IMG/VR virus record: IMGVR_UViG_3300017990_000011
Source: an uncultured virus (IMG/VR IMGVR_UViG_3300017990_000011)
Lineage: Duplodnaviria; Heunggongvirae; Uroviricota; Caudoviricetes
Length of the DNA: 64,000 nt
Strand: one strand, 5' to 3'
A program made the position numbers and the translations under genes. The notes beneath the pieces were generated by a model. It made no database searches, was not told the origin of the DNA, and worked only from the letters and a program-made list of their open reading frames with translations. This document shows, in pieces, positions 1 to 64,000 of this stretch; positions within the stretch are counted from its first letter, which is position 1, and the number at the start of each line of letters is the position of its first letter.

Positions 1-393
1 TTGAGCCTTGTTCGTGATATTCCAAGTCACTTCGTTGACGCGAATGTGATGGGTTTGTACGGAAGATCTGGAAAGAAGATACGAAGAATCCCAGTAAACA
101 GCATGCATCACCAGTGTCTTGCCTTGAGTACACAAGGAAAGGCACCAAGTGTCTTGAAGAAAGATCTTGATGTCTTGGCGTGGACGGAGCGTGGGTTCGA
201 CAAGAAAGACAAAGAGGTAATGATTGAGGCATTTGCGATCAAAACCTGGCCGAGCAGGATTCTTGCGGTTCAATGGCATCCTGAAGAGCTGAACGATACA
301 GCTCTGTTGAGAGGCTTTTTCTCACCAAAGAGGGCTAAAGATGACAACGAACACGAGCAGAAGGCTGTGGCAGGTCAAGGTAGCGCTTCATAA
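1..393 (+). CDS. Class I glutamine amidotransferase / peptidase C26 (gamma-glutamyl hydrolase-like), 5'-truncated by window edge
   Basis: VNSMHHQ and AVQWHPE motifs of peptidase C26; catalytic Cys region lies outside the window. Confidence 0.8.
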   Translation: MSLVRDIPSHFVDANVMGLYGRSGKKIRRIPVNSMHHQCLALSTQGKAPSVLKKDLDVLAWTERGFDKKDKEVMIEAFAIKTWPSRILAVQWHPEELNDTALLRGFFSPKRAKDDNEHEQKAVAGQGSAS

Positions 394-598
394 AGGCAGC
401 ACCTCGTCTATGTCTTTTTCAATCAGGCAGCTGTCGAAATTCATTAAATCATATAAAAAGCACTACAATGATAAGACGAAACGCTCTTATCTTGAATGGG
501 TAATGTTGGCTGCCAGTGAAGTAGCAAAACAAACTTTTCCTGAAGAGGAAATAACATCCATAACTATAAACGATAAGGTCAAACAATGTTTAAAGTAG
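341..598 (+). CDS. Hypothetical protein
   Basis: 85-aa ORF overlapping both neighbours in a tightly packed operon; start uncertain. Confidence 0.5.
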   Translation: MTTNTSRRLWQVKVALHKGSTSSMSFSIRQLSKFIKSYKKHYNDKTKRSYLEWVMLAASEVAKQTFPEEEITSITINDKVKQCLK

Positions 599-1572
599 GA
601 TATAAAAAGGAGATTTTAAACGTTGACTGGGTCAGCGAAATTATAATTGAACGGTTTGATGCTGCATTCGAATTATTAACTGACAATGCTGTCATATATG
701 GCGGTGCTGTCAGAGATGCTCTTGCTGGCAAACCATTGGTCGGAGACCTTGACATATCAGCGGCGCCTAGAGAGTTCGAAAATATACATCAATCCTTTAT
801 CCGCAGCGCCAGATGGAAACAAGTACAAAAGATGCCAGGTGTTCCTCAAAAAACTGATAGGTATGGAAAGAGAAAGATGCCTATCAATAATGTTGTGGAA
901 TTTGAAGGCATCAATGGCGCTTGTGCTCAACTAATCTGTTCGTCTGATCATAAATCCTCTAGAAAAGAGGCAACCCTTCACGTTCCGCGAAATGTAGACA
1001 TAATATGCTGTGGTGTTATTATAGACATCAACGGCAGAGTCTATGAGGTAGTGGAAGGCGCACATGATGATTGTTTGAAAGGTATCCTTAGACTTAATAA
1101 GGATATGGATCATCCACATCTTGAATCATTACTACAAAGAGCGGCTAAACTTGAGAAAAGAGGTTGGGTAAACAAGCTTGATCTCAAAGAGGCGAAGAGG
1201 TTGGAGCGTAAAAAGAAACCTAAAAGTGCTCGGCTAAAAAAAGCCAAGTCGGCATCTTCTGCCAAGTCCAAAGGTAAGATCAAGATCACTGGTGATCTAA
1301 GCACAGCAGAAGAAAGGGTAGTGGCCGCAACCCCAGTACAAACGTGGCCGGAGCCAACTGATCCTGTGCCTGAACATTATGTTCCAGGAGAGAAAAGAGG
1401 TGAGTGGGTGAAGGGTGCAAACTATGGTAGAATATCTTCTGATGTTATTCCTTCCGAGGAGTTTCGTAGAAAATATATGATATCCGACGATGATGAGGAT
1501 GGTTCAGAAGCTAAGAAAGAACGTCTCCGTGAGATGTATGGAGCAAAACCTAGAAAGTGGAGGGAAATGTAA
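586..1572 (+). CDS. Poly(A) polymerase/CCA-family nucleotidyltransferase head domain with basic C-terminal tail
   Basis: IYGGAVRDALAG...DLDI signature (GGxVRD...DxD); no HD or tail domain seen. Confidence 0.75.
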   Translation: MFKVGYKKEILNVDWVSEIIIERFDAAFELLTDNAVIYGGAVRDALAGKPLVGDLDISAAPREFENIHQSFIRSARWKQVQKMPGVPQKTDRYGKRKMPINNVVEFEGINGACAQLICSSDHKSSRKEATLHVPRNVDIICCGVIIDINGRVYEVVEGAHDDCLKGILRLNKDMDHPHLESLLQRAAKLEKRGWVNKLDLKEAKRLERKKKPKSARLKKAKSASSAKSKGKIKITGDLSTAEERVVAATPVQTWPEPTDPVPEHYVPGEKRGEWVKGANYGRISSDVIPSEEFRRKYMISDDDEDGSEAKKERLREMYGAKPRKWREM

Positions 1573-1956
1573 ATGGCAAAGATTAACAAAGTGTTTGTAT
1601 ATGGAACACTAAAAGAGGGCGGTCATTTCGCACAAGGATTTGATAAAGTCCGTGTAAGCACCATGAAAGCCACCATGGTTGGTAAATTGATGGATGTAAA
1701 TGGTTTTTATCCTGGCCTGGTGGAAGGCGATGGTGTTGTACATGGTGAAGTCCATGAATATAAACACATGGATGATGTCATCAGTGCCATGGATTCTATT
1801 GAAGGGTACGTCAGACACAACCCAGACCGTAGTCTTTATAAACGTAAGGTGGTAAAGGCGGAGACTGAGGATGGTGAGGTTGAGGTCTTTGCATATTTCT
1901 TCAATCAACCAACAGAGGGGCTCAAGGAAGTTAAAAACGGAGTATGGGAAATATAA
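1573..1956 (+). CDS. Gamma-glutamylcyclotransferase (GGCT/AIG2-like)
   Basis: N-terminal VFVYGTLK, VHGEV, D-x-x-EG, LYKR motifs. Confidence 0.9.
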   Translation: MAKINKVFVYGTLKEGGHFAQGFDKVRVSTMKATMVGKLMDVNGFYPGLVEGDGVVHGEVHEYKHMDDVISAMDSIEGYVRHNPDRSLYKRKVVKAETEDGEVEVFAYFFNQPTEGLKEVKNGVWEI

Positions 1957-1965
1957 GGAGGCGAG

Positions 1966-2250
1966 ATGAAAATTCTGGCAGTAGTTACAAATACAGGTGC
2001 AAGGTATGAGGCTGGAGCACCCATATCTGAGGGTGGAAGTCCTGTCAAGTCAATTACGTATCGCAGGAATTGTTATAACAACGGACATCAAGGACAATTC
2101 CCTGTCTACGAAATAAGATTCGAAGGCATGGATATCGTACAGCTTATCAATGACAGATATGCCGAGATAGTTGTGGTTGATCCTGAAAAAGATAAAAAGA
2201 AGGATGATGTGCCAGAACTGCCGGACGGAGGTGAAGAGAATGTCGGATAA
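1966..2250 (+). CDS. Hypothetical protein
   Basis: 94-aa ORF with AGGAGG RBS. Confidence 0.65.
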   Translation: MKILAVVTNTGARYEAGAPISEGGSPVKSITYRRNCYNNGHQGQFPVYEIRFEGMDIVQLINDRYAEIVVVDPEKDKKKDDVPELPDGGEENVG

Positions 2251-2941
2251 AATACTTGTACTCAATGGTGAATCATATGCCAGTGCTGTAAAGGACATCG
2301 GCCCTGTAGTTACAGACATGACGGAATTTCTACACAAACCAACAGATTTCAGATGTGTTCTGTTCACTGGTGGGGAGGATGTATCACCTGAATTGTATGA
2401 TGATGCTTCACCCAAGGGCTACTGCCATAACAATGAACTGCGTGATAAGGTTGAGCAGAATGTTTTCAAGCTAGCCTATGCAAATAACATCGCTATGGCA
2501 GGTATATGTCGTGGGATTCAATTCTTAAATGTGATGGCTGGCGGCAAGCTCATTCATCATTTGGATGGTCATTCAGTAGGTAAGTCACATCTTATGACCA
2601 CCACTATCCAAGAGGCGCCTATATTAGTTAACAGCCTGCACCATCAGGCTGTCATTCCACCTGATGATGCTGTTATCATTGGATGGTCTACTGTCCAGCT
2701 ATCGAAGAAATATATAGGATTCCAAGATCATCACATCAATTATGATGGTAAGGAGATAGAGGCGATGGTGATTCCTAAGTACAACATATTCGCCGTCCAA
2801 TATCACCCTGAAATGATGTCTGAGGATTCTACCGGCTACATCTTCTTCAATGCCGGCCTGACAACGTTCCTTGAAATGGGAGCCGATGAATTTGTAAAAG
2901 AATTCAGATATGGAGAACAAAATGGCACTGTACAGGCATAG
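2240..2941 (+). CDS. Class I glutamine amidotransferase / peptidase C26 (PuuD-like)
   Basis: FTGGEDVSPELY, GICRGIQFLNV (catalytic Cys), NSLHHQ, QYHPE; start moved to ATG 2240 after GGAGGTG RBS. Confidence 0.9.
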   Translation: MSDKILVLNGESYASAVKDIGPVVTDMTEFLHKPTDFRCVLFTGGEDVSPELYDDASPKGYCHNNELRDKVEQNVFKLAYANNIAMAGICRGIQFLNVMAGGKLIHHLDGHSVGKSHLMTTTIQEAPILVNSLHHQAVIPPDDAVIIGWSTVQLSKKYIGFQDHHINYDGKEIEAMVIPKYNIFAVQYHPEMMSEDSTGYIFFNAGLTTFLEMGADEFVKEFRYGEQNGTVQA

Positions 2942-3434
2942 ATCTGGGTTCACAGAACATTATCTCCAATTGATGGTGTCACTACCAGTCAATAGGTTTC
3001 TCCTGATAAAAGATCCTGTCAAAGAGCGGTGGGAATTGACTCTGAATGCATGGTTGCCTAACGCACACACTGACCCACAATTGACTGCCAGGCAACAAAT
3101 AGCTCATGTATTTAAAATGAGCCCTCTTGATAAAAGTTATTCATTAACAAAAATATGTACTGTAATAGCTGATATTCAAAAATTACATGTACATGTGTAT
3201 TCAGTCAAACCACTCAAATTGTTCAAATTTACTTCAGTAGCTTCAAAAGAATTCAAGATAAGATCGTTGTCTGATATTGTAAATGATTTACTTAACGAAG
3301 GTGCTGAACCAGGTATGTCTAATATATATACTACTGCTACTGTAGCTGTTCTTAGGAACATAGGAGACACGGAGTTATTATGGGACAGGAGATTAGAAAA
3401 TTCTTGGAAAAAGAAGTCTACGTTGCTGGTGTAG
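2910..3434 (+). CDS. Hypothetical protein
   Basis: 174-aa ORF in operon. Confidence 0.6.
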   Translation: MENKMALYRHRSGFTEHYLQLMVSLPVNRFLLIKDPVKERWELTLNAWLPNAHTDPQLTARQQIAHVFKMSPLDKSYSLTKICTVIADIQKLHVHVYSVKPLKLFKFTSVASKEFKIRSLSDIVNDLLNEGAEPGMSNIYTTATVAVLRNIGDTELLWDRRLENSWKKKSTLLV

Positions 3435-3892
3435 AAGATGATTTTGACGAGATGCATATGTCAGAAGAGTTGTTTATCTGTGAAACACTTGAGGGACTCC
3501 ACGAGCATTTAAACAGTCTTACACCATCAATGGACTCAGATGTGAAGGTTCTTCACGGTGTATTAACAAACGGTTTGGTTTTACCAAGCAAATTACATCG
3601 CCGTTCTGTGTTTCTTTTGATACCTAATGAAATGGCCGCTGAAGGAATGGGTGCAATAAAAGAATGCGATGTTGATGATATAGATGATCTCGCTGAAAAA
3701 ATAACCAATATGGTTGCAGAAGGTCAATATTATATCTGGGATCCATCAGACATCTTTATACTATATGGTTATGAAATCAAAGTCACATTGGGTATTGCTG
3801 ATGATGATGTTGATGATGAGGCCATCGCATCGGGCCACAAAATATTAGATGAGGTAAAACAGATTGCCAAAGCACATAGTGCGGGAGGATAA
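3380..3892 (+). CDS. Hypothetical acidic protein
   Basis: 170-aa D/E-rich ORF with GGAG RBS. Confidence 0.65.
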   Translation: MGQEIRKFLEKEVYVAGVEDDFDEMHMSEELFICETLEGLHEHLNSLTPSMDSDVKVLHGVLTNGLVLPSKLHRRSVFLLIPNEMAAEGMGAIKECDVDDIDDLAEKITNMVAEGQYYIWDPSDIFILYGYEIKVTLGIADDDVDDEAIASGHKILDEVKQIAKAHSAGG

Positions 3893-3895
3893 AAC

Positions 3896-4291
3896 ATGTC
3901 TTCATTGATACAATTGGAATTATACACACAAACACAGGAAGATCTCAAATACGAGGGTCGTTTGTTGGGGTTGATTACTTCTGAAGAGTTTGCTAAACTC
4001 ATAGATGATAAAACAACCGCAAATAAACTTTACACCAAAGAAACCACACCGTTGGCAGATTTGATGGGTTTAAAAGATGCCGACATCAAAGATATGCGCT
4101 TGGTTATGACAGTGAAATCCAAGAATGAAAAATCAGTACCACTTAAAACTCTCTATGTATCAGATAGGATCGGCTTGATGTCTTATGAATCTATAGGTGG
4201 TAAAACAGGTGACGGTGAGGATGAGATAGTCGTAAATACTGAAAATGATGAATGTTTATTTGTAAAAGAGGTAGACAATGCTGCAAAGTAA
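3896..4291 (+). CDS. Hypothetical protein
   Basis: 131-aa ORF, GGAGG RBS. Confidence 0.65.
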   Translation: MSSLIQLELYTQTQEDLKYEGRLLGLITSEEFAKLIDDKTTANKLYTKETTPLADLMGLKDADIKDMRLVMTVKSKNEKSVPLKTLYVSDRIGLMSYESIGGKTGDGEDEIVVNTENDECLFVKEVDNAAK

Positions 4292-5075
4292 TATAAGAGG
4301 GTGTGGTGCACCCTATACAGTTTCTAAAGAGTCGGAAGATAATGTCTACAAGCCGGGAACACTTGGTCTATTGTCATATGTAAAAGGTGTAGACCTTGAC
4401 TACCCTAATGTAGTATATTTCTTCGTTGTTACAGTACGTCGTGGAAAGGGCGGAAAACAGCGGTTAGATTTTAATGAAATATCTTTTCCGATATTCAATA
4501 CACCAAACTTGATTGACCTTTCGAAGAAGAAAGAATTTATGCCACCTCTTGACAGGCGTTATTTCGTAATGACAGAAACTCTGCCTTTGGTGTTCAGCCA
4601 TGCATTAAACATGGACGGACATGACTTCTTAGCTTGGTCATGTTGTCATGCAAAATACCTTAGCCAACTACGCAAGACTACCAATGGATTCAGGATGTGG
4701 CCGAAAGATAAAAAGCATGTAATGAATGTAATGAATTCAATGGACAATTATATGAACAGCCAACATTTTGATGAAGAACAACGTCAGAATACTTACAATC
4801 ATTATACAGATGGTGAAGCTCGTGATAAATTCATTCGCAAAATGAGACATATATCTAGCGCACTAACTCAATGTCATGTATCATACAAACAGAGAGTCGC
4901 CAAGGCAGAATTAGAGGCGATTATGCATATCAATAAAAACCTCAAAGCGTTTGGTGCTGACAAAAAAGAGGCTGGTGATGCTAGGATATATCATGAAAAG
5001 AAATATAAGAAAATTTCTCAGCTGATTAATATGCAACGTGCTAATAAAAATAAATCTGCATCAAAGTTATTCTGA
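4278..5075 (+). CDS. Hypothetical protein
   Basis: 265-aa ORF, GAGG RBS. Confidence 0.7.
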   Translation: MLQSNIRGCGAPYTVSKESEDNVYKPGTLGLLSYVKGVDLDYPNVVYFFVVTVRRGKGGKQRLDFNEISFPIFNTPNLIDLSKKKEFMPPLDRRYFVMTETLPLVFSHALNMDGHDFLAWSCCHAKYLSQLRKTTNGFRMWPKDKKHVMNVMNSMDNYMNSQHFDEEQRQNTYNHYTDGEARDKFIRKMRHISSALTQCHVSYKQRVAKAELEAIMHINKNLKAFGADKKEAGDARIYHEKKYKKISQLINMQRANKNKSASKLF

Positions 5076-5092
5076 TCATGGTCGAAAGGTTT
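5071..5092 (+). promoter_or_regulatory. Conserved 22-nt intergenic motif, copy 1 (candidate phage promoter/operator)
   Basis: TCTGATCATGGTCGAAAGGTTT matches 20883-20904 at 20/22 positions; both followed by an A-rich tract and an RBS. Confidence 0.55.
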
Positions 5093-5128
5093 TAAGGATT
5101 AAAAAAATAAATTTTGTTCGGAGGAAAA

Positions 5129-6034
5129 ATGTTTCTACCTGGCACGAAACTCGTGATTGTTGAAAGCTCTGTCAAGAAAAAGGCTACTGGTATCAAGCAG
5201 GGTAGTTTGTGCAATCTGATTGAATCACAGCAGACTATTTTCTCACACAGTTGCAATGCTGTAGTTACATATTGTAGTGCTTTGTTCACGAGATATGGTT
5301 TTGAGAAACCCAAAGGTAGGCTGGAAAGAAGAGGGTTTATTAATATCTTTCCAATCGTAATGAATTCTAAAATCACCACTGAAAAGGTTGATAGACACAT
5401 AAATAAGGTGATAAAAAATAGCCAGGAATCTTTGTGTCATGAATGTGATGTGGATTTTGGCACTCCGATTGTAGTAGCCCATCCAGTCATGAGTTCTGGT
5501 ATAGACATGCAAAAAGATCGAGAAGAATTTGATTCTTGGTTCCATGCGGTCATGATGTCAGGTCTTATAGGATACACTATAAACCTCGACAGATTAGATG
5601 CTCACTATAAGAAATTTGCTGATCTAAATTCAGATGATTTCATCGGACATATAAGAAGCATGGCACGTAGCAAGAACAAACGTTTAGAATACCTTGAGAT
5701 GATAAGAGACAATGATCATGGATTTAAAACAAGACTCATAAAAAGATTGATGAGTATGATATCTATAACCTCAAGAAAATATGCCGGACAAACAGTAAAC
5801 AGTATGAAACACTTTATATCGGGCAAGCGGAGAGTTGGCAATGAAGAGGTATTTACTTCACTAGTGACAATGTATTATAATAATAGTATAAAAACTATTA
5901 TAAATATACCAACCAAAGATGTAAACAAAGTTAAGATGAACAACACAGTTATCACCGGCCACCACATACGGGGTCTCTCTCACAGGACTTTGGGGTTGTT
6001 GGGGGATAATCAAGAGACAAAGGGGGATAAGTAA
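5129..6034 (+). CDS. Hypothetical protein upstream of RNA polymerase
   Basis: Long ORF; ATG 5129 follows GGAGG. Confidence 0.7.
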   Translation: MFLPGTKLVIVESSVKKKATGIKQGSLCNLIESQQTIFSHSCNAVVTYCSALFTRYGFEKPKGRLERRGFINIFPIVMNSKITTEKVDRHINKVIKNSQESLCHECDVDFGTPIVVAHPVMSSGIDMQKDREEFDSWFHAVMMSGLIGYTINLDRLDAHYKKFADLNSDDFIGHIRSMARSKNKRLEYLEMIRDNDHGFKTRLIKRLMSMISITSRKYAGQTVNSMKHFISGKRRVGNEEVFTSLVTMYYNNSIKTIINIPTKDVNKVKMNNTVITGHHIRGLSHRTLGLLGDNQETKGDK

Positions 6035-6067
6035 CTATTAACCACTACCATCAGAAAAGGAGCATGT

Positions 6068-9000
6068 ATGCTAGATAACTTGGCCAGCAAAAACCAGTGG
6101 TTGCAGAGCAGAGTTGAGAGTTATTTTTACGCAAGAGCAACAGCAGAGATCCAGAAGTGCGGCGGTACCTGTGATATAAAACTGTTGCCTAGTGTAGTAG
6201 ATAACAATCTGTGGTTAACATTCACAAACGGTAAGGAAACACATTCTGTAACAGTTCCTCTTCCAGTAGAGGAAAACGGTGTATTATTTGTAGATCAACA
6301 TGAAGTTCGCAGATCCCTCTGCAATTATTTTGTAGAAAGCACCGGCGGAACACTTGACTATTGGAATATCATGTATTATATTATATGTGGTGATCCTACA
6401 GGCATAGTTTCTCGGTCTTTTGTAAAGAAGACTCCGTTTCTTCAAAGGGTTATTTACTCATTCCAGAACGAGAACACTGCTACTATCATTTACAGTATGC
6501 AACGTGCAGTCAATGAATTAGTTAGTAAGATGCCGTTGCACAAGACATTCATGAATAGCTGGCTTATGAATCGTCGTCTCATATTTATCGATCCGCTGTT
6601 CGACGAATTGTCTAGTCCAAAAGAGAGACTTGAATATCAGATCGAGAAAGCTAAGAAGTATTTCGACAGAGGTTGGACAGCTCTAGGTCTGTCTGATGGT
6701 GTTTTAGCAGACAAGAACTACATACTTACTGATGACATCAGGAAGTATACACCCTTTGGACTGAAATGGCACAACCCACAGAGGAATCTGTATTCCACAT
6801 TGGGTATGCAGGGTGATGAAAAACCACTCATTAGATCAGAATCTATGGAGAAACTCATAGAGCAGGGTGTCGAGAGAACAGGTTGGAACTGGTTTACTTT
6901 GTTCGCTGACATTCCTGACAACTTCGAGGACCAGATTGTAGTAGATGAATCTCACAAGGATAAGTTCATCACACATCATCGCAGACTTCAGTGCTTTGGT
7001 GAGTTGTCTGTGAAACAGGGCGATAAGCTGAAATATGGGGACATTCTAAGCAGAAATACTGATGGTGGTATTCAGAAATTTGATACCATTGCAGACTCAG
7101 CTACGGTGGAGAGAATAAGCCCGTCTTTCACAAATATAGGTGGGCTACCAGTACTTGTCCACAATGTCATCGTTACCTATAAGTTGAAACTGCGTGATGG
7201 TACAAAGATTACCAATTTTCATGGTAATAAAGGTGTTATTAGACTAAAGCCGCTCGGACATGCCAAGGACCCCCGCACTGGTGAATTGGTGAAAATAGAT
7301 GTCATTGTATCAGCGAAGTCAATCGGCAAGAGAAAGAATTTTGGCCAGCTACTGGAAGCTATGGTCAATAACATCACGGACAATCAAGGCCTGGTTGTAA
7401 CTGATGACTTTCAGCAGCCTGTGGCTGAGGTGCAAGCGGCTATGGTGTCCCATGGATTTAAAGAGGACGCCTCATGGGAGTGTGAAACATATGTCGGCAA
7501 GTTGACTGGTATATGTGGGAAAGTGTTCTGGGGTGTCATAAATCATCCAGAGTACCAGCTCTGGAAGGAAAATGCCACCATTAAAACCAATGGGAAAGAG
7601 CTGAGAACAGCTGGCCTTAAGTTCTCTACCATTGAATTCAGATCACTTGAGACCAGATTCGGCAAAGGCAATCCTATAATCAATGAGATCATGTCTTATA
7701 TGCAGGGTACTGAAAACCTGCACGAGGAACTGACCGTTCTTCGCTCAAAGAAAGGAATATTGCCTAACGATGTGCCGGTAATCAATGTTGCCGACATCAC
7801 TCCCCTCGATCAAACGAATGGGACTATAGTGTCTCGTTCTACAATAAAGGATACAGTAGTAGATGACTGCTATCAGGCTGATGGGTTTATTATGCAACTA
7901 CCAGTAGCTTATCAAACTATATGGGATAAAGAGGAACAGGAAGTAGCAAGTGAGGGTATACCTATGCAAGTAATAACCCCAGCTATGTTATCTATCGCGG
8001 ACTTCTATACTACTGATAAGATCTACATACCAAGTGCTTTCCTTCGTAAGTGTTGGAGACACAGCACAGGTAAGGTCGGACTCAATGACATAGGAGTACT
8101 AGTAAATAATATAGTAGCACTATCCCATAGGTACATGAACAACCCTGAGGAGGCTGCTAATACTACACTACTATACAATGCAATTGGTACCTATTTCAGA
8201 AGGATAGCTGACATCTTGGGTTCTAAACGTGGTGATATCAGTTGTAATGCGATGTCTGTACGATACCCATTCGCTGTCAAAGCAGTGGCTACACTATCCA
8301 ATGGATTGGATAAGAACACTGTAGAAATACCACGGCACATGGCTGAGACATTGATGGTGTCCAATGGTGATATTGTACTAGCTGAACGGTTTCCATGTCT
8401 GGGATTCGTATCAGTGAGACCACAGAAGGTCAAGATAACAGATGACCCAATGGCTCAGTATACTATCAGAGTATCCGGCAACTCACTAGTGTCTCAGAAT
8501 CTGGATTTCGATGGTGATACTCTATTCCTTGCATCGTTCCATACAATAGAGGCTATCGATATACTGAGAAAAGAGTTCAACAATCCAAACAAGACATGTT
8601 ATGATGAGATCAAACGTCTAAACGCTCGCAAAGGTGCGCCACATATTAAATGTATGAGGCTTGCTGACTATAATGTACAACCATTCGCAGACCTGACTAA
8701 TGAGCGTCATGCTGAGATAATAGAGAAGAATACTGGTGTCAAAGCTCAGACTGGACCAGTAATTGCTCTCACATACAATCTCATGAGGATCATGGAGAAT
8801 TCTGGTTTGGAAATGAATAAGAAACTGGAAGTGGGAGTCGAGATGTTTATGGAGAAGGCTGCACAATCAGTCTTCGAACAGAAACATGGTGGACAATCAC
8901 TCCATGAGATAGTCATAGATGCCACCTGTACCGGTGATGTACGTCGTCTAGTAAAGGTAGGATTCAATGAACATATCAGTACCATCATATGTGATACTAT

Positions 9001-9469
9001 CAGAAGAAAAGCCAAAGAGCTTTCGAGGCCCCAGTTTGATTTGGTTAGATATCATGAGCTTGCCAAGGAAAATGGATGGTCAAATATTATTTCAAGAATA
9101 GTCAGAGAACAAAACCTAATCTACTATGCTAGTAGGTGTAAGCTTGAGGGGTGTAAACTATTAGATCTCCTTGAAGCACCAGCAGTTGACATCCCAAGTC
9201 GGATGTTTAAGTGGGCAGTCTCCGGCAAAGCGGAGCTGGTTAGGAATAAACTGGATGAAATATTAGAGGAAAGAGAATTGAGTAAGTTAAATGATGAAAA
9301 TGTGAAGGATGCCTGTGTCTCTTTATGTGCCTGTGTCGACACCATCTTTAATGGTGAAGACAAACCTGCTCAAGAATCTGAGGAGGATAAAATGAAAAAG
9401 CGTATGAGAGATCGGCTATTCGGGAGAAAATTAAATGTCGGAAATGTCTTTCATCACTATAAAGGGTAA
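6068..9469 (+). CDS. Single-chain double-psi-beta-barrel DNA-dependent RNA polymerase (beta-like plus beta'-like regions in one polypeptide)
   Basis: beta-type motifs GTKITNFHGNKGVI, IDVIVSAKSIGKRKNFGQLLE, GLKFSTIE followed by beta'-type LGSKRG..., RFPCL and catalytic NLDFDGD (8498-8518). Confidence 0.85.
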   Translation: MLDNLASKNQWLQSRVESYFYARATAEIQKCGGTCDIKLLPSVVDNNLWLTFTNGKETHSVTVPLPVEENGVLFVDQHEVRRSLCNYFVESTGGTLDYWNIMYYIICGDPTGIVSRSFVKKTPFLQRVIYSFQNENTATIIYSMQRAVNELVSKMPLHKTFMNSWLMNRRLIFIDPLFDELSSPKERLEYQIEKAKKYFDRGWTALGLSDGVLADKNYILTDDIRKYTPFGLKWHNPQRNLYSTLGMQGDEKPLIRSESMEKLIEQGVERTGWNWFTLFADIPDNFEDQIVVDESHKDKFITHHRRLQCFGELSVKQGDKLKYGDILSRNTDGGIQKFDTIADSATVERISPSFTNIGGLPVLVHNVIVTYKLKLRDGTKITNFHGNKGVIRLKPLGHAKDPRTGELVKIDVIVSAKSIGKRKNFGQLLEAMVNNITDNQGLVVTDDFQQPVAEVQAAMVSHGFKEDASWECETYVGKLTGICGKVFWGVINHPEYQLWKENATIKTNGKELRTAGLKFSTIEFRSLETRFGKGNPIINEIMSYMQGTENLHEELTVLRSKKGILPNDVPVINVADITPLDQTNGTIVSRSTIKDTVVDDCYQADGFIMQLPVAYQTIWDKEEQEVASEGIPMQVITPAMLSIADFYTTDKIYIPSAFLRKCWRHSTGKVGLNDIGVLVNNIVALSHRYMNNPEEAANTTLLYNAIGTYFRRIADILGSKRGDISCNAMSVRYPFAVKAVATLSNGLDKNTVEIPRHMAETLMVSNGDIVLAERFPCLGFVSVRPQKVKITDDPMAQYTIRVSGNSLVSQNLDFDGDTLFLASFHTIEAIDILRKEFNNPNKTCYDEIKRLNARKGAPHIKCMRLADYNVQPFADLTNERHAEIIEKNTGVKAQTGPVIALTYNLMRIMENSGLEMNKKLEVGVEMFMEKAAQSVFEQKHGGQSLHEIVIDATCTGDVRRLVKVGFNEHISTIICDTIRRKAKELSRPQFDLVRYHELAKENGWSNIISRIVREQNLIYYASRCKLEGCKLLDLLEAPAVDIPSRMFKWAVSGKAELVRNKLDEILEERELSKLNDENVKDACVSLCACVDTIFNGEDKPAQESEEDKMKKRMRDRLFGRKLNVGNVFHHYKG

Positions 9470-9917
9470 TAAGTTGAGAAATGGCTCTAGATTAATAGCA
9501 AAGAAAAACTATGGCCCATTACCAACTGGTTCGAGAGTCACTATCAAACTTATAAATAGAAACGGTGATGGCCCTCAGATCGGTATTGTTTCCGACCCAC
9601 GTGTTGAGGGTTGGCACAATTTAGATGGTGCATGTAAAGATGGCCATGGGTACTGGGTTGAGCCACGTCATATATCAGAATTTTTCAAAACAACGTCTTC
9701 TGATTGTATGGTCAAGGCCAATGTCTCTTACAAGAATAAATCCTTGAAAGGAATGGAGTGTAGTGTCCTTCACGAACTACCCAAATCTAAGGTGTTTGTG
9801 GAGTTGGCAGAGGATGTTGGTGGGGCCAGCTGTGATGGTCTTGGTAAAAAAGGACATTGTGTGGTGCTCCAAAGAGACCAGATAGGGCCAGTGAAGGCTA
9901 AATCAAAAAGAAATTAA
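9435..9917 (+). CDS. Hypothetical protein with two internal repeats
   Basis: GWHNLDGACKDGHGYWV / GASCDGLGKKGHCVV duplicated motif. Confidence 0.65.
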   Translation: MSEMSFITIKGNKLRNGSRLIAKKNYGPLPTGSRVTIKLINRNGDGPQIGIVSDPRVEGWHNLDGACKDGHGYWVEPRHISEFFKTTSSDCMVKANVSYKNKSLKGMECSVLHELPKSKVFVELAEDVGGASCDGLGKKGHCVVLQRDQIGPVKAKSKRN

Positions 9918-9929
9918 GAGAGGTGTAAA

Positions 9930-10322
9930 ATGGCTGAAAAGAAACGATTCGTAGGACCCATGATCAATCACTGTCTGTTTCAAGGTGAGATAACTGAGGA
10001 TCCTGTTATGAACAATGGGTATGCATTCCTCAACCTACGGACAAAATTTACGTCGCGTAGTGCGAACAACCAGTACGTGGATACGGAACTTGTCGTACCA
10101 CTGATGGTAGAACCAGACGGCCCAGTTAGAGTCATTGAACAGGGTCATATCAAACAATATCGGCAGCTTGCGGCTTGGTGCTATTACAAGTCTTGGAAGA
10201 CTGCTGAAGGTGCCATGGAGCATCGGTTTGTGGTAAAGAAATTCGATTTAGGCCACAAACCATTCGAACCAGCAGGTGATGCTGGTGCCGGCGGGGCCGG
10301 TGTTCCACCACTGCCACAATAA
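9930..10322 (+). CDS. Putative single-stranded DNA-binding (OB-fold) protein
   Basis: INHCLFQGEITEDP start resembles the SSB N-terminal strand; Gly/Pro-rich C-terminal tail. Confidence 0.5.
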   Translation: MAEKKRFVGPMINHCLFQGEITEDPVMNNGYAFLNLRTKFTSRSANNQYVDTELVVPLMVEPDGPVRVIEQGHIKQYRQLAAWCYYKSWKTAEGAMEHRFVVKKFDLGHKPFEPAGDAGAGGAGVPPLPQ

Positions 10323-10333
10323 AGGAGTGATCA

Positions 10334-10753
10334 ATGGATAGAGCAAAAGTAGCTCTTGGTAGAGCTCATAATGTACAAGGTACTGCTACCATTACGAATC
10401 CAGAAGATCTGTCCGTTGTTGATAGAATGAGGGCGATGGAGGCTAGAATAAATCAGCTTACTGAGTTGATTCATTCTGGTCTTCGCTCTCTATCTAAAGA
10501 CAGGAGAGGTAGTGATAATGCCTATAGTTCTGATCGAGATGGTGTAATTCCAGTTGGAACAATCTTTATGGGTACATCACAACGCAACGGCACACTTATC
10601 TTGACAGTAGCCGATGATGGATACTATATTGGTAACACAAAGTATGGTTCCTTATCAGCGGCTGCACAGTCAGCGAGCGGTGTTAGGCGTAGCGGCTGGA
10701 CATTTTGGAAATTAGCAGACGGCAGAACGGCTAAAGAGGCCTTCGGGAAATAA
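10334..10753 (+). CDS. RAMA/DUF4357-like DNA-binding domain protein
   Basis: C-terminal YGSLSAAA...SGWTFWK motif. Confidence 0.65.
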   Translation: MDRAKVALGRAHNVQGTATITNPEDLSVVDRMRAMEARINQLTELIHSGLRSLSKDRRGSDNAYSSDRDGVIPVGTIFMGTSQRNGTLILTVADDGYYIGNTKYGSLSAAAQSASGVRRSGWTFWKLADGRTAKEAFGK

Positions 10754-10754
10754 T

Positions 10755-11390
10755 ATGGGAAAGAGAAAAGGTAGGAAAAAGAAAAGAAAGAACAAACAGA
10801 AGTTTAGTAAGGTGCAATTCAGAGAGATTATCTGTGCCAAGTGTAAACTCTGTGAGTCTGATGATGCGATCAAGCATAATTTTTTCTGCTACAATCAGAT
10901 ATACTTGCAGAATCCTAAGCGATTCATCAAGACTACTTTCCCAGCATTACTGGAGGCGGCAGGTTGGATAGAAAACAATCAAAATCCAATTAGCAAGAGA
11001 CCAGATGCCAATGTTGTGTATATGTTGAAACACATATTCTGTAACTCTGGCGTCTGTGGAAAAGAATACTCAACGTGGGATGAAAAGAATCAGTGTGAGT
11101 TTACTGAAGATTGTCTTCAGACCTTTAAACAACAAATTCGGGGTGAATTAAGAAATAGCCCCAAGCTCATCGCTGAGACAAGCAGAAGAAAGAAGAAGAA
11201 TAAAAAGAAGAAGGATAAAAAGGTTGTAGTAAAACCTTATCCTACTTTTATCTGCAATCCCGAATTCGTGGAAGAAATCAGGGAAATATTAGGTGATGGA
11301 AATACAACTATCGAACAAAATTCGAGTGAAAAACGCGCCATCGGCGATACAGGAGTGGTTAATAAGCATACTAAAAGTGCCGAATCCTAA
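10755..11390 (+). CDS. Cys-rich, Lys-rich hypothetical protein
   Basis: CxxCxxC and further Cys; poly-Lys tracts. Confidence 0.65.
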   Translation: MGKRKGRKKKRKNKQKFSKVQFREIICAKCKLCESDDAIKHNFFCYNQIYLQNPKRFIKTTFPALLEAAGWIENNQNPISKRPDANVVYMLKHIFCNSGVCGKEYSTWDEKNQCEFTEDCLQTFKQQIRGELRNSPKLIAETSRRKKKNKKKKDKKVVVKPYPTFICNPEFVEEIREILGDGNTTIEQNSSEKRAIGDTGVVNKHTKSAES

Positions 11391-12696
11391 GTATGCAGAG
11401 GCTGAGCAGGCAGGAAGAAGTCTATGGGGCCTTGATCCATACCTATATAATTTCAGTTTCTTACCAGATAATAGTTTGTTAATCCCTCGGGGTCTTAGAG
11501 AAAAACTAATATCAGCGGCTGAAAAAGCTGATGTAGATTACACATTGATTGATAACAGGTCTAAGCATGATTTTGTACATGTAGATTCAAGAAACATTAA
11601 ATACAGACCTTATCAATATAATGCTGTACTTAAACTTATAGGTGAGACTGAGGGATTCATAGTAGCCCCGGCCGGTAGTGGTAAGACCGTAGTTGGTTTA
11701 AGTCTCTTACCACTATTGGGCCAACCAATGTTGTGGCTTACACATACTGGTCCACTAGCAGACCAAGCAAAGGAAAGAGCTGAATCTTTTTTACCGACTA
11801 TAGGTAAAATAGGTTTGCTAGGCAGAGGTAAATGGGAAATTGGTGAGTTATTAACCATAGCTATGGTTCAAACACTGGTCAGAAGACCAGATGATTTAAT
11901 TGGTATACGTGATAGATTCGGTACCGTAGTACTAGATGAGGCACATCATGCACCAGCTAGTACATTTCTAAAAGTGATAGGTGCTTTTAACAGTTATTAT
12001 TTGTATGGTCTAACAGCTACACCGTATAGACGGGATAAGCTTGAACAGATTATGTTTCAAGCCATTGGCTGGCCAAAGGTGACCATAGATATCGATGAAG
12101 TCGAAAAACATGGTGGTATAATGAAACCTGTTGTCAGATATCGTAGTGTAAGGTCTGCTAAAGTGGAAGGTAATAATATACAGACCATTCTCAAGAATAA
12201 CATCGTTGGTAATAAAAGTCGTAACAATATGATAGTAGGTGATGTTATAGCTGAAGCAACTAAAGGAAACTTTTGTATAGTTATTAGTGATAGGAAAGCT
12301 CATTGTGAAGACTTATATGAATTGATCTCTCTTGGTTGGGAAAAGACAGGTATTGCCACTGGTAATTATTCAAAGAAATATGTTAGAGAACAAGTGCAAC
12401 GATATAATGATAATGAGATTACTGTACTAGTTACTACATTCTCTCTGTTAGGTGAGGGATTTGATGTCGACTTCTTGAATAGAGCATTTATTGCTATGCC
12501 GTTTAGGGCTGAGAGTAAAGCTGAGCAGCTCATCGGTAGGATACAAAGAACCGCTCCTGGTAAAACTGACGCGATAGTATACGACTATGTGGATGTGGAT
12601 ATTGGTGTATTAAAAAATCAATTCCATGCCAACAAAGATAAGAATTGTCGTATCAATGTCTATGAAAGATTAGGACTATCGGTAGAACCATATTAA
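11296..12696 (+). CDS. Superfamily 2 DEAH-box helicase (ResIII/UvsW/XPB-like)
   Basis: RPYQ, APAGSGKT, DEAHH, GLTATPYR, LGEGFD, QLIGRIQR motifs. Confidence 0.92.
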   Translation: MEIQLSNKIRVKNAPSAIQEWLISILKVPNPKYAEAEQAGRSLWGLDPYLYNFSFLPDNSLLIPRGLREKLISAAEKADVDYTLIDNRSKHDFVHVDSRNIKYRPYQYNAVLKLIGETEGFIVAPAGSGKTVVGLSLLPLLGQPMLWLTHTGPLADQAKERAESFLPTIGKIGLLGRGKWEIGELLTIAMVQTLVRRPDDLIGIRDRFGTVVLDEAHHAPASTFLKVIGAFNSYYLYGLTATPYRRDKLEQIMFQAIGWPKVTIDIDEVEKHGGIMKPVVRYRSVRSAKVEGNNIQTILKNNIVGNKSRNNMIVGDVIAEATKGNFCIVISDRKAHCEDLYELISLGWEKTGIATGNYSKKYVREQVQRYNDNEITVLVTTFSLLGEGFDVDFLNRAFIAMPFRAESKAEQLIGRIQRTAPGKTDAIVYDYVDVDIGVLKNQFHANKDKNCRINVYERLGLSVEPY

Positions 12697-12701
12697 GGAG
12701 A

Positions 12702-13907
12702 GTGAGTTTAATGAAAATAGATATAAAGATTTCAAATACAATGACGAAAGAATGCGACTGGAACAGAGGGTTCGAGAATCGCATAATAAGATTACCACTA
12801 CATTGCAGACAAGAATTTAATTTAAGTAATCACGATTTCGTTAATCTTAATACAAAAGACGGTATACCTCTTAATCTTCAGATAGCACCGGCGTTCAAAG
12901 AAGATGTTGCAGAAGATCCAACATCAGCATACGTCACTGCTGAAGTATTCGAGGTTTTAGAAGGAAATTCACTTAGAGCCAAAGATGTAGAAACTGTTAA
13001 GAATATTACTCTTGGCTGCGATCCAGAGTTGTTCATTATAGATTGTAGAAACGGTGGATTAGTTAGTGCCAGATCTTATTTTGGAAAGAGTGGTGATGTT
13101 GGAAATGATGGAATGCTATTGGAATTCAGACCACTTCCTAGCACCGATGAAACCATTGTAACGGACAACATCATGAATCTCATATCCAAAGCTAGAATGA
13201 TGTTGAACTTGAAACCACAAGTGAGCCCACACTTAATGTTATATGGTGCATCTAATTATCAAGGGGCTACTGCAGGATTTCATCTTCATTATGGAGTGCC
13301 GTATCAGATGTTGGGATTCCAGAGAACGGTGAAGACAGTGATACGTCAAGTAGTAAAGGCAATGGATTATTATGTGGGTGTACCAGCTATTATTCCAGAA
13401 GGTAATACAGATACAAGACGTCGGACATCAACATATATTAAGTATGGTAAACCAGGTGAGTTTAGGATTGATAATAGAACACTAGAATATAGAGTTCCAG
13501 GTGGCTCGTTGTTAAGACATCCTATATTAACTAATGGTATACTAGCATTGGGAGCAGTAGTAATAGAAGACATAGTGAGTAGAATCAATGCTTGCACTGA
13601 TAACTTTGCTAACATGCAGGAAATGCAATGTACAGAGCATATACATGAGCTGTATCCAAATATGCCTAGTAATCAGAAAGTGTTTTCAATGATATGTGTT
13701 CCTGAAGTAACGTATGCATTCAGTAAATTAAATGATATATATACAGACATTCAGAAGATGGTTGGGTACAAGGCGAGAAAACCATCTGTGGATGCATTCT
13801 TTAATTGTTTATTTAACGGAGTTCAGTTCGGAAATAATATAGAAGAAAATTGGGGGAGGTTCTACAATGAGAAACACGCAAGACAAATGGACGTTCATTC
13901 AAAATGA
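12702..13907 (+). CDS. phiEco32-like COOH.NH2 ligase type 2 with extra N-terminal domain
   Basis: TLGCDPELF, EFRP, GFHLHYG, YGKPGEFR, LEYRVPGG motifs. Confidence 0.85.
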   Translation: MSLMKIDIKISNTMTKECDWNRGFENRIIRLPLHCRQEFNLSNHDFVNLNTKDGIPLNLQIAPAFKEDVAEDPTSAYVTAEVFEVLEGNSLRAKDVETVKNITLGCDPELFIIDCRNGGLVSARSYFGKSGDVGNDGMLLEFRPLPSTDETIVTDNIMNLISKARMMLNLKPQVSPHLMLYGASNYQGATAGFHLHYGVPYQMLGFQRTVKTVIRQVVKAMDYYVGVPAIIPEGNTDTRRRTSTYIKYGKPGEFRIDNRTLEYRVPGGSLLRHPILTNGILALGAVVIEDIVSRINACTDNFANMQEMQCTEHIHELYPNMPSNQKVFSMICVPEVTYAFSKLNDIYTDIQKMVGYKARKPSVDAFFNCLFNGVQFGNNIEENWGRFYNEKHARQMDVHSK

Positions 13908-15555
13908 CATCTATCCAGCATTGTCGGCAAAAGATGTAGCTTACTGGAAAAGTAATCTGCATAAAATTCTTAAGGTCGGGTTGGAGTTTGAGTTCAATCT
14001 GCCTAATAAAAAGAATGGCAACTGCAAGGGCGAGAGTAATTCCTGCCCGTGTGCCAGAATGAATGAACATGACTGCTGGGCGCAGTGTGCATTGGTAGAA
14101 GAATGTGAGAGCGTAAGATTGCGTGCTCGATGTGCAAACAATAGCAAGAAATGTAAGGATGATAATTGTGAAGAGTGCGATCAATACAAACTCATGTGTC
14201 ATGGTATAAATTGCCCCAATTTTGTGAGCGCATGTTTCATATGTTCAGATTTTACAGTGGATTGTAAGGGGTGTGAGTTCCGATATGATCCGAAGAAAAG
14301 TCCTGAGCATATCAGGGAGTCCATGAAGAAAAACTTCCGGCCGAACAACACATACGGTACCATCAATGAGAGTGGTGTACACAGCATCACAACTGATGGA
14401 TCCCTACTCGGTAAGAAGGGGGCAGAGGTTATTACAATAGGAAGACGTGTGGATTACTGGGAGTTCTATAAGATGGCTAAGAAAATCATCGATACCTCAG
14501 TAAAACATGGTGCCTATCTCAATGAAAGATGTAGTATTCATATGCATCTGCTGGCAAGCTACTACGGTAAAGTGGTACCTGATGGTAGTGGTTCCAGCAT
14601 ACCGAATAAAATTAACGAGCTGGAGAAGGACATGCCGTCCATCATTCTTGCCAATTTTCATCAGCTGGTCAGAAGATATCAAAACGCTATGACTTGGATG
14701 GTGATGGCATTGGATGAACCAGAACGGTTAACCAGATGGGAGAAGTTCAGAGTATCTGTACTACCAATATCTGCCATTCTCAATAGCATGCGTCAGGTTA
14801 AACAGGAAGTATCTCATCATGCAGGCGGAAACAAATATGGTTGGGTTAACTACAACTATACTGAGTTCTCCAAGAGCTCTGGTGATGTGACCAGACTTCA
14901 TGTGGAAATGAGAGCAGCAGACGGCATGAATTCGCCAAGCGCAGTAGCAGCATTAGCTTGTATGAACTACGCCTTGATGATCAAAGCAGTAGAGATTTCC
15001 AGATACGGTGTTGTGGAGATTGAAAGCAATGAGTGGATGGAAAGAGCGGAGATGATCAAGAGCGCATTGCTGAATAACATGAAAAGTTATCAGGACGGCG
15101 ATAGATTCGGAGACACCCGCAATCTGCGTAAATATTATGAAGATTTGATTCGTGAATCCATGGATCTCGTCCGTCAATTGAAGCACAACCTGATACGTAT
15201 TGGTCCAGCATACCAGGTTCTGGAGAAAATAGCAGAGAAACCTATCGCTTTACGCAGATGTGATGGTGCTACCTGGGAACAAATCGAAGATGATTTGGCC
15301 ATTATCATGACCGAAGAGGGTAAGTTTGAGAACACTCTCAGTGAAATCATGGATTTGAGAATCATTGATGAGTGCAAAGACGTCCACGAATGGGTGCATG
15401 AAGTCACAGGTGTTATTAAAGAACATCCAGATGTTGACACCAACCACAGTACTGATGATGAAATCATGAATAAGGTTAGGTATTTTGTGGAGATGAAACA
15501 AAACGATGGTGAACTGGTATGGTCTGAGCCAATAGGTGCTCCAGTGCTTCTCTAA
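13867..15555 (+). CDS. Putative amidoligase (glutamine synthetase-like fold) with Cys-rich insert
   Basis: VGLEFEF, TDGSL..GAEVIT, CSIHMHL, HVEMRAADG motifs. Confidence 0.8.
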   Translation: MRNTQDKWTFIQNDIYPALSAKDVAYWKSNLHKILKVGLEFEFNLPNKKNGNCKGESNSCPCARMNEHDCWAQCALVEECESVRLRARCANNSKKCKDDNCEECDQYKLMCHGINCPNFVSACFICSDFTVDCKGCEFRYDPKKSPEHIRESMKKNFRPNNTYGTINESGVHSITTDGSLLGKKGAEVITIGRRVDYWEFYKMAKKIIDTSVKHGAYLNERCSIHMHLLASYYGKVVPDGSGSSIPNKINELEKDMPSIILANFHQLVRRYQNAMTWMVMALDEPERLTRWEKFRVSVLPISAILNSMRQVKQEVSHHAGGNKYGWVNYNYTEFSKSSGDVTRLHVEMRAADGMNSPSAVAALACMNYALMIKAVEISRYGVVEIESNEWMERAEMIKSALLNNMKSYQDGDRFGDTRNLRKYYEDLIRESMDLVRQLKHNLIRIGPAYQVLEKIAEKPIALRRCDGATWEQIEDDLAIIMTEEGKFENTLSEIMDLRIIDECKDVHEWVHEVTGVIKEHPDVDTNHSTDDEIMNKVRYFVEMKQNDGELVWSEPIGAPVLL

Positions 15556-15565
15556 AGGAGAAACT

Positions 15566-15754
15566 ATGGATCCATTAACAGTAATAATAGTACTACTACT
15601 AATAGGACTAGCAATATTTTATAAAGATACAGCAGCTTTTATAACAATGTTTATACTGCTATTCATCTGGTCAACCATGATTCTAGTAGGCTTAGGTGTG
15701 GCGTGGTGTGTATGCTTTGTTATAGATGGTGTAAAATGTTTAAAAAGGACATAA
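15566..15754 (+). CDS. Small two-TM membrane protein
   Basis: Two hydrophobic stretches; AAGGAG RBS before ATG 15566. Confidence 0.65.
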   Translation: MDPLTVIIVLLLIGLAIFYKDTAAFITMFILLFIWSTMILVGLGVAWCVCFVIDGVKCLKRT

Positions 15755-15755
15755 T

Positions 15756-16565
15756 ATGTGCGCTATTTTCGGATTAGGCTTCCAAAAAGGAAGTATGTTC
15801 AACCCTAAAGATATTAAAGAGGTAGTAAAGAAACTTCTTTTAAGTTGTGAGCCCAGAGGTACTCATGCCACTGGTATTGCGATAGCCAATGAAGATGAGG
15901 TTACCGTAGTGAAACACAACATTCGAGCGTCTCAGTTCATTAGGACTAAGGAGTTCAATGAGTCGTTTGATAAACATGTCAAATTCACAGGTGATAGAGA
16001 GAACAGACCTACCACCCAAATTATAGGCCATTGCCGATTTCAAACAAAAGGCAGTCATACAAACAATGATAACAACCACCCTATAGTATGTGATAGAGTC
16101 ATCGGTACCCATAATGGTATGATAGGCAATGATGATGTATTGTTTAAAGGGTATAATATTAAACGTAAAGCTCAGGTAGACAGTGAAATAATCTTTCGTA
16201 TGATAGAGTCTAGACTTGACAGAATGAAAGAGTCTATGCCTGAAGCAATACGTGCTACAGCAGAAAAATTATCTGGTAGTTTTGCGTGTGGTATGATAGA
16301 CGTAGAAAACCCATGGATGTTTTGGATGTTGAAAGGGTCTTCGCCACTATCTGTACTCCACTACCCCGACATTGGAGTGATTGCATACTCAACTTCGGGA
16401 CATTTTGTAGAGCATTCAATCAAATGCCTCAACCCTGTGGTGTTCAAATCCATAGAGTTGGTCAGAAACCAAGCTCTAGGTGTGAATTTACTCACTTCAG
16501 ATAAGATTAAATTCGCTTTGCCAGATACATATAGTAAAAATGGCGGTTGCTATCATTTTTGTTAA
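15756..16565 (+). CDS. Class II (Ntn) glutamine amidotransferase
   Basis: N-terminal MCAIFG (Cys2), RGTHATG, GHCRFQTKG, NNHP, HNG, VDSE. Confidence 0.92.
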   Translation: MCAIFGLGFQKGSMFNPKDIKEVVKKLLLSCEPRGTHATGIAIANEDEVTVVKHNIRASQFIRTKEFNESFDKHVKFTGDRENRPTTQIIGHCRFQTKGSHTNNDNNHPIVCDRVIGTHNGMIGNDDVLFKGYNIKRKAQVDSEIIFRMIESRLDRMKESMPEAIRATAEKLSGSFACGMIDVENPWMFWMLKGSSPLSVLHYPDIGVIAYSTSGHFVEHSIKCLNPVVFKSIELVRNQALGVNLLTSDKIKFALPDTYSKNGGCYHFC

Positions 16566-16579
16566 AGGAGTAAGTAGAA

Positions 16580-17575
16580 ATGATTCATCAAGGACACATA
16601 TTAAATGTGGATAGCACACTAAGAGAGATGCGGTGTGTTAGAGTGGGCCATGACCACACTGGTATGTTCCCACTCTGTTCCAAAGGATTCGTAAGTGCAA
16701 CGGATCTCGATAACGCATTAAATGGCAGGGGGTCACTCATAAAACATGACGCGTTTAAACTAGGTATGGACTTAGACAACATGCCTAATGAGGTAGCAGT
16801 ACATGCAATCTTTCCAGCTAGAAGAGGTAATCAAATATATACCACAGCTGGTATCGATGTGAAACAGTTAAAGGTTGTGAATGGTAAGAGAGTATACAAC
16901 CTACATTACATCAAGCCTGTGCCCACTTTCGATCTTATAGACATGGATTGGATAAGAAATTATGTCCATCAATGGGGCGCTATAACATTAAAGATGTCAG
17001 ACCTCACCACTGCTAGACGATTCATCGATAGCACCAAAAACATCGTGTCTATGTATAAATATCACAGTGTCTTTGGGTCTAATACCAATCATACTGATTC
17101 TGAGTTTTTTAAAATGAGCCCATGCAGTCTGTACGCAACCTTCATAGATATAAATTATTGTGTGCCAATATGGAATCCTAAGAAGGTAGATGGTATGGGG
17201 TTGTTAATAACCCTGCGTCATAATGATATACATGCGGGGCACCGATATCTATCAGCATTTGAAACAGCTATAGTAATGACCAATTACCAGGAGAATGTAT
17301 TCAAGGTAGATGGTTGTAAAGCTAACGATGTTATAATGTTAGGTGGAGGGGCTCATGAAACCATGAAGCAGCTGGTGGACTACGCCAAGAAGTATGAAGA
17401 ATATAACAGAGGTAAAAAAGGCAAAGCGAAATCTGAGGGTGAGGGGCAACTCAACGTTGAGAGATATATCAAAGCCAGTAAAAAGAAAACAAACTACGGT
17501 GGTTACACCAATACTGCTACATATAATTATGTTTCAGGAGAAACATCTTCGGCAACTTATTATAGTACATCGTAA
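16580..17575 (+). CDS. Hypothetical protein within ligase cluster
   Basis: 331-aa ORF, AGGAG RBS, Tyr/Thr/Ser-rich C-terminus. Confidence 0.7.
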   Translation: MIHQGHILNVDSTLREMRCVRVGHDHTGMFPLCSKGFVSATDLDNALNGRGSLIKHDAFKLGMDLDNMPNEVAVHAIFPARRGNQIYTTAGIDVKQLKVVNGKRVYNLHYIKPVPTFDLIDMDWIRNYVHQWGAITLKMSDLTTARRFIDSTKNIVSMYKYHSVFGSNTNHTDSEFFKMSPCSLYATFIDINYCVPIWNPKKVDGMGLLITLRHNDIHAGHRYLSAFETAIVMTNYQENVFKVDGCKANDVIMLGGGAHETMKQLVDYAKKYEEYNRGKKGKAKSEGEGQLNVERYIKASKKKTNYGGYTNTATYNYVSGETSSATYYSTS

Positions 17576-17587
17576 AGGGAGGTTAAT

Positions 17588-19579
17588 ATGTGTGGAGTAG
17601 TCGGAATTCTTGCATTTGATAATGCGGCGACCAAGGAAGAAGAAAAACTGCGACAGGAATCTATGATATATCTGGGCAGTGAGTTGTTGGAGCAGACTCA
17701 AAGCAGAGGTAAGGATGCTACTGGTGTAGCAGCATTGTTTGACAACTGCGACTATATGCTTCAAAAGATGGGCATTCCTGCACAGGAATTCATCGCTCGG
17801 TTCGGCGACACTGAGAAGGACTTCGAAGGCTTTCTCAAAATCTGGCGCCGAAAGAAACATCCTGCCAGGATGTTCGTTGGCCACTGTAGGAAATCGTCTG
17901 TAGGTAACACCGACGACAATGCTAACAATCATCCCATCAAGGTTGGGGATATCGTGGGTATTCACAATGGTACACTGACCAACCATGAAAAGATATTCAA
18001 AAAATTGGACTGTAAAAGGGATGGAAAGGTAGACAGTGAGGCAATCTTCAGGCTGATTCATCATCTGACCAAAAATGGTACAGAGCCATACTCCAAGGAA
18101 GTGCTCTTGGAGACATGTAAACGACTGCATGGTACTTATTGCTGTCTAACATTCAGCGGCAACAATCCATATCAAATGGCGGCATTTCGAGATGGCAGGC
18201 CTCTAGAGATGGCAATCATCCGGCCATTAAAGCTCGCCATTCTTGCGTCCGACCAAACATTTATAAAGAAAGCCATATATAACTACAACAAAATGGCTCA
18301 TCTGTATGTCGGCTCAAAAATCTTCAAGCCTTTGAAGAAAGATGATGTTGATATTAAATTCATGGCGGATGATAGTATCTATTTGTTTGACCTGCGGAAA
18401 GAAATCACCAAGGATACGGACATCGCCGATCTGTATGAAACTGAAAAGGTTCCTCGTACAGGTAAAGTGTGGGACAATGTCGTTAAGAAAACATACAACA
18501 ACAATACTGCATCGGCTAAGAACACCAATACAGGTGCAGCATCGACCGCTGCTACTGGAAAAAAAAGCCAAGCCCCTGCGTCATCGGACAACAAACAGTC
18601 AACGAAGGATGCAAGCAGTACCAAAGCGTCAGATCAATCATCAACCGTGGGAGGGTCGCAGGACAACAAGGCCCAATCTAATAAAGGCCGTGTTTGGAAT
18701 AGTACAAAATCTGTTTACGATGTGCCAACCGAAGCTGAGGTAAAAGAGGCAAAAAAAATTGAATCAGTTGAGTTAAACACAGAAACAGGTGAAGTGAAAG
18801 CTTCTGTCGGTGATAAGGTTATCAAAGAAGGCGAAGAGCCGAACAAAACTTTCACAGAGGAAAAGACTACCAGCAAGTTCGGTTTGAAGGATGGTACTGA
18901 GGATACCATCAACAAAGAACCTACATCCACTGCAAAGATAAATCAAATCAATGTCAAGACAGAGGATAGTGAAATTGAAACTCATGATAAAGAAGTCACA
19001 AGCCATTTGAGATCCATTGCAGGTGAAGGAACCTCTCTCGGAAAAACAGAGGTGAATATGAAGACTCCTGATCCAAAAATACTCGAAAGATCTAATGGTT
19101 TTGCAAATAACATAGAAAGATTCAGCAACAATATTGATATTTGCAACTTTTTGGAAATTCCTGACAGTACCGCGTTGAAAGACATGCCTCTTCCAGCTTT
19201 ATTAAATAGGGTACAGAAGAAAATAGCTAGTGAAGCATGGTATAAAGGTTATACCGCCCGTATGATAGAGAGGGGTGATACCGAAGGTACTATCATGGAC
19301 TACTCTACAAATAGTGCTCGAAGCATGTTCGGTCGTTTACGCAACAAAAAACTGGAGGCTGAGGGTAAAATTAGACAGCTCAAACATCTGGTAAAACTCC
19401 TCAGTGAAGCCAGTGGTGTAGGATATGGAGACCTGGAAAGATTTGTATCCAAATCACTTAACAGAGGTGATGAAATAACAGACCACATGCTACTAAGTAT
19501 ATTCAAACCAGGTGATCTCAGGGATAATAAAGTAATGAGAAACTTAGTTAGTATAGTTCAATCCAAGGAGGGTAGATAA
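17588..19579 (+). CDS. Class II (Ntn) glutamine amidotransferase with long low-complexity linker and C-terminal domain
   Basis: MCGVVG, RGKDATG, GHCRKSSVG, NNHP, HNG, VDSE; S/T/K-rich linker. Confidence 0.9.
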   Translation: MCGVVGILAFDNAATKEEEKLRQESMIYLGSELLEQTQSRGKDATGVAALFDNCDYMLQKMGIPAQEFIARFGDTEKDFEGFLKIWRRKKHPARMFVGHCRKSSVGNTDDNANNHPIKVGDIVGIHNGTLTNHEKIFKKLDCKRDGKVDSEAIFRLIHHLTKNGTEPYSKEVLLETCKRLHGTYCCLTFSGNNPYQMAAFRDGRPLEMAIIRPLKLAILASDQTFIKKAIYNYNKMAHLYVGSKIFKPLKKDDVDIKFMADDSIYLFDLRKEITKDTDIADLYETEKVPRTGKVWDNVVKKTYNNNTASAKNTNTGAASTAATGKKSQAPASSDNKQSTKDASSTKASDQSSTVGGSQDNKAQSNKGRVWNSTKSVYDVPTEAEVKEAKKIESVELNTETGEVKASVGDKVIKEGEEPNKTFTEEKTTSKFGLKDGTEDTINKEPTSTAKINQINVKTEDSEIETHDKEVTSHLRSIAGEGTSLGKTEVNMKTPDPKILERSNGFANNIERFSNNIDICNFLEIPDSTALKDMPLPALLNRVQKKIASEAWYKGYTARMIERGDTEGTIMDYSTNSARSMFGRLRNKKLEAEGKIRQLKHLVKLLSEASGVGYGDLERFVSKSLNRGDEITDHMLLSIFKPGDLRDNKVMRNLVSIVQSKEGR

Positions 19580-19582
19580 ATC

Positions 19583-20887
19583 ATGGGAAAAGAAAGTCTT
19601 ATTCTGGTTAGATCTGAGAAAATGGACACTAACAAGAAAAAGGGACGAAATGAAAACAGCCTTGTTAGAATGAGCCAGGCGGCAAGAGACCATATGGGGT
19701 TCAAGGACAACAAGGTGGAGGTATATCCTGATTCAGGTAAAGTTGAGGATAGACTCCACAAGACCAAGCTCTTGACAATATTCAAAGCGTTCTCAGCGGA
19801 CATTCGTGTTCTTCGAGAGAAGGGCATGACTCCAAATGAGTTGAGACGCGTTGGTTTTGTCACATCTAAAACTTACAACCTGATTGTTGGAGACAACAGT
19901 AATTCATGTGAGAATATTTGGGTGGCAGATAATATCAATGATACAATAATTGGAGCTGATCCAGAATTCCTTTTGTTTGATGGCGACAATCCATTCTATG
20001 CCAATAGAGATGGTGTATTACCACATTACGGCCCTCTTGGATATGATGGGGCTATGGCGGAAGTAAGACCTGATCCTGCCATTACACCAGATCAACTAGT
20101 TAAAAACATCGAACGGGTGTTCAGAGATAAGGATCTTACCAAAGGTATCAAACAATTCAAATGGATGTGTGGTTGTTATTTCAAAGATCACCGTAGAGAT
20201 TTCCCAATCGGTGGCCATATCCATATTGGTAATCCTGTCAGAATTGCTAAGTTGCCAGGTAATGATCGTGAATACTTCTTTAAAATATTGAACAAGATCA
20301 TAGATGAGTTGTTGGCATTGCCGATGATTCGTCTAGATGGTGCTGAACTTGGTTCGGCAAGACGTACTAAATGTACCATGGGTAAATATGGGTACTTTGG
20401 TGAGTGGAGAGTGTGTAATGGACGGTTAGAACATAGGACTTTAAGTGGTATGTGGTTAAGCCACCCATCATTAGCCAAATGCGTGCTCGGTACAGCAAAA
20501 GCGATTATAAATGAAGTATTTAAACTGGTCGCTGAACATAAGTATGCCAAAAAATATATTATTCCAAGTGATTATAGACAATCCAGCCTGTTTCACAGCA
20601 ATTTTAATAGCTGGGGAGACATCCCACTCACCAGGGACTTGGGTTGTGTTAAAAGCTCTAAGGAAATGACTCGTGTCCTCAATGCATCTAAATGCACTGA
20701 TATTAGCACCAAATATCTCAGGACGTGGTATAGCGGGATGAAACAACTGACCACATACAAGAAGTATCATAAATATATTGATGCTCTGTATGAGCTCCTG
20801 GCACTGCCACCCAAACACTTTTCTAGCTTCGATAAACAAATCCAGAACAACTGGTTGAAGAAGAAGAAATTTCTGGTCGACGTCTGA
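19583..20887 (+). CDS. phiEco32-like COOH.NH2 ligase type 2 (second paralogue)
   Basis: IGADPEF, AEVRP, GGHIHIG, YGYFGEWR, LEHRTLSG motifs. Confidence 0.85.
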   Translation: MGKESLILVRSEKMDTNKKKGRNENSLVRMSQAARDHMGFKDNKVEVYPDSGKVEDRLHKTKLLTIFKAFSADIRVLREKGMTPNELRRVGFVTSKTYNLIVGDNSNSCENIWVADNINDTIIGADPEFLLFDGDNPFYANRDGVLPHYGPLGYDGAMAEVRPDPAITPDQLVKNIERVFRDKDLTKGIKQFKWMCGCYFKDHRRDFPIGGHIHIGNPVRIAKLPGNDREYFFKILNKIIDELLALPMIRLDGAELGSARRTKCTMGKYGYFGEWRVCNGRLEHRTLSGMWLSHPSLAKCVLGTAKAIINEVFKLVAEHKYAKKYIIPSDYRQSSLFHSNFNSWGDIPLTRDLGCVKSSKEMTRVLNASKCTDISTKYLRTWYSGMKQLTTYKKYHKYIDALYELLALPPKHFSSFDKQIQNNWLKKKKFLVDV

Positions 20888-20904
20888 TCGTGGTCGAAAT
20901 GTTT
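20883..20904 (+). promoter_or_regulatory. Conserved 22-nt intergenic motif, copy 2
   Basis: TCTGATCGTGGTCGAAATGTTT; see 5071-5092. Confidence 0.55.
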
Positions 20905-20941
20905 CTAAATAAATTAAAAAAAATTAGATGGAGGTCTTGAC

Positions 20942-22039
20942 ATGAGTAAAGATAATGCTTATATTTGGTTTAGTGGAGCGACAGATGTAACAGGGCAGGC
21001 GTTGGCAGAAGCACTAGGTGTGAAGTGTGGGAGGGTTAAACCTAAAAACAAATCAGCCTCTGCGGTCATCGGATGGGGTGCCAAAACGAAAGATTCGGTT
21101 AACCTCGGTAAGATTCCGGTCTTGAATCATCCTGACAATATCAGGACAAACAGAAATAAACTGGCTGCCCTGGATGTAATGCAGGACGCCGGCGTAAAGG
21201 TACCGAGATACGTACCTATCGGTAGCACAAAAACGGCGCTGGATGCCGGCAACATCACCTTACCTGCCATCGCTCGGAAGAAATATCACCAAGGTGGGAA
21301 AGGATTTTGGTTATGCCCGACAAAAATGAGTGTCGACAAGGCTGCGGAGCAGGGTGCGGGATATCTGCAGGAATTGGTCGAAATCAAAACGGAATTCAGA
21401 CTCCATGTATTCGGGGACAAGGTCATTCATGCAGTAAAAAAGGTAGAAAGGACCCAAGAAGAGGTCAGGGCTGCCTATGTACGCAAGAATCTGGACAAGA
21501 TGAAACGCTTGGCCGAGAAGAAGGGCGAAGCCTTCGACGAAGGCACCGCAACTTTTATGTTGGAAAGACAGGCGCAACAGTTAGACGGTGCCGATGCGAC
21601 ACTGCGGAACAACATAGGGTGGAAATTCTCCAGGATTACCAAGATCAATAAGGCTCTGGAGGAAGAAGCTATCAAAGCAGTGGCCGCACTCAATCTTCAG
21701 TTCGGTGCTGTTGATTGTGTTCTCGATATGGACAACCATCCATGGATTATTGAGGTCAATACTGGCCCCGGCCTGGAAGAAACACCATTCAAGGCGTATG
21801 TGAAAGCTTTTGATGAGAAACTCGATGAGCTTCTGGTGCCGAAAAAGGCTGCGGCGAAACCAGTCGCCAAGAAAGAAACCAAAGCAACATCTGCACTGAA
21901 GGCCAAGAGGATGGGCTCCGCTGTTGAGAGACTCAAGAGCAAGGGACATCTGATGGCTGAAATGATCGATAGTGTGGAATCTGATGATGAAGCTGAAGTC
22001 CTGGATAAAGTATTTAACAGGATGTTTGGTGGGAAGTAA
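20942..22039 (+). CDS. RimK-like ATP-grasp ligase
   Basis: NKLAALDVMQDAGVKVP, EFRLHVF, FGAVD, IIEVNTGPG. Confidence 0.88.
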   Translation: MSKDNAYIWFSGATDVTGQALAEALGVKCGRVKPKNKSASAVIGWGAKTKDSVNLGKIPVLNHPDNIRTNRNKLAALDVMQDAGVKVPRYVPIGSTKTALDAGNITLPAIARKKYHQGGKGFWLCPTKMSVDKAAEQGAGYLQELVEIKTEFRLHVFGDKVIHAVKKVERTQEEVRAAYVRKNLDKMKRLAEKKGEAFDEGTATFMLERQAQQLDGADATLRNNIGWKFSRITKINKALEEEAIKAVAALNLQFGAVDCVLDMDNHPWIIEVNTGPGLEETPFKAYVKAFDEKLDELLVPKKAAAKPVAKKETKATSALKAKRMGSAVERLKSKGHLMAEMIDSVESDDEAEVLDKVFNRMFGGK

Positions 22040-22044
22040 GTATT

Positions 22045-22473
22045 ATGGGTGAATTTTACACATCATTATCTACTGATGAGATGTCTGTTCAAATAGCATC
22101 TCTGGTAAACCAGTATAACAGATGGTATGTTAAACACACACCTTTCGCCATTAAAAACAGTGCAGCCAGCTATGTGGTAGAGATAGAGGGCTCCAGAGTA
22201 GTTGGCTGTGCTGGTTTTCTCAAAGAGTTTAAAAATTTGAGTAAAATAATGCATGTGTGTGTTATACCTGAGCGGCGGTGCTGTGGTATAGCTAAGCGGC
22301 TGGTAAATCTGGCGGTTAATATGTGTAATACTCAACATGTATACATGACTATAAGGGATGATAATACACCAAGCCTACGTATGGCTATGAGTTTGGGATT
22401 CAACGCAATAGGACGTAAGTGGTCTAGAGATCACTACGTAATAACAATGGGGAGGGAATTGAGCCATGTCTAA
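22045..22473 (+). CDS. GNAT family acetyltransferase
   Basis: VCVIPERRCCGIAKRLV acetyl-CoA motif; NTPSLRMAMSLGF. Confidence 0.85.
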   Translation: MGEFYTSLSTDEMSVQIASLVNQYNRWYVKHTPFAIKNSAASYVVEIEGSRVVGCAGFLKEFKNLSKIMHVCVIPERRCCGIAKRLVNLAVNMCNTQHVYMTIRDDNTPSLRMAMSLGFNAIGRKWSRDHYVITMGRELSHV

Positions 22474-23227
22474 AGGACAGCACGCATTAAAATATGTATA
22501 TCTGGAATTGATCAGCACCACTGACAGTAAATTTGACGTAGTGCGTGGTCTCTTCAGCGGTATAACTACTAAGGAAGAGAAAGATCCGAAGAAAGAGGCG
22601 GATGAATTCTATATCCTGTATTATGAGAAAGCCGGTGCTACATCCACAAGCAAGGCTCAGCCGGTAACTTCCCTCTACAATACCAAATACTATGATGTTA
22701 TGCATATCGAAGCCTTAAAGAATGATGTCAAAGAGCTTATCTTCTTCACAAAAGAAGATGATGATCAGGAAAAAGCTCACAAGAAACTCATCAAGCTTCT
22801 CGAGGAAATGAGAGAAGATGAGAGGATGTATAAAAATGATGAGGATATTATAGACGTGGCTGCTTATACAGATATACCGTCTGATAAAGTTTCAACAGAG
22901 GAGAAGAAGAAAGACACCTCTACGAGAACAAATCGGCGGAATACTTCAGCAGCATGTGGGTACAATCATACTAGTGGTTATAATCAGGGATATAACCATA
23001 ACACTGGTTATAACTATCAAAAGAAAGAGCCTGAAATGACAGTATTAAAGAGGAGCTCTGGTAAAAAACCGACCAAAGAGGCATTGGAAACGATGCAGGC
23101 AAAGATAGATGAGATCATGGGTGGGACATATGTACCGGAGTTGCCTGAACTTCCAGTTGATGATGAACCGGAAGATGATAAAACTGATGCGCAAGAAGAT
23201 GATTACGCGGGTCATTATATGATGTAG
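22466..23227 (+). CDS. Hypothetical acidic protein with GYN repeats
   Basis: 253-aa ORF; GYNHTSGYNQGYNHNTGYNY; acidic C-terminus. Confidence 0.7.
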   Translation: MSKGQHALKYVYLELISTTDSKFDVVRGLFSGITTKEEKDPKKEADEFYILYYEKAGATSTSKAQPVTSLYNTKYYDVMHIEALKNDVKELIFFTKEDDDQEKAHKKLIKLLEEMREDERMYKNDEDIIDVAAYTDIPSDKVSTEEKKKDTSTRTNRRNTSAACGYNHTSGYNQGYNHNTGYNYQKKEPEMTVLKRSSGKKPTKEALETMQAKIDEIMGGTYVPELPELPVDDEPEDDKTDAQEDDYAGHYMM

Positions 23228-23238
23228 AGAGGTAATAC

Positions 23239-24225
23239 ATGAAGATTATTGGCCATGAGAATACAAAAGAACAAATAAAGATAGCGTCGCTAGCTGCGGA
23301 GAAACGAAACAAAGCGCTACCTCATATTTTATTCTCTGGTGCTGCTGGTTGTGGTAAGACCAGCATGGCTAAATATGTGGCTTCTCATCGCAATGTGAAG
23401 ATTGTATCGGCGGTTCCTAAAAATCTTAAAGATTACAACTCAATTATAAAAGTGCTCGAACGTTTAGACCATAACAATTATAGTCCAATGGGCGACAGAC
23501 TAGGGCCTATAAGACCAAGTGTGTTGTTCCTTGACGAAATTCACCAGCTGCCTTTATATGGTCAAGAATTATTAGGTGTAGCTATGGAGAATTACACGAT
23601 AGAGGCCAGAGTACCTGGGCAGGTACATTGGACTCCATACTTCACCCTCATTGGCGCTACAACTGATGATGGTAAGTTATCTAAACCGTTCAGAGACAGG
23701 TTTAAACTGAGATTTGTTTTCGAACCGTATTCAGAAGATGAGATAGTAGATATCATTACAGCGAAAGCAAACACATCTAAGATACCTATTACTTATGATT
23801 CTGTAAAAGCCATCGCCAGAAGAAGTAGAGGTGTACCAAGGCTAGCTGTTGGATTTCTCGGAAGAACAAGAGATATGGCTATAGCTAGAGGTGAAAAGTT
23901 TGTAGGGCTACATGCAGTCGAATTAGTTTTTAAACAACTTGGTATTGATGAAAATGGATTCACTCAGATAGAGATGAAGATACTCAAAGCACTGTATGAA
24001 TCCGATGGACCACTTGGATTGGATAACTTATCCATAGTGGTTAATGAAGCACCAAAAACTATTTTGACATCTATTGAACCATTCCTGATTCAGAAAGGTC
24101 TTATTCAAAGAAGTGGAAAGGGTAGGATACTTTCTAAAAAGGGTGAAGACTACCTCATGGAATCAGGTTATCTTGGTAAGAAGAAATCCAAGATGACGAT
24201 AGAAGTTGGATATGAGAGGAAATAA
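23239..24225 (+). CDS. ruvB: Holliday junction branch-migration ATPase RuvB-like
   Basis: HILFSGAAGCGKTS, LFLDEIH, FTLIGATT, PFRDRF, SRGVPR, EPFLIQKGLIQRSGKGR. Confidence 0.9.
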   Translation: MKIIGHENTKEQIKIASLAAEKRNKALPHILFSGAAGCGKTSMAKYVASHRNVKIVSAVPKNLKDYNSIIKVLERLDHNNYSPMGDRLGPIRPSVLFLDEIHQLPLYGQELLGVAMENYTIEARVPGQVHWTPYFTLIGATTDDGKLSKPFRDRFKLRFVFEPYSEDEIVDIITAKANTSKIPITYDSVKAIARRSRGVPRLAVGFLGRTRDMAIARGEKFVGLHAVELVFKQLGIDENGFTQIEMKILKALYESDGPLGLDNLSIVVNEAPKTILTSIEPFLIQKGLIQRSGKGRILSKKGEDYLMESGYLGKKKSKMTIEVGYERK

Positions 24226-25106
24226 TGCCATTCAGGAGCACACCAGTAAAATGGAAAGAAGCAGACGATGATGATGGTAGATACAAAAACGTTGGTGGTT
24301 TTAAGTACGACCTCATCAAGAAATCTGTTGTCTATACCAAAGAAGAGATGCCAAAATTCTTTTTGGCTGATACTTCTGAAGAGGCGGAGACATTGTACAA
24401 GGAATATGATAGACTTCTTAATAATATGTCTTCATCATATGCTAAAGCCACTGGTGTATCCAAAAGTGATCTATTTGGTGAGGCTTTAATAGGTCTCAGT
24501 AGAGCCAAACGAGACTGGGATCCAAATAAGAGTGATAGTTTTAGAAATTATGCTATCTTTCGTATTAAAGATTCATTGAATGAATTTGTAAGAAAAAACT
24601 CACTAACAGTGCATGTGCCGTCCTATATAAGAAAAGCACACCAACAGGTGGCGCGTTTTAAAAGGCTGTTAGATGTTTATAATCTTGGTTATGAGGTTCT
24701 TTATGACGCCTCGATAAACGATAATGTACCAAAGGAAATAACGGAAAAAATAGAGAGCCTTATAACCAAATTAACTCATGCTGCAGAGAGAGCACATATT
24801 ACCTATGAAGATTTTATCGATAGGGTAGAACATATACCCACAGTATCAGTAGATGATCTTATTGGGCCATCAGTAGAAGAGGTGCTCAGAGAAAACGAAC
24901 GTATGGAGGCAGCATTAATAGTAGATAAAATAGTAGAATATATGGATGATGAAGAACTATCCATTGCCGAAGGTATCATGGAAGGTAAAACATATAGGGA
25001 GATATCAGAGGAGTTAGGTAAACCACCTCACTGGTCTCACTATAAAATTAAACGATTTAGAGACCGATTACTAAAGGTAATGGAGGCAGAGATTCATGAA
25101 AAGTGA
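24225..25106 (+). CDS. Sigma70-family RNA polymerase sigma factor
   Basis: Region 2-like DLFGEALIGLSRAKRDWDP...FRNYAIFRIK; region 4 HTH GKTYREISEELG. Confidence 0.82.
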   Translation: MPFRSTPVKWKEADDDDGRYKNVGGFKYDLIKKSVVYTKEEMPKFFLADTSEEAETLYKEYDRLLNNMSSSYAKATGVSKSDLFGEALIGLSRAKRDWDPNKSDSFRNYAIFRIKDSLNEFVRKNSLTVHVPSYIRKAHQQVARFKRLLDVYNLGYEVLYDASINDNVPKEITEKIESLITKLTHAAERAHITYEDFIDRVEHIPTVSVDDLIGPSVEEVLRENERMEAALIVDKIVEYMDDEELSIAEGIMEGKTYREISEELGKPPHWSHYKIKRFRDRLLKVMEAEIHEK

Positions 25107-25260
25107 TGCTGTAAGACGATTAGTTATGGAGGGTTCCAGTCTTCTAGAACGTATGGAAGAGGACATGCCTCCAGAGTATTTCAAATGGATCGTAGAGTTT
25201 GAGACATTTGAAGAGGCGTTGAATGATGTTAAAGAAGAATTAAAGAAGGAGGTGATATGA
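25096..25260 (+). CDS. Small hypothetical protein (54 aa, not in ORF track)
   Basis: GGAGG RBS, ATG 25096 to TGA 25260, MKSDAVRRLVMEG... Confidence 0.55.
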   Translation: MKSDAVRRLVMEGSSLLERMEEDMPPEYFKWIVEFETFEEALNDVKEELKKEVI

Positions 25261-26766
25261 TTGAAGACTTTACAAGTGTTACAACGGCTTCAGAATGAGA
25301 CTAAAGCCGAAGTGTACCTTGTTGGGGGTTATGTAAGAGACCTCTTACGAAAGAAAAAGAACGATGATCTAGATGTAGTTGTTCGTAAGCTGACTTTGAA
25401 AGACATAAGGAAGTTCCTTAAGAAACATGGGTCAGTAAAGGTTGTTAGGTTGTCCAGTAAGGGCAATGCGGCTACTATATCTATGGTATATTTCAGAGCT
25501 AAAGGCGACAAGCAAGAAGCTCAGATTACCCAGCCTCGTCGGGGCAAAAGACAGATACCTGATTCAAGGAATTCTCTAAAGCAGGATTGTCAATACAGAG
25601 ACTTCCGTATCAACGCACTGTACCTACCTGTAGATTATAAATCACGTAACGATGTGATAGATATAACAGGTGGTAAAGTTGATATTATGAATCGTACTAT
25701 CAATACTAATGGATCTGCAGTTGACAGGTTCAAGGAATCACCAGTACGCATGTTGAGAGCCGTTACATTGGCTGCCTCAACAGGTTATACTTTATCAGAA
25801 GAAATACTGGGTGTGATTCCTCATATGGTAGATCTGTTAGAAACTATACCGTTTGAGAACATACGAGACCATCTTAACAAGGTGCTACTCAGTAAGAAAC
25901 CATCTAAATCCTTTAAACTGATGAACAGACTCAACATGCTTGGCTATGTACTGCCTGAGCTGGAGAGATGTATCGGGGTGAAACAGGATAGACGATATCA
26001 TAAGTATGATGTGTTTACGCATAGCATTTATGCCTGTGATAATGCAGAGCTTGATTTAAACATTAGGTTGGCTGCATTACTACATGATATTGGTAAACCT
26101 GATACTCGGAAGTTTATTGGAGATAGAATAACATTTCATAAACATGAATCAGTAGGAGCAAGTCTTACTAAGATCGCACTAACACGGTTGAAGTATGACA
26201 ATGCTACTATTACTGCTGTTGGTAAACTAGTACAACTACATATGTACCATTACACCAGTGATGTATACAAGTGTACAGCAGAGGATTGCAAGTGGGCTCG
26301 TCCTGTAAGTGCCTTTCCAGAGGGACTTAAGGATGATGTATGTCCTATATGTAATTCCGCTGTAGAAGTGGCTAGTGGTTGGACTGACAATGCCGTACGT
26401 AGATTCATAAAGAAAGCTAAGATCAATGATGACAACATTGATGATCTCGGCAATATTCCTCTGTTCCGTTTGAGACAGGCAGAGAGGCTAGGTAATGGGT
26501 TGAAAACCACTGCCGTAACGGAAAAACAGAAGGACTTTGAGGAGAGAATAAAGACTGTCTATGAGCGCGGAGCAAGTCTTGAAATTAAGGACTTAGATAT
26601 TGATGGTAATATCATTATGTCTACGTTCCAGCTTAAACCATCTCAGAAGGTGGGGGATATCCTTAATTACATCCTCGATAAGGCAAGAGAAAACAAACAG
26701 CTTAACAACAGGCTCAGTTTGTTGAAATTAGCAACTGAATATCTTTACCAGGAGTCAGTCAAATGA
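25261..26766 (+). CDS. cca: CCA-adding tRNA nucleotidyltransferase with HD domain and Zn-ribbon insert
   Basis: YLVGGYVRD...DLD, RDFRINAL, RFKESPVRMLRA, AALLHDIGK, FHKHE. Confidence 0.9.
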   Translation: MKTLQVLQRLQNETKAEVYLVGGYVRDLLRKKKNDDLDVVVRKLTLKDIRKFLKKHGSVKVVRLSSKGNAATISMVYFRAKGDKQEAQITQPRRGKRQIPDSRNSLKQDCQYRDFRINALYLPVDYKSRNDVIDITGGKVDIMNRTINTNGSAVDRFKESPVRMLRAVTLAASTGYTLSEEILGVIPHMVDLLETIPFENIRDHLNKVLLSKKPSKSFKLMNRLNMLGYVLPELERCIGVKQDRRYHKYDVFTHSIYACDNAELDLNIRLAALLHDIGKPDTRKFIGDRITFHKHESVGASLTKIALTRLKYDNATITAVGKLVQLHMYHYTSDVYKCTAEDCKWARPVSAFPEGLKDDVCPICNSAVEVASGWTDNAVRRFIKKAKINDDNIDDLGNIPLFRLRQAERLGNGLKTTAVTEKQKDFEERIKTVYERGASLEIKDLDIDGNIIMSTFQLKPSQKVGDILNYILDKARENKQLNNRLSLLKLATEYLYQESVK

Positions 26767-26960
26767 AACCTACAGGTAAGTTTAGATTCAGACAGAGTAA
26801 GTTTGGATACAAACTAATACTTCAGATGGAATGGCTGTGCCATAGATATGATGGTAGTGATGGGCTACATGAATCATTGGAATGGCATGATGCCAAGATA
26901 TCTGACTTACTTGTAGTTAATAAGTTAGAAGACTTCGCTAAATTTATACACCTCAAATAA
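26763..26960 (+). CDS. Hypothetical protein
   Basis: 65-aa ORF overlapping cca stop, AGGAG RBS. Confidence 0.55.
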   Translation: MKPTGKFRFRQSKFGYKLILQMEWLCHRYDGSDGLHESLEWHDAKISDLLVVNKLEDFAKFIHLK

Positions 26961-28200
26961 AGCATGTTGGGTTCGTACAAGGATGGTGGGTGGATGGGAT
27001 GTTTATTAACCAACTATACTTTCGGAGGTGTTTAACATATTGTGTGAGGGTTACAATTCGACGGTAATCACTTAGTAACATCAAATTTATGCGGCACACC
27101 GTCGCCTGATGCGAAAAGGTTAACTGGACAACGTGACCCATGCCTGGTCTGTAGTATATATCAGGACAATAATACAATCAGTACTAAGCGACAAAAATTG
27201 TGGGCGCGTGGGCCCAGCGCCCTTGGATACAAAATGTGCCTTGTCGTGTTGGTAGTGTGTTTCTGAGTGCGCACCCGTCTACCGCTGGGTAGAGTGCAAA
27301 CAAAACCAAACATCAGGTAACCCTGGTGGAAACATGGGACTTTAGTATTGAAAGAAGTGGGGTTCGAATCCCTGCCAGATTATAGGACACACAAACCGAG
27401 AGGTGTGACAGAGCAGACCGTGGGCCTAATCAAGTATTCGTCTCCAATGAATTCTTGAGCCTGTGGACGTCAGTTCTCGAGAATGGGTCACAATGGCAGC
27501 ACCTTAAGCTCAGCCATAGGGTTCAACTCCCTGCCTCTCTCAAGAAATATCTTCCTTAGATATGCTCGGGTAGAAACCCCTAAGCTAAGTCTAAGGAGAA
27601 CACTCCCTCTGGAGCAGAGATGACAAGACTCTGTTATGAAAGAGTGAGTCGAAATGTTCTTTCTCAAGCTGGTACACTGAGTTTATATACCGGACCATCG
27701 GGACGTAACAATCGAAAACCAAAGTAGCGAAAACGTTATTAAGCACTTGCGCTGAACCCCGAAGTAGCGAAACAGCCAGTACGATTACACGCCGCCGTAT
27801 ATCCTATGGAATAAGCCTTTAAGTATTAGTGAAAGAGCGTAGGAACGTGTGGGTTGGGGTGGGCTGAGTTTTAGAGCCTTGTTCTCGGTAAAAAACAAGG
27901 CTAACAAGGTACCACAATTAGTACCGATGCAAGATCTCCTTCTATTTAAAGGTAGACGAGAAACTCGCACTCGTCTACCACAACTATATTTCTAATAAAT
28001 ATATTAGAAATGGGGAAGTTTACAGCGCAACTATATATCAACATTCGGTTGGAGACTTTCCGTTTATACGGAAACGGGTTCAGCTGTACCCGTTATTGAA
28101 CTTTCCCGAACCCAGATAAGTACTATGTGATTATTGCTGTTCGTTAAATCTTGACCTTAGTTTTATCTGCTTATGCGAAAGCAGAACATGCGATGTAGCT
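26961..28200 (+). ncRNA. Structured non-coding RNA island (several RNAs or one large RNA; family unknown)
   Basis: ~1.2 kb with no credible ORF in an otherwise packed genome; many hairpins and two T-loop motifs. Confidence 0.6.
27398..27540 (+). ncRNA. tRNA-like RNA with greatly enlarged D-arm region
   Basis: GAGAGG/CCTCTC terminal stem, TGTGAC/GTCACA arm, ATGGC...GCCAT arm, AGGG-TTCAACT-CCCT T arm. Confidence 0.5.
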
Positions 28201-28316
28201 GGCAAATGATAACGTCGCAGTACAGGTTGGGGGTTGATTACATACTCAGCTCTAATCACTATGTGCTTATCACAAGACGTAAGACATGGTCTAATACACT
28301 TCAATTAGGAAAAATT

Positions 28317-28751
28317 ATGAATGATTTTGATGATACCGGATCGGCAGGAGAATTTTCCTATGTGTTTGAAGATGAAGATAGCTTTCTAGATAATGCTGAA
28401 GAACTTTTATTTGATGAATATTATGCTGGAGAGGAAGAAGAACCAGTAGGTAGATCAATGATGGAAGACCCAGAAATAGCTGAGGGGTTTGACGCAGTTT
28501 CACTCGGCATGGGATTAAGTCTTGGCGCTGAGTTAGCAGCTGAAGAAAGACAAAAAGCTGAATTACTCAACCGTCTTAATGAAATAAAAGTTCCTATTGA
28601 CATTGATGAAAACACAGACAAGGAGAATATAGCGAAAGCTCAGCAACTTACTTCATTACATAGTGGGAAGACTACTAAGTATCGTAAGACTGAGTTTGAT
28701 AAATTTCTAGATGACATTTATTCTGGTCGGAAGAGCCTATGGGATGATTAA
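28317..28751 (+). CDS. Hypothetical acidic protein
   Basis: ATG 28317 after AGGA; upstream extension in the ORF track runs into the non-coding island. Confidence 0.65.
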   Translation: MNDFDDTGSAGEFSYVFEDEDSFLDNAEELLFDEYYAGEEEEPVGRSMMEDPEIAEGFDAVSLGMGLSLGAELAAEERQKAELLNRLNEIKVPIDIDENTDKENIAKAQQLTSLHSGKTTKYRKTEFDKFLDDIYSGRKSLWDD

Positions 28752-28760
28752 GGAGCTGAT

Positions 28761-29519
28761 ATGGCAAAAATATGTCTGATATCCAAAAAAGGCTCTAAGG
28801 CTGCTAAAAAGATACGGCAGAACACAAGTCTTACTATATATAAGAAAGGAGCAAATCCTGATTTTATAGTTAACTATGGTTTGGCAGGTGATAGGTTAGA
28901 TTCATTCTTCCGTAGAAACCCAAAGGCCAGAAGAGTTAAATGTATCAATCACAGTATAGGGTGTAATAAATACAGAGCAGTTAAGGACGCTGAGAAGGCT
29001 GATATTAGAACACCTGAAACATATCTATCTATACCTAGAGGCGGTAAGATTAAGAACTTTATCGTTAAGAAGTTTCACTCAATAGGTGGTATAGGTATAG
29101 CGAAAGCAAAAGATCGCAGTAAACAAGTTGGGAAGTACTACCAAGAATACATAAACAATAGACGGTACGAACTTAGAGTTCATGCTTTCTCTTGGATGGA
29201 TAATTGGCGTGTACAAAAACGTCTTGGTAAACCAGATACAATAGCATGGAATTATAAAAATGGTGGTTACTTTTCTAACGTACGAAATCCTCAATCATTC
29301 TCTGTCTTTAAAGAGGCGATTGATATGGCAAAGAAGGTTCTCGAAGTACGTAGGATGTCATTTGGAGCCGTTGATTTCATAGTAGATAATAGATTACGTG
29401 TTTACTTTATTGAAATTAATTCGGCGCCAGGATTTGAGAACTTAAGTGAAGAGATTTACATAGATGCCTTCGATAGATTAAGTAAACTAAAGGTATCGAA
29501 GATTAGAAAACTTTTGTAG
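28761..29519 (+). CDS. RimK-like ATP-grasp ligase (second)
   Basis: NKYRAVK..ADIRTP, YELRVH, FGAVDF, FIEINSAPG. Confidence 0.85.
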   Translation: MAKICLISKKGSKAAKKIRQNTSLTIYKKGANPDFIVNYGLAGDRLDSFFRRNPKARRVKCINHSIGCNKYRAVKDAEKADIRTPETYLSIPRGGKIKNFIVKKFHSIGGIGIAKAKDRSKQVGKYYQEYINNRRYELRVHAFSWMDNWRVQKRLGKPDTIAWNYKNGGYFSNVRNPQSFSVFKEAIDMAKKVLEVRRMSFGAVDFIVDNRLRVYFIEINSAPGFENLSEEIYIDAFDRLSKLKVSKIRKLL

Positions 29520-29568
29520 CGGATCTATATATCTAGAAGAGACAGGCTTCTAGTAAAAGATCCGAAGG

Positions 29569-29752
29569 TCTGAGTAGGCATAAGTCGCGGACTTCCCCGA
29601 AAAGACTTTACAAATGGTTTCCGAGGTGTATCATCCTTGGGTCAAGTGGTGGACTTAAACTAATAGATAATGATCCACATTACTTAGTCCCCTATAGGAT
29701 ATTACACCAACGAGACCAAGGACGAGTGGGAAGTGGGTGGGACGTGCTCAGG
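29569..29752 (+). ncRNA. Rod-shaped 184-nt RNA with central bubble (6S RNA-like)
   Basis: Nested stems TCTGAGTA/TGCTCAGG, ACTTCCC/GGGAAGT, TGGTTTC/GAGACCA, GGTGTA/TACACC, ATCCT/AGGAT, GTGGA/TCCAC with A-rich bubble at 29598-29614; strand assumed from context and G-U pairs. Confidence 0.55.
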
Positions 29753-29793
29753 AGTATGAACCTATGCTCCTGAGTACAAAAGAGAGGTAAAAA

Positions 29794-30549
29794 ATGTCAA
29801 GAATATTAGTATTTCCAGGCAACTTTGACCCAATATGTGCACATCATATGTCAGTGGTGTCAGAGGTAATGATGTTGGCGAACAAAGGTGAGATAGGAAA
29901 CGGGCATTGGAAGCCAGCACATCTTCAGACAACATACGTACCGTTTGATGCAGCCTGGATTCTGCCTTACAACAAAGAGCCATTTGGATTACGTGAACTA
30001 GCACCCATAGCTGATCGAATCGAGATGATAGAGTTAGCAATAAAAGACTGCGACATGGGTGATTATATTCAGGTGTCTGATTTCGAAGAGTTCTTTAACA
30101 TTAAATGTGGAAGAACAAAAGCATTACTTAGGTTTGCAAAATTCTACAAACAAAATGATTTAGTCTTCTTGTTAGGTAAAGATGAAGCTGTGAATCTTAG
30201 GTTGTGGAGAAACAGTCGTAAACTCACAAGGAATTTATCATTCATAACGGTTTCTAGGAGAGACTTTTCAAGAGGGCTCAAACCAGATAACAAAAAGAGT
30301 TATTATTATAGACGTATGAGTGATTGGTATGCCTTTGGTTATAATAGTAATCATAAATACATAAGCCAGAACATTGCTGGTAACAATATGTTTGGTAAAA
30401 GTATTCGAGAACATCTGTCAGCAGGTGGGGATCGTAGACGTCAAATGATGCATGACCCAGTGGTACTAACGGAATCTGTATCTGACTATATAAAAGAACA
30501 TAAACTATATATAAACGGAGATGAACCTAATGAGCAAGCTGTATCTTAA
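29794..30549 (+). CDS. NadD-like nicotinate/nicotinamide-nucleotide adenylyltransferase (divergent)
   Basis: VFPGNFDPICAHH (variant of GxFDPxHxGH), FLLGKD...WRN, SIRE, VSDYIKEHKLY. Confidence 0.72.
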   Translation: MSRILVFPGNFDPICAHHMSVVSEVMMLANKGEIGNGHWKPAHLQTTYVPFDAAWILPYNKEPFGLRELAPIADRIEMIELAIKDCDMGDYIQVSDFEEFFNIKCGRTKALLRFAKFYKQNDLVFLLGKDEAVNLRLWRNSRKLTRNLSFITVSRRDFSRGLKPDNKKSYYYRRMSDWYAFGYNSNHKYISQNIAGNNMFGKSIREHLSAGGDRRRQMMHDPVVLTESVSDYIKEHKLYINGDEPNEQAVS

Positions 30550-31351
30550 AGGCGACACACATATATACTACTACTGCAGAGACCCACAATTCGCTCTGGT
30601 GCACAATTATCCAAGAACAAAGAAAGGTAAACCAGTTGGTGTAAAAGCCGGTTGGACAACCTGTAGGGAATCACTTATATATAATTTTGCCCGATTTGCA
30701 TTTGAAAAAAGACCGACACTAAGAATAAATCGTGGTCGTCTCGAAATTATGGTAGCATTTATGTCGGCTACTAGAAAAGGCATGCCTTCTACTGCTCAAC
30801 AGAGACGTCAGATCAATGATTATGTTAAGAGAGGACTTAGGATCATAAACCACTTTGAGAAACGGGTTGGTTGGCCATTAACAAATATAAAGACAGTTGA
30901 ATTAGATAGTAAGGATAAAATGATATTCCTACTGAGCGGTTCCCCACGTTGGATGCGTAACACTTTTTTGTTGTCTACCTATCTTCTGATGTTTAGGGCT
31001 GGCAGGTCTCCACACATGACTGGTTGGCGTACACATAAAGAACTGATGGCCAAGCTAAGAGCATACACGGGTAAGGATGCAAGTGCTATAAAAATTACAC
31101 ATAACAAGTGGGAGATACTTCTCAAACATAGGGACACACTCAACGGCGACAGACTTGTTAAAGATAATTTCAATCCTAAAAAGATTTTTGCAAGAGGTCA
31201 TACCCACGACAGTGTAGGAATAGAAGGGATATCTAGACTGTGTAAAGGATCCACTAATGATTGGGTGTTTCTCAACAGATTTGCTAAGGCATGTAAGAAG
31301 GAAGGCTTACGTCTTACAGTACCTAAGAACAAACAAATGACTGGGGTGTAG
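30530..31351 (+). CDS. Hypothetical basic protein
   Basis: Long ORF; stop codon lies inside tRNA-Gln; start uncertain (30521 or 30530). Confidence 0.7.
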   Translation: MSKLYLKGDTHIYYYCRDPQFALVHNYPRTKKGKPVGVKAGWTTCRESLIYNFARFAFEKRPTLRINRGRLEIMVAFMSATRKGMPSTAQQRRQINDYVKRGLRIINHFEKRVGWPLTNIKTVELDSKDKMIFLLSGSPRWMRNTFLLSTYLLMFRAGRSPHMTGWRTHKELMAKLRAYTGKDASAIKITHNKWEILLKHRDTLNGDRLVKDNFNPKKIFARGHTHDSVGIEGISRLCKGSTNDWVFLNRFAKACKKEGLRLTVPKNKQMTGV

Positions 31352-31414
31352 TTCAGTTGGCAGAACGCTGGCCTTTGAAGCCAGTCGTCGTTGGTTCAAG
31401 TCCAACCACCCCAT
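31342..31414 (+). tRNA. tRNA-Gln (UUG), no encoded CCA
   Basis: TGGGGTG/CACCCCA acceptor, GTTC/GAAC D stem, CTGGC-CTTTGAA-GCCAG, GTTGG-TTCAAGT-CCAAC. Confidence 0.95.
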
Positions 31415-31426
31415 AAGAGGGTTGCC

Positions 31427-31579
31427 ATGGTCGAGGAAGTAAAAGGTATAATACATAGGGTCGATGATAGATACGGCCAGTATGAGCTAACCACAACAGA
31501 TGGTTATGTTTGTATGTATATGTTTGATACACTCAAATATGAATATTTTAAACCAGACGAAGTGTCTGAATTGGAGTGA
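31427..31579 (+). CDS. Small hypothetical protein
   Basis: ATG 31427 after GAGG, just downstream of tRNA. Confidence 0.5.
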   Translation: MVEEVKGIIHRVDDRYGQYELTTTDGYVCMYMFDTLKYEYFKPDEVSELE

Positions 31580-31583
31580 TAAA

Positions 31584-32039
31584 ATGAGAGAAGAATTAGA
31601 TAAAAAATTAGTAGCAACTTATCCCAATCTATACAAACAGCGTAACATGTCTATGCAACAAACAGCTATGTGCTGGGGATTCAGTTGTGGTGATGGTTGG
31701 TACGACATCATCAATGAACTCAGTGCTAAGCTTGAACCGTTGGGTGCTGTGGCAGTACAAGTGAAAGAAAAATTCGGCGGCTTGCGGTTCTATATCGAAG
31801 GTATAGACAAAAGTGTGTCTGAAGAAGTTTATGCTGCCATCAGTGAAGCAGAAGGCAAGTCCTATAAGACTTGTGAATCCTGTGGTGAGCCTGGTGAACT
31901 GAAAGGACAGGGTTGGGTAATAACCATGTGCAACAAGTGTTGGGATAAAAGGATGTCCAACCTTGAAGTGAAAAACTCAGATAAAACTGTCGGTGAGATA
32001 CTCGGTATGCTACCATCAATGAAAGATGTAAAGGAATAG
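31584..32039 (+). CDS. Conserved phage hypothetical protein
   Basis: CGDGWYDII...QVKEKFGGLRFY...CESCG motif common in phages. Confidence 0.75.
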   Translation: MREELDKKLVATYPNLYKQRNMSMQQTAMCWGFSCGDGWYDIINELSAKLEPLGAVAVQVKEKFGGLRFYIEGIDKSVSEEVYAAISEAEGKSYKTCESCGEPGELKGQGWVITMCNKCWDKRMSNLEVKNSDKTVGEILGMLPSMKDVKE

Positions 32040-32040
32040 C

Positions 32041-32271
32041 ATGGCTAACTGGGGCATGAAACTAATAAGTAAACTGGGACTCTCAGTGTGGGACAAGAAC
32101 CACACCCAAGAGTTCCGGTATACTAATATCCCTAGTCGCGGGTCGTTGTTACTAGTGGATGACATCACTAAAGAAATAGTGATATCAGACGTTGCTTTTG
32201 GTTGTCATTGGAATTTTCCTGGTTTATATCATGTTTGGAAGTATGAAGAAAAGAAACCTAAGATTAAATAG
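32041..32271 (+). CDS. Hypothetical protein
   Basis: 76-aa ORF, last gene of the + block. Confidence 0.55.
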   Translation: MANWGMKLISKLGLSVWDKNHTQEFRYTNIPSRGSLLLVDDITKEIVISDVAFGCHWNFPGLYHVWKYEEKKPKIK

Positions 32272-32380
32272 TTTATATTTGATTTTAGGTTTTATATTGT
32301 TTTTATTTTTAAAAATTTTTTCAGCAGCAGCCGCCTATAGAACCGGCTTCCGTTTTAAACCCCCGACTTTTTTAGAAAAC

Positions 32381-32410
32381 AAAAAGCCCCCGGCGAACCG
32401 AGGGCTTGTT
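32381..32410. terminator. Intrinsic terminator between convergent blocks
   Basis: AAAAAGCCCCCGG-CGAA-CCGAGGGCTTGTT hairpin with A/T tracts. Confidence 0.75.
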
Positions 32411-32431
32411 GTAATTTTAAATGTATACTAC

Positions 32432-35400
32432 TTACGCTGTATAAGTAATGTTAACCCAGTTGCTGGATTGTACATTATACAAGAATGTAATAGTGAAAAC
32501 TCCGCCAGGTACGGCTACAGTACAATCATAGGTCGCGCCAATACGTTGTTTAACACCATTAACAAAGATCTGTAAGTCATCAGGCACAGCACTAAAACCA
32601 GAGCCATAAGTCCATGAGGTATCAGATACATAAGTACCATCAACATCATAATGGGTGTGCACAGCACCAGCAGCAGCTTCTACAGCATCCCAAACAGCAC
32701 CAGCAGTAGGAATCTGTGAGTCAGTAGAGCCGGAGACCACTGTAGTAGTAATCTCATTGACCGCTCCACCTGTTCCCAGATTAATAGATGGTGTAAATAA
32801 TGTATCAGAACTGTAGTAGAAGTTATTATTATCTGTAACTCCACTAGCAGTAGTAAACAATACATTATTAGCAGTGTATGTTCCAATCTCAACATCTGTC
32901 AACTCAATGAACTCACTGGTTAGACCAGCAAGTAAGTTGTCAACTTCTGTCTCAGTATAATATCTATCATCATGTGTATGAACTAAAGCAGCGTAATCAC
33001 TGTCATGGTTATGGCCAACAGGTGAATAGACACCGTCATGGTTATGAGTATCAGATGCATATGGATGGCTATGACCAACAGTCAGATAGTCAGCGTAGGT
33101 TAAGTGGTAATATTCACCAACCACTCCACCCTGTAAACCATCCAAAAGATTATGTGTAATGCTTCCAGAACCAGTAGTTATATCCTGAATCTCATCATAA
33201 ATCAACTTAGCAGTGGCTAACTGATCATCAGTTGAAGCTGCACTTAAACTACCAGTAGAAGCAACAATCTCATTAACTGTAGCACCAGTCTTCAGATTTA
33301 AACCATCAGCTGTAATACGCATCTCAGAAGTATTAGCAACCTCAAAATCAATCCAATTAGAAGTCTGATTAACTGTTATATTTTCAGCAGTAGACAGACC
33401 AAGTCTCTGTGTATTAGCTGTTGTCTGGAAATAACTAGTCACACCAATCATGAAATCCATTATATTGGTAGAACTATCAACATAAAGTTGAGCATTGGTG
33501 TAATTAGTGACATCACCAATAGCAAACCAATCATCAGCCACATACATAGTATCATAACCATTAGTGGTCATGTAGAACTCACCAGTACCACTATTTACTG
33601 TTATATAAGTAGTACCAGCAGTATCGAACCTCTTCTCTGTATCATTCCACCATGGAACTCTAGTATCAACTGGGTTGTCCTCACGAGTAGCAACAGCCTG
33701 TAAGGTGCCAGAAACACCAACACGGAATGTATCAGTAGGTTCATCAAATACGAAGTAATAATCAGCCTGTGTTCCACGATCAACCTGTAAACCAGCCTGA
33801 CCAGCGGTTACACCAGCGCCAACTTCTCCATAATTGACATGAATAATATTATCAGCTACCTGAACGGTCTCAACATCAGTGTAGAATAATGTACCAGTTA
33901 CCGTTAAGTCTCCACCAACAGTCATATCACCTGGTGTGTAGACAGGTAAGCCCATGTATTCCTGACGCGGTTGGATACGATCGTAAGGTGTATCAACAAC
34001 TTCCCAAGCAATCGCTCCACTAGAACCGAACAGATAATCATCAACAGCACCAGCAGTAACCAATTGGCTATCTGTTGGGCTAGTAATGGTAGTAACAATC
34101 TCATCAACAGTCTGCCCACCAAAATCGAAAGTGCCAGAAACAGAAACGTTGCCGGCTGCATCAATATTGGTTGTAGCAAATGTATCAGTAGAAGGGTTGT
34201 ATGTCAGATCAGTATCATCAATAACTGCTGAACTTGATTCAAATAAAATTCTATTCTCTGTAAATGATGCTATTGTATCATCAAGGCTTAAGAAGTCAAC
34301 ATCTCCTACAGTATTATCAACATAAGTCTTAACAGCTTTCTCTGTGGGTACTGCGTCGTCGGAATTACCACTCAACGTAGTATCAGTAGAGAACTCATTA
34401 ATGGCTGTGTCATGAGGTGTAAGAGCAGAAAGTCTAAATTTCTGACTGTTATCAAATTCACCAGCGTAGGTCGAGTTGGTATTGAATACAACACTACCAA
34501 GAGCGCCAGTGTTTTCGACATACATATGTAAGGTTTCAAAGTATACAGCACCTTCATCACTATAACCATATTGTGCTTTATACCCCTCATCCATACGGGT
34601 ATCACCAGCGAACTCAGTTTCACCTTCAATATAATTCTTCTCGGCACCATCAATGTATAGACCCCATGCAGTACCAGATAAGGTTGCGTCACCATCATAA
34701 TTACCATAATACATGTAAAGATTACCAGTAATATCTGTGGTATTACGTGTAGTTATTTCAATATACTCACCATATACATTACCCATATTAGCAGATGAAC
34801 CTGCATCTATAGTATTAAGTATACCATAAACATCATCAACCTTACCAGATCCTTGAACGCGCGTCAAAACTTCAGCACCTTCTAACCCAACAATTGGTTC
34901 TGTAGCATTATATTGTCTGGATAATATTGACGCACCAACAACCCAATCAACATGAGCTCCAGTACGAACATCTGCCATAATATTAGCACCATAGAGAGAA
35001 CCATAATAACCAGAACCATTGGTTATACTGTATAAATAAGCGCCATATACATCAACAGCTTCACCATCAGTTGTAGCACCAGCTACATTGACGAAAGCAT
35101 CAATGGATTCATAATCAGCGTAAACAGGTTGAGGTGTTGCATTAGACATCGAAATTTCAAACGCGTAGTAAGAATCCTCACCAACAGTTTGGCTGTCTAA
35201 ATCAAGTTTTAATGCACCACCATAACCAGTATTGGTTATTGTTACAAGATCTTCATCCACATCAAATGATGGGTTCCTAATCTTCATAACTTCAACATCA
35301 TTGAGTTTAGTCTCAACATATGGTGACACGCCAGATACAGATGTATCTATTACGGTTACACTAGAATCAGCCTGATAGATTTTATTCTTATCGCCGGCTG

Positions 35401-37111
35401 CATTCTGGTCTATAGTCTCAAGAGCTTTCTGAACAGTATCATCACTAGAAGTGAGAATACCACTAAATGTAGTATAGTCAGCGGATATAGATGAAGCTGG
35501 ATGTTGATTAGTCTTATCTCTACCAGTTAAATTAGCATGGTCAGATACAGACTGAGGAAGTGGAGTTAAACCAGAGTATCTCCAATCAACATAATCCTCA
35601 GCATCAGCTGTTCCTCTAATTTTACATTTATGTGTAGTAGTATACCCAGAAGCGCACTGATAAATTACAGTACCAAGGGGTACGAATTCAACGAAAGGCA
35701 ACCCTGTAAGTACAAGATTGTTTATTTCTTCAGTAGCGCCTTCTCTCGCCGAAGCAAGATCGATATATTCAGCTTGACCCTGTACAACTATGATTGGATA
35801 GGTAATGTCATTAGTAGCAAACACATGAACTAGTGTAAGATCATCACCAGCGCCATTGACTTCAGTCTGCTGCCAAGTAGAACCTGTCCATTCATTATAG
35901 TTTAGATAAGTACCACCTGGTTTATATGGAAAGTTATCTGGTGTATCCATACGCCAATCACCATTAGCACCACTCTTGTAAAATACAGGGAGTTGTGCAG
36001 GTTTGGCTTGGGTGGCTATAGTATGAAGTAAATCTTCATCTCTAATATGCCCAGAAGCTACACCAAATTGTGTCTGGTTATCATTATTACCAGCGGCGTT
36101 GGCTAAAATATCAGTCAAAGCCAGGCCGTCCACATATGTGGTACCAAGTGACTCATGTAAATAAGCATGTGTTTGACCATCCATTGTGATACCATGACGC
36201 TCATCACCAATATAAACGGCGGTATTGTTCGTAGCATCCCAATAAACGGCAGCAACATATGCTTTATTATAAATTAAATCATAACTAAATGTGGTAGTAT
36301 GTGTTAACGAACCACCATCATAATAGAAATAATGCATACCTTCTGTATCTGTAAGAGCCAAAGAATCTGCACCATTTTTAGTGTATTTCTGGCCGACTAT
36401 ATAATAGTCATACTCTGTACCACTAATGGTCAGAGTCATAGTACCATCATCAAAAGTTAGCGCGGAATCGGTTGTATTAATAAATCCAGAAGGTTCTTGG
36501 GTGTCTTCAAATAATTCAACTAAACTATCAACACCAGAAGTTGTTGCACCCAAACCATCTTCAACAGTGTCACCAACGTAAGTATAAAACACACCCCAAA
36601 GAGGTGTAGTCTTACCATTGGTGCCTGGGTCGTCGTCAAAATAAACTAAACCAGCGGATGCGTCATACTCCCAGTTAAAAGCGCCTTCTGAAGGAAGAAT
36701 TTCGGACAGCATATCAGGAGCTGTGCCTAACCCATTATCTTCAAACAGACGGAGTTTATACTGAGTTTCAGCATAACGTTGCCACTGAGTCAATCGAATA
36801 GAACCTCGACTAGAGTGGCCCGCAGTAGTACAGTTATCTTCTGTAGCGTACCAGGCTTTATTATTATTAACAGTCGGATCGGCTGTTAATTTTACAGTAT
36901 GTTCTTCAATCAAACCAGCAGAAATACCATCAGCTACTAAAGAGCCGTGTGTGCCAACAACATCAACAGCAGGAATCTGGGAAGCAATAACCTGATGGGG
37001 GTTAGCTAAAGCATTACCTTCATTAGTTACTCCCTTCGCTGTCGAAGTAAACCCTACGTTGGCGATATGCTTGGTTTGGATACTTTCTCTATATGTATCA
37101 TCAAAAGCCAT
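32432..37111 (-). CDS. Large tail fibre / virion structural protein
   Basis: 1559 aa, T/G/D/S-rich; repeated VNEI...TDSQxxTAxAV units, AVPTEKAVKTYVD and His-rich HxH/HTHDDRYYTETE fibre motifs. Confidence 0.75.
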   Translation of the reverse strand: MAFDDTYRESIQTKHIANVGFTSTAKGVTNEGNALANPHQVIASQIPAVDVVGTHGSLVADGISAGLIEEHTVKLTADPTVNNNKAWYATEDNCTTAGHSSRGSIRLTQWQRYAETQYKLRLFEDNGLGTAPDMLSEILPSEGAFNWEYDASAGLVYFDDDPGTNGKTTPLWGVFYTYVGDTVEDGLGATTSGVDSLVELFEDTQEPSGFINTTDSALTFDDGTMTLTISGTEYDYYIVGQKYTKNGADSLALTDTEGMHYFYYDGGSLTHTTTFSYDLIYNKAYVAAVYWDATNNTAVYIGDERHGITMDGQTHAYLHESLGTTYVDGLALTDILANAAGNNDNQTQFGVASGHIRDEDLLHTIATQAKPAQLPVFYKSGANGDWRMDTPDNFPYKPGGTYLNYNEWTGSTWQQTEVNGAGDDLTLVHVFATNDITYPIIVVQGQAEYIDLASAREGATEEINNLVLTGLPFVEFVPLGTVIYQCASGYTTTHKCKIRGTADAEDYVDWRYSGLTPLPQSVSDHANLTGRDKTNQHPASSISADYTTFSGILTSSDDTVQKALETIDQNAAGDKNKIYQADSSVTVIDTSVSGVSPYVETKLNDVEVMKIRNPSFDVDEDLVTITNTGYGGALKLDLDSQTVGEDSYYAFEISMSNATPQPVYADYESIDAFVNVAGATTDGEAVDVYGAYLYSITNGSGYYGSLYGANIMADVRTGAHVDWVVGASILSRQYNATEPIVGLEGAEVLTRVQGSGKVDDVYGILNTIDAGSSANMGNVYGEYIEITTRNTTDITGNLYMYYGNYDGDATLSGTAWGLYIDGAEKNYIEGETEFAGDTRMDEGYKAQYGYSDEGAVYFETLHMYVENTGALGSVVFNTNSTYAGEFDNSQKFRLSALTPHDTAINEFSTDTTLSGNSDDAVPTEKAVKTYVDNTVGDVDFLSLDDTIASFTENRILFESSSAVIDDTDLTYNPSTDTFATTNIDAAGNVSVSGTFDFGGQTVDEIVTTITSPTDSQLVTAGAVDDYLFGSSGAIAWEVVDTPYDRIQPRQEYMGLPVYTPGDMTVGGDLTVTGTLFYTDVETVQVADNIIHVNYGEVGAGVTAGQAGLQVDRGTQADYYFVFDEPTDTFRVGVSGTLQAVATREDNPVDTRVPWWNDTEKRFDTAGTTYITVNSGTGEFYMTTNGYDTMYVADDWFAIGDVTNYTNAQLYVDSSTNIMDFMIGVTSYFQTTANTQRLGLSTAENITVNQTSNWIDFEVANTSEMRITADGLNLKTGATVNEIVASTGSLSAASTDDQLATAKLIYDEIQDITTGSGSITHNLLDGLQGGVVGEYYHLTYADYLTVGHSHPYASDTHNHDGVYSPVGHNHDSDYAALVHTHDDRYYTETEVDNLLAGLTSEFIELTDVEIGTYTANNVLFTTASGVTDNNNFYYSSDTLFTPSINLGTGGAVNEITTTVVSGSTDSQIPTAGAVWDAVEAAAGAVHTHYDVDGTYVSDTSWTYGSGFSAVPDDLQIFVNGVKQRIGATYDCTVAVPGGVFTITFLYNVQSSNWVNITYTA

Positions 37112-37124
37112 TAGTCATACCTCC

Positions 37125-39143
37125 TTATAACGTAGGACTAAACGTGATGCCGGCAAGTGCAGTCACGTTAGCTGAGTATTTGATTCTCATGATAATTCTA
37201 TTGCCATAAGAAACAGAGCTGGTAGTTCCAAAACTAAATGCGACGCTGGAACCAGAGGAACCAGAGCCCAGACAACCATTACCACCGAAAGTGGTCTGGT
37301 CTACACCAAGATCCTGCCATACATTGGTATTACTATTACCATAATCAGTACAGTTAGGATATCTAAGATGAACTTCTACATTGGCTCCCTGGATTGTGCT
37401 TACCGCATTAGACCAACCACTAAATGTGATTGTTCCAGAAGTAAATGCAGCAGTCGCAAGGAATACACGATAATAATAGAAGTTTCCAGAGGCACCTGAA
37501 TAATCAGGTCCTACTGGATAATAACCAGTGGAGTGATTGACTGTGGGGTACTTCAAGGTTCCGTTGTAAACAACGAGACCGTCATAGGCGCCACTGATGG
37601 TTGTAACATCATCAGAAGAATCCCAATTACTATCCCCTTCGTCAACGCCGGTGTCTGTAAAATCTTCATCACCTAACATACGATATTGTTCATCGTCGAA
37701 AGGTTCTGATGTATCTGTACTAGTATTACCATAAGTATCTATGCGATAGGTGCCTGCAGTTGAATTAGTTGAAGTAGCAGAAGTAAATGGATTTCTATAA
37801 GTAGCAGTCGCTCTTACATCCATATCTCTATAATTTCCACCACCAACTGTTGCTGTTGCGGCATAACCATCTTCACCAGCTATAGTGTCTGTAATTGCTA
37901 GCGGTGTGGAAAATCCTATCTGAGCTAAACTTGGGGTAACACTTGTTTCATTAAATTGTTCAAGATTTAATGTCATCGGGTTAGTAATGTAGCCTCTATC
38001 AAAGAGTGTATTACTGTTGGTACCCGAAACAGTAAAAGTAGAATTTGTTGTGTAATAAGGTATACCACTAAGATATTTGGTTGTCGCACTCAACGGAGAA
38101 ACTGTTGGTGCAGCAGCAGATATCGTTTGTGCTGTGGTATCTACCCAGAATTCTGAGTAGGTGTAATTCTGATTTGACCCACCACCAGTATGTGCTACAT
38201 AAATCTGACCTTGATACCCTGCAGGAAGGGTCAGGGTTGCACTCATACTAGCAATTTGATACGGTGGCCAAAAACTAGGATAACTATCGACTGTAGTGTT
38301 CATACATCTACGATTTGTGAGGTTAATAATGTCTGTTCCTGTATTAGAAGCGGTGTAACCTGGATTATCTCCAACGTCAGCCTCCTCTTCTTCATAAGAA
38401 CAACCATCACTAGTCCAAGCCGCAGCAAGATCCAGTTCACCAACAACGATACCGTCACTGTAAATTCTAATGACTCCAGAGTCTGCAGGATAAAAACCGC
38501 CCGTGATCGCAATAGCCATAGAGTTGTCGTCAGTAAATTGCATACTGTCGCCAGCACTAGCACTAGAGGAACCTTCGGCGGTATACTCCCCAGCAGGAGC
38601 TCCAGAACTAACATACCCAGTTTGGTTAATATCACTGATGGAGAATGACACAGTCCCAGGTCTATCGGCATATTGGCCGGTCTCACCGATGTAGTTGGGA
38701 CGTTTCGGGATAAGATAAGCCATGTTCTTTAAATCAGTATCAGGCTCATCATACCACTTGTCTTCACCAATAACGAGGTCAAACATTTTCCTTAGATAGT
38801 TAAGATCGTCTTCTAAATTCTGATAATAATGTCGTTTATAAGCTACTGTGTCAGACGCAGTAGGTGTGGGCGTAACAGCAGCAGTAAATGCTCCTGAACC
38901 AGATGTTACTGTATAAGTACCAGCAGCATCTCCACTATCAATAACGATAAAATTATTTTGCTCAGATTTTTCAAACGCATTAGAAGAGTCAGTGACTATG
39001 TTCGATCCAGAAACTACAGCTAAGGTGCCCGTCAAGTAATCACGACCACAGGTTTCAGCCAAAGCGCGAACCATCTCGTCATCTTTGAAATCAACTGTGC
39101 CACGAACTTGATTTAATTGGTTAAACAAACTTCGTTTTGGCAT
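37125..39143 (-). CDS. Putative virion structural protein (beta-rich)
   Basis: T/S/G/Y-rich composition, adjacent to fibre gene; start moved to ATG 39143 after AAGGAG. Confidence 0.65.
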   Translation of the reverse strand: MPKRSLFNQLNQVRGTVDFKDDEMVRALAETCGRDYLTGTLAVVSGSNIVTDSSNAFEKSEQNNFIVIDSGDAAGTYTVTSGSGAFTAAVTPTPTASDTVAYKRHYYQNLEDDLNYLRKMFDLVIGEDKWYDEPDTDLKNMAYLIPKRPNYIGETGQYADRPGTVSFSISDINQTGYVSSGAPAGEYTAEGSSSASAGDSMQFTDDNSMAIAITGGFYPADSGVIRIYSDGIVVGELDLAAAWTSDGCSYEEEEADVGDNPGYTASNTGTDIINLTNRRCMNTTVDSYPSFWPPYQIASMSATLTLPAGYQGQIYVAHTGGGSNQNYTYSEFWVDTTAQTISAAAPTVSPLSATTKYLSGIPYYTTNSTFTVSGTNSNTLFDRGYITNPMTLNLEQFNETSVTPSLAQIGFSTPLAITDTIAGEDGYAATATVGGGNYRDMDVRATATYRNPFTSATSTNSTAGTYRIDTYGNTSTDTSEPFDDEQYRMLGDEDFTDTGVDEGDSNWDSSDDVTTISGAYDGLVVYNGTLKYPTVNHSTGYYPVGPDYSGASGNFYYYRVFLATAAFTSGTITFSGWSNAVSTIQGANVEVHLRYPNCTDYGNSNTNVWQDLGVDQTTFGGNGCLGSGSSGSSVAFSFGTTSSVSYGNRIIMRIKYSANVTALAGITFSPTL

Positions 39144-39233
39144 TAGTCTCTTACTCCTTCCATAAATTAGTTGCAACTAAGAGGTCGTCGGCTACCCCTC
39201 ATTTACTAAGAGGTTAGTTTATTTAATTTTTTT

Positions 39234-39266
39234 ATAAAAAAAGACCGACTCCTTACGGAACCGGCC
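39234..39266 (-). terminator. Intrinsic terminator
   Basis: Minus strand GGCCGGTTCC-GTAA-GGAGTCGGTC followed by T7. Confidence 0.75.
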
Positions 39267-39298
39267 TCTCTTTTTAACCCCTGACTTTTTATGAAAGA

Positions 39299-39721
39299 TT
39301 ACTCGTCTATTTTGAACTCACAACCATCCTCCCCTACCCTAAATGTAGCGAAATAAACCTCTCCTTTGTTAACTAATTCCCTTATTCTTTTCTGACTTTT
39401 ACTTAACTTTGATTTACCTGTCTTAATTTCTATAAAAACTATCTTCCCTGTATTCAAATTAAATGATACACCATCACATGGGTTGCCTAAAAATCTAAAA
39501 TTATTTGGGTTGTATGGCCAGTCCTTAACGAATGGTGCTAAGTTCTCACCAATCTTCCCTAACCTAACCTCAGAACTCTTTTTCTGACTAGCTATTCTAT
39601 CAAGGTGTGCTTGTATTTCTATACATCTCTGTTCTGATAATTTATTCTTTTTATACAGCCAATGTATTGATTTACCAGCTATTAATAGTAATAGTATAAG
39701 TATACCTATAATTAATTCCAC
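39299..39721 (-). CDS. Holliday-junction-resolvase-like PD-(D/E)XK nuclease with N-terminal TM (Endonuc_Holl-like)
   Basis: SEVRLGKIGENLAPF, FRFLGNPCD, IVFIEIKTGKSKLSKSQ. Confidence 0.75.
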   Translation of the reverse strand: MELIIGILILLLLIAGKSIHWLYKKNKLSEQRCIEIQAHLDRIASQKKSSEVRLGKIGENLAPFVKDWPYNPNNFRFLGNPCDGVSFNLNTGKIVFIEIKTGKSKLSKSQKRIRELVNKGEVYFATFRVGEDGCEFKIDE

Positions 39722-39724
39722 AAA

Positions 39725-40480
39725 TTATTCCTTTTCTTCTTTCCCTGCTTCCTTCTTAGCCTCCCCATAGTCCACACGCTTCTGGTATATGCCCTCCAAT
39801 TCCTTAGACAAAGCTACCTTTATCTTTTTAAGGTCTCCTAAACGCATATAGACGGCATCTAATTGTCCATCATCCACCAGTCCATTAATAGTGTTCTCTA
39901 TAATCTCTAATGGATTCAGCTTAGTATCACTCTGTTGTGATATGGATCTACTAGTTGCCTCAACATGATCGGCTATCATAAGGACAGCAGATTCTACACA
40001 GGAAGGTGCCTGACTCTTATACCTATAGGCATCTTGGTCATCACTTCCTGATTTAGCAAAAAAATATTTTACTACGTTAGTCCCATGATGTTGGGTGGCT
40101 ATCTCTATAATTTCACGTGGAAAATTAGGATCATTCAATAATATCAGCGCTGTATCAGATACATGTCTAGTTATATATTGATAGCTAATTTCTGGGTGCA
40201 AAACATCATGTGGATTTTCATCCTCTAACTGGTTCTCCGTAAAAAATTTAGGATTAAAGGTCTTACCTATGTCATGATATAGCGCGGCGACCTTCATCTT
40301 ATCTACATCTAATTCCAAAGCCAAACTAATTGTTTCAACCATAGCCATTACAGCTTGGGCGTGCTTATAAGTACCTGGGCACACTTCCCTAAAGTGCTGT
40401 AATAGTGGGTAAGAGGAGTCAAGTAAGGTATCATGTATCTTCTCAACCTCCTCTATAGCAGACGCTTCTTCTTTAGTCAT
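39725..40480 (-). CDS. Stand-alone HD phosphohydrolase resembling the HD domain of PgpH/7TM-HD proteins
   Basis: PLL...PGTYKH, ALYHDIGK..NPKFFTENQ, HV, HHGT, LMIADHVEATSRS, DGQLD. Confidence 0.82.
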   Translation of the reverse strand: MTKEEASAIEEVEKIHDTLLDSSYPLLQHFREVCPGTYKHAQAVMAMVETISLALELDVDKMKVAALYHDIGKTFNPKFFTENQLEDENPHDVLHPEISYQYITRHVSDTALILLNDPNFPREIIEIATQHHGTNVVKYFFAKSGSDDQDAYRYKSQAPSCVESAVLMIADHVEATSRSISQQSDTKLNPLEIIENTINGLVDDGQLDAVYMRLGDLKKIKVALSKELEGIYQKRVDYGEAKKEAGKEEKE

Positions 40481-40493
40481 GATTATCTCCTAA

Positions 40494-40925
40494 CTACTCA
40501 TTGAGTGCTTTAAGCTCTCGTTCGAGTTGCATAACTGTGTTTTTAACACGCTCATGTTTCATCTTCAAACTTTGATCATTGGGATTCTTTGCCATAAGTG
40601 CTTCTAGTTGTAGCATTAAATCTAAATTAAAAGCATAACGTCTTCGTAATTCATCAGCTTTGTGAGATCTCTTAATATTATTTATCTCCGCTTTTTGAGC
40701 TGCGTCTTTTGTATCAATATAATCCATCACCTGTTTCATACTAGACGCTACCAAAACCTCTTGATGATCTACTTTACTATTCAAAGTCTTCACATCACCA
40801 TCGGTGGCATATATGATATCAAACCCCCACAATAATGATAAACCACTTAAAACTATGCCTAAAAATAACCCTATGATCTTTAAATATTTTGTTGTACCGT
40901 TTCCATTTCCGTTTTTATCTGACAT
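40494..40925 (-). CDS. Membrane-anchored coiled-coil protein
   Basis: N-terminal TM segment then helical region. Confidence 0.6.
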   Translation of the reverse strand: MSDKNGNGNGTTKYLKIIGLFLGIVLSGLSLLWGFDIIYATDGDVKTLNSKVDHQEVLVASSMKQVMDYIDTKDAAQKAEINNIKRSHKADELRRRYAFNLDLMLQLEALMAKNPNDQSLKMKHERVKNTVMQLERELKALNE

Positions 40926-40937
40926 AATACATCCTCC

Positions 40938-41141
40938 TTAATCTAATCTGCCAGTACTTGCCTTACCATTAAATATTTCTTCCATCGGCCCACCACAAGA
41001 TCCACATTTCTTTATTTCAGCGAACTCTGTTTCTCTAAAGATGCCCATTTCACCACACTTAGTGCATCTAAAATGCTTCCCTTTTAAGTTAGCCAACTCT
41101 TTTGGCTCTGCCGGCTTTAATCTACCATCTTCTTTTGGCAT
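40938..41141 (-). CDS. Zinc-ribbon protein
   Basis: CTKC...CGSC; GGAGG RBS. Confidence 0.65.
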   Translation of the reverse strand: MPKEDGRLKPAEPKELANLKGKHFRCTKCGEMGIFRETEFAEIKKCGSCGGPMEEIFNGKASTGRLD

Positions 41142-41153
41142 TTAATCCACCTC

Positions 41154-41639
41154 CTACGGCATGTAATCAAAAAATGATGGTTCAGTAGTAAGTACATAGT
41201 TAGTAGCAGTATTTCTAGCAGACATATTATCTTGTATAAAGAATGAATGCTTGGGTAAATCACCCCATCTCTTTAGTCTCTCATCTATAATTCTATTACC
41301 GAAACCACTTTCAATTACTAAATTTTTAAATTCTCTTGGATAGTTAAGTCTTACCCATTTCATATATCCAGACTGCATTAAAGTCCATATAACTTCATAA
41401 CGTACCTCTACAAGATCATCATTAGTAGTTATATAAACCAATCTCCAACCAGGATATTCTGTATTAACTTTATCATTAACCTCGGCGTAATCGACACGGT
41501 TAATACCACAGACGATTACACCGAAGTCTTCTATTAAGAATTGAACAGAAACGTCTTTTAATACTACAACTTTCTTGGCGGACACATGAAGTGCCCTCAA
41601 CATAGTTTCTATTCCCACTTCTAGTTCTATCATATCCAT
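41154..41639 (-). CDS. Hypothetical protein
   Basis: ORF; ATG 41639 after AGGTG. Confidence 0.6.
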   Translation of the reverse strand: MDMIELEVGIETMLRALHVSAKKVVVLKDVSVQFLIEDFGVIVCGINRVDYAEVNDKVNTEYPGWRLVYITTNDDLVEVRYEVIWTLMQSGYMKWVRLNYPREFKNLVIESGFGNRIIDERLKRWGDLPKHSFFIQDNMSARNTATNYVLTTEPSFFDYMP

Positions 41640-41640
41640 A

Positions 41641-43605
41641 TTAATCACCTGTTCCAGCCGACATGGAAAGTAAATCATCATCTGACATATAGAATGGTGG
41701 CTCTTCTACAGGTTGAGCTACATTGTAGATAACCTCATCGTTCTCAGAGGACACCATTATAATATTTTTGCCAGTAATATCCTCAACCAATATCTTTTTA
41801 GCTAGTGGTGTAGATATTTCTTTCTCAATATAGCGCTTTAAAGGTCTTGCTCCATACTGCTCATCAATACCATTCTCAAAAATCAGATCTTTTATAGTTT
41901 TATCGAACTTCAATTCTAGTTCTTTATACTCTGTATCATTATTTCTGAGGTTCTGGTTTAATTTATAGAGTTCTATATCGATGATCTTCATATAATCCTG
42001 CTCTGACAGGTTTTTAAAATTAATGATAGCATCGATCCTGTTTAAGAACTCAGGTTTAAACTTCTTCTTCAACGCCTTATTGATAGCAACGTCTTTCTTT
42101 TCATCAGTTACTTCAGCCACATCACCGAAACCAATAGTATTAGTGATACCATCTACTTCTTTTACACCGATGTTAGACGTCATGATAACCACAGTGTCTT
42201 TAAACGGCACTGGCTTACCTTTACCATCTGTCAGCCTACCCTCTTCTAAAATCTGGAGCAACAACTCATGTACTTTATGACTGGCTTTCTCTACCTCATC
42301 GAACACAACTACGCTGAAAGGGTTTTTCTGAATAGCATTAGTCAACAACCCACCCTGCTCATGACCTACATATCCTGCAGGTGCTCCAATTAATTTGGAG
42401 TACTCATGATCAGCACTGTATTCTGAACAGTCTATAGTCACCAAGTTATCTCTGTCTTTAATAAGTTCATCTGCTAAAACTTTAGTAGCCAATGTTTTCC
42501 CTACACCAGTACGACCAGCAAACAAAAAGGATCCGATCGGTTTGAGTGGGTCTTTCAGCCCAACACTAGCCCTTTGGATAGCTTCTGTCAAATTATCTAC
42601 GGCTTCATCCTGACCGATAACAAAAACCTTTATGTTATCACCAAGTTGAAGTAAGTCACGTTTATTGACATCCTTAAATAACTTTTGTTTTTTCTTTTTC
42701 TTAGCCAATTGTCCCGCCATTGTCCTATTATAGAATTTACCAACATTAGTAGCGGCTCCTTGGTCTGGAGCCTCATCATCATCTTCAGCTTCGGGCGCTA
42801 ATTCTTGTGCCTTTTCATATGTCAAAAACGGATTGACAGTATTGCAAAGAAGATATAGTTCGTGCATAAGAATTGGTGGTGCTACTCTACTCGACACACC
42901 AATTGAATCCAACCTCGAAAACAGATCCTCAAAATCTACTACACAAATGGTTACAATATAGGTCTGAAAACTAGATCTGTTGTGAAAAAATCTCTCTTTA
43001 AAGATACTTGCAATATCTTTTGGATCAAATTTTTTAACATCAACATACTGACTAAGACGCTTCCACCATTGTTGTGTAATAGTAAATTCCAAATCTTCTA
43101 TACTCCTAATATTACTATCAAGTTCTTCTTTTTCTTCACCAATTTCATCCTCAGGAGTATTCCTATAGGCATCAGCTAAATCATCATAATAAGAAGTATC
43201 CCAATTCTTACTATCAATTAAACGACGCTCTCCTGATTTAAGTTCGTAAGGTTCGTGTCCCTCTTCTCTAATTACAAGTTTAAGAACCCCATTACGATTT
43301 ACATATAAATTTTCTGGTCTTAATAACTCATTGTGTTTAATAATAAAGTCTCGGATTTCCTCTCTGATTTTAACCAACACTGGTGGTGACACCATTAAAC
43401 TTTTAACGTGTTGTAAAAGTTGGTTAACATTAGCAATACATGTTGCCAACAGAAAGTCCTCATAAAAACTTCTAGTAATATTTCCCTTCTCTCTTGCTAA
43501 GTAGGCTAGTTTATCCTCCAACTCATTCGAGGGGATTTTTAGAACTAAAAGTTCAAAATCTATCTCATTCAAAAATTCTTTAATGACTTTATATTCTTCG
43601 GACAT
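41641..43605 (-). CDS. ClpA/ClpB/ClpC-like AAA+ ATPase with only the second ATPase module and an unrecognised N-terminal half
   Basis: GSFLFAGRTGVGKT, IDCSEY, KLIGAPAGYVG, FDEVEKA, LLQILEEGRLTD, FKPEFLNRID, YGARPLKR. Confidence 0.88.
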   Translation of the reverse strand: MSEEYKVIKEFLNEIDFELLVLKIPSNELEDKLAYLAREKGNITRSFYEDFLLATCIANVNQLLQHVKSLMVSPPVLVKIREEIRDFIIKHNELLRPENLYVNRNGVLKLVIREEGHEPYELKSGERRLIDSKNWDTSYYDDLADAYRNTPEDEIGEEKEELDSNIRSIEDLEFTITQQWWKRLSQYVDVKKFDPKDIASIFKERFFHNRSSFQTYIVTICVVDFEDLFSRLDSIGVSSRVAPPILMHELYLLCNTVNPFLTYEKAQELAPEAEDDDEAPDQGAATNVGKFYNRTMAGQLAKKKKKQKLFKDVNKRDLLQLGDNIKVFVIGQDEAVDNLTEAIQRASVGLKDPLKPIGSFLFAGRTGVGKTLATKVLADELIKDRDNLVTIDCSEYSADHEYSKLIGAPAGYVGHEQGGLLTNAIQKNPFSVVVFDEVEKASHKVHELLLQILEEGRLTDGKGKPVPFKDTVVIMTSNIGVKEVDGITNTIGFGDVAEVTDEKKDVAINKALKKKFKPEFLNRIDAIINFKNLSEQDYMKIIDIELYKLNQNLRNNDTEYKELELKFDKTIKDLIFENGIDEQYGARPLKRYIEKEISTPLAKKILVEDITGKNIIMVSSENDEVIYNVAQPVEEPPFYMSDDDLLSMSAGTGD

Positions 43606-43617
43606 ATTTAACTCCTC

Positions 43618-44475
43618 TTATTTTTTCCTGTATTTATCATTCCCGAATTTAACGACTACAACTGCTTCTTCATAAGTTAAATCTTCTGCCCTGGGTATAG
43701 TATCATACTTCATACCCTTATTTTCGAACGCTTCCTTAGCTAAGTCCTCATAGTTAAGGTCTCTCATATTCAAAATGCCTTCCAAAGCAATCTGTTGTAC
43801 TTCTGTGATCTTACCATTATCGTCGTTAGACAATACACCACTACTCATAGGCATATCATCAGCTGGCATCGCTGGCATTGACGGCGGCGCTGCCGGTGCT
43901 GGTGTCGCCGGTGGTGTAGGAGGCACAGCAGGTGCTTCTGGTACATTCGGCGGTGGTGTTGCCGGTTCTGCAACTGCTTGTGGCTCAGGTACGGCAGGAG
44001 TCACTGGTACTTCTGGTGTTGCTGGTGGAGGAGTCGGTGCTGGTGTTTCAGCAGCCAGTGGTGTAAACACTGGCTTTGGTGCCGATGGTGTCGGCGGTAC
44101 TGCTGCCGGACCAGGCATACCAGCTTCATCATCCAAAAACAAACCGATTCCCCATTTCTTACAAGCATCTCTAAAAGCTTTAGAATACGCAGACTTCCAA
44201 GGATTACCTGCCTCATCTGCTTCTCTATCAACTGCACCGCCAAAACCCTCTTGATGAAAACTCATCTGAGTTTCTGGATCAGTTGCTGTGACACGTACTC
44301 TTACTATTACATTATTGCCTACCATTTCCTGTGATTTGACCTCACTGGACCAGTTTCCATCGAAAACTTTGTTCATCCTGTCCGCGACATCTTGCCAAGA
44401 TACGTAGTTATAATTACCACCTCTACCACGTCTTGACTTTTGTTCTAACGGTTCGTATAATTCTTTTATATTCAT
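43618..44475 (-). CDS. Rad52/Sak-like single-strand annealing protein with Pro/Ala-rich linker
   Basis: YVSWQDVADRMNKVFD.NWSSEV...KSAYSKAFRDACKKWGIG. Confidence 0.75.
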   Translation of the reverse strand: MNIKELYEPLEQKSRRGRGGNYNYVSWQDVADRMNKVFDGNWSSEVKSQEMVGNNVIVRVRVTATDPETQMSFHQEGFGGAVDREADEAGNPWKSAYSKAFRDACKKWGIGLFLDDEAGMPGPAAVPPTPSAPKPVFTPLAAETPAPTPPPATPEVPVTPAVPEPQAVAEPATPPPNVPEAPAVPPTPPATPAPAAPPSMPAMPADDMPMSSGVLSNDDNGKITEVQQIALEGILNMRDLNYEDLAKEAFENKGMKYDTIPRAEDLTYEEAVVVVKFGNDKYRKK

Positions 44476-44499
44476 TTTATTTCTCCTTTCCTATCCCAT

Positions 44500-44527
44500 A
44501 ATATAAGCATTATTTCTCAGTTGTCAA
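44500..44527 (-). promoter_or_regulatory. Sigma70-like promoter TTGACA-N16-TATATT
   Basis: One of five closely similar minus-strand copies. Confidence 0.7.
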
Positions 44528-45772
44528 GTGTAAATATGTTTTTTGTTCATCTTTCATTAAGTTTGCTTTAATTTTACTTATATACTTTTCTTCTATCTCT
44601 ATACCTATACATTTACGCTTCAATGCTTTGGCTACTGACAACGTAGTACCACCACCTACAAAAGGATCCAGTACTAAATCATTAGGATAGGATAGTGTTC
44701 TCATTAAATAACCCACAGCACTCTCCCCTTGACCCCATTCATGGAAGTCTTTTTCACGATAATCATCATCAATGAAATCAACTAGAGCTCTGCCGGACGC
44801 GCTTTCAATCTTGCCAGCTGGCGCGTTCCTATATATTAAGATGGGTTTCCATCCACAAACAAGATTACGGGCACCTACAAGCTGTGTTGGGCCTGTATGT
44901 TTTAATGACATCATCCACATATAGGATAGGTGTTTACCCAAGATCTTCATAACATAATCAAGATAGAGTTGTCCTGAATATGTTGCTAAGTACCCACCAA
45001 ATTTTAACACTCTAGACGCAACCTCACCTAACTGATCCCAAACATGTAGGTAATCTTTAGGGTAAGGTGGGTCAGTAAGAATTAAATCTATACTATTGTC
45101 TTCGAGATTTGCATTACACCATGAATAAAAATCAGCATTAACTATTCTAAGAGAATTATCAGCCACATAGTGCTGAGCTGCTCTCTCCATCTCTTGGTCA
45201 GCCTTCTCTCTTCGCTCATCTCTCTTGATATCTTTTAGAACTTTACCAGCAGTTAGTTCACCAGTACGTAGCTTATCCATTATAGTGTTGTCTACTCTAC
45301 CACTCTCCTTGATTCTAGAAACAGTGTGTATATAACCATGAGAAACACCAGCTGACTTAGCTATCTCTTCTCTGGTGTCTTTACTAATATCAGGTAATGT
45401 TTGATTAGAATCGGGGAACATAGATCTTGCTCTCTTCTTGTCTCTCAACATCTCCTGATGAAATCTCTTCAACTTTAGAGCTAGCTCTGCACGTATAAAA
45501 GGCGTAACATTTCTACGTGATAATTGATTTGATAACATCCACATCTTGGCTTCTTCCATATCATCGAACTCTAGTTCCTTGACATCAAAATCCAAATCAT
45601 ATTTCTTGGCTAAGCCATATCTATTATGACCGTCAATTATAACATCGCCCCATATATAAATAGGATCACGTATGCCTTCACGTAGAACGCTGTCTTTCAA
45701 ATCATTATATTCATCCGTAGACAACGGTGGTATAAGATTTTTTAATTCATCATTAATAGTTAGTTCTTTCAT
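44510..45772 (-). CDS. ParB-like N-terminal domain fused to N4/N6 DNA methyltransferase
   Basis: IIDGHNRY; LTDPPY; VLDPFVGGGTT. Confidence 0.85.
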   Translation of the reverse strand: MKELTINDELKNLIPPLSTDEYNDLKDSVLREGIRDPIYIWGDVIIDGHNRYGLAKKYDLDFDVKELEFDDMEEAKMWMLSNQLSRRNVTPFIRAELALKLKRFHQEMLRDKKRARSMFPDSNQTLPDISKDTREEIAKSAGVSHGYIHTVSRIKESGRVDNTIMDKLRTGELTAGKVLKDIKRDERREKADQEMERAAQHYVADNSLRIVNADFYSWCNANLEDNSIDLILTDPPYPKDYLHVWDQLGEVASRVLKFGGYLATYSGQLYLDYVMKILGKHLSYMWMMSLKHTGPTQLVGARNLVCGWKPILIYRNAPAGKIESASGRALVDFIDDDYREKDFHEWGQGESAVGYLMRTLSYPNDLVLDPFVGGGTTLSVAKALKRKCIGIEIEEKYISKIKANLMKDEQKTYLHLTTEK

Positions 45773-45791
45773 TAGTTAAATCCCTCTTCCC

Positions 45792-47201
45792 TTAAATACC
45801 ATATATATTTATTTTAGTAGCCTCACTATGGCGACCACTATTGTATTCTGTTTCAAAAAGTAAAACAATGTGTTTTTGATTTTTTAAACCGAGAGCATGT
45901 TTTGGTACCTCATAACCATCAAATTTAGTAATTAGTGCTGTTACTTGTGAAGGTATTCTCACCTTTCCTAATCTATTTAAGTGATACCAAAAAGAACACA
46001 AAGCTCTAAAGGCTTTATCATGGAATATATTGCTTTCATTCTTAGATTTAAATGCACCATAAAGAAATGCAGCAAATAACTCAAGTTTTTTAAGCACCTC
46101 AGGGATAGTGTGTTGTTTGGCAAAATTTTCTAATTTAATAATATCAGATTTTCTCCAATTCATATTATAGTTAAATATAATTGTATTAATCATCTGACAC
46201 GCTCTAGATACAGTTATACTATACTTAGTCTCTGTCTTAATATCGGTGCCTATAAGTCCTTTAATTCTACCATAAAAAGGGCTGGCTTCATCTTCATGTA
46301 ATGCATAAATCATTTTAGAATACAAACTACCAGAACATTTTAGCCCTTTAAAAATATCTCTTGATTCTAAACTTTTTTGGGTAGAGTTTGTATAACTATA
46401 ATAAGCAGCCTCTAGTTCTTTATTAGGAAATGTACTTATCTCACATGGAATCTCTGTTATATCATCAACCCGATTTGCTGCCTCTACTCTCTGTTCTCCG
46501 TCAATGGCTTCCATTAATTCATTTAATTCAACCACTTTGGAACCATAAAAACCATTGACTTTCATATCCTCAGATAGATTATTAATATGTTTTTCCTTGA
46601 GGCCTCTCTGGTATTCTTTATTAAATTTTATATCTTTTAAAGGCACCATAACATACTGCTTTAATACCTTTTTGCCGAAATTAATAATTCCAGCATCATT
46701 CGCGGTTTCATAAATATTTGTATTTCCTGGTAATGTTTTGGAAACTGCTTTAATAGTATCATCGATAGCGTCAGCACTCGTTGGTTTTGTTTGTGTTTCT
46801 AATTGTATAATTTTATTACCCATAACTTTATTCTCCTTTCCTTTACGATTAAATATTCTATCTCTCTCCCTTATGTTTTCCTCTAATGCAAGAGGATAAT
46901 CCCTTATCATTTTATCTGTAACACGATCACGCCATGTGAGCATATAGAAATCATTTTCCCACAATGATTCCTCACCAGTTACTCGGATATGGCAATCAAC
47001 ACATAATGTGATACCATTTCTGACTTCAAGTCTCAAATCAGGTCTATCTTTCCATCTTTTTATATGATGCGCATTAAGTGTTACTCCTTTCGCGCCACAC
47101 AGTCTACAAGTATAACCATCTCGTCTGTATACTTTAGCTCGCCATGCTTTATACTCCGGCGCATCGCAATCCTTTGCTCCTGAATAATAACCAGATCTCA
47201 T
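45792..47201 (-). CDS. HNH endonuclease domain fused in frame to a ParB-like domain protein
   Basis: RDGYTCRLCG...HHIK...NGITLCVDCH; later YQR, IDGEQRV; internal RBS+ATG at 46823. Confidence 0.7.
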   Translation of the reverse strand: MRSGYYSGAKDCDAPEYKAWRAKVYRRDGYTCRLCGAKGVTLNAHHIKRWKDRPDLRLEVRNGITLCVDCHIRVTGEESLWENDFYMLTWRDRVTDKMIRDYPLALEENIRERDRIFNRKGKENKVMGNKIIQLETQTKPTSADAIDDTIKAVSKTLPGNTNIYETANDAGIINFGKKVLKQYVMVPLKDIKFNKEYQRGLKEKHINNLSEDMKVNGFYGSKVVELNELMEAIDGEQRVEAANRVDDITEIPCEISTFPNKELEAAYYSYTNSTQKSLESRDIFKGLKCSGSLYSKMIYALHEDEASPFYGRIKGLIGTDIKTETKYSITVSRACQMINTIIFNYNMNWRKSDIIKLENFAKQHTIPEVLKKLELFAAFLYGAFKSKNESNIFHDKAFRALCSFWYHLNRLGKVRIPSQVTALITKFDGYEVPKHALGLKNQKHIVLLFETEYNSGRHSEATKINIYGI

Positions 47202-47214
47202 TAACACCCCTTTC

Positions 47215-47829
47215 CTAGCCGGTTAAATCTAAATTGTTAACATTTTTTGGTTCAGATTTTATGGAATATTTATTCCAAATCTCTAAATCAAATACAGCTG
47301 GCGCTTTGCCAGCCTCATCCGCTAGTTTTAAAAATTCGTTTTCTAATCTAACATACTCTTTCTTATTACTAGGCGTTGAAGATGGTACATTAGGAACTCC
47401 AACGGCTTTTAAATGTTTCAACATATGTGTATCTATACCAGCAAGTCTCACATCTCTACGACTATGTATAAGAAAACACCGTGCTGTTTTCATGCCTATA
47501 CCATGTATGGCTTCAAGATCATCCACAGAACATTTTTTTAAATCAATACCACTTTCTATCAATTCTGCAAAGGTTCTTGCTTTCTGGTTGAAGCAGCCTA
47601 TCCCCGCGTCTTTCATTATATTAGGCAGGTCATCATAGGCTTGATCCTCAATGACATCAAATGGCGAATCAAACGGTAGTTCATGATAACCAATGTTTTT
47701 CAGGAATTTATCCAAACATCTGGCTGCTGTCCTACCATTCTTTCCAGCAGCACACACCCAAAACAATATGAACTCTTCAAGCTCTGCATAACTCTGTTTG
47801 TAATTAGTTATATTCTCTGGATCAATCAT
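47215..47829 (-). CDS. HhH-GPD DNA glycosylase (8-oxoguanine glycosylase Ogg-like)
   Basis: LEAIHGIGMKTARCFL helix-hairpin-helix, IDTHML, DLEIW. Confidence 0.75.
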   Translation of the reverse strand: MIDPENITNYKQSYAELEEFILFWVCAAGKNGRTAARCLDKFLKNIGYHELPFDSPFDVIEDQAYDDLPNIMKDAGIGCFNQKARTFAELIESGIDLKKCSVDDLEAIHGIGMKTARCFLIHSRRDVRLAGIDTHMLKHLKAVGVPNVPSSTPSNKKEYVRLENEFLKLADEAGKAPAVFDLEIWNKYSIKSEPKNVNNLDLTG

Positions 47830-47849
47830 ACTATATCCTCCTATAGTAC

Positions 47850-47877
47850 AATATAAGCATTAATTTCCTGTTGTCAA
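47850..47877 (-). promoter_or_regulatory. Sigma70-like promoter TTGACA-N16-TATATT
   Basis: Repeat of motif at 44500. Confidence 0.7.
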
Positions 47878-47880
47878 GTA

Positions 47881-48930
47881 TTAATATTTATAATTATATC
47901 TTTTACGTAAAAGAGCTTGATACCAAACTTTATGCCATTCTCTATTATGATTAGACTGGCTATGACAAGAATTGCAGAGCGTTACTAAATTCTGTGGTGT
48001 ACAATTATTTTTATCATAATCTATATGATGTAGATGTAATCGTTTACTTTTCTTTTTACAACAAGGGTTCAAACATTTATGATTATCTCTTATTCTTATT
48101 GATTCTTTGTATTCTTTATCTGTCCAAGCACCACAATAATATCCTCTTGCCTCCATATAAGTACAATTTTCTATTAATTTTATTTGATGACATGTGTAAC
48201 ATCTAGAACCATTGTTAACAAACCCACAAAGTCTAATGTTCCACTCATGCCCTTCAGGGCAAATACATTTTAATGGGGTGTGACTATTTATATATTCTTT
48301 AGATAATAATATATAACCTTCTGATTTAAATATTTCACGAACCTCTTCAATGGTATATTTTTTATTGCCCGAACAGGTTGGACATCTAGATTTACCAGAA
48401 GTAAAATTATAAGGAAGCACATGTAATGTGTGACCTTCTGGACATCTACATTTAAGTTTAGTACGACTATCTTTATATTCTTTTGAAAGAATTTTATAAC
48501 CTTCTGATTCAAACTTGCTTTTTAAACCATAAAAATCCTTCTTCCGAGACTCAAACTTACATAAATTACATCTATACCCCTCTTTAAAAGAAGAAGCTCT
48601 CATTTTATATACATGGCCATTAGGGCATTCAAATTTTACTTTATGGCTTACATCTTTATAATTTTCTTCAGTTGTTAATAATTTATATCCCTGTTGTTTA
48701 AATAGTTCTTTAATATGCCCATATGGGATTTTACCTACACCTTTACAAACTGGACAATCTGAATTTAATCTAAAATATTCATATGCACGTGAAAATATAT
48801 GACCTTCTTTGCATTTTATTTTCAAAGGTTTTTTAGATCCTTTGTAAGATTTTGATAAAAGAGTGAACCCCCTCACTTCGAAAATGTTTTTTATATGATC
48901 ATATGAATATTTATTTGGCAACACTATCAC
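47881..48930 (-). CDS. HNH homing endonuclease with four zinc-finger repeats
   Basis: Four CxxGH...CxxC repeats; C-terminal HHIDYDKNNC...NLVTLCNSCH. Confidence 0.82.
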   Translation of the reverse strand: MIVLPNKYSYDHIKNIFEVRGFTLLSKSYKGSKKPLKIKCKEGHIFSRAYEYFRLNSDCPVCKGVGKIPYGHIKELFKQQGYKLLTTEENYKDVSHKVKFECPNGHVYKMRASSFKEGYRCNLCKFESRKKDFYGLKSKFESEGYKILSKEYKDSRTKLKCRCPEGHTLHVLPYNFTSGKSRCPTCSGNKKYTIEEVREIFKSEGYILLSKEYINSHTPLKCICPEGHEWNIRLCGFVNNGSRCYTCHQIKLIENCTYMEARGYYCGAWTDKEYKESIRIRDNHKCLNPCCKKKSKRLHLHHIDYDKNNCTPQNLVTLCNSCHSQSNHNREWHKVWYQALLRKRYNYKY

Positions 48931-48950
48931 CTTTATCGAATTATTTACTT

Positions 48951-49023
48951 AGGTCCAGGTAGGAATCGAACCTACGAGCGCGAGAGTTTAGAGGTCTCCG
49001 TTCTACCATTGAACTACTGGACC
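48951..49023 (-). tRNA. tRNA with CUA anticodon (amber suppressor), no encoded CCA
   Basis: GGTCCAG/CTGGACC acceptor, GTTC/GAAC D stem, GAGAC-CTCTAAA-CTCTC (C31:C39 mismatch), GTAGG-TTCGATT-CCTAC. Confidence 0.88.
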
Positions 49024-49076
49024 AAAAAGGAAAGACCACACAACAACAGAAAGCTGTCATCATGTGGTCTATATTA

Positions 49077-49364
49077 TTATGAACCAACGCACATGGTTTT
49101 CTGGTTGTACGTGTCCATGTAGCTACTAACCAATTCAAAATCAGGTGGATTCTTTGTAGTCCTCTCGATTTCTTTGTAGTGCCTACCACGCAACATACAG
49201 TATGCAATGTGCTTGTGTCTAAAATCATATTTAAGTCTTAAAACCTTGTACTGAAAAGGACCTTGGAAATCACCAAATTCATACCAGTGGTCGCGTTTAT
49301 ACTTAGTCTTCTTTAATTCTTTAGCCAGTTCTTTTAATTCTCTCTTTAGTTTTATATATTTCAT
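49077..49364 (-). CDS. Conserved phage hypothetical protein
   Basis: RHKHIAYCMLRGRHYKEIE motif; ATG 49364 after GGAGG. Confidence 0.7.
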   Translation of the reverse strand: MKYIKLKRELKELAKELKKTKYKRDHWYEFGDFQGPFQYKVLRLKYDFRHKHIAYCMLRGRHYKEIERTTKNPPDFELVSSYMDTYNQKTMCVGS

Positions 49365-49372
49365 TTTGTTTT

Positions 49373-49458
49373 CCTCCATGAACCCTAAGGTCGGTATATT
49401 TTATACTAATGTTACCCGTTCGGGGCGACACGATTATCTCAGGCTTTACTCATGGAGG
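49373..49458 (-). promoter_or_regulatory. Structured leader that sequesters the downstream RBS
   Basis: CCTCCATGAG pairs with TTCATGGAGG (contains SD); inner CCTGAG/CTTAGG and GTCG/CGAC stems. Confidence 0.55.
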
Positions 49459-49482
49459 ACCACGGACCTACGTGAATCCTAT

Positions 49483-49650
49483 CTACGATTTATCTCTACG
49501 TCTTTTGGAATTATCTATTCTTCTCTTACCTTGCATACAATTACCAGCCCCACCACCACGACCACAGCCGCGGCCATCTCTAGCTGGCCAACCTTTATTT
49601 GTTTTCTTCGGGCCTTTACCATCTGGTCCTGTTCCATCACCTCTTGGCAT
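49483..49650 (-). CDS. DUF5320-like small Gly/Arg-rich protein
   Basis: MPRGDGTGPxGxGP...GRGCGRGGG; AGGAGG RBS. Confidence 0.7.
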   Translation of the reverse strand: MPRGDGTGPDGKGPKKTNKGWPARDGRGCGRGGGAGNCMQGKRRIDNSKRRRDKS

Positions 49651-49679
49651 AATTACACCTCCTAACAAAAACATTTTTA

Positions 49680-50207
49680 TTAACGACTCTCTCCTTCATA
49701 AGCACCACGGTTTGGCATATTGTCATACTGACCACTACCAAAATGATACTTATTTTTAGAACGTCTTAATTTGACAGCTTCACCAGATACGGTGGCTTCT
49801 GGTATGAAGGCATCTGTATCTTCTAGTGGTCTGTTGTCTGGTTCAGAATAAGTCTTATCATCCCCATCTCCAGGTCTGCGATACTTATTCGCGGCACCGA
49901 CAGTAGAAGTCTCTGCTCTGCGAGAAGCTTCACGTTTACGATCCTCTTCATTGTTGAGGTCGTCGACATCTTTTGTAGTTTCATCTACAGGATTTCTCTT
50001 GGTATTGGGTGCTATAGTAGTACGTTTAGTGTAGTCACCAATAACGGAAGCAGAGATCTTAGTTTCATTCGGGGTGCCCCCTGAAATGGTAGTAATTCCT
50101 TTACCAACTGATTGGTCTACAACCTGACGTAAACCACCAAACCTACCATCTATGGCATCTGATTGTGATTCCTGTAATGGTGCATCATACGGACTGAAAC
50201 CTGACAT
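49680..50207 (-). CDS. Hypothetical protein
   Basis: 175-aa ORF, AAGGAG RBS. Confidence 0.65.
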   Translation of the reverse strand: MSGFSPYDAPLQESQSDAIDGRFGGLRQVVDQSVGKGITTISGGTPNETKISASVIGDYTKRTTIAPNTKRNPVDETTKDVDDLNNEEDRKREASRRAETSTVGAANKYRRPGDGDDKTYSEPDNRPLEDTDAFIPEATVSGEAVKLRRSKNKYHFGSGQYDNMPNRGAYEGESR

Positions 50208-50247
50208 GTTTTCCTCCTTGATGGGCGGGCTGAGCCCGCCCTCCAGG

Positions 50248-50430
50248 TTATTTGTTAAGTCTTTCTTTCTTGGCTCTCTTCTTGGCCTCTTTCTTTGCTT
50301 GTTTGGCCATTCTTTTCTTCTTGTTAATTACCCAACGCTCTTCGAGATTATATCTTTGATGCGCAGGGCTTTTGAGCAGTCGACCGATTTTCTTCGAACC
50401 GCGTTTATTTTGCTGGTCCTTTTTGCCCAT
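50248..50430 (-). CDS. Small highly basic protein
   Basis: 60 aa, K/R-rich, AGGAGG RBS. Confidence 0.6.
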   Translation of the reverse strand: MGKKDQQNKRGSKKIGRLLKSPAHQRYNLEERWVINKKKRMAKQAKKEAKKRAKKERLNK

Positions 50431-50525
50431 GACGTTTCACCTCCTTTCAAAGGTTCTTTACGTCATAGGTTGGCCTCCTGCTGAAAGGATAATACGTGTT
50501 CTCATAGTTCACCCTCCTTTTTAAT

Positions 50526-50619
50526 GCATCTTGGCGTTTTCGCCTTTAAACTATCCAGATGTCGACCGGTCCAATCTTATCTGGAGGCTGGGAATCGAAC
50601 CCAACCAGTTCCAAGATGC
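50526..50619 (-). ncRNA. Circularly permuted tRNA-like RNA (YrlA-type Y RNA-like)
   Basis: 5' GCATCTTGG / T arm GGTTGGG-TTCGATT-CCCAGCC / TCCAGAT-linker-ATCTGGA / TA / D arm GTTT-AAAGGCGA-AAAC / CCAAGATGC 3'. Confidence 0.7.
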
Positions 50620-50626
50620 TATATTG

Positions 50627-50700
50627 AGCGGACAGAAGGACTTGAACCTTCGACCCCCTGCTTGGAAAGCAGGTGCTCTTCCAATCTGAGCTATATCCGC
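50627..50700 (-). tRNA. tRNA-Gly (UCC), no encoded CCA
   Basis: GCGGATA/TGTCCGC acceptor, CCTGC-TTTCCAA-GCAGG, GAAGG-TTCAAGT-CCTTC, U73. Confidence 0.95.
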
Positions 50701-50710
50701 ATTGATGATG

Positions 50711-51037
50711 TGGAGGCGCTCGGTATCGAACCGAGGTCCGTAATGCTTGTCTTAAAAAACTTAAATCGACGAATTATATTTAGAAATAATAAACATTGAA
50801 AACTTATGTAACATTCCACTGCCAGGATTCTGTTGCTAGGTTCCTGGCAGACCCCCTTAAAGCTCTTTAGGCGTAAAGAACTTTAGAAGTGCGGGATACG
50901 CCCTTGAGCATATCTTTCGCGTAGTTTTTCATGTTGCCAGTTAATAAGCACCATGCCACATTTTTTACATAGGATGTGACCGTCTATGTCGTCAAGTCTT
51001 CTACTCCAATCCACCACGTCGAAGCCAATTCGCCCCC
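50711..51037 (-). ncRNA. ssrA: tmRNA
   Basis: 5' GGGGGCGAATTGGCTTCGAC, 3' CTCGG-TTCGATA-CCGAG-CGCCTCCA with G3:U70; tag ORF 50938-50867 after TTAACT. Confidence 0.9.
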
Positions 51038-51043
51038 TGTTAA

Positions 51044-51802
51044 TTACTCAGCTTTATAAGCGTCTACTGCATGTTTTACTCGTTCAACGAGCTCTTTGCT
51101 AACAAAAGTGTCTCTCTTCTTTTGTTTCCGACTTCCACTAGTAGTAATAGTGGTAGTACCATAATAAGTATCGCTATTAGCAACAATTATTCTGTCAGAT
51201 GCATATTCTTCAAACTTATGCATGATTTTAAAGTAATAACCACCGTCCAGAAGTGCTACGAATCTAACCTTATCATCATGGGTCTTCACATAACGTGTAG
51301 CTTCTTCTAGGAAATGCACAACGTCTCGTGCTTGATTATCCTGAGAACCACCTGCTTCCTCAGTATATTTGGCATAGATAAGGTCCATCAAACTATTTCC
51401 CTGGCAAATAAAATCCATGGACTTAGTAGCCGTCAACGCTTGTGTGGGACCATAAATAAGTTCACCATTCAAGAGTCTGATAGCATCTGGACCGCTACTG
51501 TAAAGTCTATTGACTGTAATACCTCTATGCTCGAGAAATTCCTGCTGAGCACGTTCAGCAACACCCTGTTTCTTGGCTTCTTTAGCCAGTGCGGATGCGG
51601 CAATTGGATCGGTAATAATCGAGGATACTACTTGATAAAAAGACCATCCATACTTACGACATTGTTTGATAACCTTTTCTTCAATCCACCCAGGCAGCTC
51701 TTCACCCTCTTCAAGGTGCATAAGGGATGCTGCGATTACCTCTTCCAAATTCTCCAAATTTCTCTTTCTGATTTTGTTTTTTGCATACTCGTTAAATTTC
51801 AT
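51044..51802 (-). CDS. Putative restriction-endonuclease-like protein
   Basis: KSMDF...YAKYT..GGSQDNQ pattern; directly downstream of an MTase; ATG 51802 after AAGGAG. Confidence 0.5.
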   Translation of the reverse strand: MKFNEYAKNKIRKRNLENLEEVIAASLMHLEEGEELPGWIEEKVIKQCRKYGWSFYQVVSSIITDPIAASALAKEAKKQGVAERAQQEFLEHRGITVNRLYSSGPDAIRLLNGELIYGPTQALTATKSMDFICQGNSLMDLIYAKYTEEAGGSQDNQARDVVHFLEEATRYVKTHDDKVRFVALLDGGYYFKIMHKFEEYASDRIIVANSDTYYGTTTITTSGSRKQKKRDTFVSKELVERVKHAVDAYKAE

Positions 51803-51848
51803 GTTGTTCTCCTTTTCCTTTGAGTTTGTGTTCCTTAACACTTATCAT

Positions 51849-51876
51849 AAGATAATACATAATTTCTATTTGTCAA
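51849..51876 (-). promoter_or_regulatory. Sigma70-like promoter TTGACA-N16-TATCTT
   Basis: Variant of the repeated promoter. Confidence 0.6.
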
Positions 51877-52855
51877 GGCCTAATGCAGATTTATTTAATA
51901 TTTTTTTCGCCAATGCGTAATCTAATCTGCGTCTCCTAATCCCTTCCTTGTTATTATTTTTAAATGGTGATAGTGTAATATCTTTAGTTATAGTTCTATA
52001 GTCATTAAGTATCTGATTAGCCTTAGAAATTAGTTTATTTACATCTAATGGCTTACCATCTAAAAACATAACATCTATTAAGGTTATCGCTCTAGAGCTA
52101 ACCTTTATTAATTCTTTATCATAATCTAATTCGGATGGCAAACAGAATCTTATTCTGTCATCTGACTTCACACCATCCACGCCTCTTAAACCAATGTTTC
52201 CATTCTTATTATTAAAGTCTGTGAACAACACTGGATCACATCTTAGGAACTTCTTGGTGTCTTCCAGATCCAAGCTGTCTAAAACATACTCATCATTCTT
52301 ATAGATTGAGTACGTCCCCATTGTCATAAAAGGTCTTTTATTAAAACACACCACACAGACAGGACACTCAGTGTCTTCAAAAGGGTTGTCTTCTAATATA
52401 GTTATAGAGTGTATATCATTCTTAAACATATTAGTTCCGAAGTAAGTCTCTGGTATAATGAATACAGACTTATCGTATACCCTTATCACTCTTTCAAGTG
52501 CTATCTGATATAGATCAGTATAACTACTATTACTAAGAAAGTATCTATAACTATCTGAGTCGTGCCTGGCAGCTGAATTCTTGGACAAGTATGGGGGATT
52601 AGTTACGACTATGGTGTCCTTTCTATATGGGACTTCATCCAAACCATCATTGATTTGCCAACCAAGAGTTGGGTCAATATCCAATCCCTCCACACTAAAG
52701 TTTCCAAGTTTATGTACAGTATCCAACAAATCACCTGCGCCCGCGAACGGATCGAGGCAATGTGAACACTCTGACTTTAATATAAACTCCGCTATGTGCG
52801 GCTTGAGCCAGGTCTCTTTTTTAGTGTTAAATTGTCCGAGATCAAATTTCTTCAT
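51866..52855 (-). CDS. N6-adenine DNA methyltransferase (gamma-type motif order)
   Basis: LGQFNT, LDPFAGAGDL, TNPPY, DLY. Confidence 0.85.
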   Translation of the reverse strand: MKKFDLGQFNTKKETWLKPHIAEFILKSECSHCLDPFAGAGDLLDTVHKLGNFSVEGLDIDPTLGWQINDGLDEVPYRKDTIVVTNPPYLSKNSAARHDSDSYRYFLSNSSYTDLYQIALERVIRVYDKSVFIIPETYFGTNMFKNDIHSITILEDNPFEDTECPVCVVCFNKRPFMTMGTYSIYKNDEYVLDSLDLEDTKKFLRCDPVLFTDFNNKNGNIGLRGVDGVKSDDRIRFCLPSELDYDKELIKVSSRAITLIDVMFLDGKPLDVNKLISKANQILNDYRTITKDITLSPFKNNNKEGIRRRRLDYALAKKILNKSALGLDK

Positions 52856-52861
52856 TCTTAT

Positions 52862-52889
52862 AATATAATCATTAATGACAAAATGTCAA
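52862..52889 (-). promoter_or_regulatory. Sigma70-like promoter TTGACA-N16-TATATT (possibly leaderless mRNA)
   Basis: -10 box ends 6 nt before the MTase ATG and no SD is visible. Confidence 0.65.
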
Positions 52890-52890
52890 G

Positions 52891-53052
52891 TTAAAAAATC
52901 CAATTATACGCAACATTAAGAACGGTGACAGTACTAGCCACTACTGTACACCAGAATAAGATTCTATTTCTAATCTTATTTTGGGCATCATCAGTGATAC
53001 CTTTGTCATATTTAATCGCTGGACCTATAACTCTATCAGTAAATGTACCCAC
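52891..53052 (-). CDS. Small membrane protein (53 aa, not in ORF track)
   Basis: AAGGAG RBS, GTG start, C-terminal hydrophobic ILFWCTVVASTVTVLNVAYNWIF. Confidence 0.45.
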   Translation of the reverse strand: MGTFTDRVIGPAIKYDKGITDDAQNKIRNRILFWCTVVASTVTVLNVAYNWIF

Positions 53053-53123
53053 AACACTTCTCCTTTATTTATAGATATTGTATAAAATGAGACCACCGAC
53101 CGCAAGTAATACGAGAACTCCTA

Positions 53124-53435
53124 TTATGATCTTACTATAGTGATCTCTCCAGGAGGGTCCGGCGCCGCGAAATCCAAAGGGACGTCATTAATTAGCGAGA
53201 ACGAGCTCTCATTCCCCGCGTCATCAACTGCTGTGATACCTAGATTATAGACACCATCCCTAGATGTCATACCAGGCAGCGTACTTAAATCGATCGCAGT
53301 GTTATTACCTAAATCAAATGATGGTGAATCATAGGTAACAGCATTGGGCGCATCTTCCATGTACAATTTATACCCAACCACGTCTGGAGACGCGGATCCT
53401 GGGAAACTCAAATTAACATCTTTTACTTTTGCCAT
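53124..53435 (-). CDS. Fibronectin type III-like protein
   Basis: PDVVGYKLY...YNLGITAVDDAGNES pattern. Confidence 0.7.
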   Translation of the reverse strand: MAKVKDVNLSFPGSASPDVVGYKLYMEDAPNAVTYDSPSFDLGNNTAIDLSTLPGMTSRDGVYNLGITAVDDAGNESSFSLINDVPLDFAAPDPPGEITIVRS

Positions 53436-53461
53436 AATTATCTTCTCCTTAGTTAAATTAT

Positions 53462-54214
53462 TTATCGAGCACCCTCAAATTCTCTTTCCCAATGTCGCTG
53501 GGCAGGATGGCTCCTTGTTTTAGTGTTGGGGTTCTGTAAGCCTCTATCAATTATTATACCTCCAGCTCCTCCAGGCCAACCAACATATCTACCTTGCAAT
53601 GTTACCCAAGAATCATATGTATCATCAGCTTTCTTAGCTCTTATTTTTAATTCGTAAGAACCAGTCTGTGGCAGTTGAAAAGAAACATTGGTTACAGTAA
53701 CATAACCCGCTACACTAGAATTAACTTCTTTAAATATATCATATAATACATAGTCATACCCAACAGCGTCTGGATAGGCTGACCAGTTTACAGTAATGGA
53801 CTTATCAGTAGTACCAAAATATACTGGATAGTTATATATCTTAGCGTCCAACCATGTAAATGATAAGAAATCTGGACCTATCGTTGGGTTGTATATAACT
53901 TCATTAGAATTAGCACTAGGACGTCCTACATCATCATAGGCTCGAACAACAAAATATGTATTCTCTTGTCCATCTACAACGAAGGTTGTCTCGCACTTAT
54001 TCTCTGTTACCTGACCACAATCCGCATGTTGTTTTGTAACAATAGGATCCTCGTAGTCATAGTCTGGTTCAGATTCAACTCTTCCAAAAGCTTTGTACTC
54101 TGTAACAGCAGGTTCTGGATTCATAGTCCACTGCAGAGTAATCTCCACAGCAGAAACAGTGAAACTTAAACCTAACAGTAAAGCCAAAATTAATATAGTT
54201 ATTTTTTTAAACAT
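53462..54214 (-). CDS. Secreted protein with fibronectin type III-like domains
   Basis: Signal peptide MFKKITILILALLLGLSFTVSA; ITLQW...YFVVRAYD..GRPS..SNEV. Confidence 0.7.
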   Translation of the reverse strand: MFKKITILILALLLGLSFTVSAVEITLQWTMNPEPAVTEYKAFGRVESEPDYDYEDPIVTKQHADCGQVTENKCETTFVVDGQENTYFVVRAYDDVGRPSANSNEVIYNPTIGPDFLSFTWLDAKIYNYPVYFGTTDKSITVNWSAYPDAVGYDYVLYDIFKEVNSSVAGYVTVTNVSFQLPQTGSYELKIRAKKADDTYDSWVTLQGRYVGWPGGAGGIIIDRGLQNPNTKTRSHPAQRHWEREFEGAR

Positions 54215-54215
54215 A

Positions 54216-55229
54216 TTATCCACCAAAAACGTTTCTATTTAACAGATCATCAGCACCACTCAACTGAGGGTCCTGAGCAAAGCCAGCGCCCTTAAGTGTA
54301 CTTACTGCTTTTCTATGGATTGTTGGCCAATTGGCTCTGGGACTTAGTGTGAGGGCTCGTAATAGATTAGCTGTAAGAGCGCCTTGGTATTTATTATTAA
54401 TATAGGCATCAGCGGATGTTTGGTTATCTTTACAACCAGATAGTAAAACATGATTCTGGATGCCTTTTCCTTGCTTTTTACCAATTTTGTTTGGCCCTGC
54501 TTTAATTTTTCCCAGATCAAATGCTTTTATTTGCCTATCAATTATCTCTTGCGGTGGTTGTAAATATCTGGATTTAGTTTTACATCCACAACCATCACCA
54601 CACGAACAACCAACCCCAGGTGGCTTCATTTCTCTAGACATTGTACCACTATGACAGGAATCACACACCATGGTAAGAAATGCACCAGGATGTATTTGTT
54701 TGAACTTATTATGTATAATATCATCAGTTAGGGGATGATTCCAATCTAAATCATGTGGGCATAAAATTTCATCCAATTGATCTTTAACTTCATCACCATC
54801 CTTATCTAACACCTGACTACCATGACCAGAATAATGAAACACAAGTTCCGCGCCTTCTCTAGACCTAGCCACTAACCAATTTAATCCGTTGATAATATTT
54901 TCTCTAGTTGCATCTTTATCCAACAGAACCATCATATTATTTGGATCAAATCCATAATATTTAGTTAGAACACCCTTCATACCATGTACATCGTTGACAC
55001 AACCATTTAAATCAGCACCAGGCATCGCATATTTATTTACGCCCACCAAAAGTGCAAACTTGTAAGTTTTAAACGCACGTGGAGGGTAAAACTCATCATT
55101 ACTCGGCTCTGGTTCTGGCTCCACTATGGGGTCTGGTATTGGTGTTGATACTATTGGCTCTTGTTTTTCTTCTTTAATACCAAATATCCATTTTAAAAAC
55201 CACTCAAAAAATCTTTCAAATATGTTCAT
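54216..55229 (-). CDS. Metacaspase (peptidase C14)
   Basis: LLVGVNKY..LNGCVND, FHYSGHGSQ (His), DSCHSG (Cys), LSGCKDNQTSADA, PQLS. Confidence 0.92.
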   Translation of the reverse strand: MNIFERFFEWFLKWIFGIKEEKQEPIVSTPIPDPIVEPEPEPSNDEFYPPRAFKTYKFALLVGVNKYAMPGADLNGCVNDVHGMKGVLTKYYGFDPNNMMVLLDKDATRENIINGLNWLVARSREGAELVFHYSGHGSQVLDKDGDEVKDQLDEILCPHDLDWNHPLTDDIIHNKFKQIHPGAFLTMVCDSCHSGTMSREMKPPGVGCSCGDGCGCKTKSRYLQPPQEIIDRQIKAFDLGKIKAGPNKIGKKQGKGIQNHVLLSGCKDNQTSADAYINNKYQGALTANLLRALTLSPRANWPTIHRKAVSTLKGAGFAQDPQLSGADDLLNRNVFGG

Positions 55230-55242
55230 TTTGCCACCTCTC

Positions 55243-55671
55243 TTAAATTAACAATTGCCAAGCATTTTTGTATTCATATGATTTTGGCAATCGTTGGCTC
55301 TTATCTTCATTATTTGGATTTAACAATGTGATAATACTACCATAAGAATTAAATATATTCGATGGCATAATATAAAGAATGTTGTGCTCAATTATAACCA
55401 TTATGGCAAAATCAAAATCATTATCATTATATTTAACATATTTATATTTTGTTCTATTTGTTTTGCTTGTTCTTACATCTACAAGATAACTACCATAGGA
55501 TTTGTCTGGCCAAGCACATTTAACTTGTATCCTATGTAGCTTATTATTTATATCAAAAATCAGATCATATGATAGACGGTCACCAACAGGAATTGATACT
55601 GAAATTTCCCTCTTTAAAGCTTCAAGTATAACTATTTGTTCTGCAATATCACCTTTTAATTTTGTATCCAC
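55243..55671 (-). CDS. PD-(D/E)XK homing endonuclease, I-Ssp6803I-like
   Basis: TKLKGDIAE...PVGD..YDLIFD...RIQVK...YxxxDFDF; GTG 55671 after AAGGA (ORF-track extension overlaps tRNA). Confidence 0.8.
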   Translation of the reverse strand: MDTKLKGDIAEQIVILEALKREISVSIPVGDRLSYDLIFDINNKLHRIQVKCAWPDKSYGSYLVDVRTSKTNRTKYKYVKYNDNDFDFAIMVIIEHNILYIMPSNIFNSYGSIITLLNPNNEDKSQRLPKSYEYKNAWQLLI

Positions 55672-55682
55672 ATAAAATCCTT

Positions 55683-55754
55683 GAGCAGGAGCGGGAATCG
55701 AACCCGCGAGGCCAGGGATATGAACCCTGGTCGGGAACCAACACCCTTCCTGCT
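55683..55754 (-). tRNA. tRNA-Met (CAU), initiator-like, atypical
   Basis: AGCAGGA/TCCTGCT acceptor, CCAGGG-TTCATAT-CCCTGG with three G:C pairs, GCGGG-TTCGATT-CCCGC; short D arm; no CCA. Confidence 0.82.
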
Positions 55755-55760
55755 GCATTG

Positions 55761-56351
55761 TTAATTACGTTCTGAAGATTCTACAGCTAATAAAACATCA
55801 TCTATCACACTATCGTATTTAGCATGTTTTTTACCACCACCCCTTAATAAATAAGATGGGTGATATGTAGGGATTAACAGTGTATCATTACTATAACTAA
55901 ATACTTTACCTCTTATGGTCCACATCTTTGGTTTAGGATCAAGCCCCAACAAATTTATTGAAGCATCAGCGCCCAAGGCTAATATAGCCTTTGGTTTTAA
56001 TAAATCTATTTGAACTATAATATAAGGTAAACAATGTGCAACCCACTCCTCTTGTAAAGGTTTGCCTGGAGATAAACAACATTTAACTAAGTTAGTAATA
56101 TATACATCATCTGATGTTAAATTAGAATCACTTAGTATGTCATCTAACAACTTACCTGCTCTGCCAACAAAAGGTGTACCAACATTATTCTCTTCATGCG
56201 CTGGTACCATACCACAAATCATTAGTTTGGCTTGTGGATTGCCTTTATCAAACACTGGTTTAATTCTACCAGCATGTAGATCACATAACCTACATAAAGC
56301 TGCTGTACTTCTTAATTCATTTAAATCCATTTTATCCCAGTTTTTCAGCAA
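55761..56351 (-). CDS. Uracil-DNA glycosylase, family 4-like (Fe-S)
   Basis: CRLCDLH, PFVGRAGKLL, ITNLVKC, PTYHPSYLLR; motif A reads GMVPA. Confidence 0.88.
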   Translation of the reverse strand: MLKNWDKMDLNELRSTAALCRLCDLHAGRIKPVFDKGNPQAKLMICGMVPAHEENNVGTPFVGRAGKLLDDILSDSNLTSDDVYITNLVKCCLSPGKPLQEEWVAHCLPYIIVQIDLLKPKAILALGADASINLLGLDPKPKMWTIRGKVFSYSNDTLLIPTYHPSYLLRGGGKKHAKYDSVIDDVLLAVESSERN

Positions 56352-56471
56352 GTTTTGCGTTCTTGTCGTCTTCTTTATCTTTTTGTTTTTGTTTGGACTC
56401 GGCTATACGAAGCTCATTAGCCTCAAGTTCACCCTCACTGTCACGTCTTGGCATGATTTGCCCTCCTTTTA

Positions 56472-56894
56472 TTAACAGCAACCAGTAAAATCTAAATCCA
56501 TATCTGGATTCTTAATAGACTCTTCAACTAGTTCCTTTGTGGTAGCAAATACATCGGAAGAATATATCTTCTTCTGCTCATAACTTAACTCAATAAACTT
56601 CTTTGTTTTTTCAGCTTTAGCCTTCTTAGAAACATTACAACCTAATGATTTGGCTTTCCTATTAATACAAGCAGCAATCTTTTTCTTTGTTGAAGCAGAG
56701 AACTTGGATCTACCCAAGTAACTTTTTGCTACAGCAACATGCTTACAATCTGGAATAGGGAAACTTCTATTAGGACCACAAAACGTACCACTCTTAAGTT
56801 TTTTTCTATCCTTAGTAGTAAGTTTCTTGCCTAAAGCGTTGTTAGCCCGTTCAAACATGGCTTCGTACGCATCGAGTTTTGAATGTCCACCCAT
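56472..56894 (-). CDS. Basic hypothetical protein
   Basis: FCGPNRSFPIPDCKHV motif; GGAGG RBS. Confidence 0.65.
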   Translation of the reverse strand: MGGHSKLDAYEAMFERANNALGKKLTTKDRKKLKSGTFCGPNRSFPIPDCKHVAVAKSYLGRSKFSASTKKKIAACINRKAKSLGCNVSKKAKAEKTKKFIELSYEQKKIYSSDVFATTKELVEESIKNPDMDLDFTGCC

Positions 56895-56906
56895 AACTCT
56901 ATCCTC

Positions 56907-57488
56907 CTATGATAAATCAAAAATATGCTGAAAGATATCATAGTGCTCAGCGGAGGTTCCGTCGTCTACCCAGCCCATCATTCGTCCATTAGGTTTCAAA
57001 GTATGTTTACACGCTAACACCATATCAGCAATTAATGGTAAAGTATCTTCATCTATTCTATCATAGCAATCTATGAAGATAAAATCAAATTTCTTTTTTG
57101 TTAAATATGCATATTCAATGCCGTTCGAATTCAATATAGTATGATCTTCTTCACGATATTCTAATGTGTAACCACGATCAGAATCTTTGATCTTACTATG
57201 CACGTCTATAACGTCTTTGTTTATCTCTACTGTAGTCAATGACTTAACTTTAGGAAAAGTCAATAAGTATCTTGATGCCACTCCAAGACCTAAACCTATT
57301 TCTAGACAATCTCCTTGTGGAAAATCCATCAGCTGATCCATATAATCCTGCAATTCCGTCTCAAGAGCCCACAGAGTATGTCCTGGTCCTATTTCTAGGA
57401 AAAGATGCCCTGACATTTTATAAACACGTGCGTCACCAGACTTAGCTACTAATTTCCCATCTCTAAAATAGATAAGATCTTCTGACAT
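56907..57488 (-). CDS. Class I SAM-dependent methyltransferase / spermidine-synthase-like
   Basis: CLEIGLGLG, VEINKDVI, FDFIFID. Confidence 0.78.
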   Translation of the reverse strand: MSEDLIYFRDGKLVAKSGDARVYKMSGHLFLEIGPGHTLWALETELQDYMDQLMDFPQGDCLEIGLGLGVASRYLLTFPKVKSLTTVEINKDVIDVHSKIKDSDRGYTLEYREEDHTILNSNGIEYAYLTKKKFDFIFIDCYDRIDEDTLPLIADMVLACKHTLKPNGRMMGWVDDGTSAEHYDIFQHIFDLS

Positions 57489-57521
57489 GTTGACACCCCT
57501 TCTATATTTATATAGGTTATA

Positions 57522-57782
57522 TTATTCTGTCGATATTTCTACAGGTTCCGCAAATTCAAAAACCAATACCATCTGAGCGCCGTTTACTTTTCCCATATCT
57601 CGTTCCGGCCCTGATTCGTATTCAGCAATGACTGGATGTGAATACTGTACACCAACATTGCAATTAATAGAATGAGCTAAAAATATATCCAAAGCATCAT
57701 TAACTTCGGTTCTAATTTTATTTTCCCATTCCTTGGCTTTTTCCACCATTTCTTCTGGTGTTATGTTTTTGTCCTCTGGCAT
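57522..57782 (-). CDS. Hypothetical protein
   Basis: 86-aa ORF, GGAGG RBS. Confidence 0.6.
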   Translation of the reverse strand: MPEDKNITPEEMVEKAKEWENKIRTEVNDALDIFLAHSINCNVGVQYSHPVIAEYESGPERDMGKVNGAQMVLVFEFAEPVEISTE

Positions 57783-57785
57783 GAT

Positions 57786-58274
57786 TTATACCTCCATTCC
57801 GCCTTTTTTCTGTTGCTTAGCCATTTCCTTCTCTTGTTCATACACACTGCCTACTAATATAGTAAGCTTTCTAGCCCACTCTGGGTCGTCCTCATTGAGT
57901 TTTATCTCGGCATAGAAATCTTCGATCTCATGTCCCACAATTTTTGGACTGCCTTTCTCATCGATAAAAACATGTCTTAACTCATGAGATATAAGGCGTT
58001 TCTTATCATCATCATTGGCTAATTCCCATGTCTTTTTATCTACGATAAGGATATAATCGTACCCATCAACAGCAACATCATCTTTTGAAAAGAATTTAAT
58101 CTTCGGGCCAGCCAATTCTATTGACGCAAGAATCATCTTTCCGCCCTTGATTCTCTTCTTTAAATCAAAAATCAGTTTAAATTTAAGGTTCTGATAAATC
58201 GGAAACCTTTCTTCTACCACATCTAAAAATACCTTTACCAAACTTTCGTCGCATTCTTCGTAACGTGTTGTCAT
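57786..58274 (-). CDS. Putative phage metallopeptidase
   Basis: LISHELRH (HExxH) then HEIEDF. Confidence 0.75.
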   Translation of the reverse strand: MTTRYEECDESLVKVFLDVVEERFPIYQNLKFKLIFDLKKRIKGGKMILASIELAGPKIKFFSKDDVAVDGYDYILIVDKKTWELANDDDKKRLISHELRHVFIDEKGSPKIVGHEIEDFYAEIKLNEDDPEWARKLTILVGSVYEQEKEMAKQQKKGGMEV

Positions 58275-58301
58275 ATTAATCACCCTTTCCTTTCCTGTTA
58301 C

Positions 58302-58329
58302 AATATAAGCATTAATTAATGTTTGTCAA
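58302..58329 (-). promoter_or_regulatory. Sigma70-like promoter TTGACA-N16-TATATT
   Basis: Repeat of motif at 44500. Confidence 0.7.
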
Positions 58330-58339
58330 GTAACTTTTT

Positions 58340-58606
58340 TTAATCTGCTCTCAAATCATCGAAATGTTTCTTTAATTTCAGTAAGTCAGCTGCTAATGCT
58401 TTAGACTTTCTAATCTTATCACCGTTTCTCTTTTTCTTAGCGTAGTGTTTCTTACTCTTACCTTTTTTTATAGTTTTAACTTCACCTTGATAAGAGTTTC
58501 CATCTTTATCATAGCAAATATTCATATATTTGCCGCCCTTCAACTTCTTTGTTACTACCTTTCCTCCGTTTTTAACACACTTCGTAAAATCTGCTGGCAT
58601 AACCAT
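58340..58606 (-). CDS. Small basic hypothetical protein
   Basis: 88-aa K-rich ORF, AGGAGG RBS. Confidence 0.6.
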   Translation of the reverse strand: MVMPADFTKCVKNGGKVVTKKLKGGKYMNICYDKDGNSYQGEVKTIKKGKSKKHYAKKKRNGDKIRKSKALAADLLKLKKHFDDLRAD

Positions 58607-58642
58607 TCCTCCTGGCTGATATGGGGGCCCATATCATAATTA

Positions 58643-59119
58643 TTAATCTATTTTAATTTTAACAAGATCGTCTTTTTCAATATCTTCCTTACCGATAATG
58701 CAGTTAACGATCCCATTTTCAAAACTACAATCGATTTTATCCGAGTCAACTTTGACAGGGAATTTTAACATTCTTCTAAAAGATCTAGAGGAGATCTCCC
58801 TCATAAGGAATTTCTTATCCTTATCTTCAGACTCCTCTTTCTTATCAGCCTTAATCAAAAGACAATTATCCTTCAACTCTAGAGACAAATCATCCTTATC
58901 AAAACCAGCTAATGCAATTTCGACCTCATATTCTTCGTCAGTTTCTACAACATTTATCTTAGGGAAAGAACTTTTGGGCTGCAGGTCTGCAAATGCCCTC
59001 ATATCAAGTGTCCAATCCTTCCAAAAATTATCAAAAATGTCTTCGAAACGACTTGCTCCAAAAAACCTACTCAGTGAGTCAGGTCTGGATACCATTAAGT
59101 CTTTCCTATTTTTTCTCAT
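58643..59119 (-). CDS. Small heat-shock protein (Hsp20/alpha-crystallin)
   Basis: FPKINVVET, IALAGF.KDDL, REISSRSFRR, FENGI. Confidence 0.92.
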   Translation of the reverse strand: MRKNRKDLMVSRPDSLSRFFGASRFEDIFDNFWKDWTLDMRAFADLQPKSSFPKINVVETDEEYEVEIALAGFDKDDLSLELKDNCLLIKADKKEESEDKDKKFLMREISSRSFRRMLKFPVKVDSDKIDCSFENGIVNCIIGKEDIEKDDLVKIKID

Positions 59120-59160
59120 AATTTATGTCCTCCCATAGTGTAAATTTATGGGCCCCCAAG

Positions 59161-59508
59161 TTAAATATAACACAATAGATCATAAAATTGATCGGTTCCA
59201 TAAGGTGCTCGATTAGAACCAGGAATACAACGCAGCATGTTACTCGCCGCCACAGTATTCCACGAATGAATAACTATTGTAGTACCGCAATTAGGATTTG
59301 AAGTTTTTTCTAGAAATTTTGCAACATCTAGACCCTCACCGTTGCCTGTACCTAAATCATTATCCAAAAATATATAATCATAAGTAAATTCTTTTAAGTA
59401 TTCTATAGCTTCATTAGCATTCTCAGTTATATCTAAGTGATGCTGTCCGAATCTTTCTATAAAGAAATTTACTCTTTGTGTATCATCTTCTAAAATCAAA
59501 AATCTCAT
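59161..59508 (-). CDS. Stand-alone receiver-like domain (cyclic-phosphate-processing REC-like)
   Basis: LILEDD..R, IFLDNDLG, GLDVAKFL, IVIHSWN. Confidence 0.7.
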   Translation of the reverse strand: MRFLILEDDTQRVNFFIERFGQHHLDITENANEAIEYLKEFTYDYIFLDNDLGTGNGEGLDVAKFLEKTSNPNCGTTIVIHSWNTVAASNMLRCIPGSNRAPYGTDQFYDLLCYI

Positions 59509-59511
59509 TTG

Positions 59512-61563
59512 TTAATAACACTCATCTTTAAGTTTAACGTATTCTTTGAATACTTTATTTTCTTTCATTATTATACTTACTTCTATCAACTGTTTTATAA
59601 CATATTTTAATTCTGCCAGCTCTGTGGGTTTGGTTAGATACATCCAAACATGTCTTTCAGAAAACCAGGATAGATCACTGTTAACCGGCGCTGTCCCTGA
59701 GAGAACTATGATTGGTAACTCTGGAAACTTATCACCAAGCTTCTTTGATATTTTAAATCCATCGATATCTGGTAAATTGATATCCAATATTAAAGCATCA
59801 GGTGTTGACTTACATGCTTTTCTTAGACCAACCATGCCGCCTTCTGCAACGTCCACATTAAATTCATCGAAACCAGATAAATATGTCCTAATCATATCAC
59901 TCACATCTTTATTGTCTTCTATAATTAAAATATTGTACACATCTTTGCCTTGAGTTAACTTGCTTAAGCGATTCTTTATTTTTCTCTCGGCATGCATGAT
60001 TGCTTTTTTAGCATCAAGTTCATACTTTCTCTCTTTAGTTATGTCTTTACAAACACCAATTACTTTTATTGGAGTACCGTCTTTATCAAACACTATATTA
60101 CCACGATCAATCCAAGTTAATAGTTTTCCACTTTTGTGTTTGATTTGATATTCAACGCTTGTTTGACTATGCTCAGGCGTGATCTGTTTTACTGCATTAT
60201 CAAATAATGCTCTATCCTTATCAACTATATGTTCGCGCCACGAATCAAATGATCTTATAAATTCACCAGGCTCGTATCCTAATATACCATCAATATCTCC
60301 AAACCAAGTTACACCATTCTTAGGAATGGATCTCTCATAAACAAGATCTACAGTGGATTCAATTGCCAATTTAAATCTTTCTTTGCTCTCTCTTAATTGT
60401 TCTTCTGCTATTTTACGCTCTGTTATATCTTCTTTAACAGCAGCATATCCTGTAACATCACCATCCTCATCGCGCATTGGTGTTATAATAGCATTTTCCC
60501 AATAAATCTCACCATCTTTTCTTTTGTTGGCGAATTCACCTTGCCAATCTTTGCCGGCAACTAACGTGTCCCACATCTCTTTGTAAAATTCTTGAGATTG
60601 TAGCTCAGCTTTAAGTATTCTAGGATTCTCCCCTATGGCTTCTTCTTTACTATAACCACTTACCTGTGAGAATTTGGGATTAACGTAGTCTATTGTGCCT
60701 TCTAAATCAGTAAGTACCACTGATACCTGGCTTTGTTCTACTACTGAAGATAATTTTTTTAGCTCGGCTTCAGCTTTCTTACGTTTTGTAACATCATTAA
60801 ACATTGTTGCCATTTTATTTGGGCTTGTTTGAAACGCGCTGATCTCATATACCCCTGATACACCATCATCACCTTCATAACAGAACTCTGGCCACTCATG
60901 AACAACACCATCTCTAGCTATCTCTTTGTATGCATTAGGTATCTCCGTCTCAACTAACCGTGGAAATGCTTCTTCTATAGTTTTACCTATGAATTTTGTG
61001 TTATCTATACCCATGATTTTATCAGCGGCGGGGTTGGCTCCAACAAATATAAGTTGCCCGTCTTCATTTAATTCGTATAAATGCATGCCAGCTACTGACG
61101 ACTCAACTATATTACGGTGTTTCATTTCACTATCATGTAAAGCTTTCTCCGCTATTTTACGCTCCGTTATATCCTGCAAATACACAATATAGCCCAACAA
61201 TATTTGTTCGTCATCATATATAGGAGCTTTAGCGCGGTGGTACCAACCATTTAATCTGTCTATAAAAACCTCATCAATAGTTGGGTCTACTATACTAATA
61301 CAGTTTTGGTCACAATAAGCGAAATTACTATTCATCACATCGAAACAATGTAAGTCTAAATAATCTTCCCTTTGACCACCAAAATTTTCTAAAAACGCTT
61401 TATTAACAAATTTAATTTTTAATTCTGTATTTACAATATGAACTAACGCAGGTACGGCGTCCAACACGAACTCCCATTCCTTGGTCCTATCAACTAAATA
61501 CCCATTTGTGGTTAATACATCGGTTAATTCTCGTAATTTTTTAAGCTCTTCCATTACTGTCAT
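59512..61563 (-). CDS. Multi-PAS sensor protein with C-terminal receiver domain
   Basis: Four PAS/PAC units ending D(I/V)T(E/K); REC ILIIED...LILDINLPDIDG...YLTKP; no kinase motifs. Confidence 0.85.
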   Translation of the reverse strand: MTVMEELKKLRELTDVLTTNGYLVDRTKEWEFVLDAVPALVHIVNTELKIKFVNKAFLENFGGQREDYLDLHCFDVMNSNFAYCDQNCISIVDPTIDEVFIDRLNGWYHRAKAPIYDDEQILLGYIVYLQDITERKIAEKALHDSEMKHRNIVESSVAGMHLYELNEDGQLIFVGANPAADKIMGIDNTKFIGKTIEEAFPRLVETEIPNAYKEIARDGVVHEWPEFCYEGDDGVSGVYEISAFQTSPNKMATMFNDVTKRKKAEAELKKLSSVVEQSQVSVVLTDLEGTIDYVNPKFSQVSGYSKEEAIGENPRILKAELQSQEFYKEMWDTLVAGKDWQGEFANKRKDGEIYWENAIITPMRDEDGDVTGYAAVKEDITERKIAEEQLRESKERFKLAIESTVDLVYERSIPKNGVTWFGDIDGILGYEPGEFIRSFDSWREHIVDKDRALFDNAVKQITPEHSQTSVEYQIKHKSGKLLTWIDRGNIVFDKDGTPIKVIGVCKDITKERKYELDAKKAIMHAERKIKNRLSKLTQGKDVYNILIIEDNKDVSDMIRTYLSGFDEFNVDVAEGGMVGLRKACKSTPDALILDINLPDIDGFKISKKLGDKFPELPIIVLSGTAPVNSDLSWFSERHVWMYLTKPTELAELKYVIKQLIEVSIIMKENKVFKEYVKLKDECY

Positions 61564-61583
61564 TTAGAATACCCCTTTAAAAT

Positions 61584-62186
61584 CTAGTCCACAGCCTTAA
61601 AAAAATACATCTTAATAAGATACAAAATAAATACTACCAAACCACCACTAACAGTACCGGCAATTATACCCCATGTAGCAATTTTAGTATTGATCTCCGT
61701 AATAGATAGTTTGATTGGTTGTATGGCTTCTTTTTGAGCCGATGCGTCTTTGACATGTTCAACTTTAGATTCAAGTATTTCTGCATGTAAATCGGTTTTA
61801 AGTTTGGATATAGCAGCGGTTATGGATTTATCAACAACCTCTTTATCCAACATGTTGTTGACTTTTTCTACTAAATCATCTATACGTTTGTTAAGTCTTT
61901 GTTCAATTTTATCTGTGTCTCCGTCTATCTCTCTATTTAATGCTTTGATGTCATCTCTGACATCTTCCTTGAGCTGCATCAGTTGTTTTTGTATAACTGT
62001 TTTATTATTTAAATAATCAGCTCGGAGATTCTGCAACGCTTCTTGCATTTTCTCCATACTAGTCACAAGTTGATTAAACCAATCCTTCTTGATCTGCTCA
62101 GCTTCCCTAGTATGTACAATATCAGATATGGGTGAAGAAGATGTCTTGGATAATACTGTTTCTAATTTTTTATCCTCATCGTTCAT
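61584..62186 (-). CDS. Coiled-coil protein with C-terminal TM helix
   Basis: Heptad-rich body, hydrophobic WGIIAGTVSGGLVVFILYLI. Confidence 0.65.
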   Translation of the reverse strand: MNDEDKKLETVLSKTSSSPISDIVHTREAEQIKKDWFNQLVTSMEKMQEALQNLRADYLNNKTVIQKQLMQLKEDVRDDIKALNREIDGDTDKIEQRLNKRIDDLVEKVNNMLDKEVVDKSITAAISKLKTDLHAEILESKVEHVKDASAQKEAIQPIKLSITEINTKIATWGIIAGTVSGGLVVFILYLIKMYFFKAVD

Positions 62187-62196
62187 TTCACAGCAC

Positions 62197-62391
62197 CTAG
62201 TCTTTTAATTTTTTGCCACAAAAAGGACAAAAAGATACACTCATCCCAAACCGATGGATTTGACTATGTGTTTTCTCCTCAGTTAACTCAATCCAAGACA
62301 GGACCCACCCATAAGATGGATCCTGAATGAATAGTCGTTTGTGGTCTTTCTCTAACTCTTTCCAATCTTTACAACTGCAAAAATCACTCAT
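62197..62391 (-). CDS. Small zinc-finger protein
   Basis: CSC...FCPFCGKKL. Confidence 0.65.
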   Translation of the reverse strand: MSDFCSCKDWKELEKDHKRLFIQDPSYGWVLSWIELTEEKTHSQIHRFGMSVSFCPFCGKKLKD

Positions 62392-62396
62392 TTGTA

Positions 62397-62903
62397 TTAG
62401 CTACCCATATAAGGATCGCTGCCATCATACTTACCACCGTATGAATGCCAACCTTCTGTGGGCCAATTCTTGATACCAGCATTAGCTGTAGCTAGAATAC
62501 CAGCAGCGGTTCTTTCTTTCGCGTCCATTACATCAAACTTCGGTGGGTCTACCTGAGCACCCGCACTAGTAGACATAAGCAGTCTGGAAAACTGATCATC
62601 ACGCACATACTTTACAGTAGAACCCCATACCAATGGATTCTCATTGCGTTCTGCATATTGCCACTCTGGTCTAATTGCATTGACATCAGACGAATTATCT
62701 TTGTTGGCAAACCAAAGCACCGTCTTGGTGTAATCGTCCGCACTTCTCTGCCCTACAAACAAGGCACCAAAATTAGAAATCTTAGAGTCTAAAGCTCGTC
62801 TGATAGGCGTATTAACATCAGACCTAATTTGTGTGTCACGATCTGGTTCCTCAACACCAGTGTGTGGAATTTGAAAAAAATCGAAATTAAATACCTCAGC
62901 CAT
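62397..62903 (-). CDS. Hypothetical protein
   Basis: 168-aa ORF, AGGAGG RBS. Confidence 0.65.
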   Translation of the reverse strand: MAEVFNFDFFQIPHTGVEEPDRDTQIRSDVNTPIRRALDSKISNFGALFVGQRSADDYTKTVLWFANKDNSSDVNAIRPEWQYAERNENPLVWGSTVKYVRDDQFSRLLMSTSAGAQVDPPKFDVMDAKERTAAGILATANAGIKNWPTEGWHSYGGKYDGSDPYMGS

Positions 62904-62973
62904 TTTACGTTCCTCCTATTTTACATTTAGAGGTTAAATAAATAACCCCTTATCTATATTATAGTACAAAATT

Positions 62974-63537
62974 TCATTTTATAAAATCAAAAATCCGAAT
63001 TTTTATATTACTTTGTTGTGCCAAGTATGCTGCTGACTCATCATAGTAACCAAAACCAGTCACTACAAGCTCTTCTACACCAGCATTAATGATCTCAACC
63101 AAACAAGGTGAACAAGGGACACCACATGTCATATACATAGTAGTTTCTTTAGTAGAAATACCTTCTCTAGCAGCATTAATTAAACTGTTTCTTTCAGCAT
63201 GCCCTGCCACACAGATGTCAAGCCCCTCGCCGGACTTAAAACCAATAACTCTTCGAGGACAAATACCTTCCACAGCACCGCCAATTTTATCGAATTCTTT
63301 TTTATATTTATTCATAAATTCAGAGTCTTCAAACCACCGCTTATCACATGTTGATATACCTCTAGGTGGTCCATTATAACCAGAACTAACGATGCTTTTA
63401 TCTCTTACTAACACAGCACCTATTTTTCTAGATAAGCATTTAGAGTTTCGGCCAATAGTTTTAGCCACATTATACCAATATTCATCCCAACTTCTATACC
63501 CTGGTTCCTCAATAGAGTAGCTGTTAATTCCTCCCAT
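62974..63537 (-). CDS. dCMP deaminase (ComEB-like)
   Basis: SKCLSRKIGAV, SGYNGPP, HAERN, PCSPC. Confidence 0.92.
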   Translation of the reverse strand: MGGINSYSIEEPGYRSWDEYWYNVAKTIGRNSKCLSRKIGAVLVRDKSIVSSGYNGPPRGISTCDKRWFEDSEFMNKYKKEFDKIGGAVEGICPRRVIGFKSGEGLDICVAGHAERNSLINAAREGISTKETTMYMTCGVPCSPCLVEIINAGVEELVVTGFGYYDESAAYLAQQSNIKIRIFDFIK

Positions 63538-63797
63538 TAGTCATCCTCCTCAACTTCTTCGTTAATTGTTATAGTCCACGATAAATCTACATCATTTAAA
63601 TTATTAAGTATTTTTTCCTTAGCCTCATCCGAGTCGTACTGTAATAGGACAACTTGATCTGTAGCATTACAAACTGGACACTTAACTGCGATCACCAAAG
63701 CGGCCGATTGATCCATAGGTTTTATGGAACACACACCTTTCGCTCCGCAATCACACTGATAATAAATATTGTTCCTTTCATGTTTAATGATTTCCAT
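63537..63797 (-). CDS. Zinc-binding hypothetical protein
   Basis: CDCG...CPVC. Confidence 0.6.
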   Translation of the reverse strand: MEIIKHERNNIYYQCDCGAKGVCSIKPMDQSAALVIAVKCPVCNATDQVVLLQYDSDEAKEKILNNLNDVDLSWTITINEEVEEDD

Positions 63798-64000
63798 TTT
63801 GCCTTTACCCCTCTTTGTACTATTAGGACTGCCTGTCCTTACTATTATTATAGTACAAAATCCGATAAAATTAAATATAATTATGGTTGTTGCTAATATA
63901 ATTTAATGTAACGGACATGACTAACTTTTCGATATTTTCTATATCAGGTTCTGATGGAAGCGGTGATTTGACATATGCTTTATCAGTGAGTTCGAACAAT

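Follow-up and report, generated by a model that had tools for sequence, protein, structure and literature searches.

An enlarged, two-module amidoligase cassette of the phiEco32/LUZ24 type in an uncultured huge phage

The stretch of DNA analysed here (64,000 nt of IMG/VR record IMGVR_UViG_3300017990_000011; hereafter the window) is part of the genome of an uncultured huge phage and carries an enlarged, two-module form of the amidoligase cassette of phiEco32- and LUZ24-like phages. Module A (<1–2941) encodes, in order, a C26 hydrolase, a nucleotidyltransferase-like protein, a GGACT enzyme, a small tailed protein and another C26 hydrolase. Module B (12702–23227) starts with a COOH-NH2 ligase, a GS-fold ligase, a class II GATase, a protein without family match and another class II GATase, and continues with a COOH-NH2 ligase, an ATP-grasp ligase, a GNAT acetyltransferase and a family-less protein of 253 aa. 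All these genes lie on the plus strand and overlap or are spaced by 3 to 54 nt, with a 200-nt gap after the gene of the 562-aa GS-fold ligase as the sole exception. The preliminary description had treated positions 1–29519 as one system, and this span resolves into two tight modules plus a separate ATP-grasp gene. Genes of a fused beta/beta' RNA polymerase and of a helicase lie between the modules; besides the polymerase, the regions 2942–12701 (~9.8 kb) and 23228–28760 contain genes for an SF2 helicase, a RuvB-like ATPase, a sigma factor, a CCA-adding enzyme and proteins without assignment (Pfam). The eleven genes named in that description do have the coordinates, plus-strand orientation and enzyme superfamilies it gave them, and the named profile families match; its amidoligase (13867–15555) is confirmed at the level of fold, with a GS fold in the model and no Pfam match. 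None of the 15 module proteins matches a PADLOC model at E ≤ 0.001.

The window edge cuts the gene of the first hydrolase, C26a (1–393), whose 5' part precedes the window start; the C-terminal 130 aa match Peptidase_C26/class I GATase-type hydrolases (Pfam E 1.5e-7) and display what we take to be the WHPE motif, and full-length orthologues in the relatives G004 and G001 (264 to 270 aa) match C26 at E 3e-25 and 2e-29. Between C26a and the nucleotidyltransferase-like gene lies a weakly conserved small ORF (341–598; 85 aa), a slot filled in G001 and G004 by an ORF of similar size with merely 12% to 21% identity. The Pol-beta-type nucleotidyltransferase-like protein (586–1572) bears the head motif of CCA/poly(A) polymerases (GGAVRD...GDLD), with G39-D44 and G53-D56 invariant in an alignment of three sequences, and ends in a variable, low-complexity tail; it matches Pfam PolyA_pol at E 0.02 only and has orthologues in the same slot of G001 and G004. 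The GGACT/AIG2-like gamma-glutamyl(amine) cyclotransferase (1573–1956; Pfam E 1.9e-19) is followed by a small protein of 94 aa (1966–2250) with a conserved acidic C-terminal tail and no Pfam or Atlas family, whose slot between GGACT and C26b is unchanged in G001, G003 and G004. Nearly all of its 29 clusters terminate in LP[E/D/A] plus zero or one residue, and the window copy terminates in GGEENVG. For six of these clusters the longest contig equals that of an amidoligase cluster in size, and two more agree in length with further contigs, which is indirect evidence that the small protein co-occurs with the amidoligase. The complete hydrolase C26b (2240–2941; Peptidase_C26/class I GATase type, Pfam E 4e-20) has an ORF that opens at 2171 or 2240, the ATG at 2240 being backed by the N-termini of relatives, and is 47% identical to its G001 and G004 orthologues. 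Its best NCBIfam match is gamma-glutamyl-CDP-amidate hydrolase, far under the cut-off, and its nearest solved sequences (3fij and 7d4r) are annotated as "probable glutamine amidotransferase".

Module B opens with COOH-NH2 ligase 1 (12702–13907; Pfam PF14395, E 2e-19), likely starting at the ATG at 12711, in which a GS fold follows an N-terminal double-psi beta-barrel that matches designed Cdc48/VAT-type DPBB proteins (E 6e-6). COOH-NH2 ligase 2 (19583–20887; Pfam COOH-NH2_lig, E 2.5e-22) combines a complete barrel of the Cdc48/PEX1/VAT-N type (residues 2–117) with a GS-fold catalytic domain (residues 118–434). The barrel is supported at sequence level for both ligases, and the fusion of Cdc48-N-type double-psi barrels to these two module B ligases is a new feature here. 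Just upstream of the position where the window starts, G001 and G004 carry a third COOH-NH2 ligase (PF14395), which in the relatives makes a sixth ligase beside the five counted previously in the window. Directly after ligase 1 and ahead of the GATase, in the "amidoligase" position, lies the gene of a GS-fold carboxylate-amine ligase of 562 aa (13867–15555), assigned by the fold of its model, with YbdK, GCS and PafA as fold matches. An insert at residues ~50–140 contains 16 invariant cysteines, and E40/E42, H225/H227 and R343/H345/E347/R349 are invariant as well; catalytic residues of the ligases are conserved. This protein has 556 homologues with 54% to 91% identity, and its family comprises 235 cluster representatives at E ≤ 1e-3. 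Searches for PF12224 (Amidoligase_2) found no match in 13867–15555 at E ≤ 10, in four related records at E ≤ 1 or in 53 distant relatives; the Cys-rich GS-fold family falls outside Pfam coverage and is a new feature here. BLAST with the 562-aa ligase and ligase 2 found no similarity among 50,697 deposited phage records.

Both class II GATases begin with Met-Cys. The shorter one (15756–16565; Pfam GATase_6) is a stand-alone Ntn domain of 269 aa in which C2, R94, N106-P109 and D142/E144 are invariant across 28 orthologues, though lineages L002 and L060 have another residue in place of the cysteine; we take the conserved Arg, Asn and Asp to be the glutamine-site residues of class II GATases. A poorly conserved protein of 331 aa with a Tyr/Ser/Thr-rich tail follows (16580–17575), detected in 34/49 loci with a median identity of 25% and without family match in Pfam or NCBIfam. 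The second GATase (17588–19579; 663 aa, Pfam GATase_6) consists of an N-terminal GATase domain, a long low-complexity linker and a C-terminal helical domain, and like most full-length orthologues it begins with MCG; it is about the size of phiEco32 gp83 (676 aa), with alignment limited to the N-terminal domain. The RimK-like ATP-grasp ligase (20942–22039), whose score of 30.4 bits for the Pfam RimK domain passes the cut-off of 21, is homologous to phiEco32 gp80 (BLASTP E 8e-13), and its nearest solved sequence is a "probable alpha-L-glutamate ligase". It does not score as RimK proper, staying far under the NCBIfam cut-offs (50.2 against 143.4 bits for rimK_fam and 21.3 against 331 for PRK10446). 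Only 5 nt further lies the GNAT acetyltransferase gene (22045–22473; Pfam E 2e-11; best NCBIfam match RimI, 39 against a cut-off of 86 bits), and the module closes with the 253-aa protein (22466–23227), which has a conserved N-terminal domain, a Tyr/Asn/Ser-rich stretch and an acidic tail, finds no match in Pfam and occurs in 22 of 32 loci. Apart from both modules, a second ATP-grasp ligase of 252 aa (28761–29519; Pfam ATP-grasp_3) has orthologues in G004 and G001 that are 48% to 50% identical and lie at other distances from module B.

Conservation was assessed in 80 distinct related phage loci of one clade, with informative loci as the denominator for each gene; because the 562-aa protein was used to choose every locus, co-conservation is conditional on its presence. 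Retention of module B genes ranges from 22/32 to 54/54 and is complete for ligase 1 (54/54), the 663-aa GATase (41/41), ligase 2 (36/36) and the ATP-grasp ligase at 20942–22039 (33/33), with GNAT found in 29/32 loci and adjoining the ATP-grasp gene there. The duplication of class II GATases described for the window is present but not universal (54 of 59 loci for the 269-aa protein). The family-assigned genes keep their order and orientation in 29/32 to 54/54 loci at 35% to 55% protein identity, an arrangement that is above chance because it recurs across 80 distinct related loci. Module A has equal order and tight packing in G001 and G004, where the third PF14395 ligase joins it, and GGACT precedes module B in the same orientation in all five related virus records that cover this region. 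The gene block is no peculiarity of a single phage but clade-wide and core-like. With matching profiles (for the amidoligase, a matching fold) and strong co-conservation, neither of the two sequence-level outcomes that the preliminary description had named as counting against its proposal was observed.

The likeness to the phiEco32 neighbourhood drawn there also holds, since the phiEco32 cassette is verified by Pfam (gp86 COOH-NH2_lig, gp84 Amidoligase_2, gp83 GATase, gp80 ATP-grasp, gp77 GGACT) and its gene order is equal. The same cassette order is given for ORF21-29 of the LUZ24-like phage UFV-P2 in the available excerpt of PMC3890496. Shared with these phages, in equal order and orientation, are a COOH-NH2 ligase, a GS-fold "amidoligase", a class II GATase of ~670 aa and an ATP-grasp ligase, and throughout, these genes are found in the early/replication region beside a helicase. 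A GGACT gene is also shared, but in the window it sits in a separate module ~10 kb upstream. Phages of the window clade have two or three COOH-NH2 ligases, two of them barrel-fused, compared to the single one of phiEco32/LUZ24-like phages, and phiEco32 gp86 (268 aa) has no barrel. phiEco32 gp84 matches PF12224 whereas its 562-aa counterpart does not, and hhalign links the two weakly, with a probability of 36% over 55 columns that span the DGSL..E and CSxHxH motifs. Extra to the window are the stand-alone GATase, GNAT, the second ATP-grasp ligase, two C26 hydrolases, the nucleotidyltransferase-like protein and the small tailed protein; in phiEco32, GGACT is followed by gp76, which lacks a tail comparable to that of the 94-aa protein. 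The enlarged huge-phage form is new, while a smaller phage gene set of this kind has long been known. That the product of the smaller cassette is unresolved, as stated earlier, agrees with the available excerpts of PMC10580990 and PMC11945000, which call its function unexplored.

Similarities to better-known systems are partial. No sequence-level match to the pupylation enzymes PafA and Dop was found in the window, and the structural similarity of its GS-fold ligases to them does not exceed that to YbdK or gamma-GCS. A Pup-like GGQ/GGE terminus is absent, the family of the sole conserved small protein terminating in LP[E/D/A], and the window shows neither a proteasome nor an Mpa partner. Like RimK and RimI, which act on ribosomal proteins S6 and S18, the window pairs a RimK-domain ATP-grasp ligase with a GNAT whose best match is RimI, with both scores far under the NCBIfam cut-offs. 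Polyamine utilisation by Puu enzymes (PuuA/PuuD), butirosin synthesis (BtrJ/BtrG) and the LysW/LysX system are gamma-glutamyl "protect and release" pathways in which a gamma-glutamyl amide is formed by a ligase of GS-fold or ATP-grasp type and taken apart by a remover of the C26 or GGCT type; LysW is a small carrier protein that holds the substrate at its acidic C-terminus. The 94-aa protein differs from LysW in having neither a zinc ribbon nor an EDWGE tail, and none of these pathways is known from phages in such a form.

The family content is compatible with the make-and-remove scheme for gamma-glutamyl or amide bonds that had been predicted. It is highly probable that the block is a homologous cassette performing ATP-dependent amide ligation, and gamma-glutamyl write/erase chemistry seems on balance probable. 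Going by family enzymology, the GS-fold ligases (three in the window and, in relatives, a fourth just before its start) and the ATP-grasp ligase or ligases would each use ATP to activate a carboxylate and couple it to an amine, with the gamma-carboxylate of glutamate or a terminal acidic residue as the likeliest carboxylate. The pair of Ntn glutaminase domains may release ammonia from glutamine for use or cleave gamma-glutamyl amides by hydrolysis, and GNAT could cap a free amine. Module A would then remove or recycle the adduct, its two C26 hydrolases and GGACT releasing the amine and forming glutamate or 5-oxoproline. The weakest step is the acceptor, which we tentatively propose to be a protein or peptide in the cytoplasm of the infected cell, possibly recognised through the Cdc48-N-type barrels of the two module B ligases; the 94-aa protein is a candidate for the role of carrier, of acceptor or of docking partner. 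The ligase barrels and the conserved tail of this protein are hints at a macromolecular partner. For the complete proposal (cassette, write/erase chemistry and a protein or peptide acceptor) we estimate a probability of roughly 35%. Points that weigh against it are the lack of the barrel and of a comparable tail in phiEco32, a structural similarity to PafA/Dop that is no closer than to YbdK or gamma-GCS, RimK and RimI matches far under their cut-offs, the weak link of the 562-aa ligase to gp84 and the choice of all loci from one clade through this protein.

A smaller chance falls to the making and recycling of a small molecule, either a gamma-glutamyl amine, for instance of a polyamine, or a short peptide built without ribosomes, where the gamma-glutamyl moiety could be a temporary protecting or activating group later taken off by C26 or GGACT, as in PuuA/PuuD and BtrJ/BtrG. 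Small gamma-glutamyl compounds are the setting in which GGACT, C26 and stand-alone Ntn domains are best known, and characterised C26, GGACT and EgtC-like Ntn members act on them; this record counts toward a small-molecule acceptor and against a protein or peptide. Weak NCBIfam matches to EgtC, PuuD-type enzymes and gamma-glutamyl-CDP-amidate hydrolase point the same way, as do the annotation of the nearest solved sequences of C26b, the presumed glutamine-binding residues kept in the Ntn domain and a spermidine-synthase-like gene at 56907–57488. However, four to six different ligases are many for one small amine, Cdc48-N-type barrels and a Cys-rich insert are unusual in small-molecule ligases, and neither module has the transporter, PLP enzyme, oxidoreductase or other tailoring enzyme of such pathways. 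Modification of peptidoglycan precursors is rather improbable: within the cytoplasm, residues would be added to, or amides formed on, the carboxylates left free in the stem peptide, so as to block superinfection or prepare the wall for lysis. The ATP-grasp and GATase families do include wall-precursor enzymes (Ddl, MurT/GatD, AsnB-type), and module B is homologous to and syntenic with the phiEco32/LUZ24 cassette. For that small cassette, the available excerpts of PMC10580990 and PMC11945000 credit this reading to Iyer et al. 2009 and state that the idea was never put to experiment; the cassette, predicted in that 2009 work, was later named a "putative peptidoglycan modification module". The modules lack a Mur ligase or membrane-associated protein, and the sole hydrophobic ORF (15536–15754) has no space in relatives, where 12 to 14 nt separate the flanking genes. 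The block also lies among phage RNA polymerase, helicase, RuvB-like ATPase and sigma factor rather than by lysis genes, and the barrel is at sequence level of the AAA-ATPase N-domain type. The preliminary description did not mention this published idea.

We consider it quite improbable that the cassette puts amino acids or amide groups on a modified phage base for restriction evasion, even though module B is surrounded by genes of DNA and RNA transactions and the window encodes a dCMP deaminase, UDG, DNA methylases and an HNH-GmrSD-like nuclease. According to the available excerpt of PMC8989533 (Lee et al. 2021), some viral contigs have genes of amidoligases and amidotransferases next to those for thymidine hypermodification. 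In four related records, one of them rated 100% complete, neither a thymidylate-synthase-family hydroxymethylase (PF00303) nor TGT/DpdA (PF01702) was found (0/4 each), nor was Tet_JBP (PF12851; 0/4 in a search without positive control). The window itself shows none of the three families covered here (TS family, TET/JBP and TGT/DpdA). To our knowledge, there is also no record of modified bases in phiEco32. Chance neighbourhood of unrelated auxiliary genes would fit the ~15 kb of unrelated genes within 1–29519 and the shifting distance of the second ATP-grasp gene, yet it is contradicted by the synteny counts given above and has hardly any probability left; the tight gene spacing with its single larger gap argues against it as well, and an equal gene order recurs in unrelated small phages.

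The amide-ligase genes of this huge phage are an expanded, clade-core form of a known, uncharacterised phage gene set, the phiEco32/LUZ24 cassette, and this form with its domain fusions is new. The preliminary description had assigned the named genes, all on the plus strand, to named families and read them as one 29.5-kb unit. The observation itself is confirmed, as Pfam bears out genes, families and strand everywhere except at 13867-15555 and both PHROGs and NCBIfam give the same family-level assignments, whereas the single unit splits into a pair of tight modules plus an outlier. The accompanying interpretation, a write/erase system for a glutamyl peptide tag or a non-ribosomal route to a small peptide, has partial support. 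Module B (12702-23227, plus strand) encodes, in order, COOH-NH2 ligase 1 (12702-13907), a 562-aa GS-fold ligase (13867-15555), GATase-269 (15756-16565), a 331-aa protein, GATase-663 (17588-19579), COOH-NH2 ligase 2 (19583-20887), an ATP-grasp protein, a GNAT, and a 253-aa protein, with gaps of 3 to 54 nt and one exception of 200 nt. This one sizeable gap is occupied by a hydrophobic 72-aa ORF (15536-15754, plus strand); the same flanking genes lie 12-14 nt apart in relatives, so this ORF is either lineage-specific or not a gene. Module A (<1-2941, plus strand) comprises the C26 hydrolase C26a (1-393, cut by the window start), an 85-aa ORF, a 328-aa protein, a GGACT protein, a 94-aa protein (1966-2250), and a further C26 hydrolase, C26b (2240-2941), and its neighboring genes abut or overlap. 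Between the modules lie a fused RNA polymerase and an SF2 helicase, while module B is followed by a RuvB-like ATPase, a sigma factor, and a CCA-adding enzyme. The outlier is a second ATP-grasp protein (28761-29519) that is conserved and found at other distances in relatives. Directly upstream of it, we observed a very acidic 192-aa protein (28173-28751, plus strand) that is kept beside it in the related virus record G001 (34% identity, 82 residues) and is a possible partner or substrate of this enzyme.

Conservation was followed with the 562-aa protein as anchor across 4 plus 5 IMG/VR loci and 80 metagenome loci (89), from which we removed 9 whose anchor has an identical 600-nt stretch in another locus; the 80 loci kept were all chosen via this anchor and all belong to one clade, and only those with long enough flanks were counted as informative. 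Ligase 1 (54/54 informative loci), GATase-663 (41/41), ligase 2 (36/36), and the ATP-grasp (33/33) are invariably present, as are the helicase (43/43), the RNA polymerase (33/33), and the RuvB-like ATPase (30/30). GATase-269 is found in 54 of 59 informative loci and the GNAT in 29 of 32, followed by the 331-aa protein (34 of 49) and the 253-aa protein (22 of 32). The 562-aa ligase, with a median identity of 55%, is conserved to a degree similar to that of the RNA polymerase (52%) and the helicase (57%), which argues for a central role in infection and not for an optional metabolic extra. Some lineages have a single GATase directly 3' of the anchor, like phiEco32. In two lineages, GATase-269 starts with MG.. 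or MS.. instead of MC.. (9501-10292 of locus L002 and 2711-3538 of locus L060), so that the Ntn nucleophile has been replaced although the gene is retained.

Each of the two COOH-NH2 ligases of module B has an N-terminal domain of ~115 residues. The profile built from eight such sequences matched designed Cdc48/VAT-type double-psi barrels (E 6e-6), and the barrel is complete in the model of ligase 2 (residues 2-117; pLDDT 89.2), where it also aligned with formate-dehydrogenase caps (8.2) and expansins (7.5). Searching a word index with the barrel region alone returned 6 proteins, all of PF14395, which are too few to gauge how widely the fusion has spread. The 562-aa ligase, previously named an amidoligase, has no Pfam match at E<=10, and PF12224 was found neither in four related records nor in any of 53 distant relatives. 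Profile-profile comparison gave no link to the COOH-NH2 ligases (probability 0.1%), and its profile had only a chance match among PDB sequences. The protein has 16 invariant cysteines at residues 53-136, in a stretch of low model confidence, and this insert is absent from distant relatives of ~430 aa. GATase-663 joins its glutaminase domain via a long Ser/Thr/Lys-rich linker to a helical C-terminal domain, and the 331-aa and 253-aa proteins contain Tyr/Asn/Ser-rich stretches.

The phiEco32 cassette reads by Pfam, in transcription order, gp86 (COOH-NH2_lig), gp84 (Amidoligase_2), gp83 (GATase_6, 676 aa), and gp77 (GGACT), with gp80 annotated as ATP-grasp, and the LUZ24-like phage UFV-P2 has the same order in its gene table (PMC3890496). 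The ATP-grasp of the window is a gp80 homologue (E 8e-13), and the GATase domains of both systems align; the alignment of the 562-aa ligase with gp84 is confined to the DGSL..E and CSxHxH motifs (BLASTP E 0.16; hhalign probability 36%). Taken together, these likenesses make module B an elaborated counterpart of the phiEco32/LUZ24 cassette. With 268 aa, phiEco32 gp86 is too short to hold the N-terminal barrel of the window's ligases. The searchable literature yielded no experimental study of this cassette, which dates as a prediction from 2009 and is present in many phages including therapeutic Pseudomonas phages, and the passages found in a jumbo-phage survey (PMC7824862) do not discuss it.

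Module A has the same order in G001 and G004, the two related records examined in full. In both, a third PF14395 ligase (304-306 aa) comes before it, showing that the window cuts this module; the additional ligase begins at the catalytic motif and hence has no N-terminal domain. GGACT is upstream and co-oriented in 5/5 records that hold the region. The 328-aa protein (586-1572, plus strand), encoded between C26 hydrolase and GGACT, has an invariant GGAVRD...GDLD nucleotidyltransferase motif without a tRNA-binding body; by analogy with GS adenylylation, one may speculate that it adds a nucleotide to some intermediate of the pathway or acts as a regulator of a GS-fold ligase. Across the 29 clusters of the 94-aa protein family, nearly all C-termini read ..[E/P/D]LP[E/D/A] plus 0-1 residue, and the window's copy has seven extra residues. 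The ESM Atlas gave no lead on this small protein, and phiEco32 gp76, whose gene follows GGACT there, has no similar tail. Downstream of the outlier ATP-grasp, a NadD-like nucleotidyltransferase gene (NCBIfam E 7e-20, below cut-off) and a gene for a 276-aa protein without assigned family lie at 29794-31351 on the plus strand; G001 and G004 encode homologues of the latter ~3-5 kb upstream of their module A.

In GS-fold ligases, a carboxylate is phosphorylated and then transferred to an amine; in almost every characterised member it is the gamma-carboxylate of glutamate. RimK-type ATP-grasp enzymes extend a terminal carboxylate with glutamate. Ntn glutaminase domains serve as a source of ammonia or act on gamma-glutamyl amides by hydrolysis, and such amides are also cleaved by C26 hydrolases and by GGACT. 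Families, folds, conserved catalytic residues, gene order, and co-conservation are established for the two modules, and their simplest reading, drawn from this enzymology, is that module B would write gamma-glutamyl or amide bonds driven by ATP and that module A would remove or recycle them. With its "erasers" grouped in a module of their own, the system could plausibly make a modification that is reversible.

The AAA-N-type barrels and the small protein with its tail lead us to favor a protein or peptide as the acceptor. In its most specific form, to which we give a probability of roughly one in five, this would be a reversible system of protein tagging or of carrier proteins that belongs to the clade itself: the Cdc48-N-type barrels would steer GS-fold ligases, whose core would be PafA-like, to their targets, ligases and ATP-grasp would build a glutamyl or amide adduct on or with the acidic C-terminus of the conserved ~95-aa protein, and C26 and GGACT enzymes would erase it. 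Such a system might serve in the takeover of the host's transcription and replication machinery and, if real, would give these phages their own analogue of pupylation or LysW-type carrier chemistry. Two other acceptors are live alternatives, namely a small molecule and a peptidoglycan precursor; the relevant passages of later papers credit Iyer et al. 2009 with viewing the cassette as a peptidoglycan modifier and regard its function as still to be explored (PMC10580990; PMC11945000). A role in DNA modification seems less likely, since neither a thymidylate-synthase-family enzyme nor TGT was found in four related records, one of them complete; Tet_JBP was not found either, in a search run without positive control. 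PADLOC models matched 0 of 15 module proteins. The barrels of protein-binding type on two ligases, together with the cysteine-rich insert and the small protein's tail, offer handles for finding the substrate, and a protein target would mean a new kind of virus-encoded post-translational modification.

No counterpart of the window was found among 50,697 deposited phage records. Neither a nucleotide search with window 12000-23000 nor tblastn with the 562-aa ligase and with ligase 2 matched deposited phages, and ligase 2 as a single sequence matched nothing in the IMG/VR locus search. The gene content is that of a huge phage (fused beta/beta' RNA polymerase, sigma factor, CCA-adding enzyme, tRNAs, tmRNA, ClpB-like ATPase, caspase-like protease, and PAS sensor), and contigs of relatives reach 330 kb, with one 268,764-bp IMG/VR record rated 100% complete. 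Six genome-bin matches carry labels of five unrelated groups (Stahlbacteria, Woesearchaeota, Muribaculaceae, Patescibacteria, and Desulfobacteraceae), so we read them as mis-binned phage contigs and dropped host assignment from bins.

Elsewhere in the window, an 1133-aa protein (6068-9469, plus strand) combines RNA-polymerase beta (Rpb2_6) and beta' (Rpb1_2) signatures and is thus a fused minimal multisubunit-type RNA polymerase, and a sigma-70-region-2 protein (24225-25106, plus strand) is encoded 15 kb downstream of it. The ~1.2 kb at 26960-28170 have no ORF of at least 60 aa starting inside in any frame and no Rfam family, fold with a z-score of -2.2, and contain the window's only two tRNA T-loop-like GGTTCRAMTCC motifs (27361-27371 and 27520-27530; 0.12 expected by chance); they may encode degenerate or unusual tRNA-like or other structured RNAs. 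On the minus strand, we observed an amber-suppressor-type tRNA with anticodon CTA (48951-49023; labelled "Pyl" by ARAGORN) and a phage tmRNA (50708-51037) with an unusual tag peptide ending in ..SKVLYA; translation under code 11 leaves the window's listed long ORFs open, and stop-codon recoding was not seen. The minus-strand half (39299-63537) further encodes a Rad52-like protein, two DNA methylases, an HNH plus GmrSD-N-like nuclease, UDG, dCMP deaminase, a cREC-REC protein, a PAS-PAS-REC sensor, a ClpB-like AAA protein, a caspase-family protease, a spermidine-synthase-like protein, and Hsp20.

Follow-up and report, generated by a model that had tools for sequence, protein, structure and literature searches.

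A probable one-piece, cell-type RNA polymerase of 1133 amino acids in an uncultured jumbo tailed phage

The window, a 64-kb stretch of viral DNA, carries phage-type genes and belongs to a lineage of uncultured jumbo tailed phages. Its plus strand contains an intact open reading frame (ORF) of 1133 codons (6068–9469) that starts with an ATG after an AAAGGAG ribosome-binding site and ends with TAA. The 1133-aa product, P0001, has hundreds of relatives and matches the Pfam models Rpb2_6 and Rpb1_2, and the gene is annotated here as encoding a two-barrel RNA polymerase (RNAP). Each of the motifs that a first-pass annotation had named in this ORF was found where it had been placed: HGNKG (aa 385–389, nt 7220–7234), KRKNFGQLLE (aa 421–430), GLKFSTIE (aa 516–523), LGSKRG (aa 717–722), RFPCL (aa 774–778), and NLDFDGD (aa 811–817, nt 8498–8518).

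The genes around the polymerase are metabolic and DNA-handling ones, with no structural genes in the block. Three plus-strand genes directly upstream (3896–4291, 4278–5075, and 5114–6034) stay linked to the polymerase gene among its closer-clade relatives; they were recovered at 8, 6, and 8 of 12 loci, respectively, in the second round of hmmsearch, and homologues of 4278 and 5114 were undetectable in the distant clade. The products of these two share an N-terminal domain of ~120 aa (hhalign probability 89.9%, E 1.7e-6). No Pfam, PHROG, or NCBIfam model matched the upstream products, and their PDB profile matches were at chance level only. Considered as alpha-like subunits, they were ruled out, having no similarity to E. 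coli RpoA; thus, unlike cellular RNAP, P0001 has no alpha-like partner that could be found among its neighbors. On the 3' side, a plus-strand gene (11293–12696) encodes an XPB/Rad25/RadD-like SF2 helicase with Pfam ResIII, DEAD, and Helicase_C matches (NCBIfam XPB, E 4e-17; rad25, E 1e-8), and such a gene lies 3' of the polymerase gene in all 13 loci. Farther along the same strand, a RuvB-like AAA+ gene (23239–24225) is directly followed by a sigma-70-family gene (24225–25106) that matches Pfam Sigma70_r2 and TIGR02937 (55.6 bits against a cut-off of 42.9).

The polymerase signal in P0001 exceeds chance, as profile matches and invariant residues show. RNA_pol_Rpb2_6 (PF00562) covers aa 365–468 (E 1.2e-6; 28.4 bits, above the cut-off of 23.4) and RNA_pol_Rpb1_2 (PF00623) covers aa 763–819 (E 3e-4; 21.5 bits, just below the cut-off of 25.3), and the two models are matched at E≤0.01 by 29 and 26 of the 32 aligned family members. 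The family profile finds bacterial RpoB chains in the PDB (best E 1.1e-8), and in hhalign comparisons it aligns with E. coli beta at a probability of 88% (E 2.8e-6) and with two canonical beta'-like proteins, P0234 and P0233, at 96.5%. Across all 32 aligned members, 21 catalytic or structural positions are invariant, among them K380, K388, R422, N424, Q427, R774, P776, D813, D815, and D817. In these alignments, a beta-type barrel with two invariant lysines precedes a beta'-type barrel with an invariant Asp triad, which supports the earlier proposal of a single polypeptide in which a beta-type active-site module is followed by a beta'-type one. Judged on its sequence, P0001 is very probably a miniature one-piece cell-type RNAP, and both regions may fold as double-psi beta-barrels.

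The beta-like module (aa ~1–560, nt 6068–7747) is delimited by the stand-alone 556-aa protein of a split relative and by alignment with a longer single-chain protein, P0211, which matches aa 224–488 at 98.6% (hhalign). Its conserved core extends from NPQRNLYSTLGM (aa 236–247) through the barrel, and detectable relatives of the N-terminal 225 aa are limited to the family itself. The barrel region (6923–7471), defined by the PF00562 match, an alignment with E. coli beta 1031–1120, and invariant residues, runs from FEDQIVVDES (aa 286–295) to K380...HGNK388G and R422/N424/Q427, and it includes a short hybrid-motif-like insert, VKQGDKLKYGDIL (aa 315–327). The alignment of aa 272–295 with E. coli beta 797–821 provides a weak second anchor.

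The beta'-like module (aa ~590–1133, nt 7835–9469) corresponds to a 508-aa protein of the split relative and to P0189 (537 aa), which matches aa 648–978 (E 1.4e-21). At 8021–8300, a segment containing IYIPSAFLRKCW and LGSKRGDISCNAMSVRYPFAVKA aligns with the beta' clamp core, placing a switch-2/clamp-core-like segment ahead of the beta' barrel. The hhalign probability of this segment against E. coli beta' 242–362 is only 11%; the same register against the canonical P0234 and P0233 reaches 96.5%, and K720, G722, and R732 are invariant in the 32 aligned members. We take the labels lid-like, helical hairpin, and switch-2-like for this segment from the anatomy of E. coli beta', to which it presumably corresponds. 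The barrel that follows (8354–8524; PF00623, aa 763–819) comprises RFPCLGF and the metal-binding loop NLDFDGD. By position and invariance, a candidate bridge helix (GVKAQTGPVIALTYNLMRI, aa 890–908) and a candidate trigger-loop histidine (FEQKH940GG) can be placed at 8735–8893, where K892, T895, G896, Y903, R907, E910, K939, and H940 are identical in 32 of 32 members; aa 840–1133 gave no significant alignment with cellular beta'.

P0001 keeps the module order of the rpoB-rpoC operon. Its RpoB-like features, with E. coli as reference, are the beta barrel K...HGNKG and R-x-N-x-x-Q, and its RpoC-like features are the K-x-G...R switch-2-like motif, R-x-P-x-L-G, and the D-F-D-G-D loop. The first-pass annotation had described the protein as unusually close in motif content to cellular enzymes, a description that is supported in part only: sequence similarity to cellular subunits can be detected just in aa ~224–535 (the beta barrel and its flanks) and ~650–840 (the beta' clamp core/switch-2 and barrel). 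NCBIfam rpoB and rpoA1 models score 14–26 bits against cut-offs of 800–1400, and Rpb2 domains 1–5 and 7 and Rpb1 domains 1, 3, 4, and 5 were found in none of the 32 members at E≤10. Neither the N-terminal 300 aa nor the C-terminal 294 aa aligned with E. coli beta/beta', P0211, P0233, or the giant module described below at a probability above 5.6%, and no match exists for the first 225 aa or the last 290 aa. The small size that had been claimed is real: 1133 aa compares with 2749 aa for E. coli RpoB and RpoC, about 40% and so less than half of the two bacterial subunits together. The stretch that precedes the aligned beta' segment has ~64 residues in P0001 against 243 in E. coli.

The family is known from metagenomes only. 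Among 7999 scored candidates, 364 were relatives at E≤1e-3, and there are 61 clusters at 50% identity with E≤1e-30; members range from about 1000 to 1240 aa and occur on phage contigs of up to 330 kb. The gene is thus widespread and, by its conservation, appears to be under selection. Full-length copies are present in 13 IMG/VR loci at 36–55% identity, on viral contigs that reach 298 kb, one of them with terminal repeats. No relative was found among GenBank phages or PHROGs; tblastn against GenBank phages returned seven at E 0.2–1 only. The 23 in-house families of PMC10770324 aside, no description of the family was found in the literature searched, which included PMC7598289, PMC7481178, PMC7162821, and bioRxiv 10.1101/2020.03.07.982082 besides the papers cited below. 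In the split relative (locus L014), a beta'-like gene is directly followed by a beta-like gene; the stand-alone 556-aa protein aligns with P0001 aa 56–555 (hhalign 99.2%, E 1.6e-19) and the 508-aa protein with aa 590–817, so by alignment the polymerase of split relatives is divided into two subunits, one for each half. Nine DNA sequencing runs from sediment and seawater metagenomes contain the stretch, wholly or in part, and no RNA run is among the runs listed.

By sequence, P0001 lies outside the characterized YonO, P23-45, phiKZ, and crAss gp66 families. YonO of the Bacillus prophage SPbeta is a single-chain RNAP (Forrest et al. 2017, PMC5467207) and resembles P0001 in being a phage-encoded single polypeptide of about 100 kDa in the two-barrel superfamily. 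It is nevertheless undetectable by sequence (hhalign 0.13%; best BLASTP E 2.4), whereas the family profile aligns with E. coli beta. The crAss-like phi14:2 gp66 (PDB 6VR4) was not returned when the PDB was searched with the beta'-module profile (33 matches in all at E≤10), nor is it in the best 60 of the 108 PDB matches of the whole-family profile. The phiKZ/AR9-like jumbo phages offer a similar setting, with a virion plus non-virion pair of polymerases, and a Rad25-like SF2 helicase is associated with RNAP in phiKZ-like phages according to a passage of PMC7824862; the helicase here is XPB/Rad25-like and syntenic. Their RNAPs, however, consist of four or five polypeptides that jointly span full-length beta/beta', whereas P0001 is one chain, and phiKZ/AR9-like PHROGs (3295, 2987, and others) gave short barrel-level matches only (E 3e-8 and 5e-7). 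In the part of PMC7824862 concerned, phiKZ-like phages with multisubunit RNAPs are described as having no sigma factors. Two metagenomic single chains, P0211 (1561 aa) and P0233 (1760 aa), have beta followed by beta' as in P0001. They carry seven Rpb1/Rpb2 Pfam domains (E down to 1e-50) against two weak ones in the P0001 family, and by these matches they are far nearer to cellular enzymes.

The Asn that precedes the Asp triad is, as far as is known, universal in cellular enzymes, where it contacts the ribose; the equivalent N811 is Asn in just 16 of the 32 aligned members. This variability would fit an enzyme with another template or product, such as a QDE-1-like RNA-dependent RNA polymerase, a primase-like enzyme, or a PolD-like DNA polymerase, all of which belong to the two-barrel superfamily according to passages of PMC7281927. 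Such an activity is nonetheless very improbable, given that the PDB matches were only to subunits of DNA-dependent RNAPs and to the P23-45 tape-measure polymerase (in the best 60 of 108 and in all 33), and that the RNAP switch-2 motif is matched in the beta' segment ahead of the barrel.

Each of five related genomes contains a further match to the family profile, within a giant ORF. In four of them the giant ORF also carries the tape-measure domain PF10145, and in the fifth the ORF is cut by the contig end. These tape-measure proteins are 4,500–7,700 aa long in related complete genomes, and the diverged paralogue that they carry, which has MNLDFDGD, aligns at 98.8% (E 7e-17) with the compact family. 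In genomes G002–G005, the giant protein has the polymerase module at its N-terminal end, and a free copy lies elsewhere. The paralogue is known from relatives at 36–48% identity to P0001; within the window, which is a 64-kb part of this phage, no tape-measure polymerase copy is present and the longest ORF, of 1559 aa (32432–37111, minus strand), is not a polymerase. This ORF was considered as a second polymerase and ruled out (hhalign 0.19%; no similarity to P0211).

The same layout, an N-terminal module fused to the tape measure plus a free compact single-chain paralogue, is found in Thermus phage P23-45, where passages of Chaban et al. 2024 (PMC10770324) identify gp96 as the tape-measure-fused virion RNAP and gp64 as the non-virion single-chain RNAP. 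In P23-45 the two polymerases are nearer to each other than to other families (same source, in part), and the compact and giant copies studied here are likewise nearer to each other than to other families. There are also differences. Just 76 columns of the beta' barrel of gp96 align with our family (91.6%), gp64 reaches 10.6% only, and the giant module matches neither. At 1133 aa, P0001 has almost double the length of gp64 (616 aa); unlike the P23-45 polymerases, it is recognized by cellular Pfam models, and its family resides in jumbo phages of 230–300 kb rather than in an 86-kb siphovirus.

The overall explanation that we favor, and regard as probable, is that P0001 is the catalytic non-virion protein of a two-barrel DNA-dependent phage RNAP in a two-polymerase cascade. 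Between genomes G004 and G005 the compact copies are 69% identical and the giant N-termini 29%; with a fast-evolving paralogue in the tape-measure protein of relatives, the compact, slowly evolving protein is therefore read as the non-virion enzyme. The active site would lie at the interface of both barrels, as in cellular enzymes, with the Asp triad holding Mg2+ and the lysines touching the RNA 3' end and the NTP, and the invariant residues at aa 890–910 and 939–940 may provide the bridge helix and the trigger-loop histidine. Injection would deliver the tape-measure copy, and the compact polymerase, produced after infection, would transcribe a middle or late gene class; this timing and gene class we purely infer. 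The reverse assignment, in which the compact protein itself is packaged or acts earliest, leaving the tape-measure copy as either another enzyme or a structural relic, appears quite unlikely. It would account for the fast evolution of the tape-measure module and for its degenerate beta-like motif (RSGIKG in G004 against HGNKG in the family), but MNLDFDGD is preserved in the tape-measure copies of the two genomes inspected, the compact gene sits away from structural genes, and the only studied precedent, that of P23-45, has a tape-measure copy that is active and injected, as stated in part of PMC10770324.

Four TTGACA-N16-TATATT sites (11/12 matches) lie 5' of minus-strand genes, and none occurs in plus-strand intergenic gaps within 1–20 kb. 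Under the favored cascade, the host RNAP would read the sigma-70-type promoters on the other strand, and the candidate sources of promoter specificity for the compact polymerase are the sigma-70-family protein and the XPB-like helicase, both syntenic, along with the conserved genes upstream. The first two of these may be polymerase partners.

Sigma homologues occur in 7 of 8 related records with a fused polymerase, on the same strand and 14–18 kb 3' of the polymerase gene in all 7, as in the window; the AAA+ gene is 5' of sigma at 4 of 4 inspected loci, and at least 10 sigma homologues lie on contigs equally long as those with polymerase homologues. In a tentative refinement of the cascade explanation, the compact polymerase would not suffice by itself and would use this phage sigma for promoter specificity, with sigma docking on the helical hairpin before the switch-2-like motif and the helicase aiding promoter opening; it competes with the possibility that sigma redirects the host RNAP. 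The 242–362 region of E. coli beta' holds the clamp helices bound by sigma region 2, and the segment aligned to it is kept in P0001. The region that in E. coli beta holds the flap, the site for sigma region 4, has however ~47 residues in P0001 against 209, so the canonical second sigma contact has probably been lost. The sigma gene is also absent from G002 (86% complete, polymerase present) and from the split-form G006 (95% complete). Part of a 2026 jumbo-phage review (PMC13282480) describes a subunit of the phiKZ nvRNAP that is structurally like sigma; on the other side, passages of PMC7824862 report that sigma factors serving the host enzyme are encoded by many jumbo phages that lack a polymerase of their own.

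Taken to its full extent, this line of thought would make P0001 the smallest sigma-dependent core of a cell-type RNAP, a beta-beta' mini-core of ~1130 aa, which we consider doubtful. On this reading the mini-core would retain the beta' sigma-docking hairpin, would lack the flap, zinc finger, lobes, and alpha scaffold, and would act together with a private sigma, an XPB-like helicase, and possibly the two paralogous upstream proteins of ~270–300 aa, while an injected tape-measure paralogue would start the cascade. If true, the mini-core reading would provide a natural minimal holoenzyme with which to ask which RNAP parts promoter-specific initiation needs.

Few single-chain two-barrel RNAPs are known, and those studied (YonO, P23-45 gp64/gp96, crAss gp66, and QDE-1) have diverged so far that it is mainly structure that ties them to cellular enzymes. 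The P0001 family differs in having hundreds of well-conserved members recognizable with cellular sequence models, in fused and split forms, and with a tape-measure-borne paralogue in related genomes; the family therefore provides a graded series from cell-type to minimal polymerases. The family would also provide a second, independent lineage for the combination of an injected tape-measure polymerase with a free one, which the literature examined, as far as its relevant passages go, reports for Thermus phages only. Its length of 1133 aa, possibly complemented by a sigma of its own, makes P0001 a compact candidate for work in transcription biochemistry and in synthetic biology.

Lastly, the 20-nt motif TGATCRTGGTCGAAAKGTTT lies on the plus strand at 5073–5092, with an A-rich tract after it, just 5' of gene 5114 and the polymerase gene. 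Its shorter core, RTGGTCGAAAKGTTT, was absent from the 32 related loci searched. Within the window, the motif has a second copy at 20885–20904; it thus matches exactly twice, and once more with 3 mismatches, where none is expected (100 shuffles).

The ORF at 6068-9469 (+) is an uninterrupted frame of 1133 codons, with AAAGGAG seven bases upstream of the ATG and a TAA stop codon, and its product (P0001, to which aa numbers refer) is, judging from its sequence, very probably a bona fide catalytic protein of the two-barrel RNA polymerase type. The first-pass annotation had described a compact single-polypeptide enzyme with beta-like motifs followed by beta'-like ones, and we verified all of the motif positions on which this description was based: HGNKG (nt 7220-7234), KRKNFGQLLE, GLKFSTIE, LGSKRG, RFPCL, and NLDFDGD (nt 8498-8518). 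Pfam returned RNA_pol_Rpb2_6 at aa 365-468 (E 1.2e-6, 28.4 bits against a cut-off of 23.4) and RNA_pol_Rpb1_2 at aa 763-819 (E 3e-4, 21.5 bits, slightly below the cut-off of 25.3), and no other domain on P0001. Among 32 aligned relatives of full length, these two domains were found in 29/32 and 26/32 sequences, respectively (E<=0.01), and no other Rpb1/Rpb2 domain was detected in any member, down to E<=10.

Searching the PDB with the family profile retrieved bacterial RpoB chains (best E 1.1e-8), together with Rpb1 and the P23-45 tape-measure polymerase at E near 1e-4. With hhalign, aa 343-434 correspond to residues 1031-1120 of E. coli beta (88%, E 2.8e-6), and aa 649-745 correspond to residues 242-362 of beta' with a probability of just 11%; the identical register is recovered at 96.5% against the canonical beta'-like proteins P0234 and P0233. 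In this register, a helical segment leads to a K-x-G-x-I...R...S switch-2-like motif, then to R-x-P-x-L and the Asp loop. Residues invariant in all 32 relatives include K380, N387, K388, G389, R422, N424, and Q427 in the beta-like part; K720, G722, R732, R774, P776, D813, D815, and D817 in the beta'-like part; and K892, T895, G896, Y903, R907, E910, K939, and H940 after the Asp loop. N811, the Asn ahead of the Asp triad, is retained in only 16 of the 32.

Genomes in which the polymerase is split clarify how the chain is built. On L014, a 231.6-kb viral contig, the first of two adjacent genes is beta'-like (7789-9315, +; 508 aa); its product contains G-A-D-S-D-G-D and matches aa 590-817. The second is beta-like (9305-10975, +; 556 aa), with a product matching aa 56-555 (99.2%, E 1.6e-19), and the order is thus the reverse of the fused one. 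Further stand-alone halves are P0200, P0202, P0205, P0223, and P0189. P0001 can thus be read as two fused modules, the first beta-like (aa ~1-560) and the second beta'-like (aa ~590-1133).

The chain amounts to ~40% of the size of beta plus beta'. Between hhalign anchors, the flap region spans about 47 residues compared with 209 in E. coli beta, a figure for which the upstream anchor is weak (probability 0.5%), and ahead of the aligned beta' segment there are about 64 residues compared with 243 in E. coli. Neither the N-terminal ~225 nor the C-terminal ~290 residues align significantly with E. coli beta/beta' or with the more cell-like fused proteins. We therefore infer from position and invariance only that aa ~890-908 represent a candidate bridge helix and H940 a candidate trigger-loop histidine.

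Comparison with known single-chain enzymes qualifies the earlier proposal that the protein is unusually close to cellular polymerases. YonO, the single-chain RNA polymerase of SPbeta, has no similarity to the compact polymerase (hhalign 0.13%; BLASTP E>2), and relative to YonO-like enzymes the proposal stands. It does not extend to all fused forms, because two fused metagenome proteins, P0211 (1561 aa) and P0233 (1760 aa), retain seven Rpb1/Rpb2 Pfam domains, unlike the compact family. These two proteins form a more cell-like single-chain beta-beta' family, separate from the compact one. Just 76 columns of the beta' barrel of P23-45 gp96, the tape-measure-fused polymerase, align to the compact family (91.6%), and its non-virion counterpart gp64 scores 10.6%.

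Relatives are numerous in metagenomes. A word-indexed search yielded 364 proteins at E<=1e-3 (7999 candidates scored); among the 120 matches listed, lengths are 1102-1244 aa except for one fragment, identities are mostly 51-56%, source contigs reach 329,815 bp, and names, where given, are "hypothetical protein." An exhaustive search of representatives at 50% identity gave 115 matches, 61 of them with E<=1e-30. Another 13 relatives of full length come from IMG/VR viral contigs, the longest of which measures 297,725 bp; one contig (295,848 bp) has direct terminal repeats. In the Atlas, several neighboring clusters of fused Rpb2_6 + Rpb1_2 proteins (911-1675 aa) were found, and one of the two nearest was automatically named "putative DNA-directed RNA polymerase." No relative was found among the INPHARED GenBank phages at E<=1e-5; at E<=1, seven short, barrel-level matches to jumbo-phage RNA polymerase subunits appeared, and in PHROGs the phiKZ-type subunit families were likewise matched at barrel level only. 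Across 185,579 species-representative genomes, the family is confined to contigs of 16-43 kb and one 3.2-kb fragment. Given that these pieces are short and that their MAG labels are mutually incompatible (Stahlbacteria, Muribaculaceae, Patescibacteria, Arcobacteraceae, and Altiarchaeales), they look like mis-binned phage contigs. A full-text literature search, covering such text as the sources made available and leaving the 23 families of Chaban et al. 2024 out of the comparison, returned no description of the family. It is a new, apparently undescribed family among single-chain two-barrel phage RNA polymerases, and stands out for its size and conservation, for occurring in fused and split forms, for having a tape-measure paralogue, and for being syntenic with genes for a sigma factor and an XPB-like helicase.

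The paralogue emerged when the family profile was searched against the genomes of five relatives, of which three are estimated to be complete: each of the five carries the compact gene and, within an open frame of 3325-7674 aa, an additional weak match. In G004 and G005, two of these genomes, the giant ORFs (minus strand; L027, G004:252000-271999, at 3-12713; L028, G005:161000-180999, at 2-13030) combine a polymerase module with PF10145, a tape-measure hallmark. The module, at aa ~568-942, matches the compact family at aa 247-614 (98.8%, E 7e-17), and MNLDFDGD occurs at aa 1388 and 1404; PF10145 lies ~1,100 residues past the Asp loop (E 4e-25). In 4/5 genomes the sole PF10145 match falls in the giant ORF, and in the fifth the contig ends within the ORF. 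The giant tape-measure proteins of these jumbo phages measure 4,500-7,700 aa and carry an N-terminal two-barrel module paralogous to the compact enzyme. No significant similarity was detected between the module and E. coli beta, beta', or YonO. Between G004 and G005, identity is 69% for the compact polymerase and 29% for the giant N-terminus. A FastTree phylogeny of the beta-like core, built from 41 sequences and 337 columns with P0211 as root, recovers the fused family as monophyletic (SH-like support 0.83) and places the split protein P0202 as sister to it (0.83). The tape-measure modules branch next (0.90), within the compact superfamily; support is moderate and branches are long.

For the Thermus phage P23-45, PMC10770324 describes a tape-measure polymerase accompanied by a free polymerase; the related jumbo genomes have the same two-polymerase layout in an unrelated sequence family. 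We consider it likely that the compact polymerase is the non-virion enzyme of a three-polymerase phage, in which the tape-measure copy would be the injected polymerase, the compact enzyme would act as the non-virion polymerase, and the host enzyme would be the third polymerase used.

Promoter-like signals bear on the host enzyme. Four TTGACA-N16-TATATT sites (58329-58302, 52889-52862, 47877-47850, and 44527-44500, minus strand; 11/12 consensus match) lie in gaps directly upstream of minus-strand genes, often with the core AATGCTTATATT. Since near-consensus sigma-70 promoters precede genes there, the pattern suggests that the host RNA polymerase reads the minus-strand half of the window. The plus-strand block containing the polymerase (1-25106) is tightly packed, with gaps of <=54 nt, and no listed sigma-70-like site falls inside an intergenic gap on the plus strand within 1-20 kb. 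A 20-nt motif, TGATCRTGGTCGAAAKGTTT, occurs in this block in two exact copies, at 5073-5092 and 20885-20904 (+; 0 expected). It overlaps the stop codon of the gene before it, an A-rich tract comes next, and it may be a phage-specific promoter or processing site.

A sigma-70-family gene is located at 24225-25106 (+; TIGR02937, 55.6 bits against a cut-off of 42.9). Homologues occur in 7/8 related records carrying the fused polymerase, in all seven 14-18 kb downstream of it on the same strand; none was found in G002 or in the genome with the split polymerase (G006). Immediately 5' of sigma, in the window (pair at 23239-25106, +) and in 4/4 relatives inspected (L029-L032), stands a RuvB-like AAA+ gene, which PHROGs places with clamp loaders. 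The pair is reminiscent of T4, whose late transcription depends on the clamp loader. P0001 retains the segment matching the beta' region on which sigma region 2 docks, and has mostly lost the flap region. That this sigma serves the compact polymerase rather than the host core is a tentative idea, which we regard as rather doubtful.

Downstream of the polymerase, an SF2 helicase, an amidoligase, a 562-aa protein, and a glutamine amidotransferase are conserved in 13/13 loci. The helicase (11293-12696, +) is XPB/Rad25/RadD-like (NCBIfam), and phiKZ-type polymerases are also linked to a Rad25-like helicase (PMC7824862). The gene for the 562-aa protein (13867-15555, +) ranks with the most highly conserved genes of the block (33-59% identity, 13/13 loci), and its product matched no family in Pfam, PHROGs, or NCBIfam. 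A large peptide- or metabolite-modifying cluster (12702-23227, with 1573-2941 and 28761-29519; +) comprises two phiEco32-type COOH-NH2 ligases, two or three glutamine amidotransferases, two ATP-grasp ligases, a GNAT, a gamma-glutamyl cyclotransferase, and a peptidase C26. The ligase, 562-aa protein, and amidotransferase genes that accompany the polymerase in 13/13 loci belong to this cluster. Upstream, profile searches found orthologues of 5114-6034 in 8/12 loci, of 4278-5075 in 6/12, and of 3896-4291 in 8/12; in the distant clade, the genes at these positions have no detectable relation to those of the window. A domain of ~120 aa at the N-terminus is common to the 4278 and 5114 products (89.9%, E 1.7e-6), which resemble neither RpoA nor any solved structure. 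Elsewhere, we observed a caspase-family peptidase (C14), a PAS-PAS-receiver protein, and a protein with a cyclic-phosphate-type receiver domain (54216-55229 and 59161-61563, minus strand).

The window also encodes small RNAs. The ORF-less 607-nt gap at 27178-27784 contains a tRNA-like T-arm string, GGTTCGAATCC, and no gene was called there by ARAGORN or by Rfam at its gathering threshold. An ARAGORN tRNA-Met (55683-55754, -) inside ORF 55243-55758 was unconfirmed by Rfam and is probably false. A tRNA with anticodon CUA, which would read TAG (48951-49023, -; "Pyl" in ARAGORN), was confirmed as a tRNA by Rfam; no TAG recoding is visible in the window, where TAG is the stop of 14/69 ORFs, and this tRNA may serve genes outside it. 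Finally, a phage tmRNA with tag peptide GNMKNYAKDMLKGVSRTSKVLYA (50708-51037, -; Rfam 82 bits) adjoins a tRNA-Gly.
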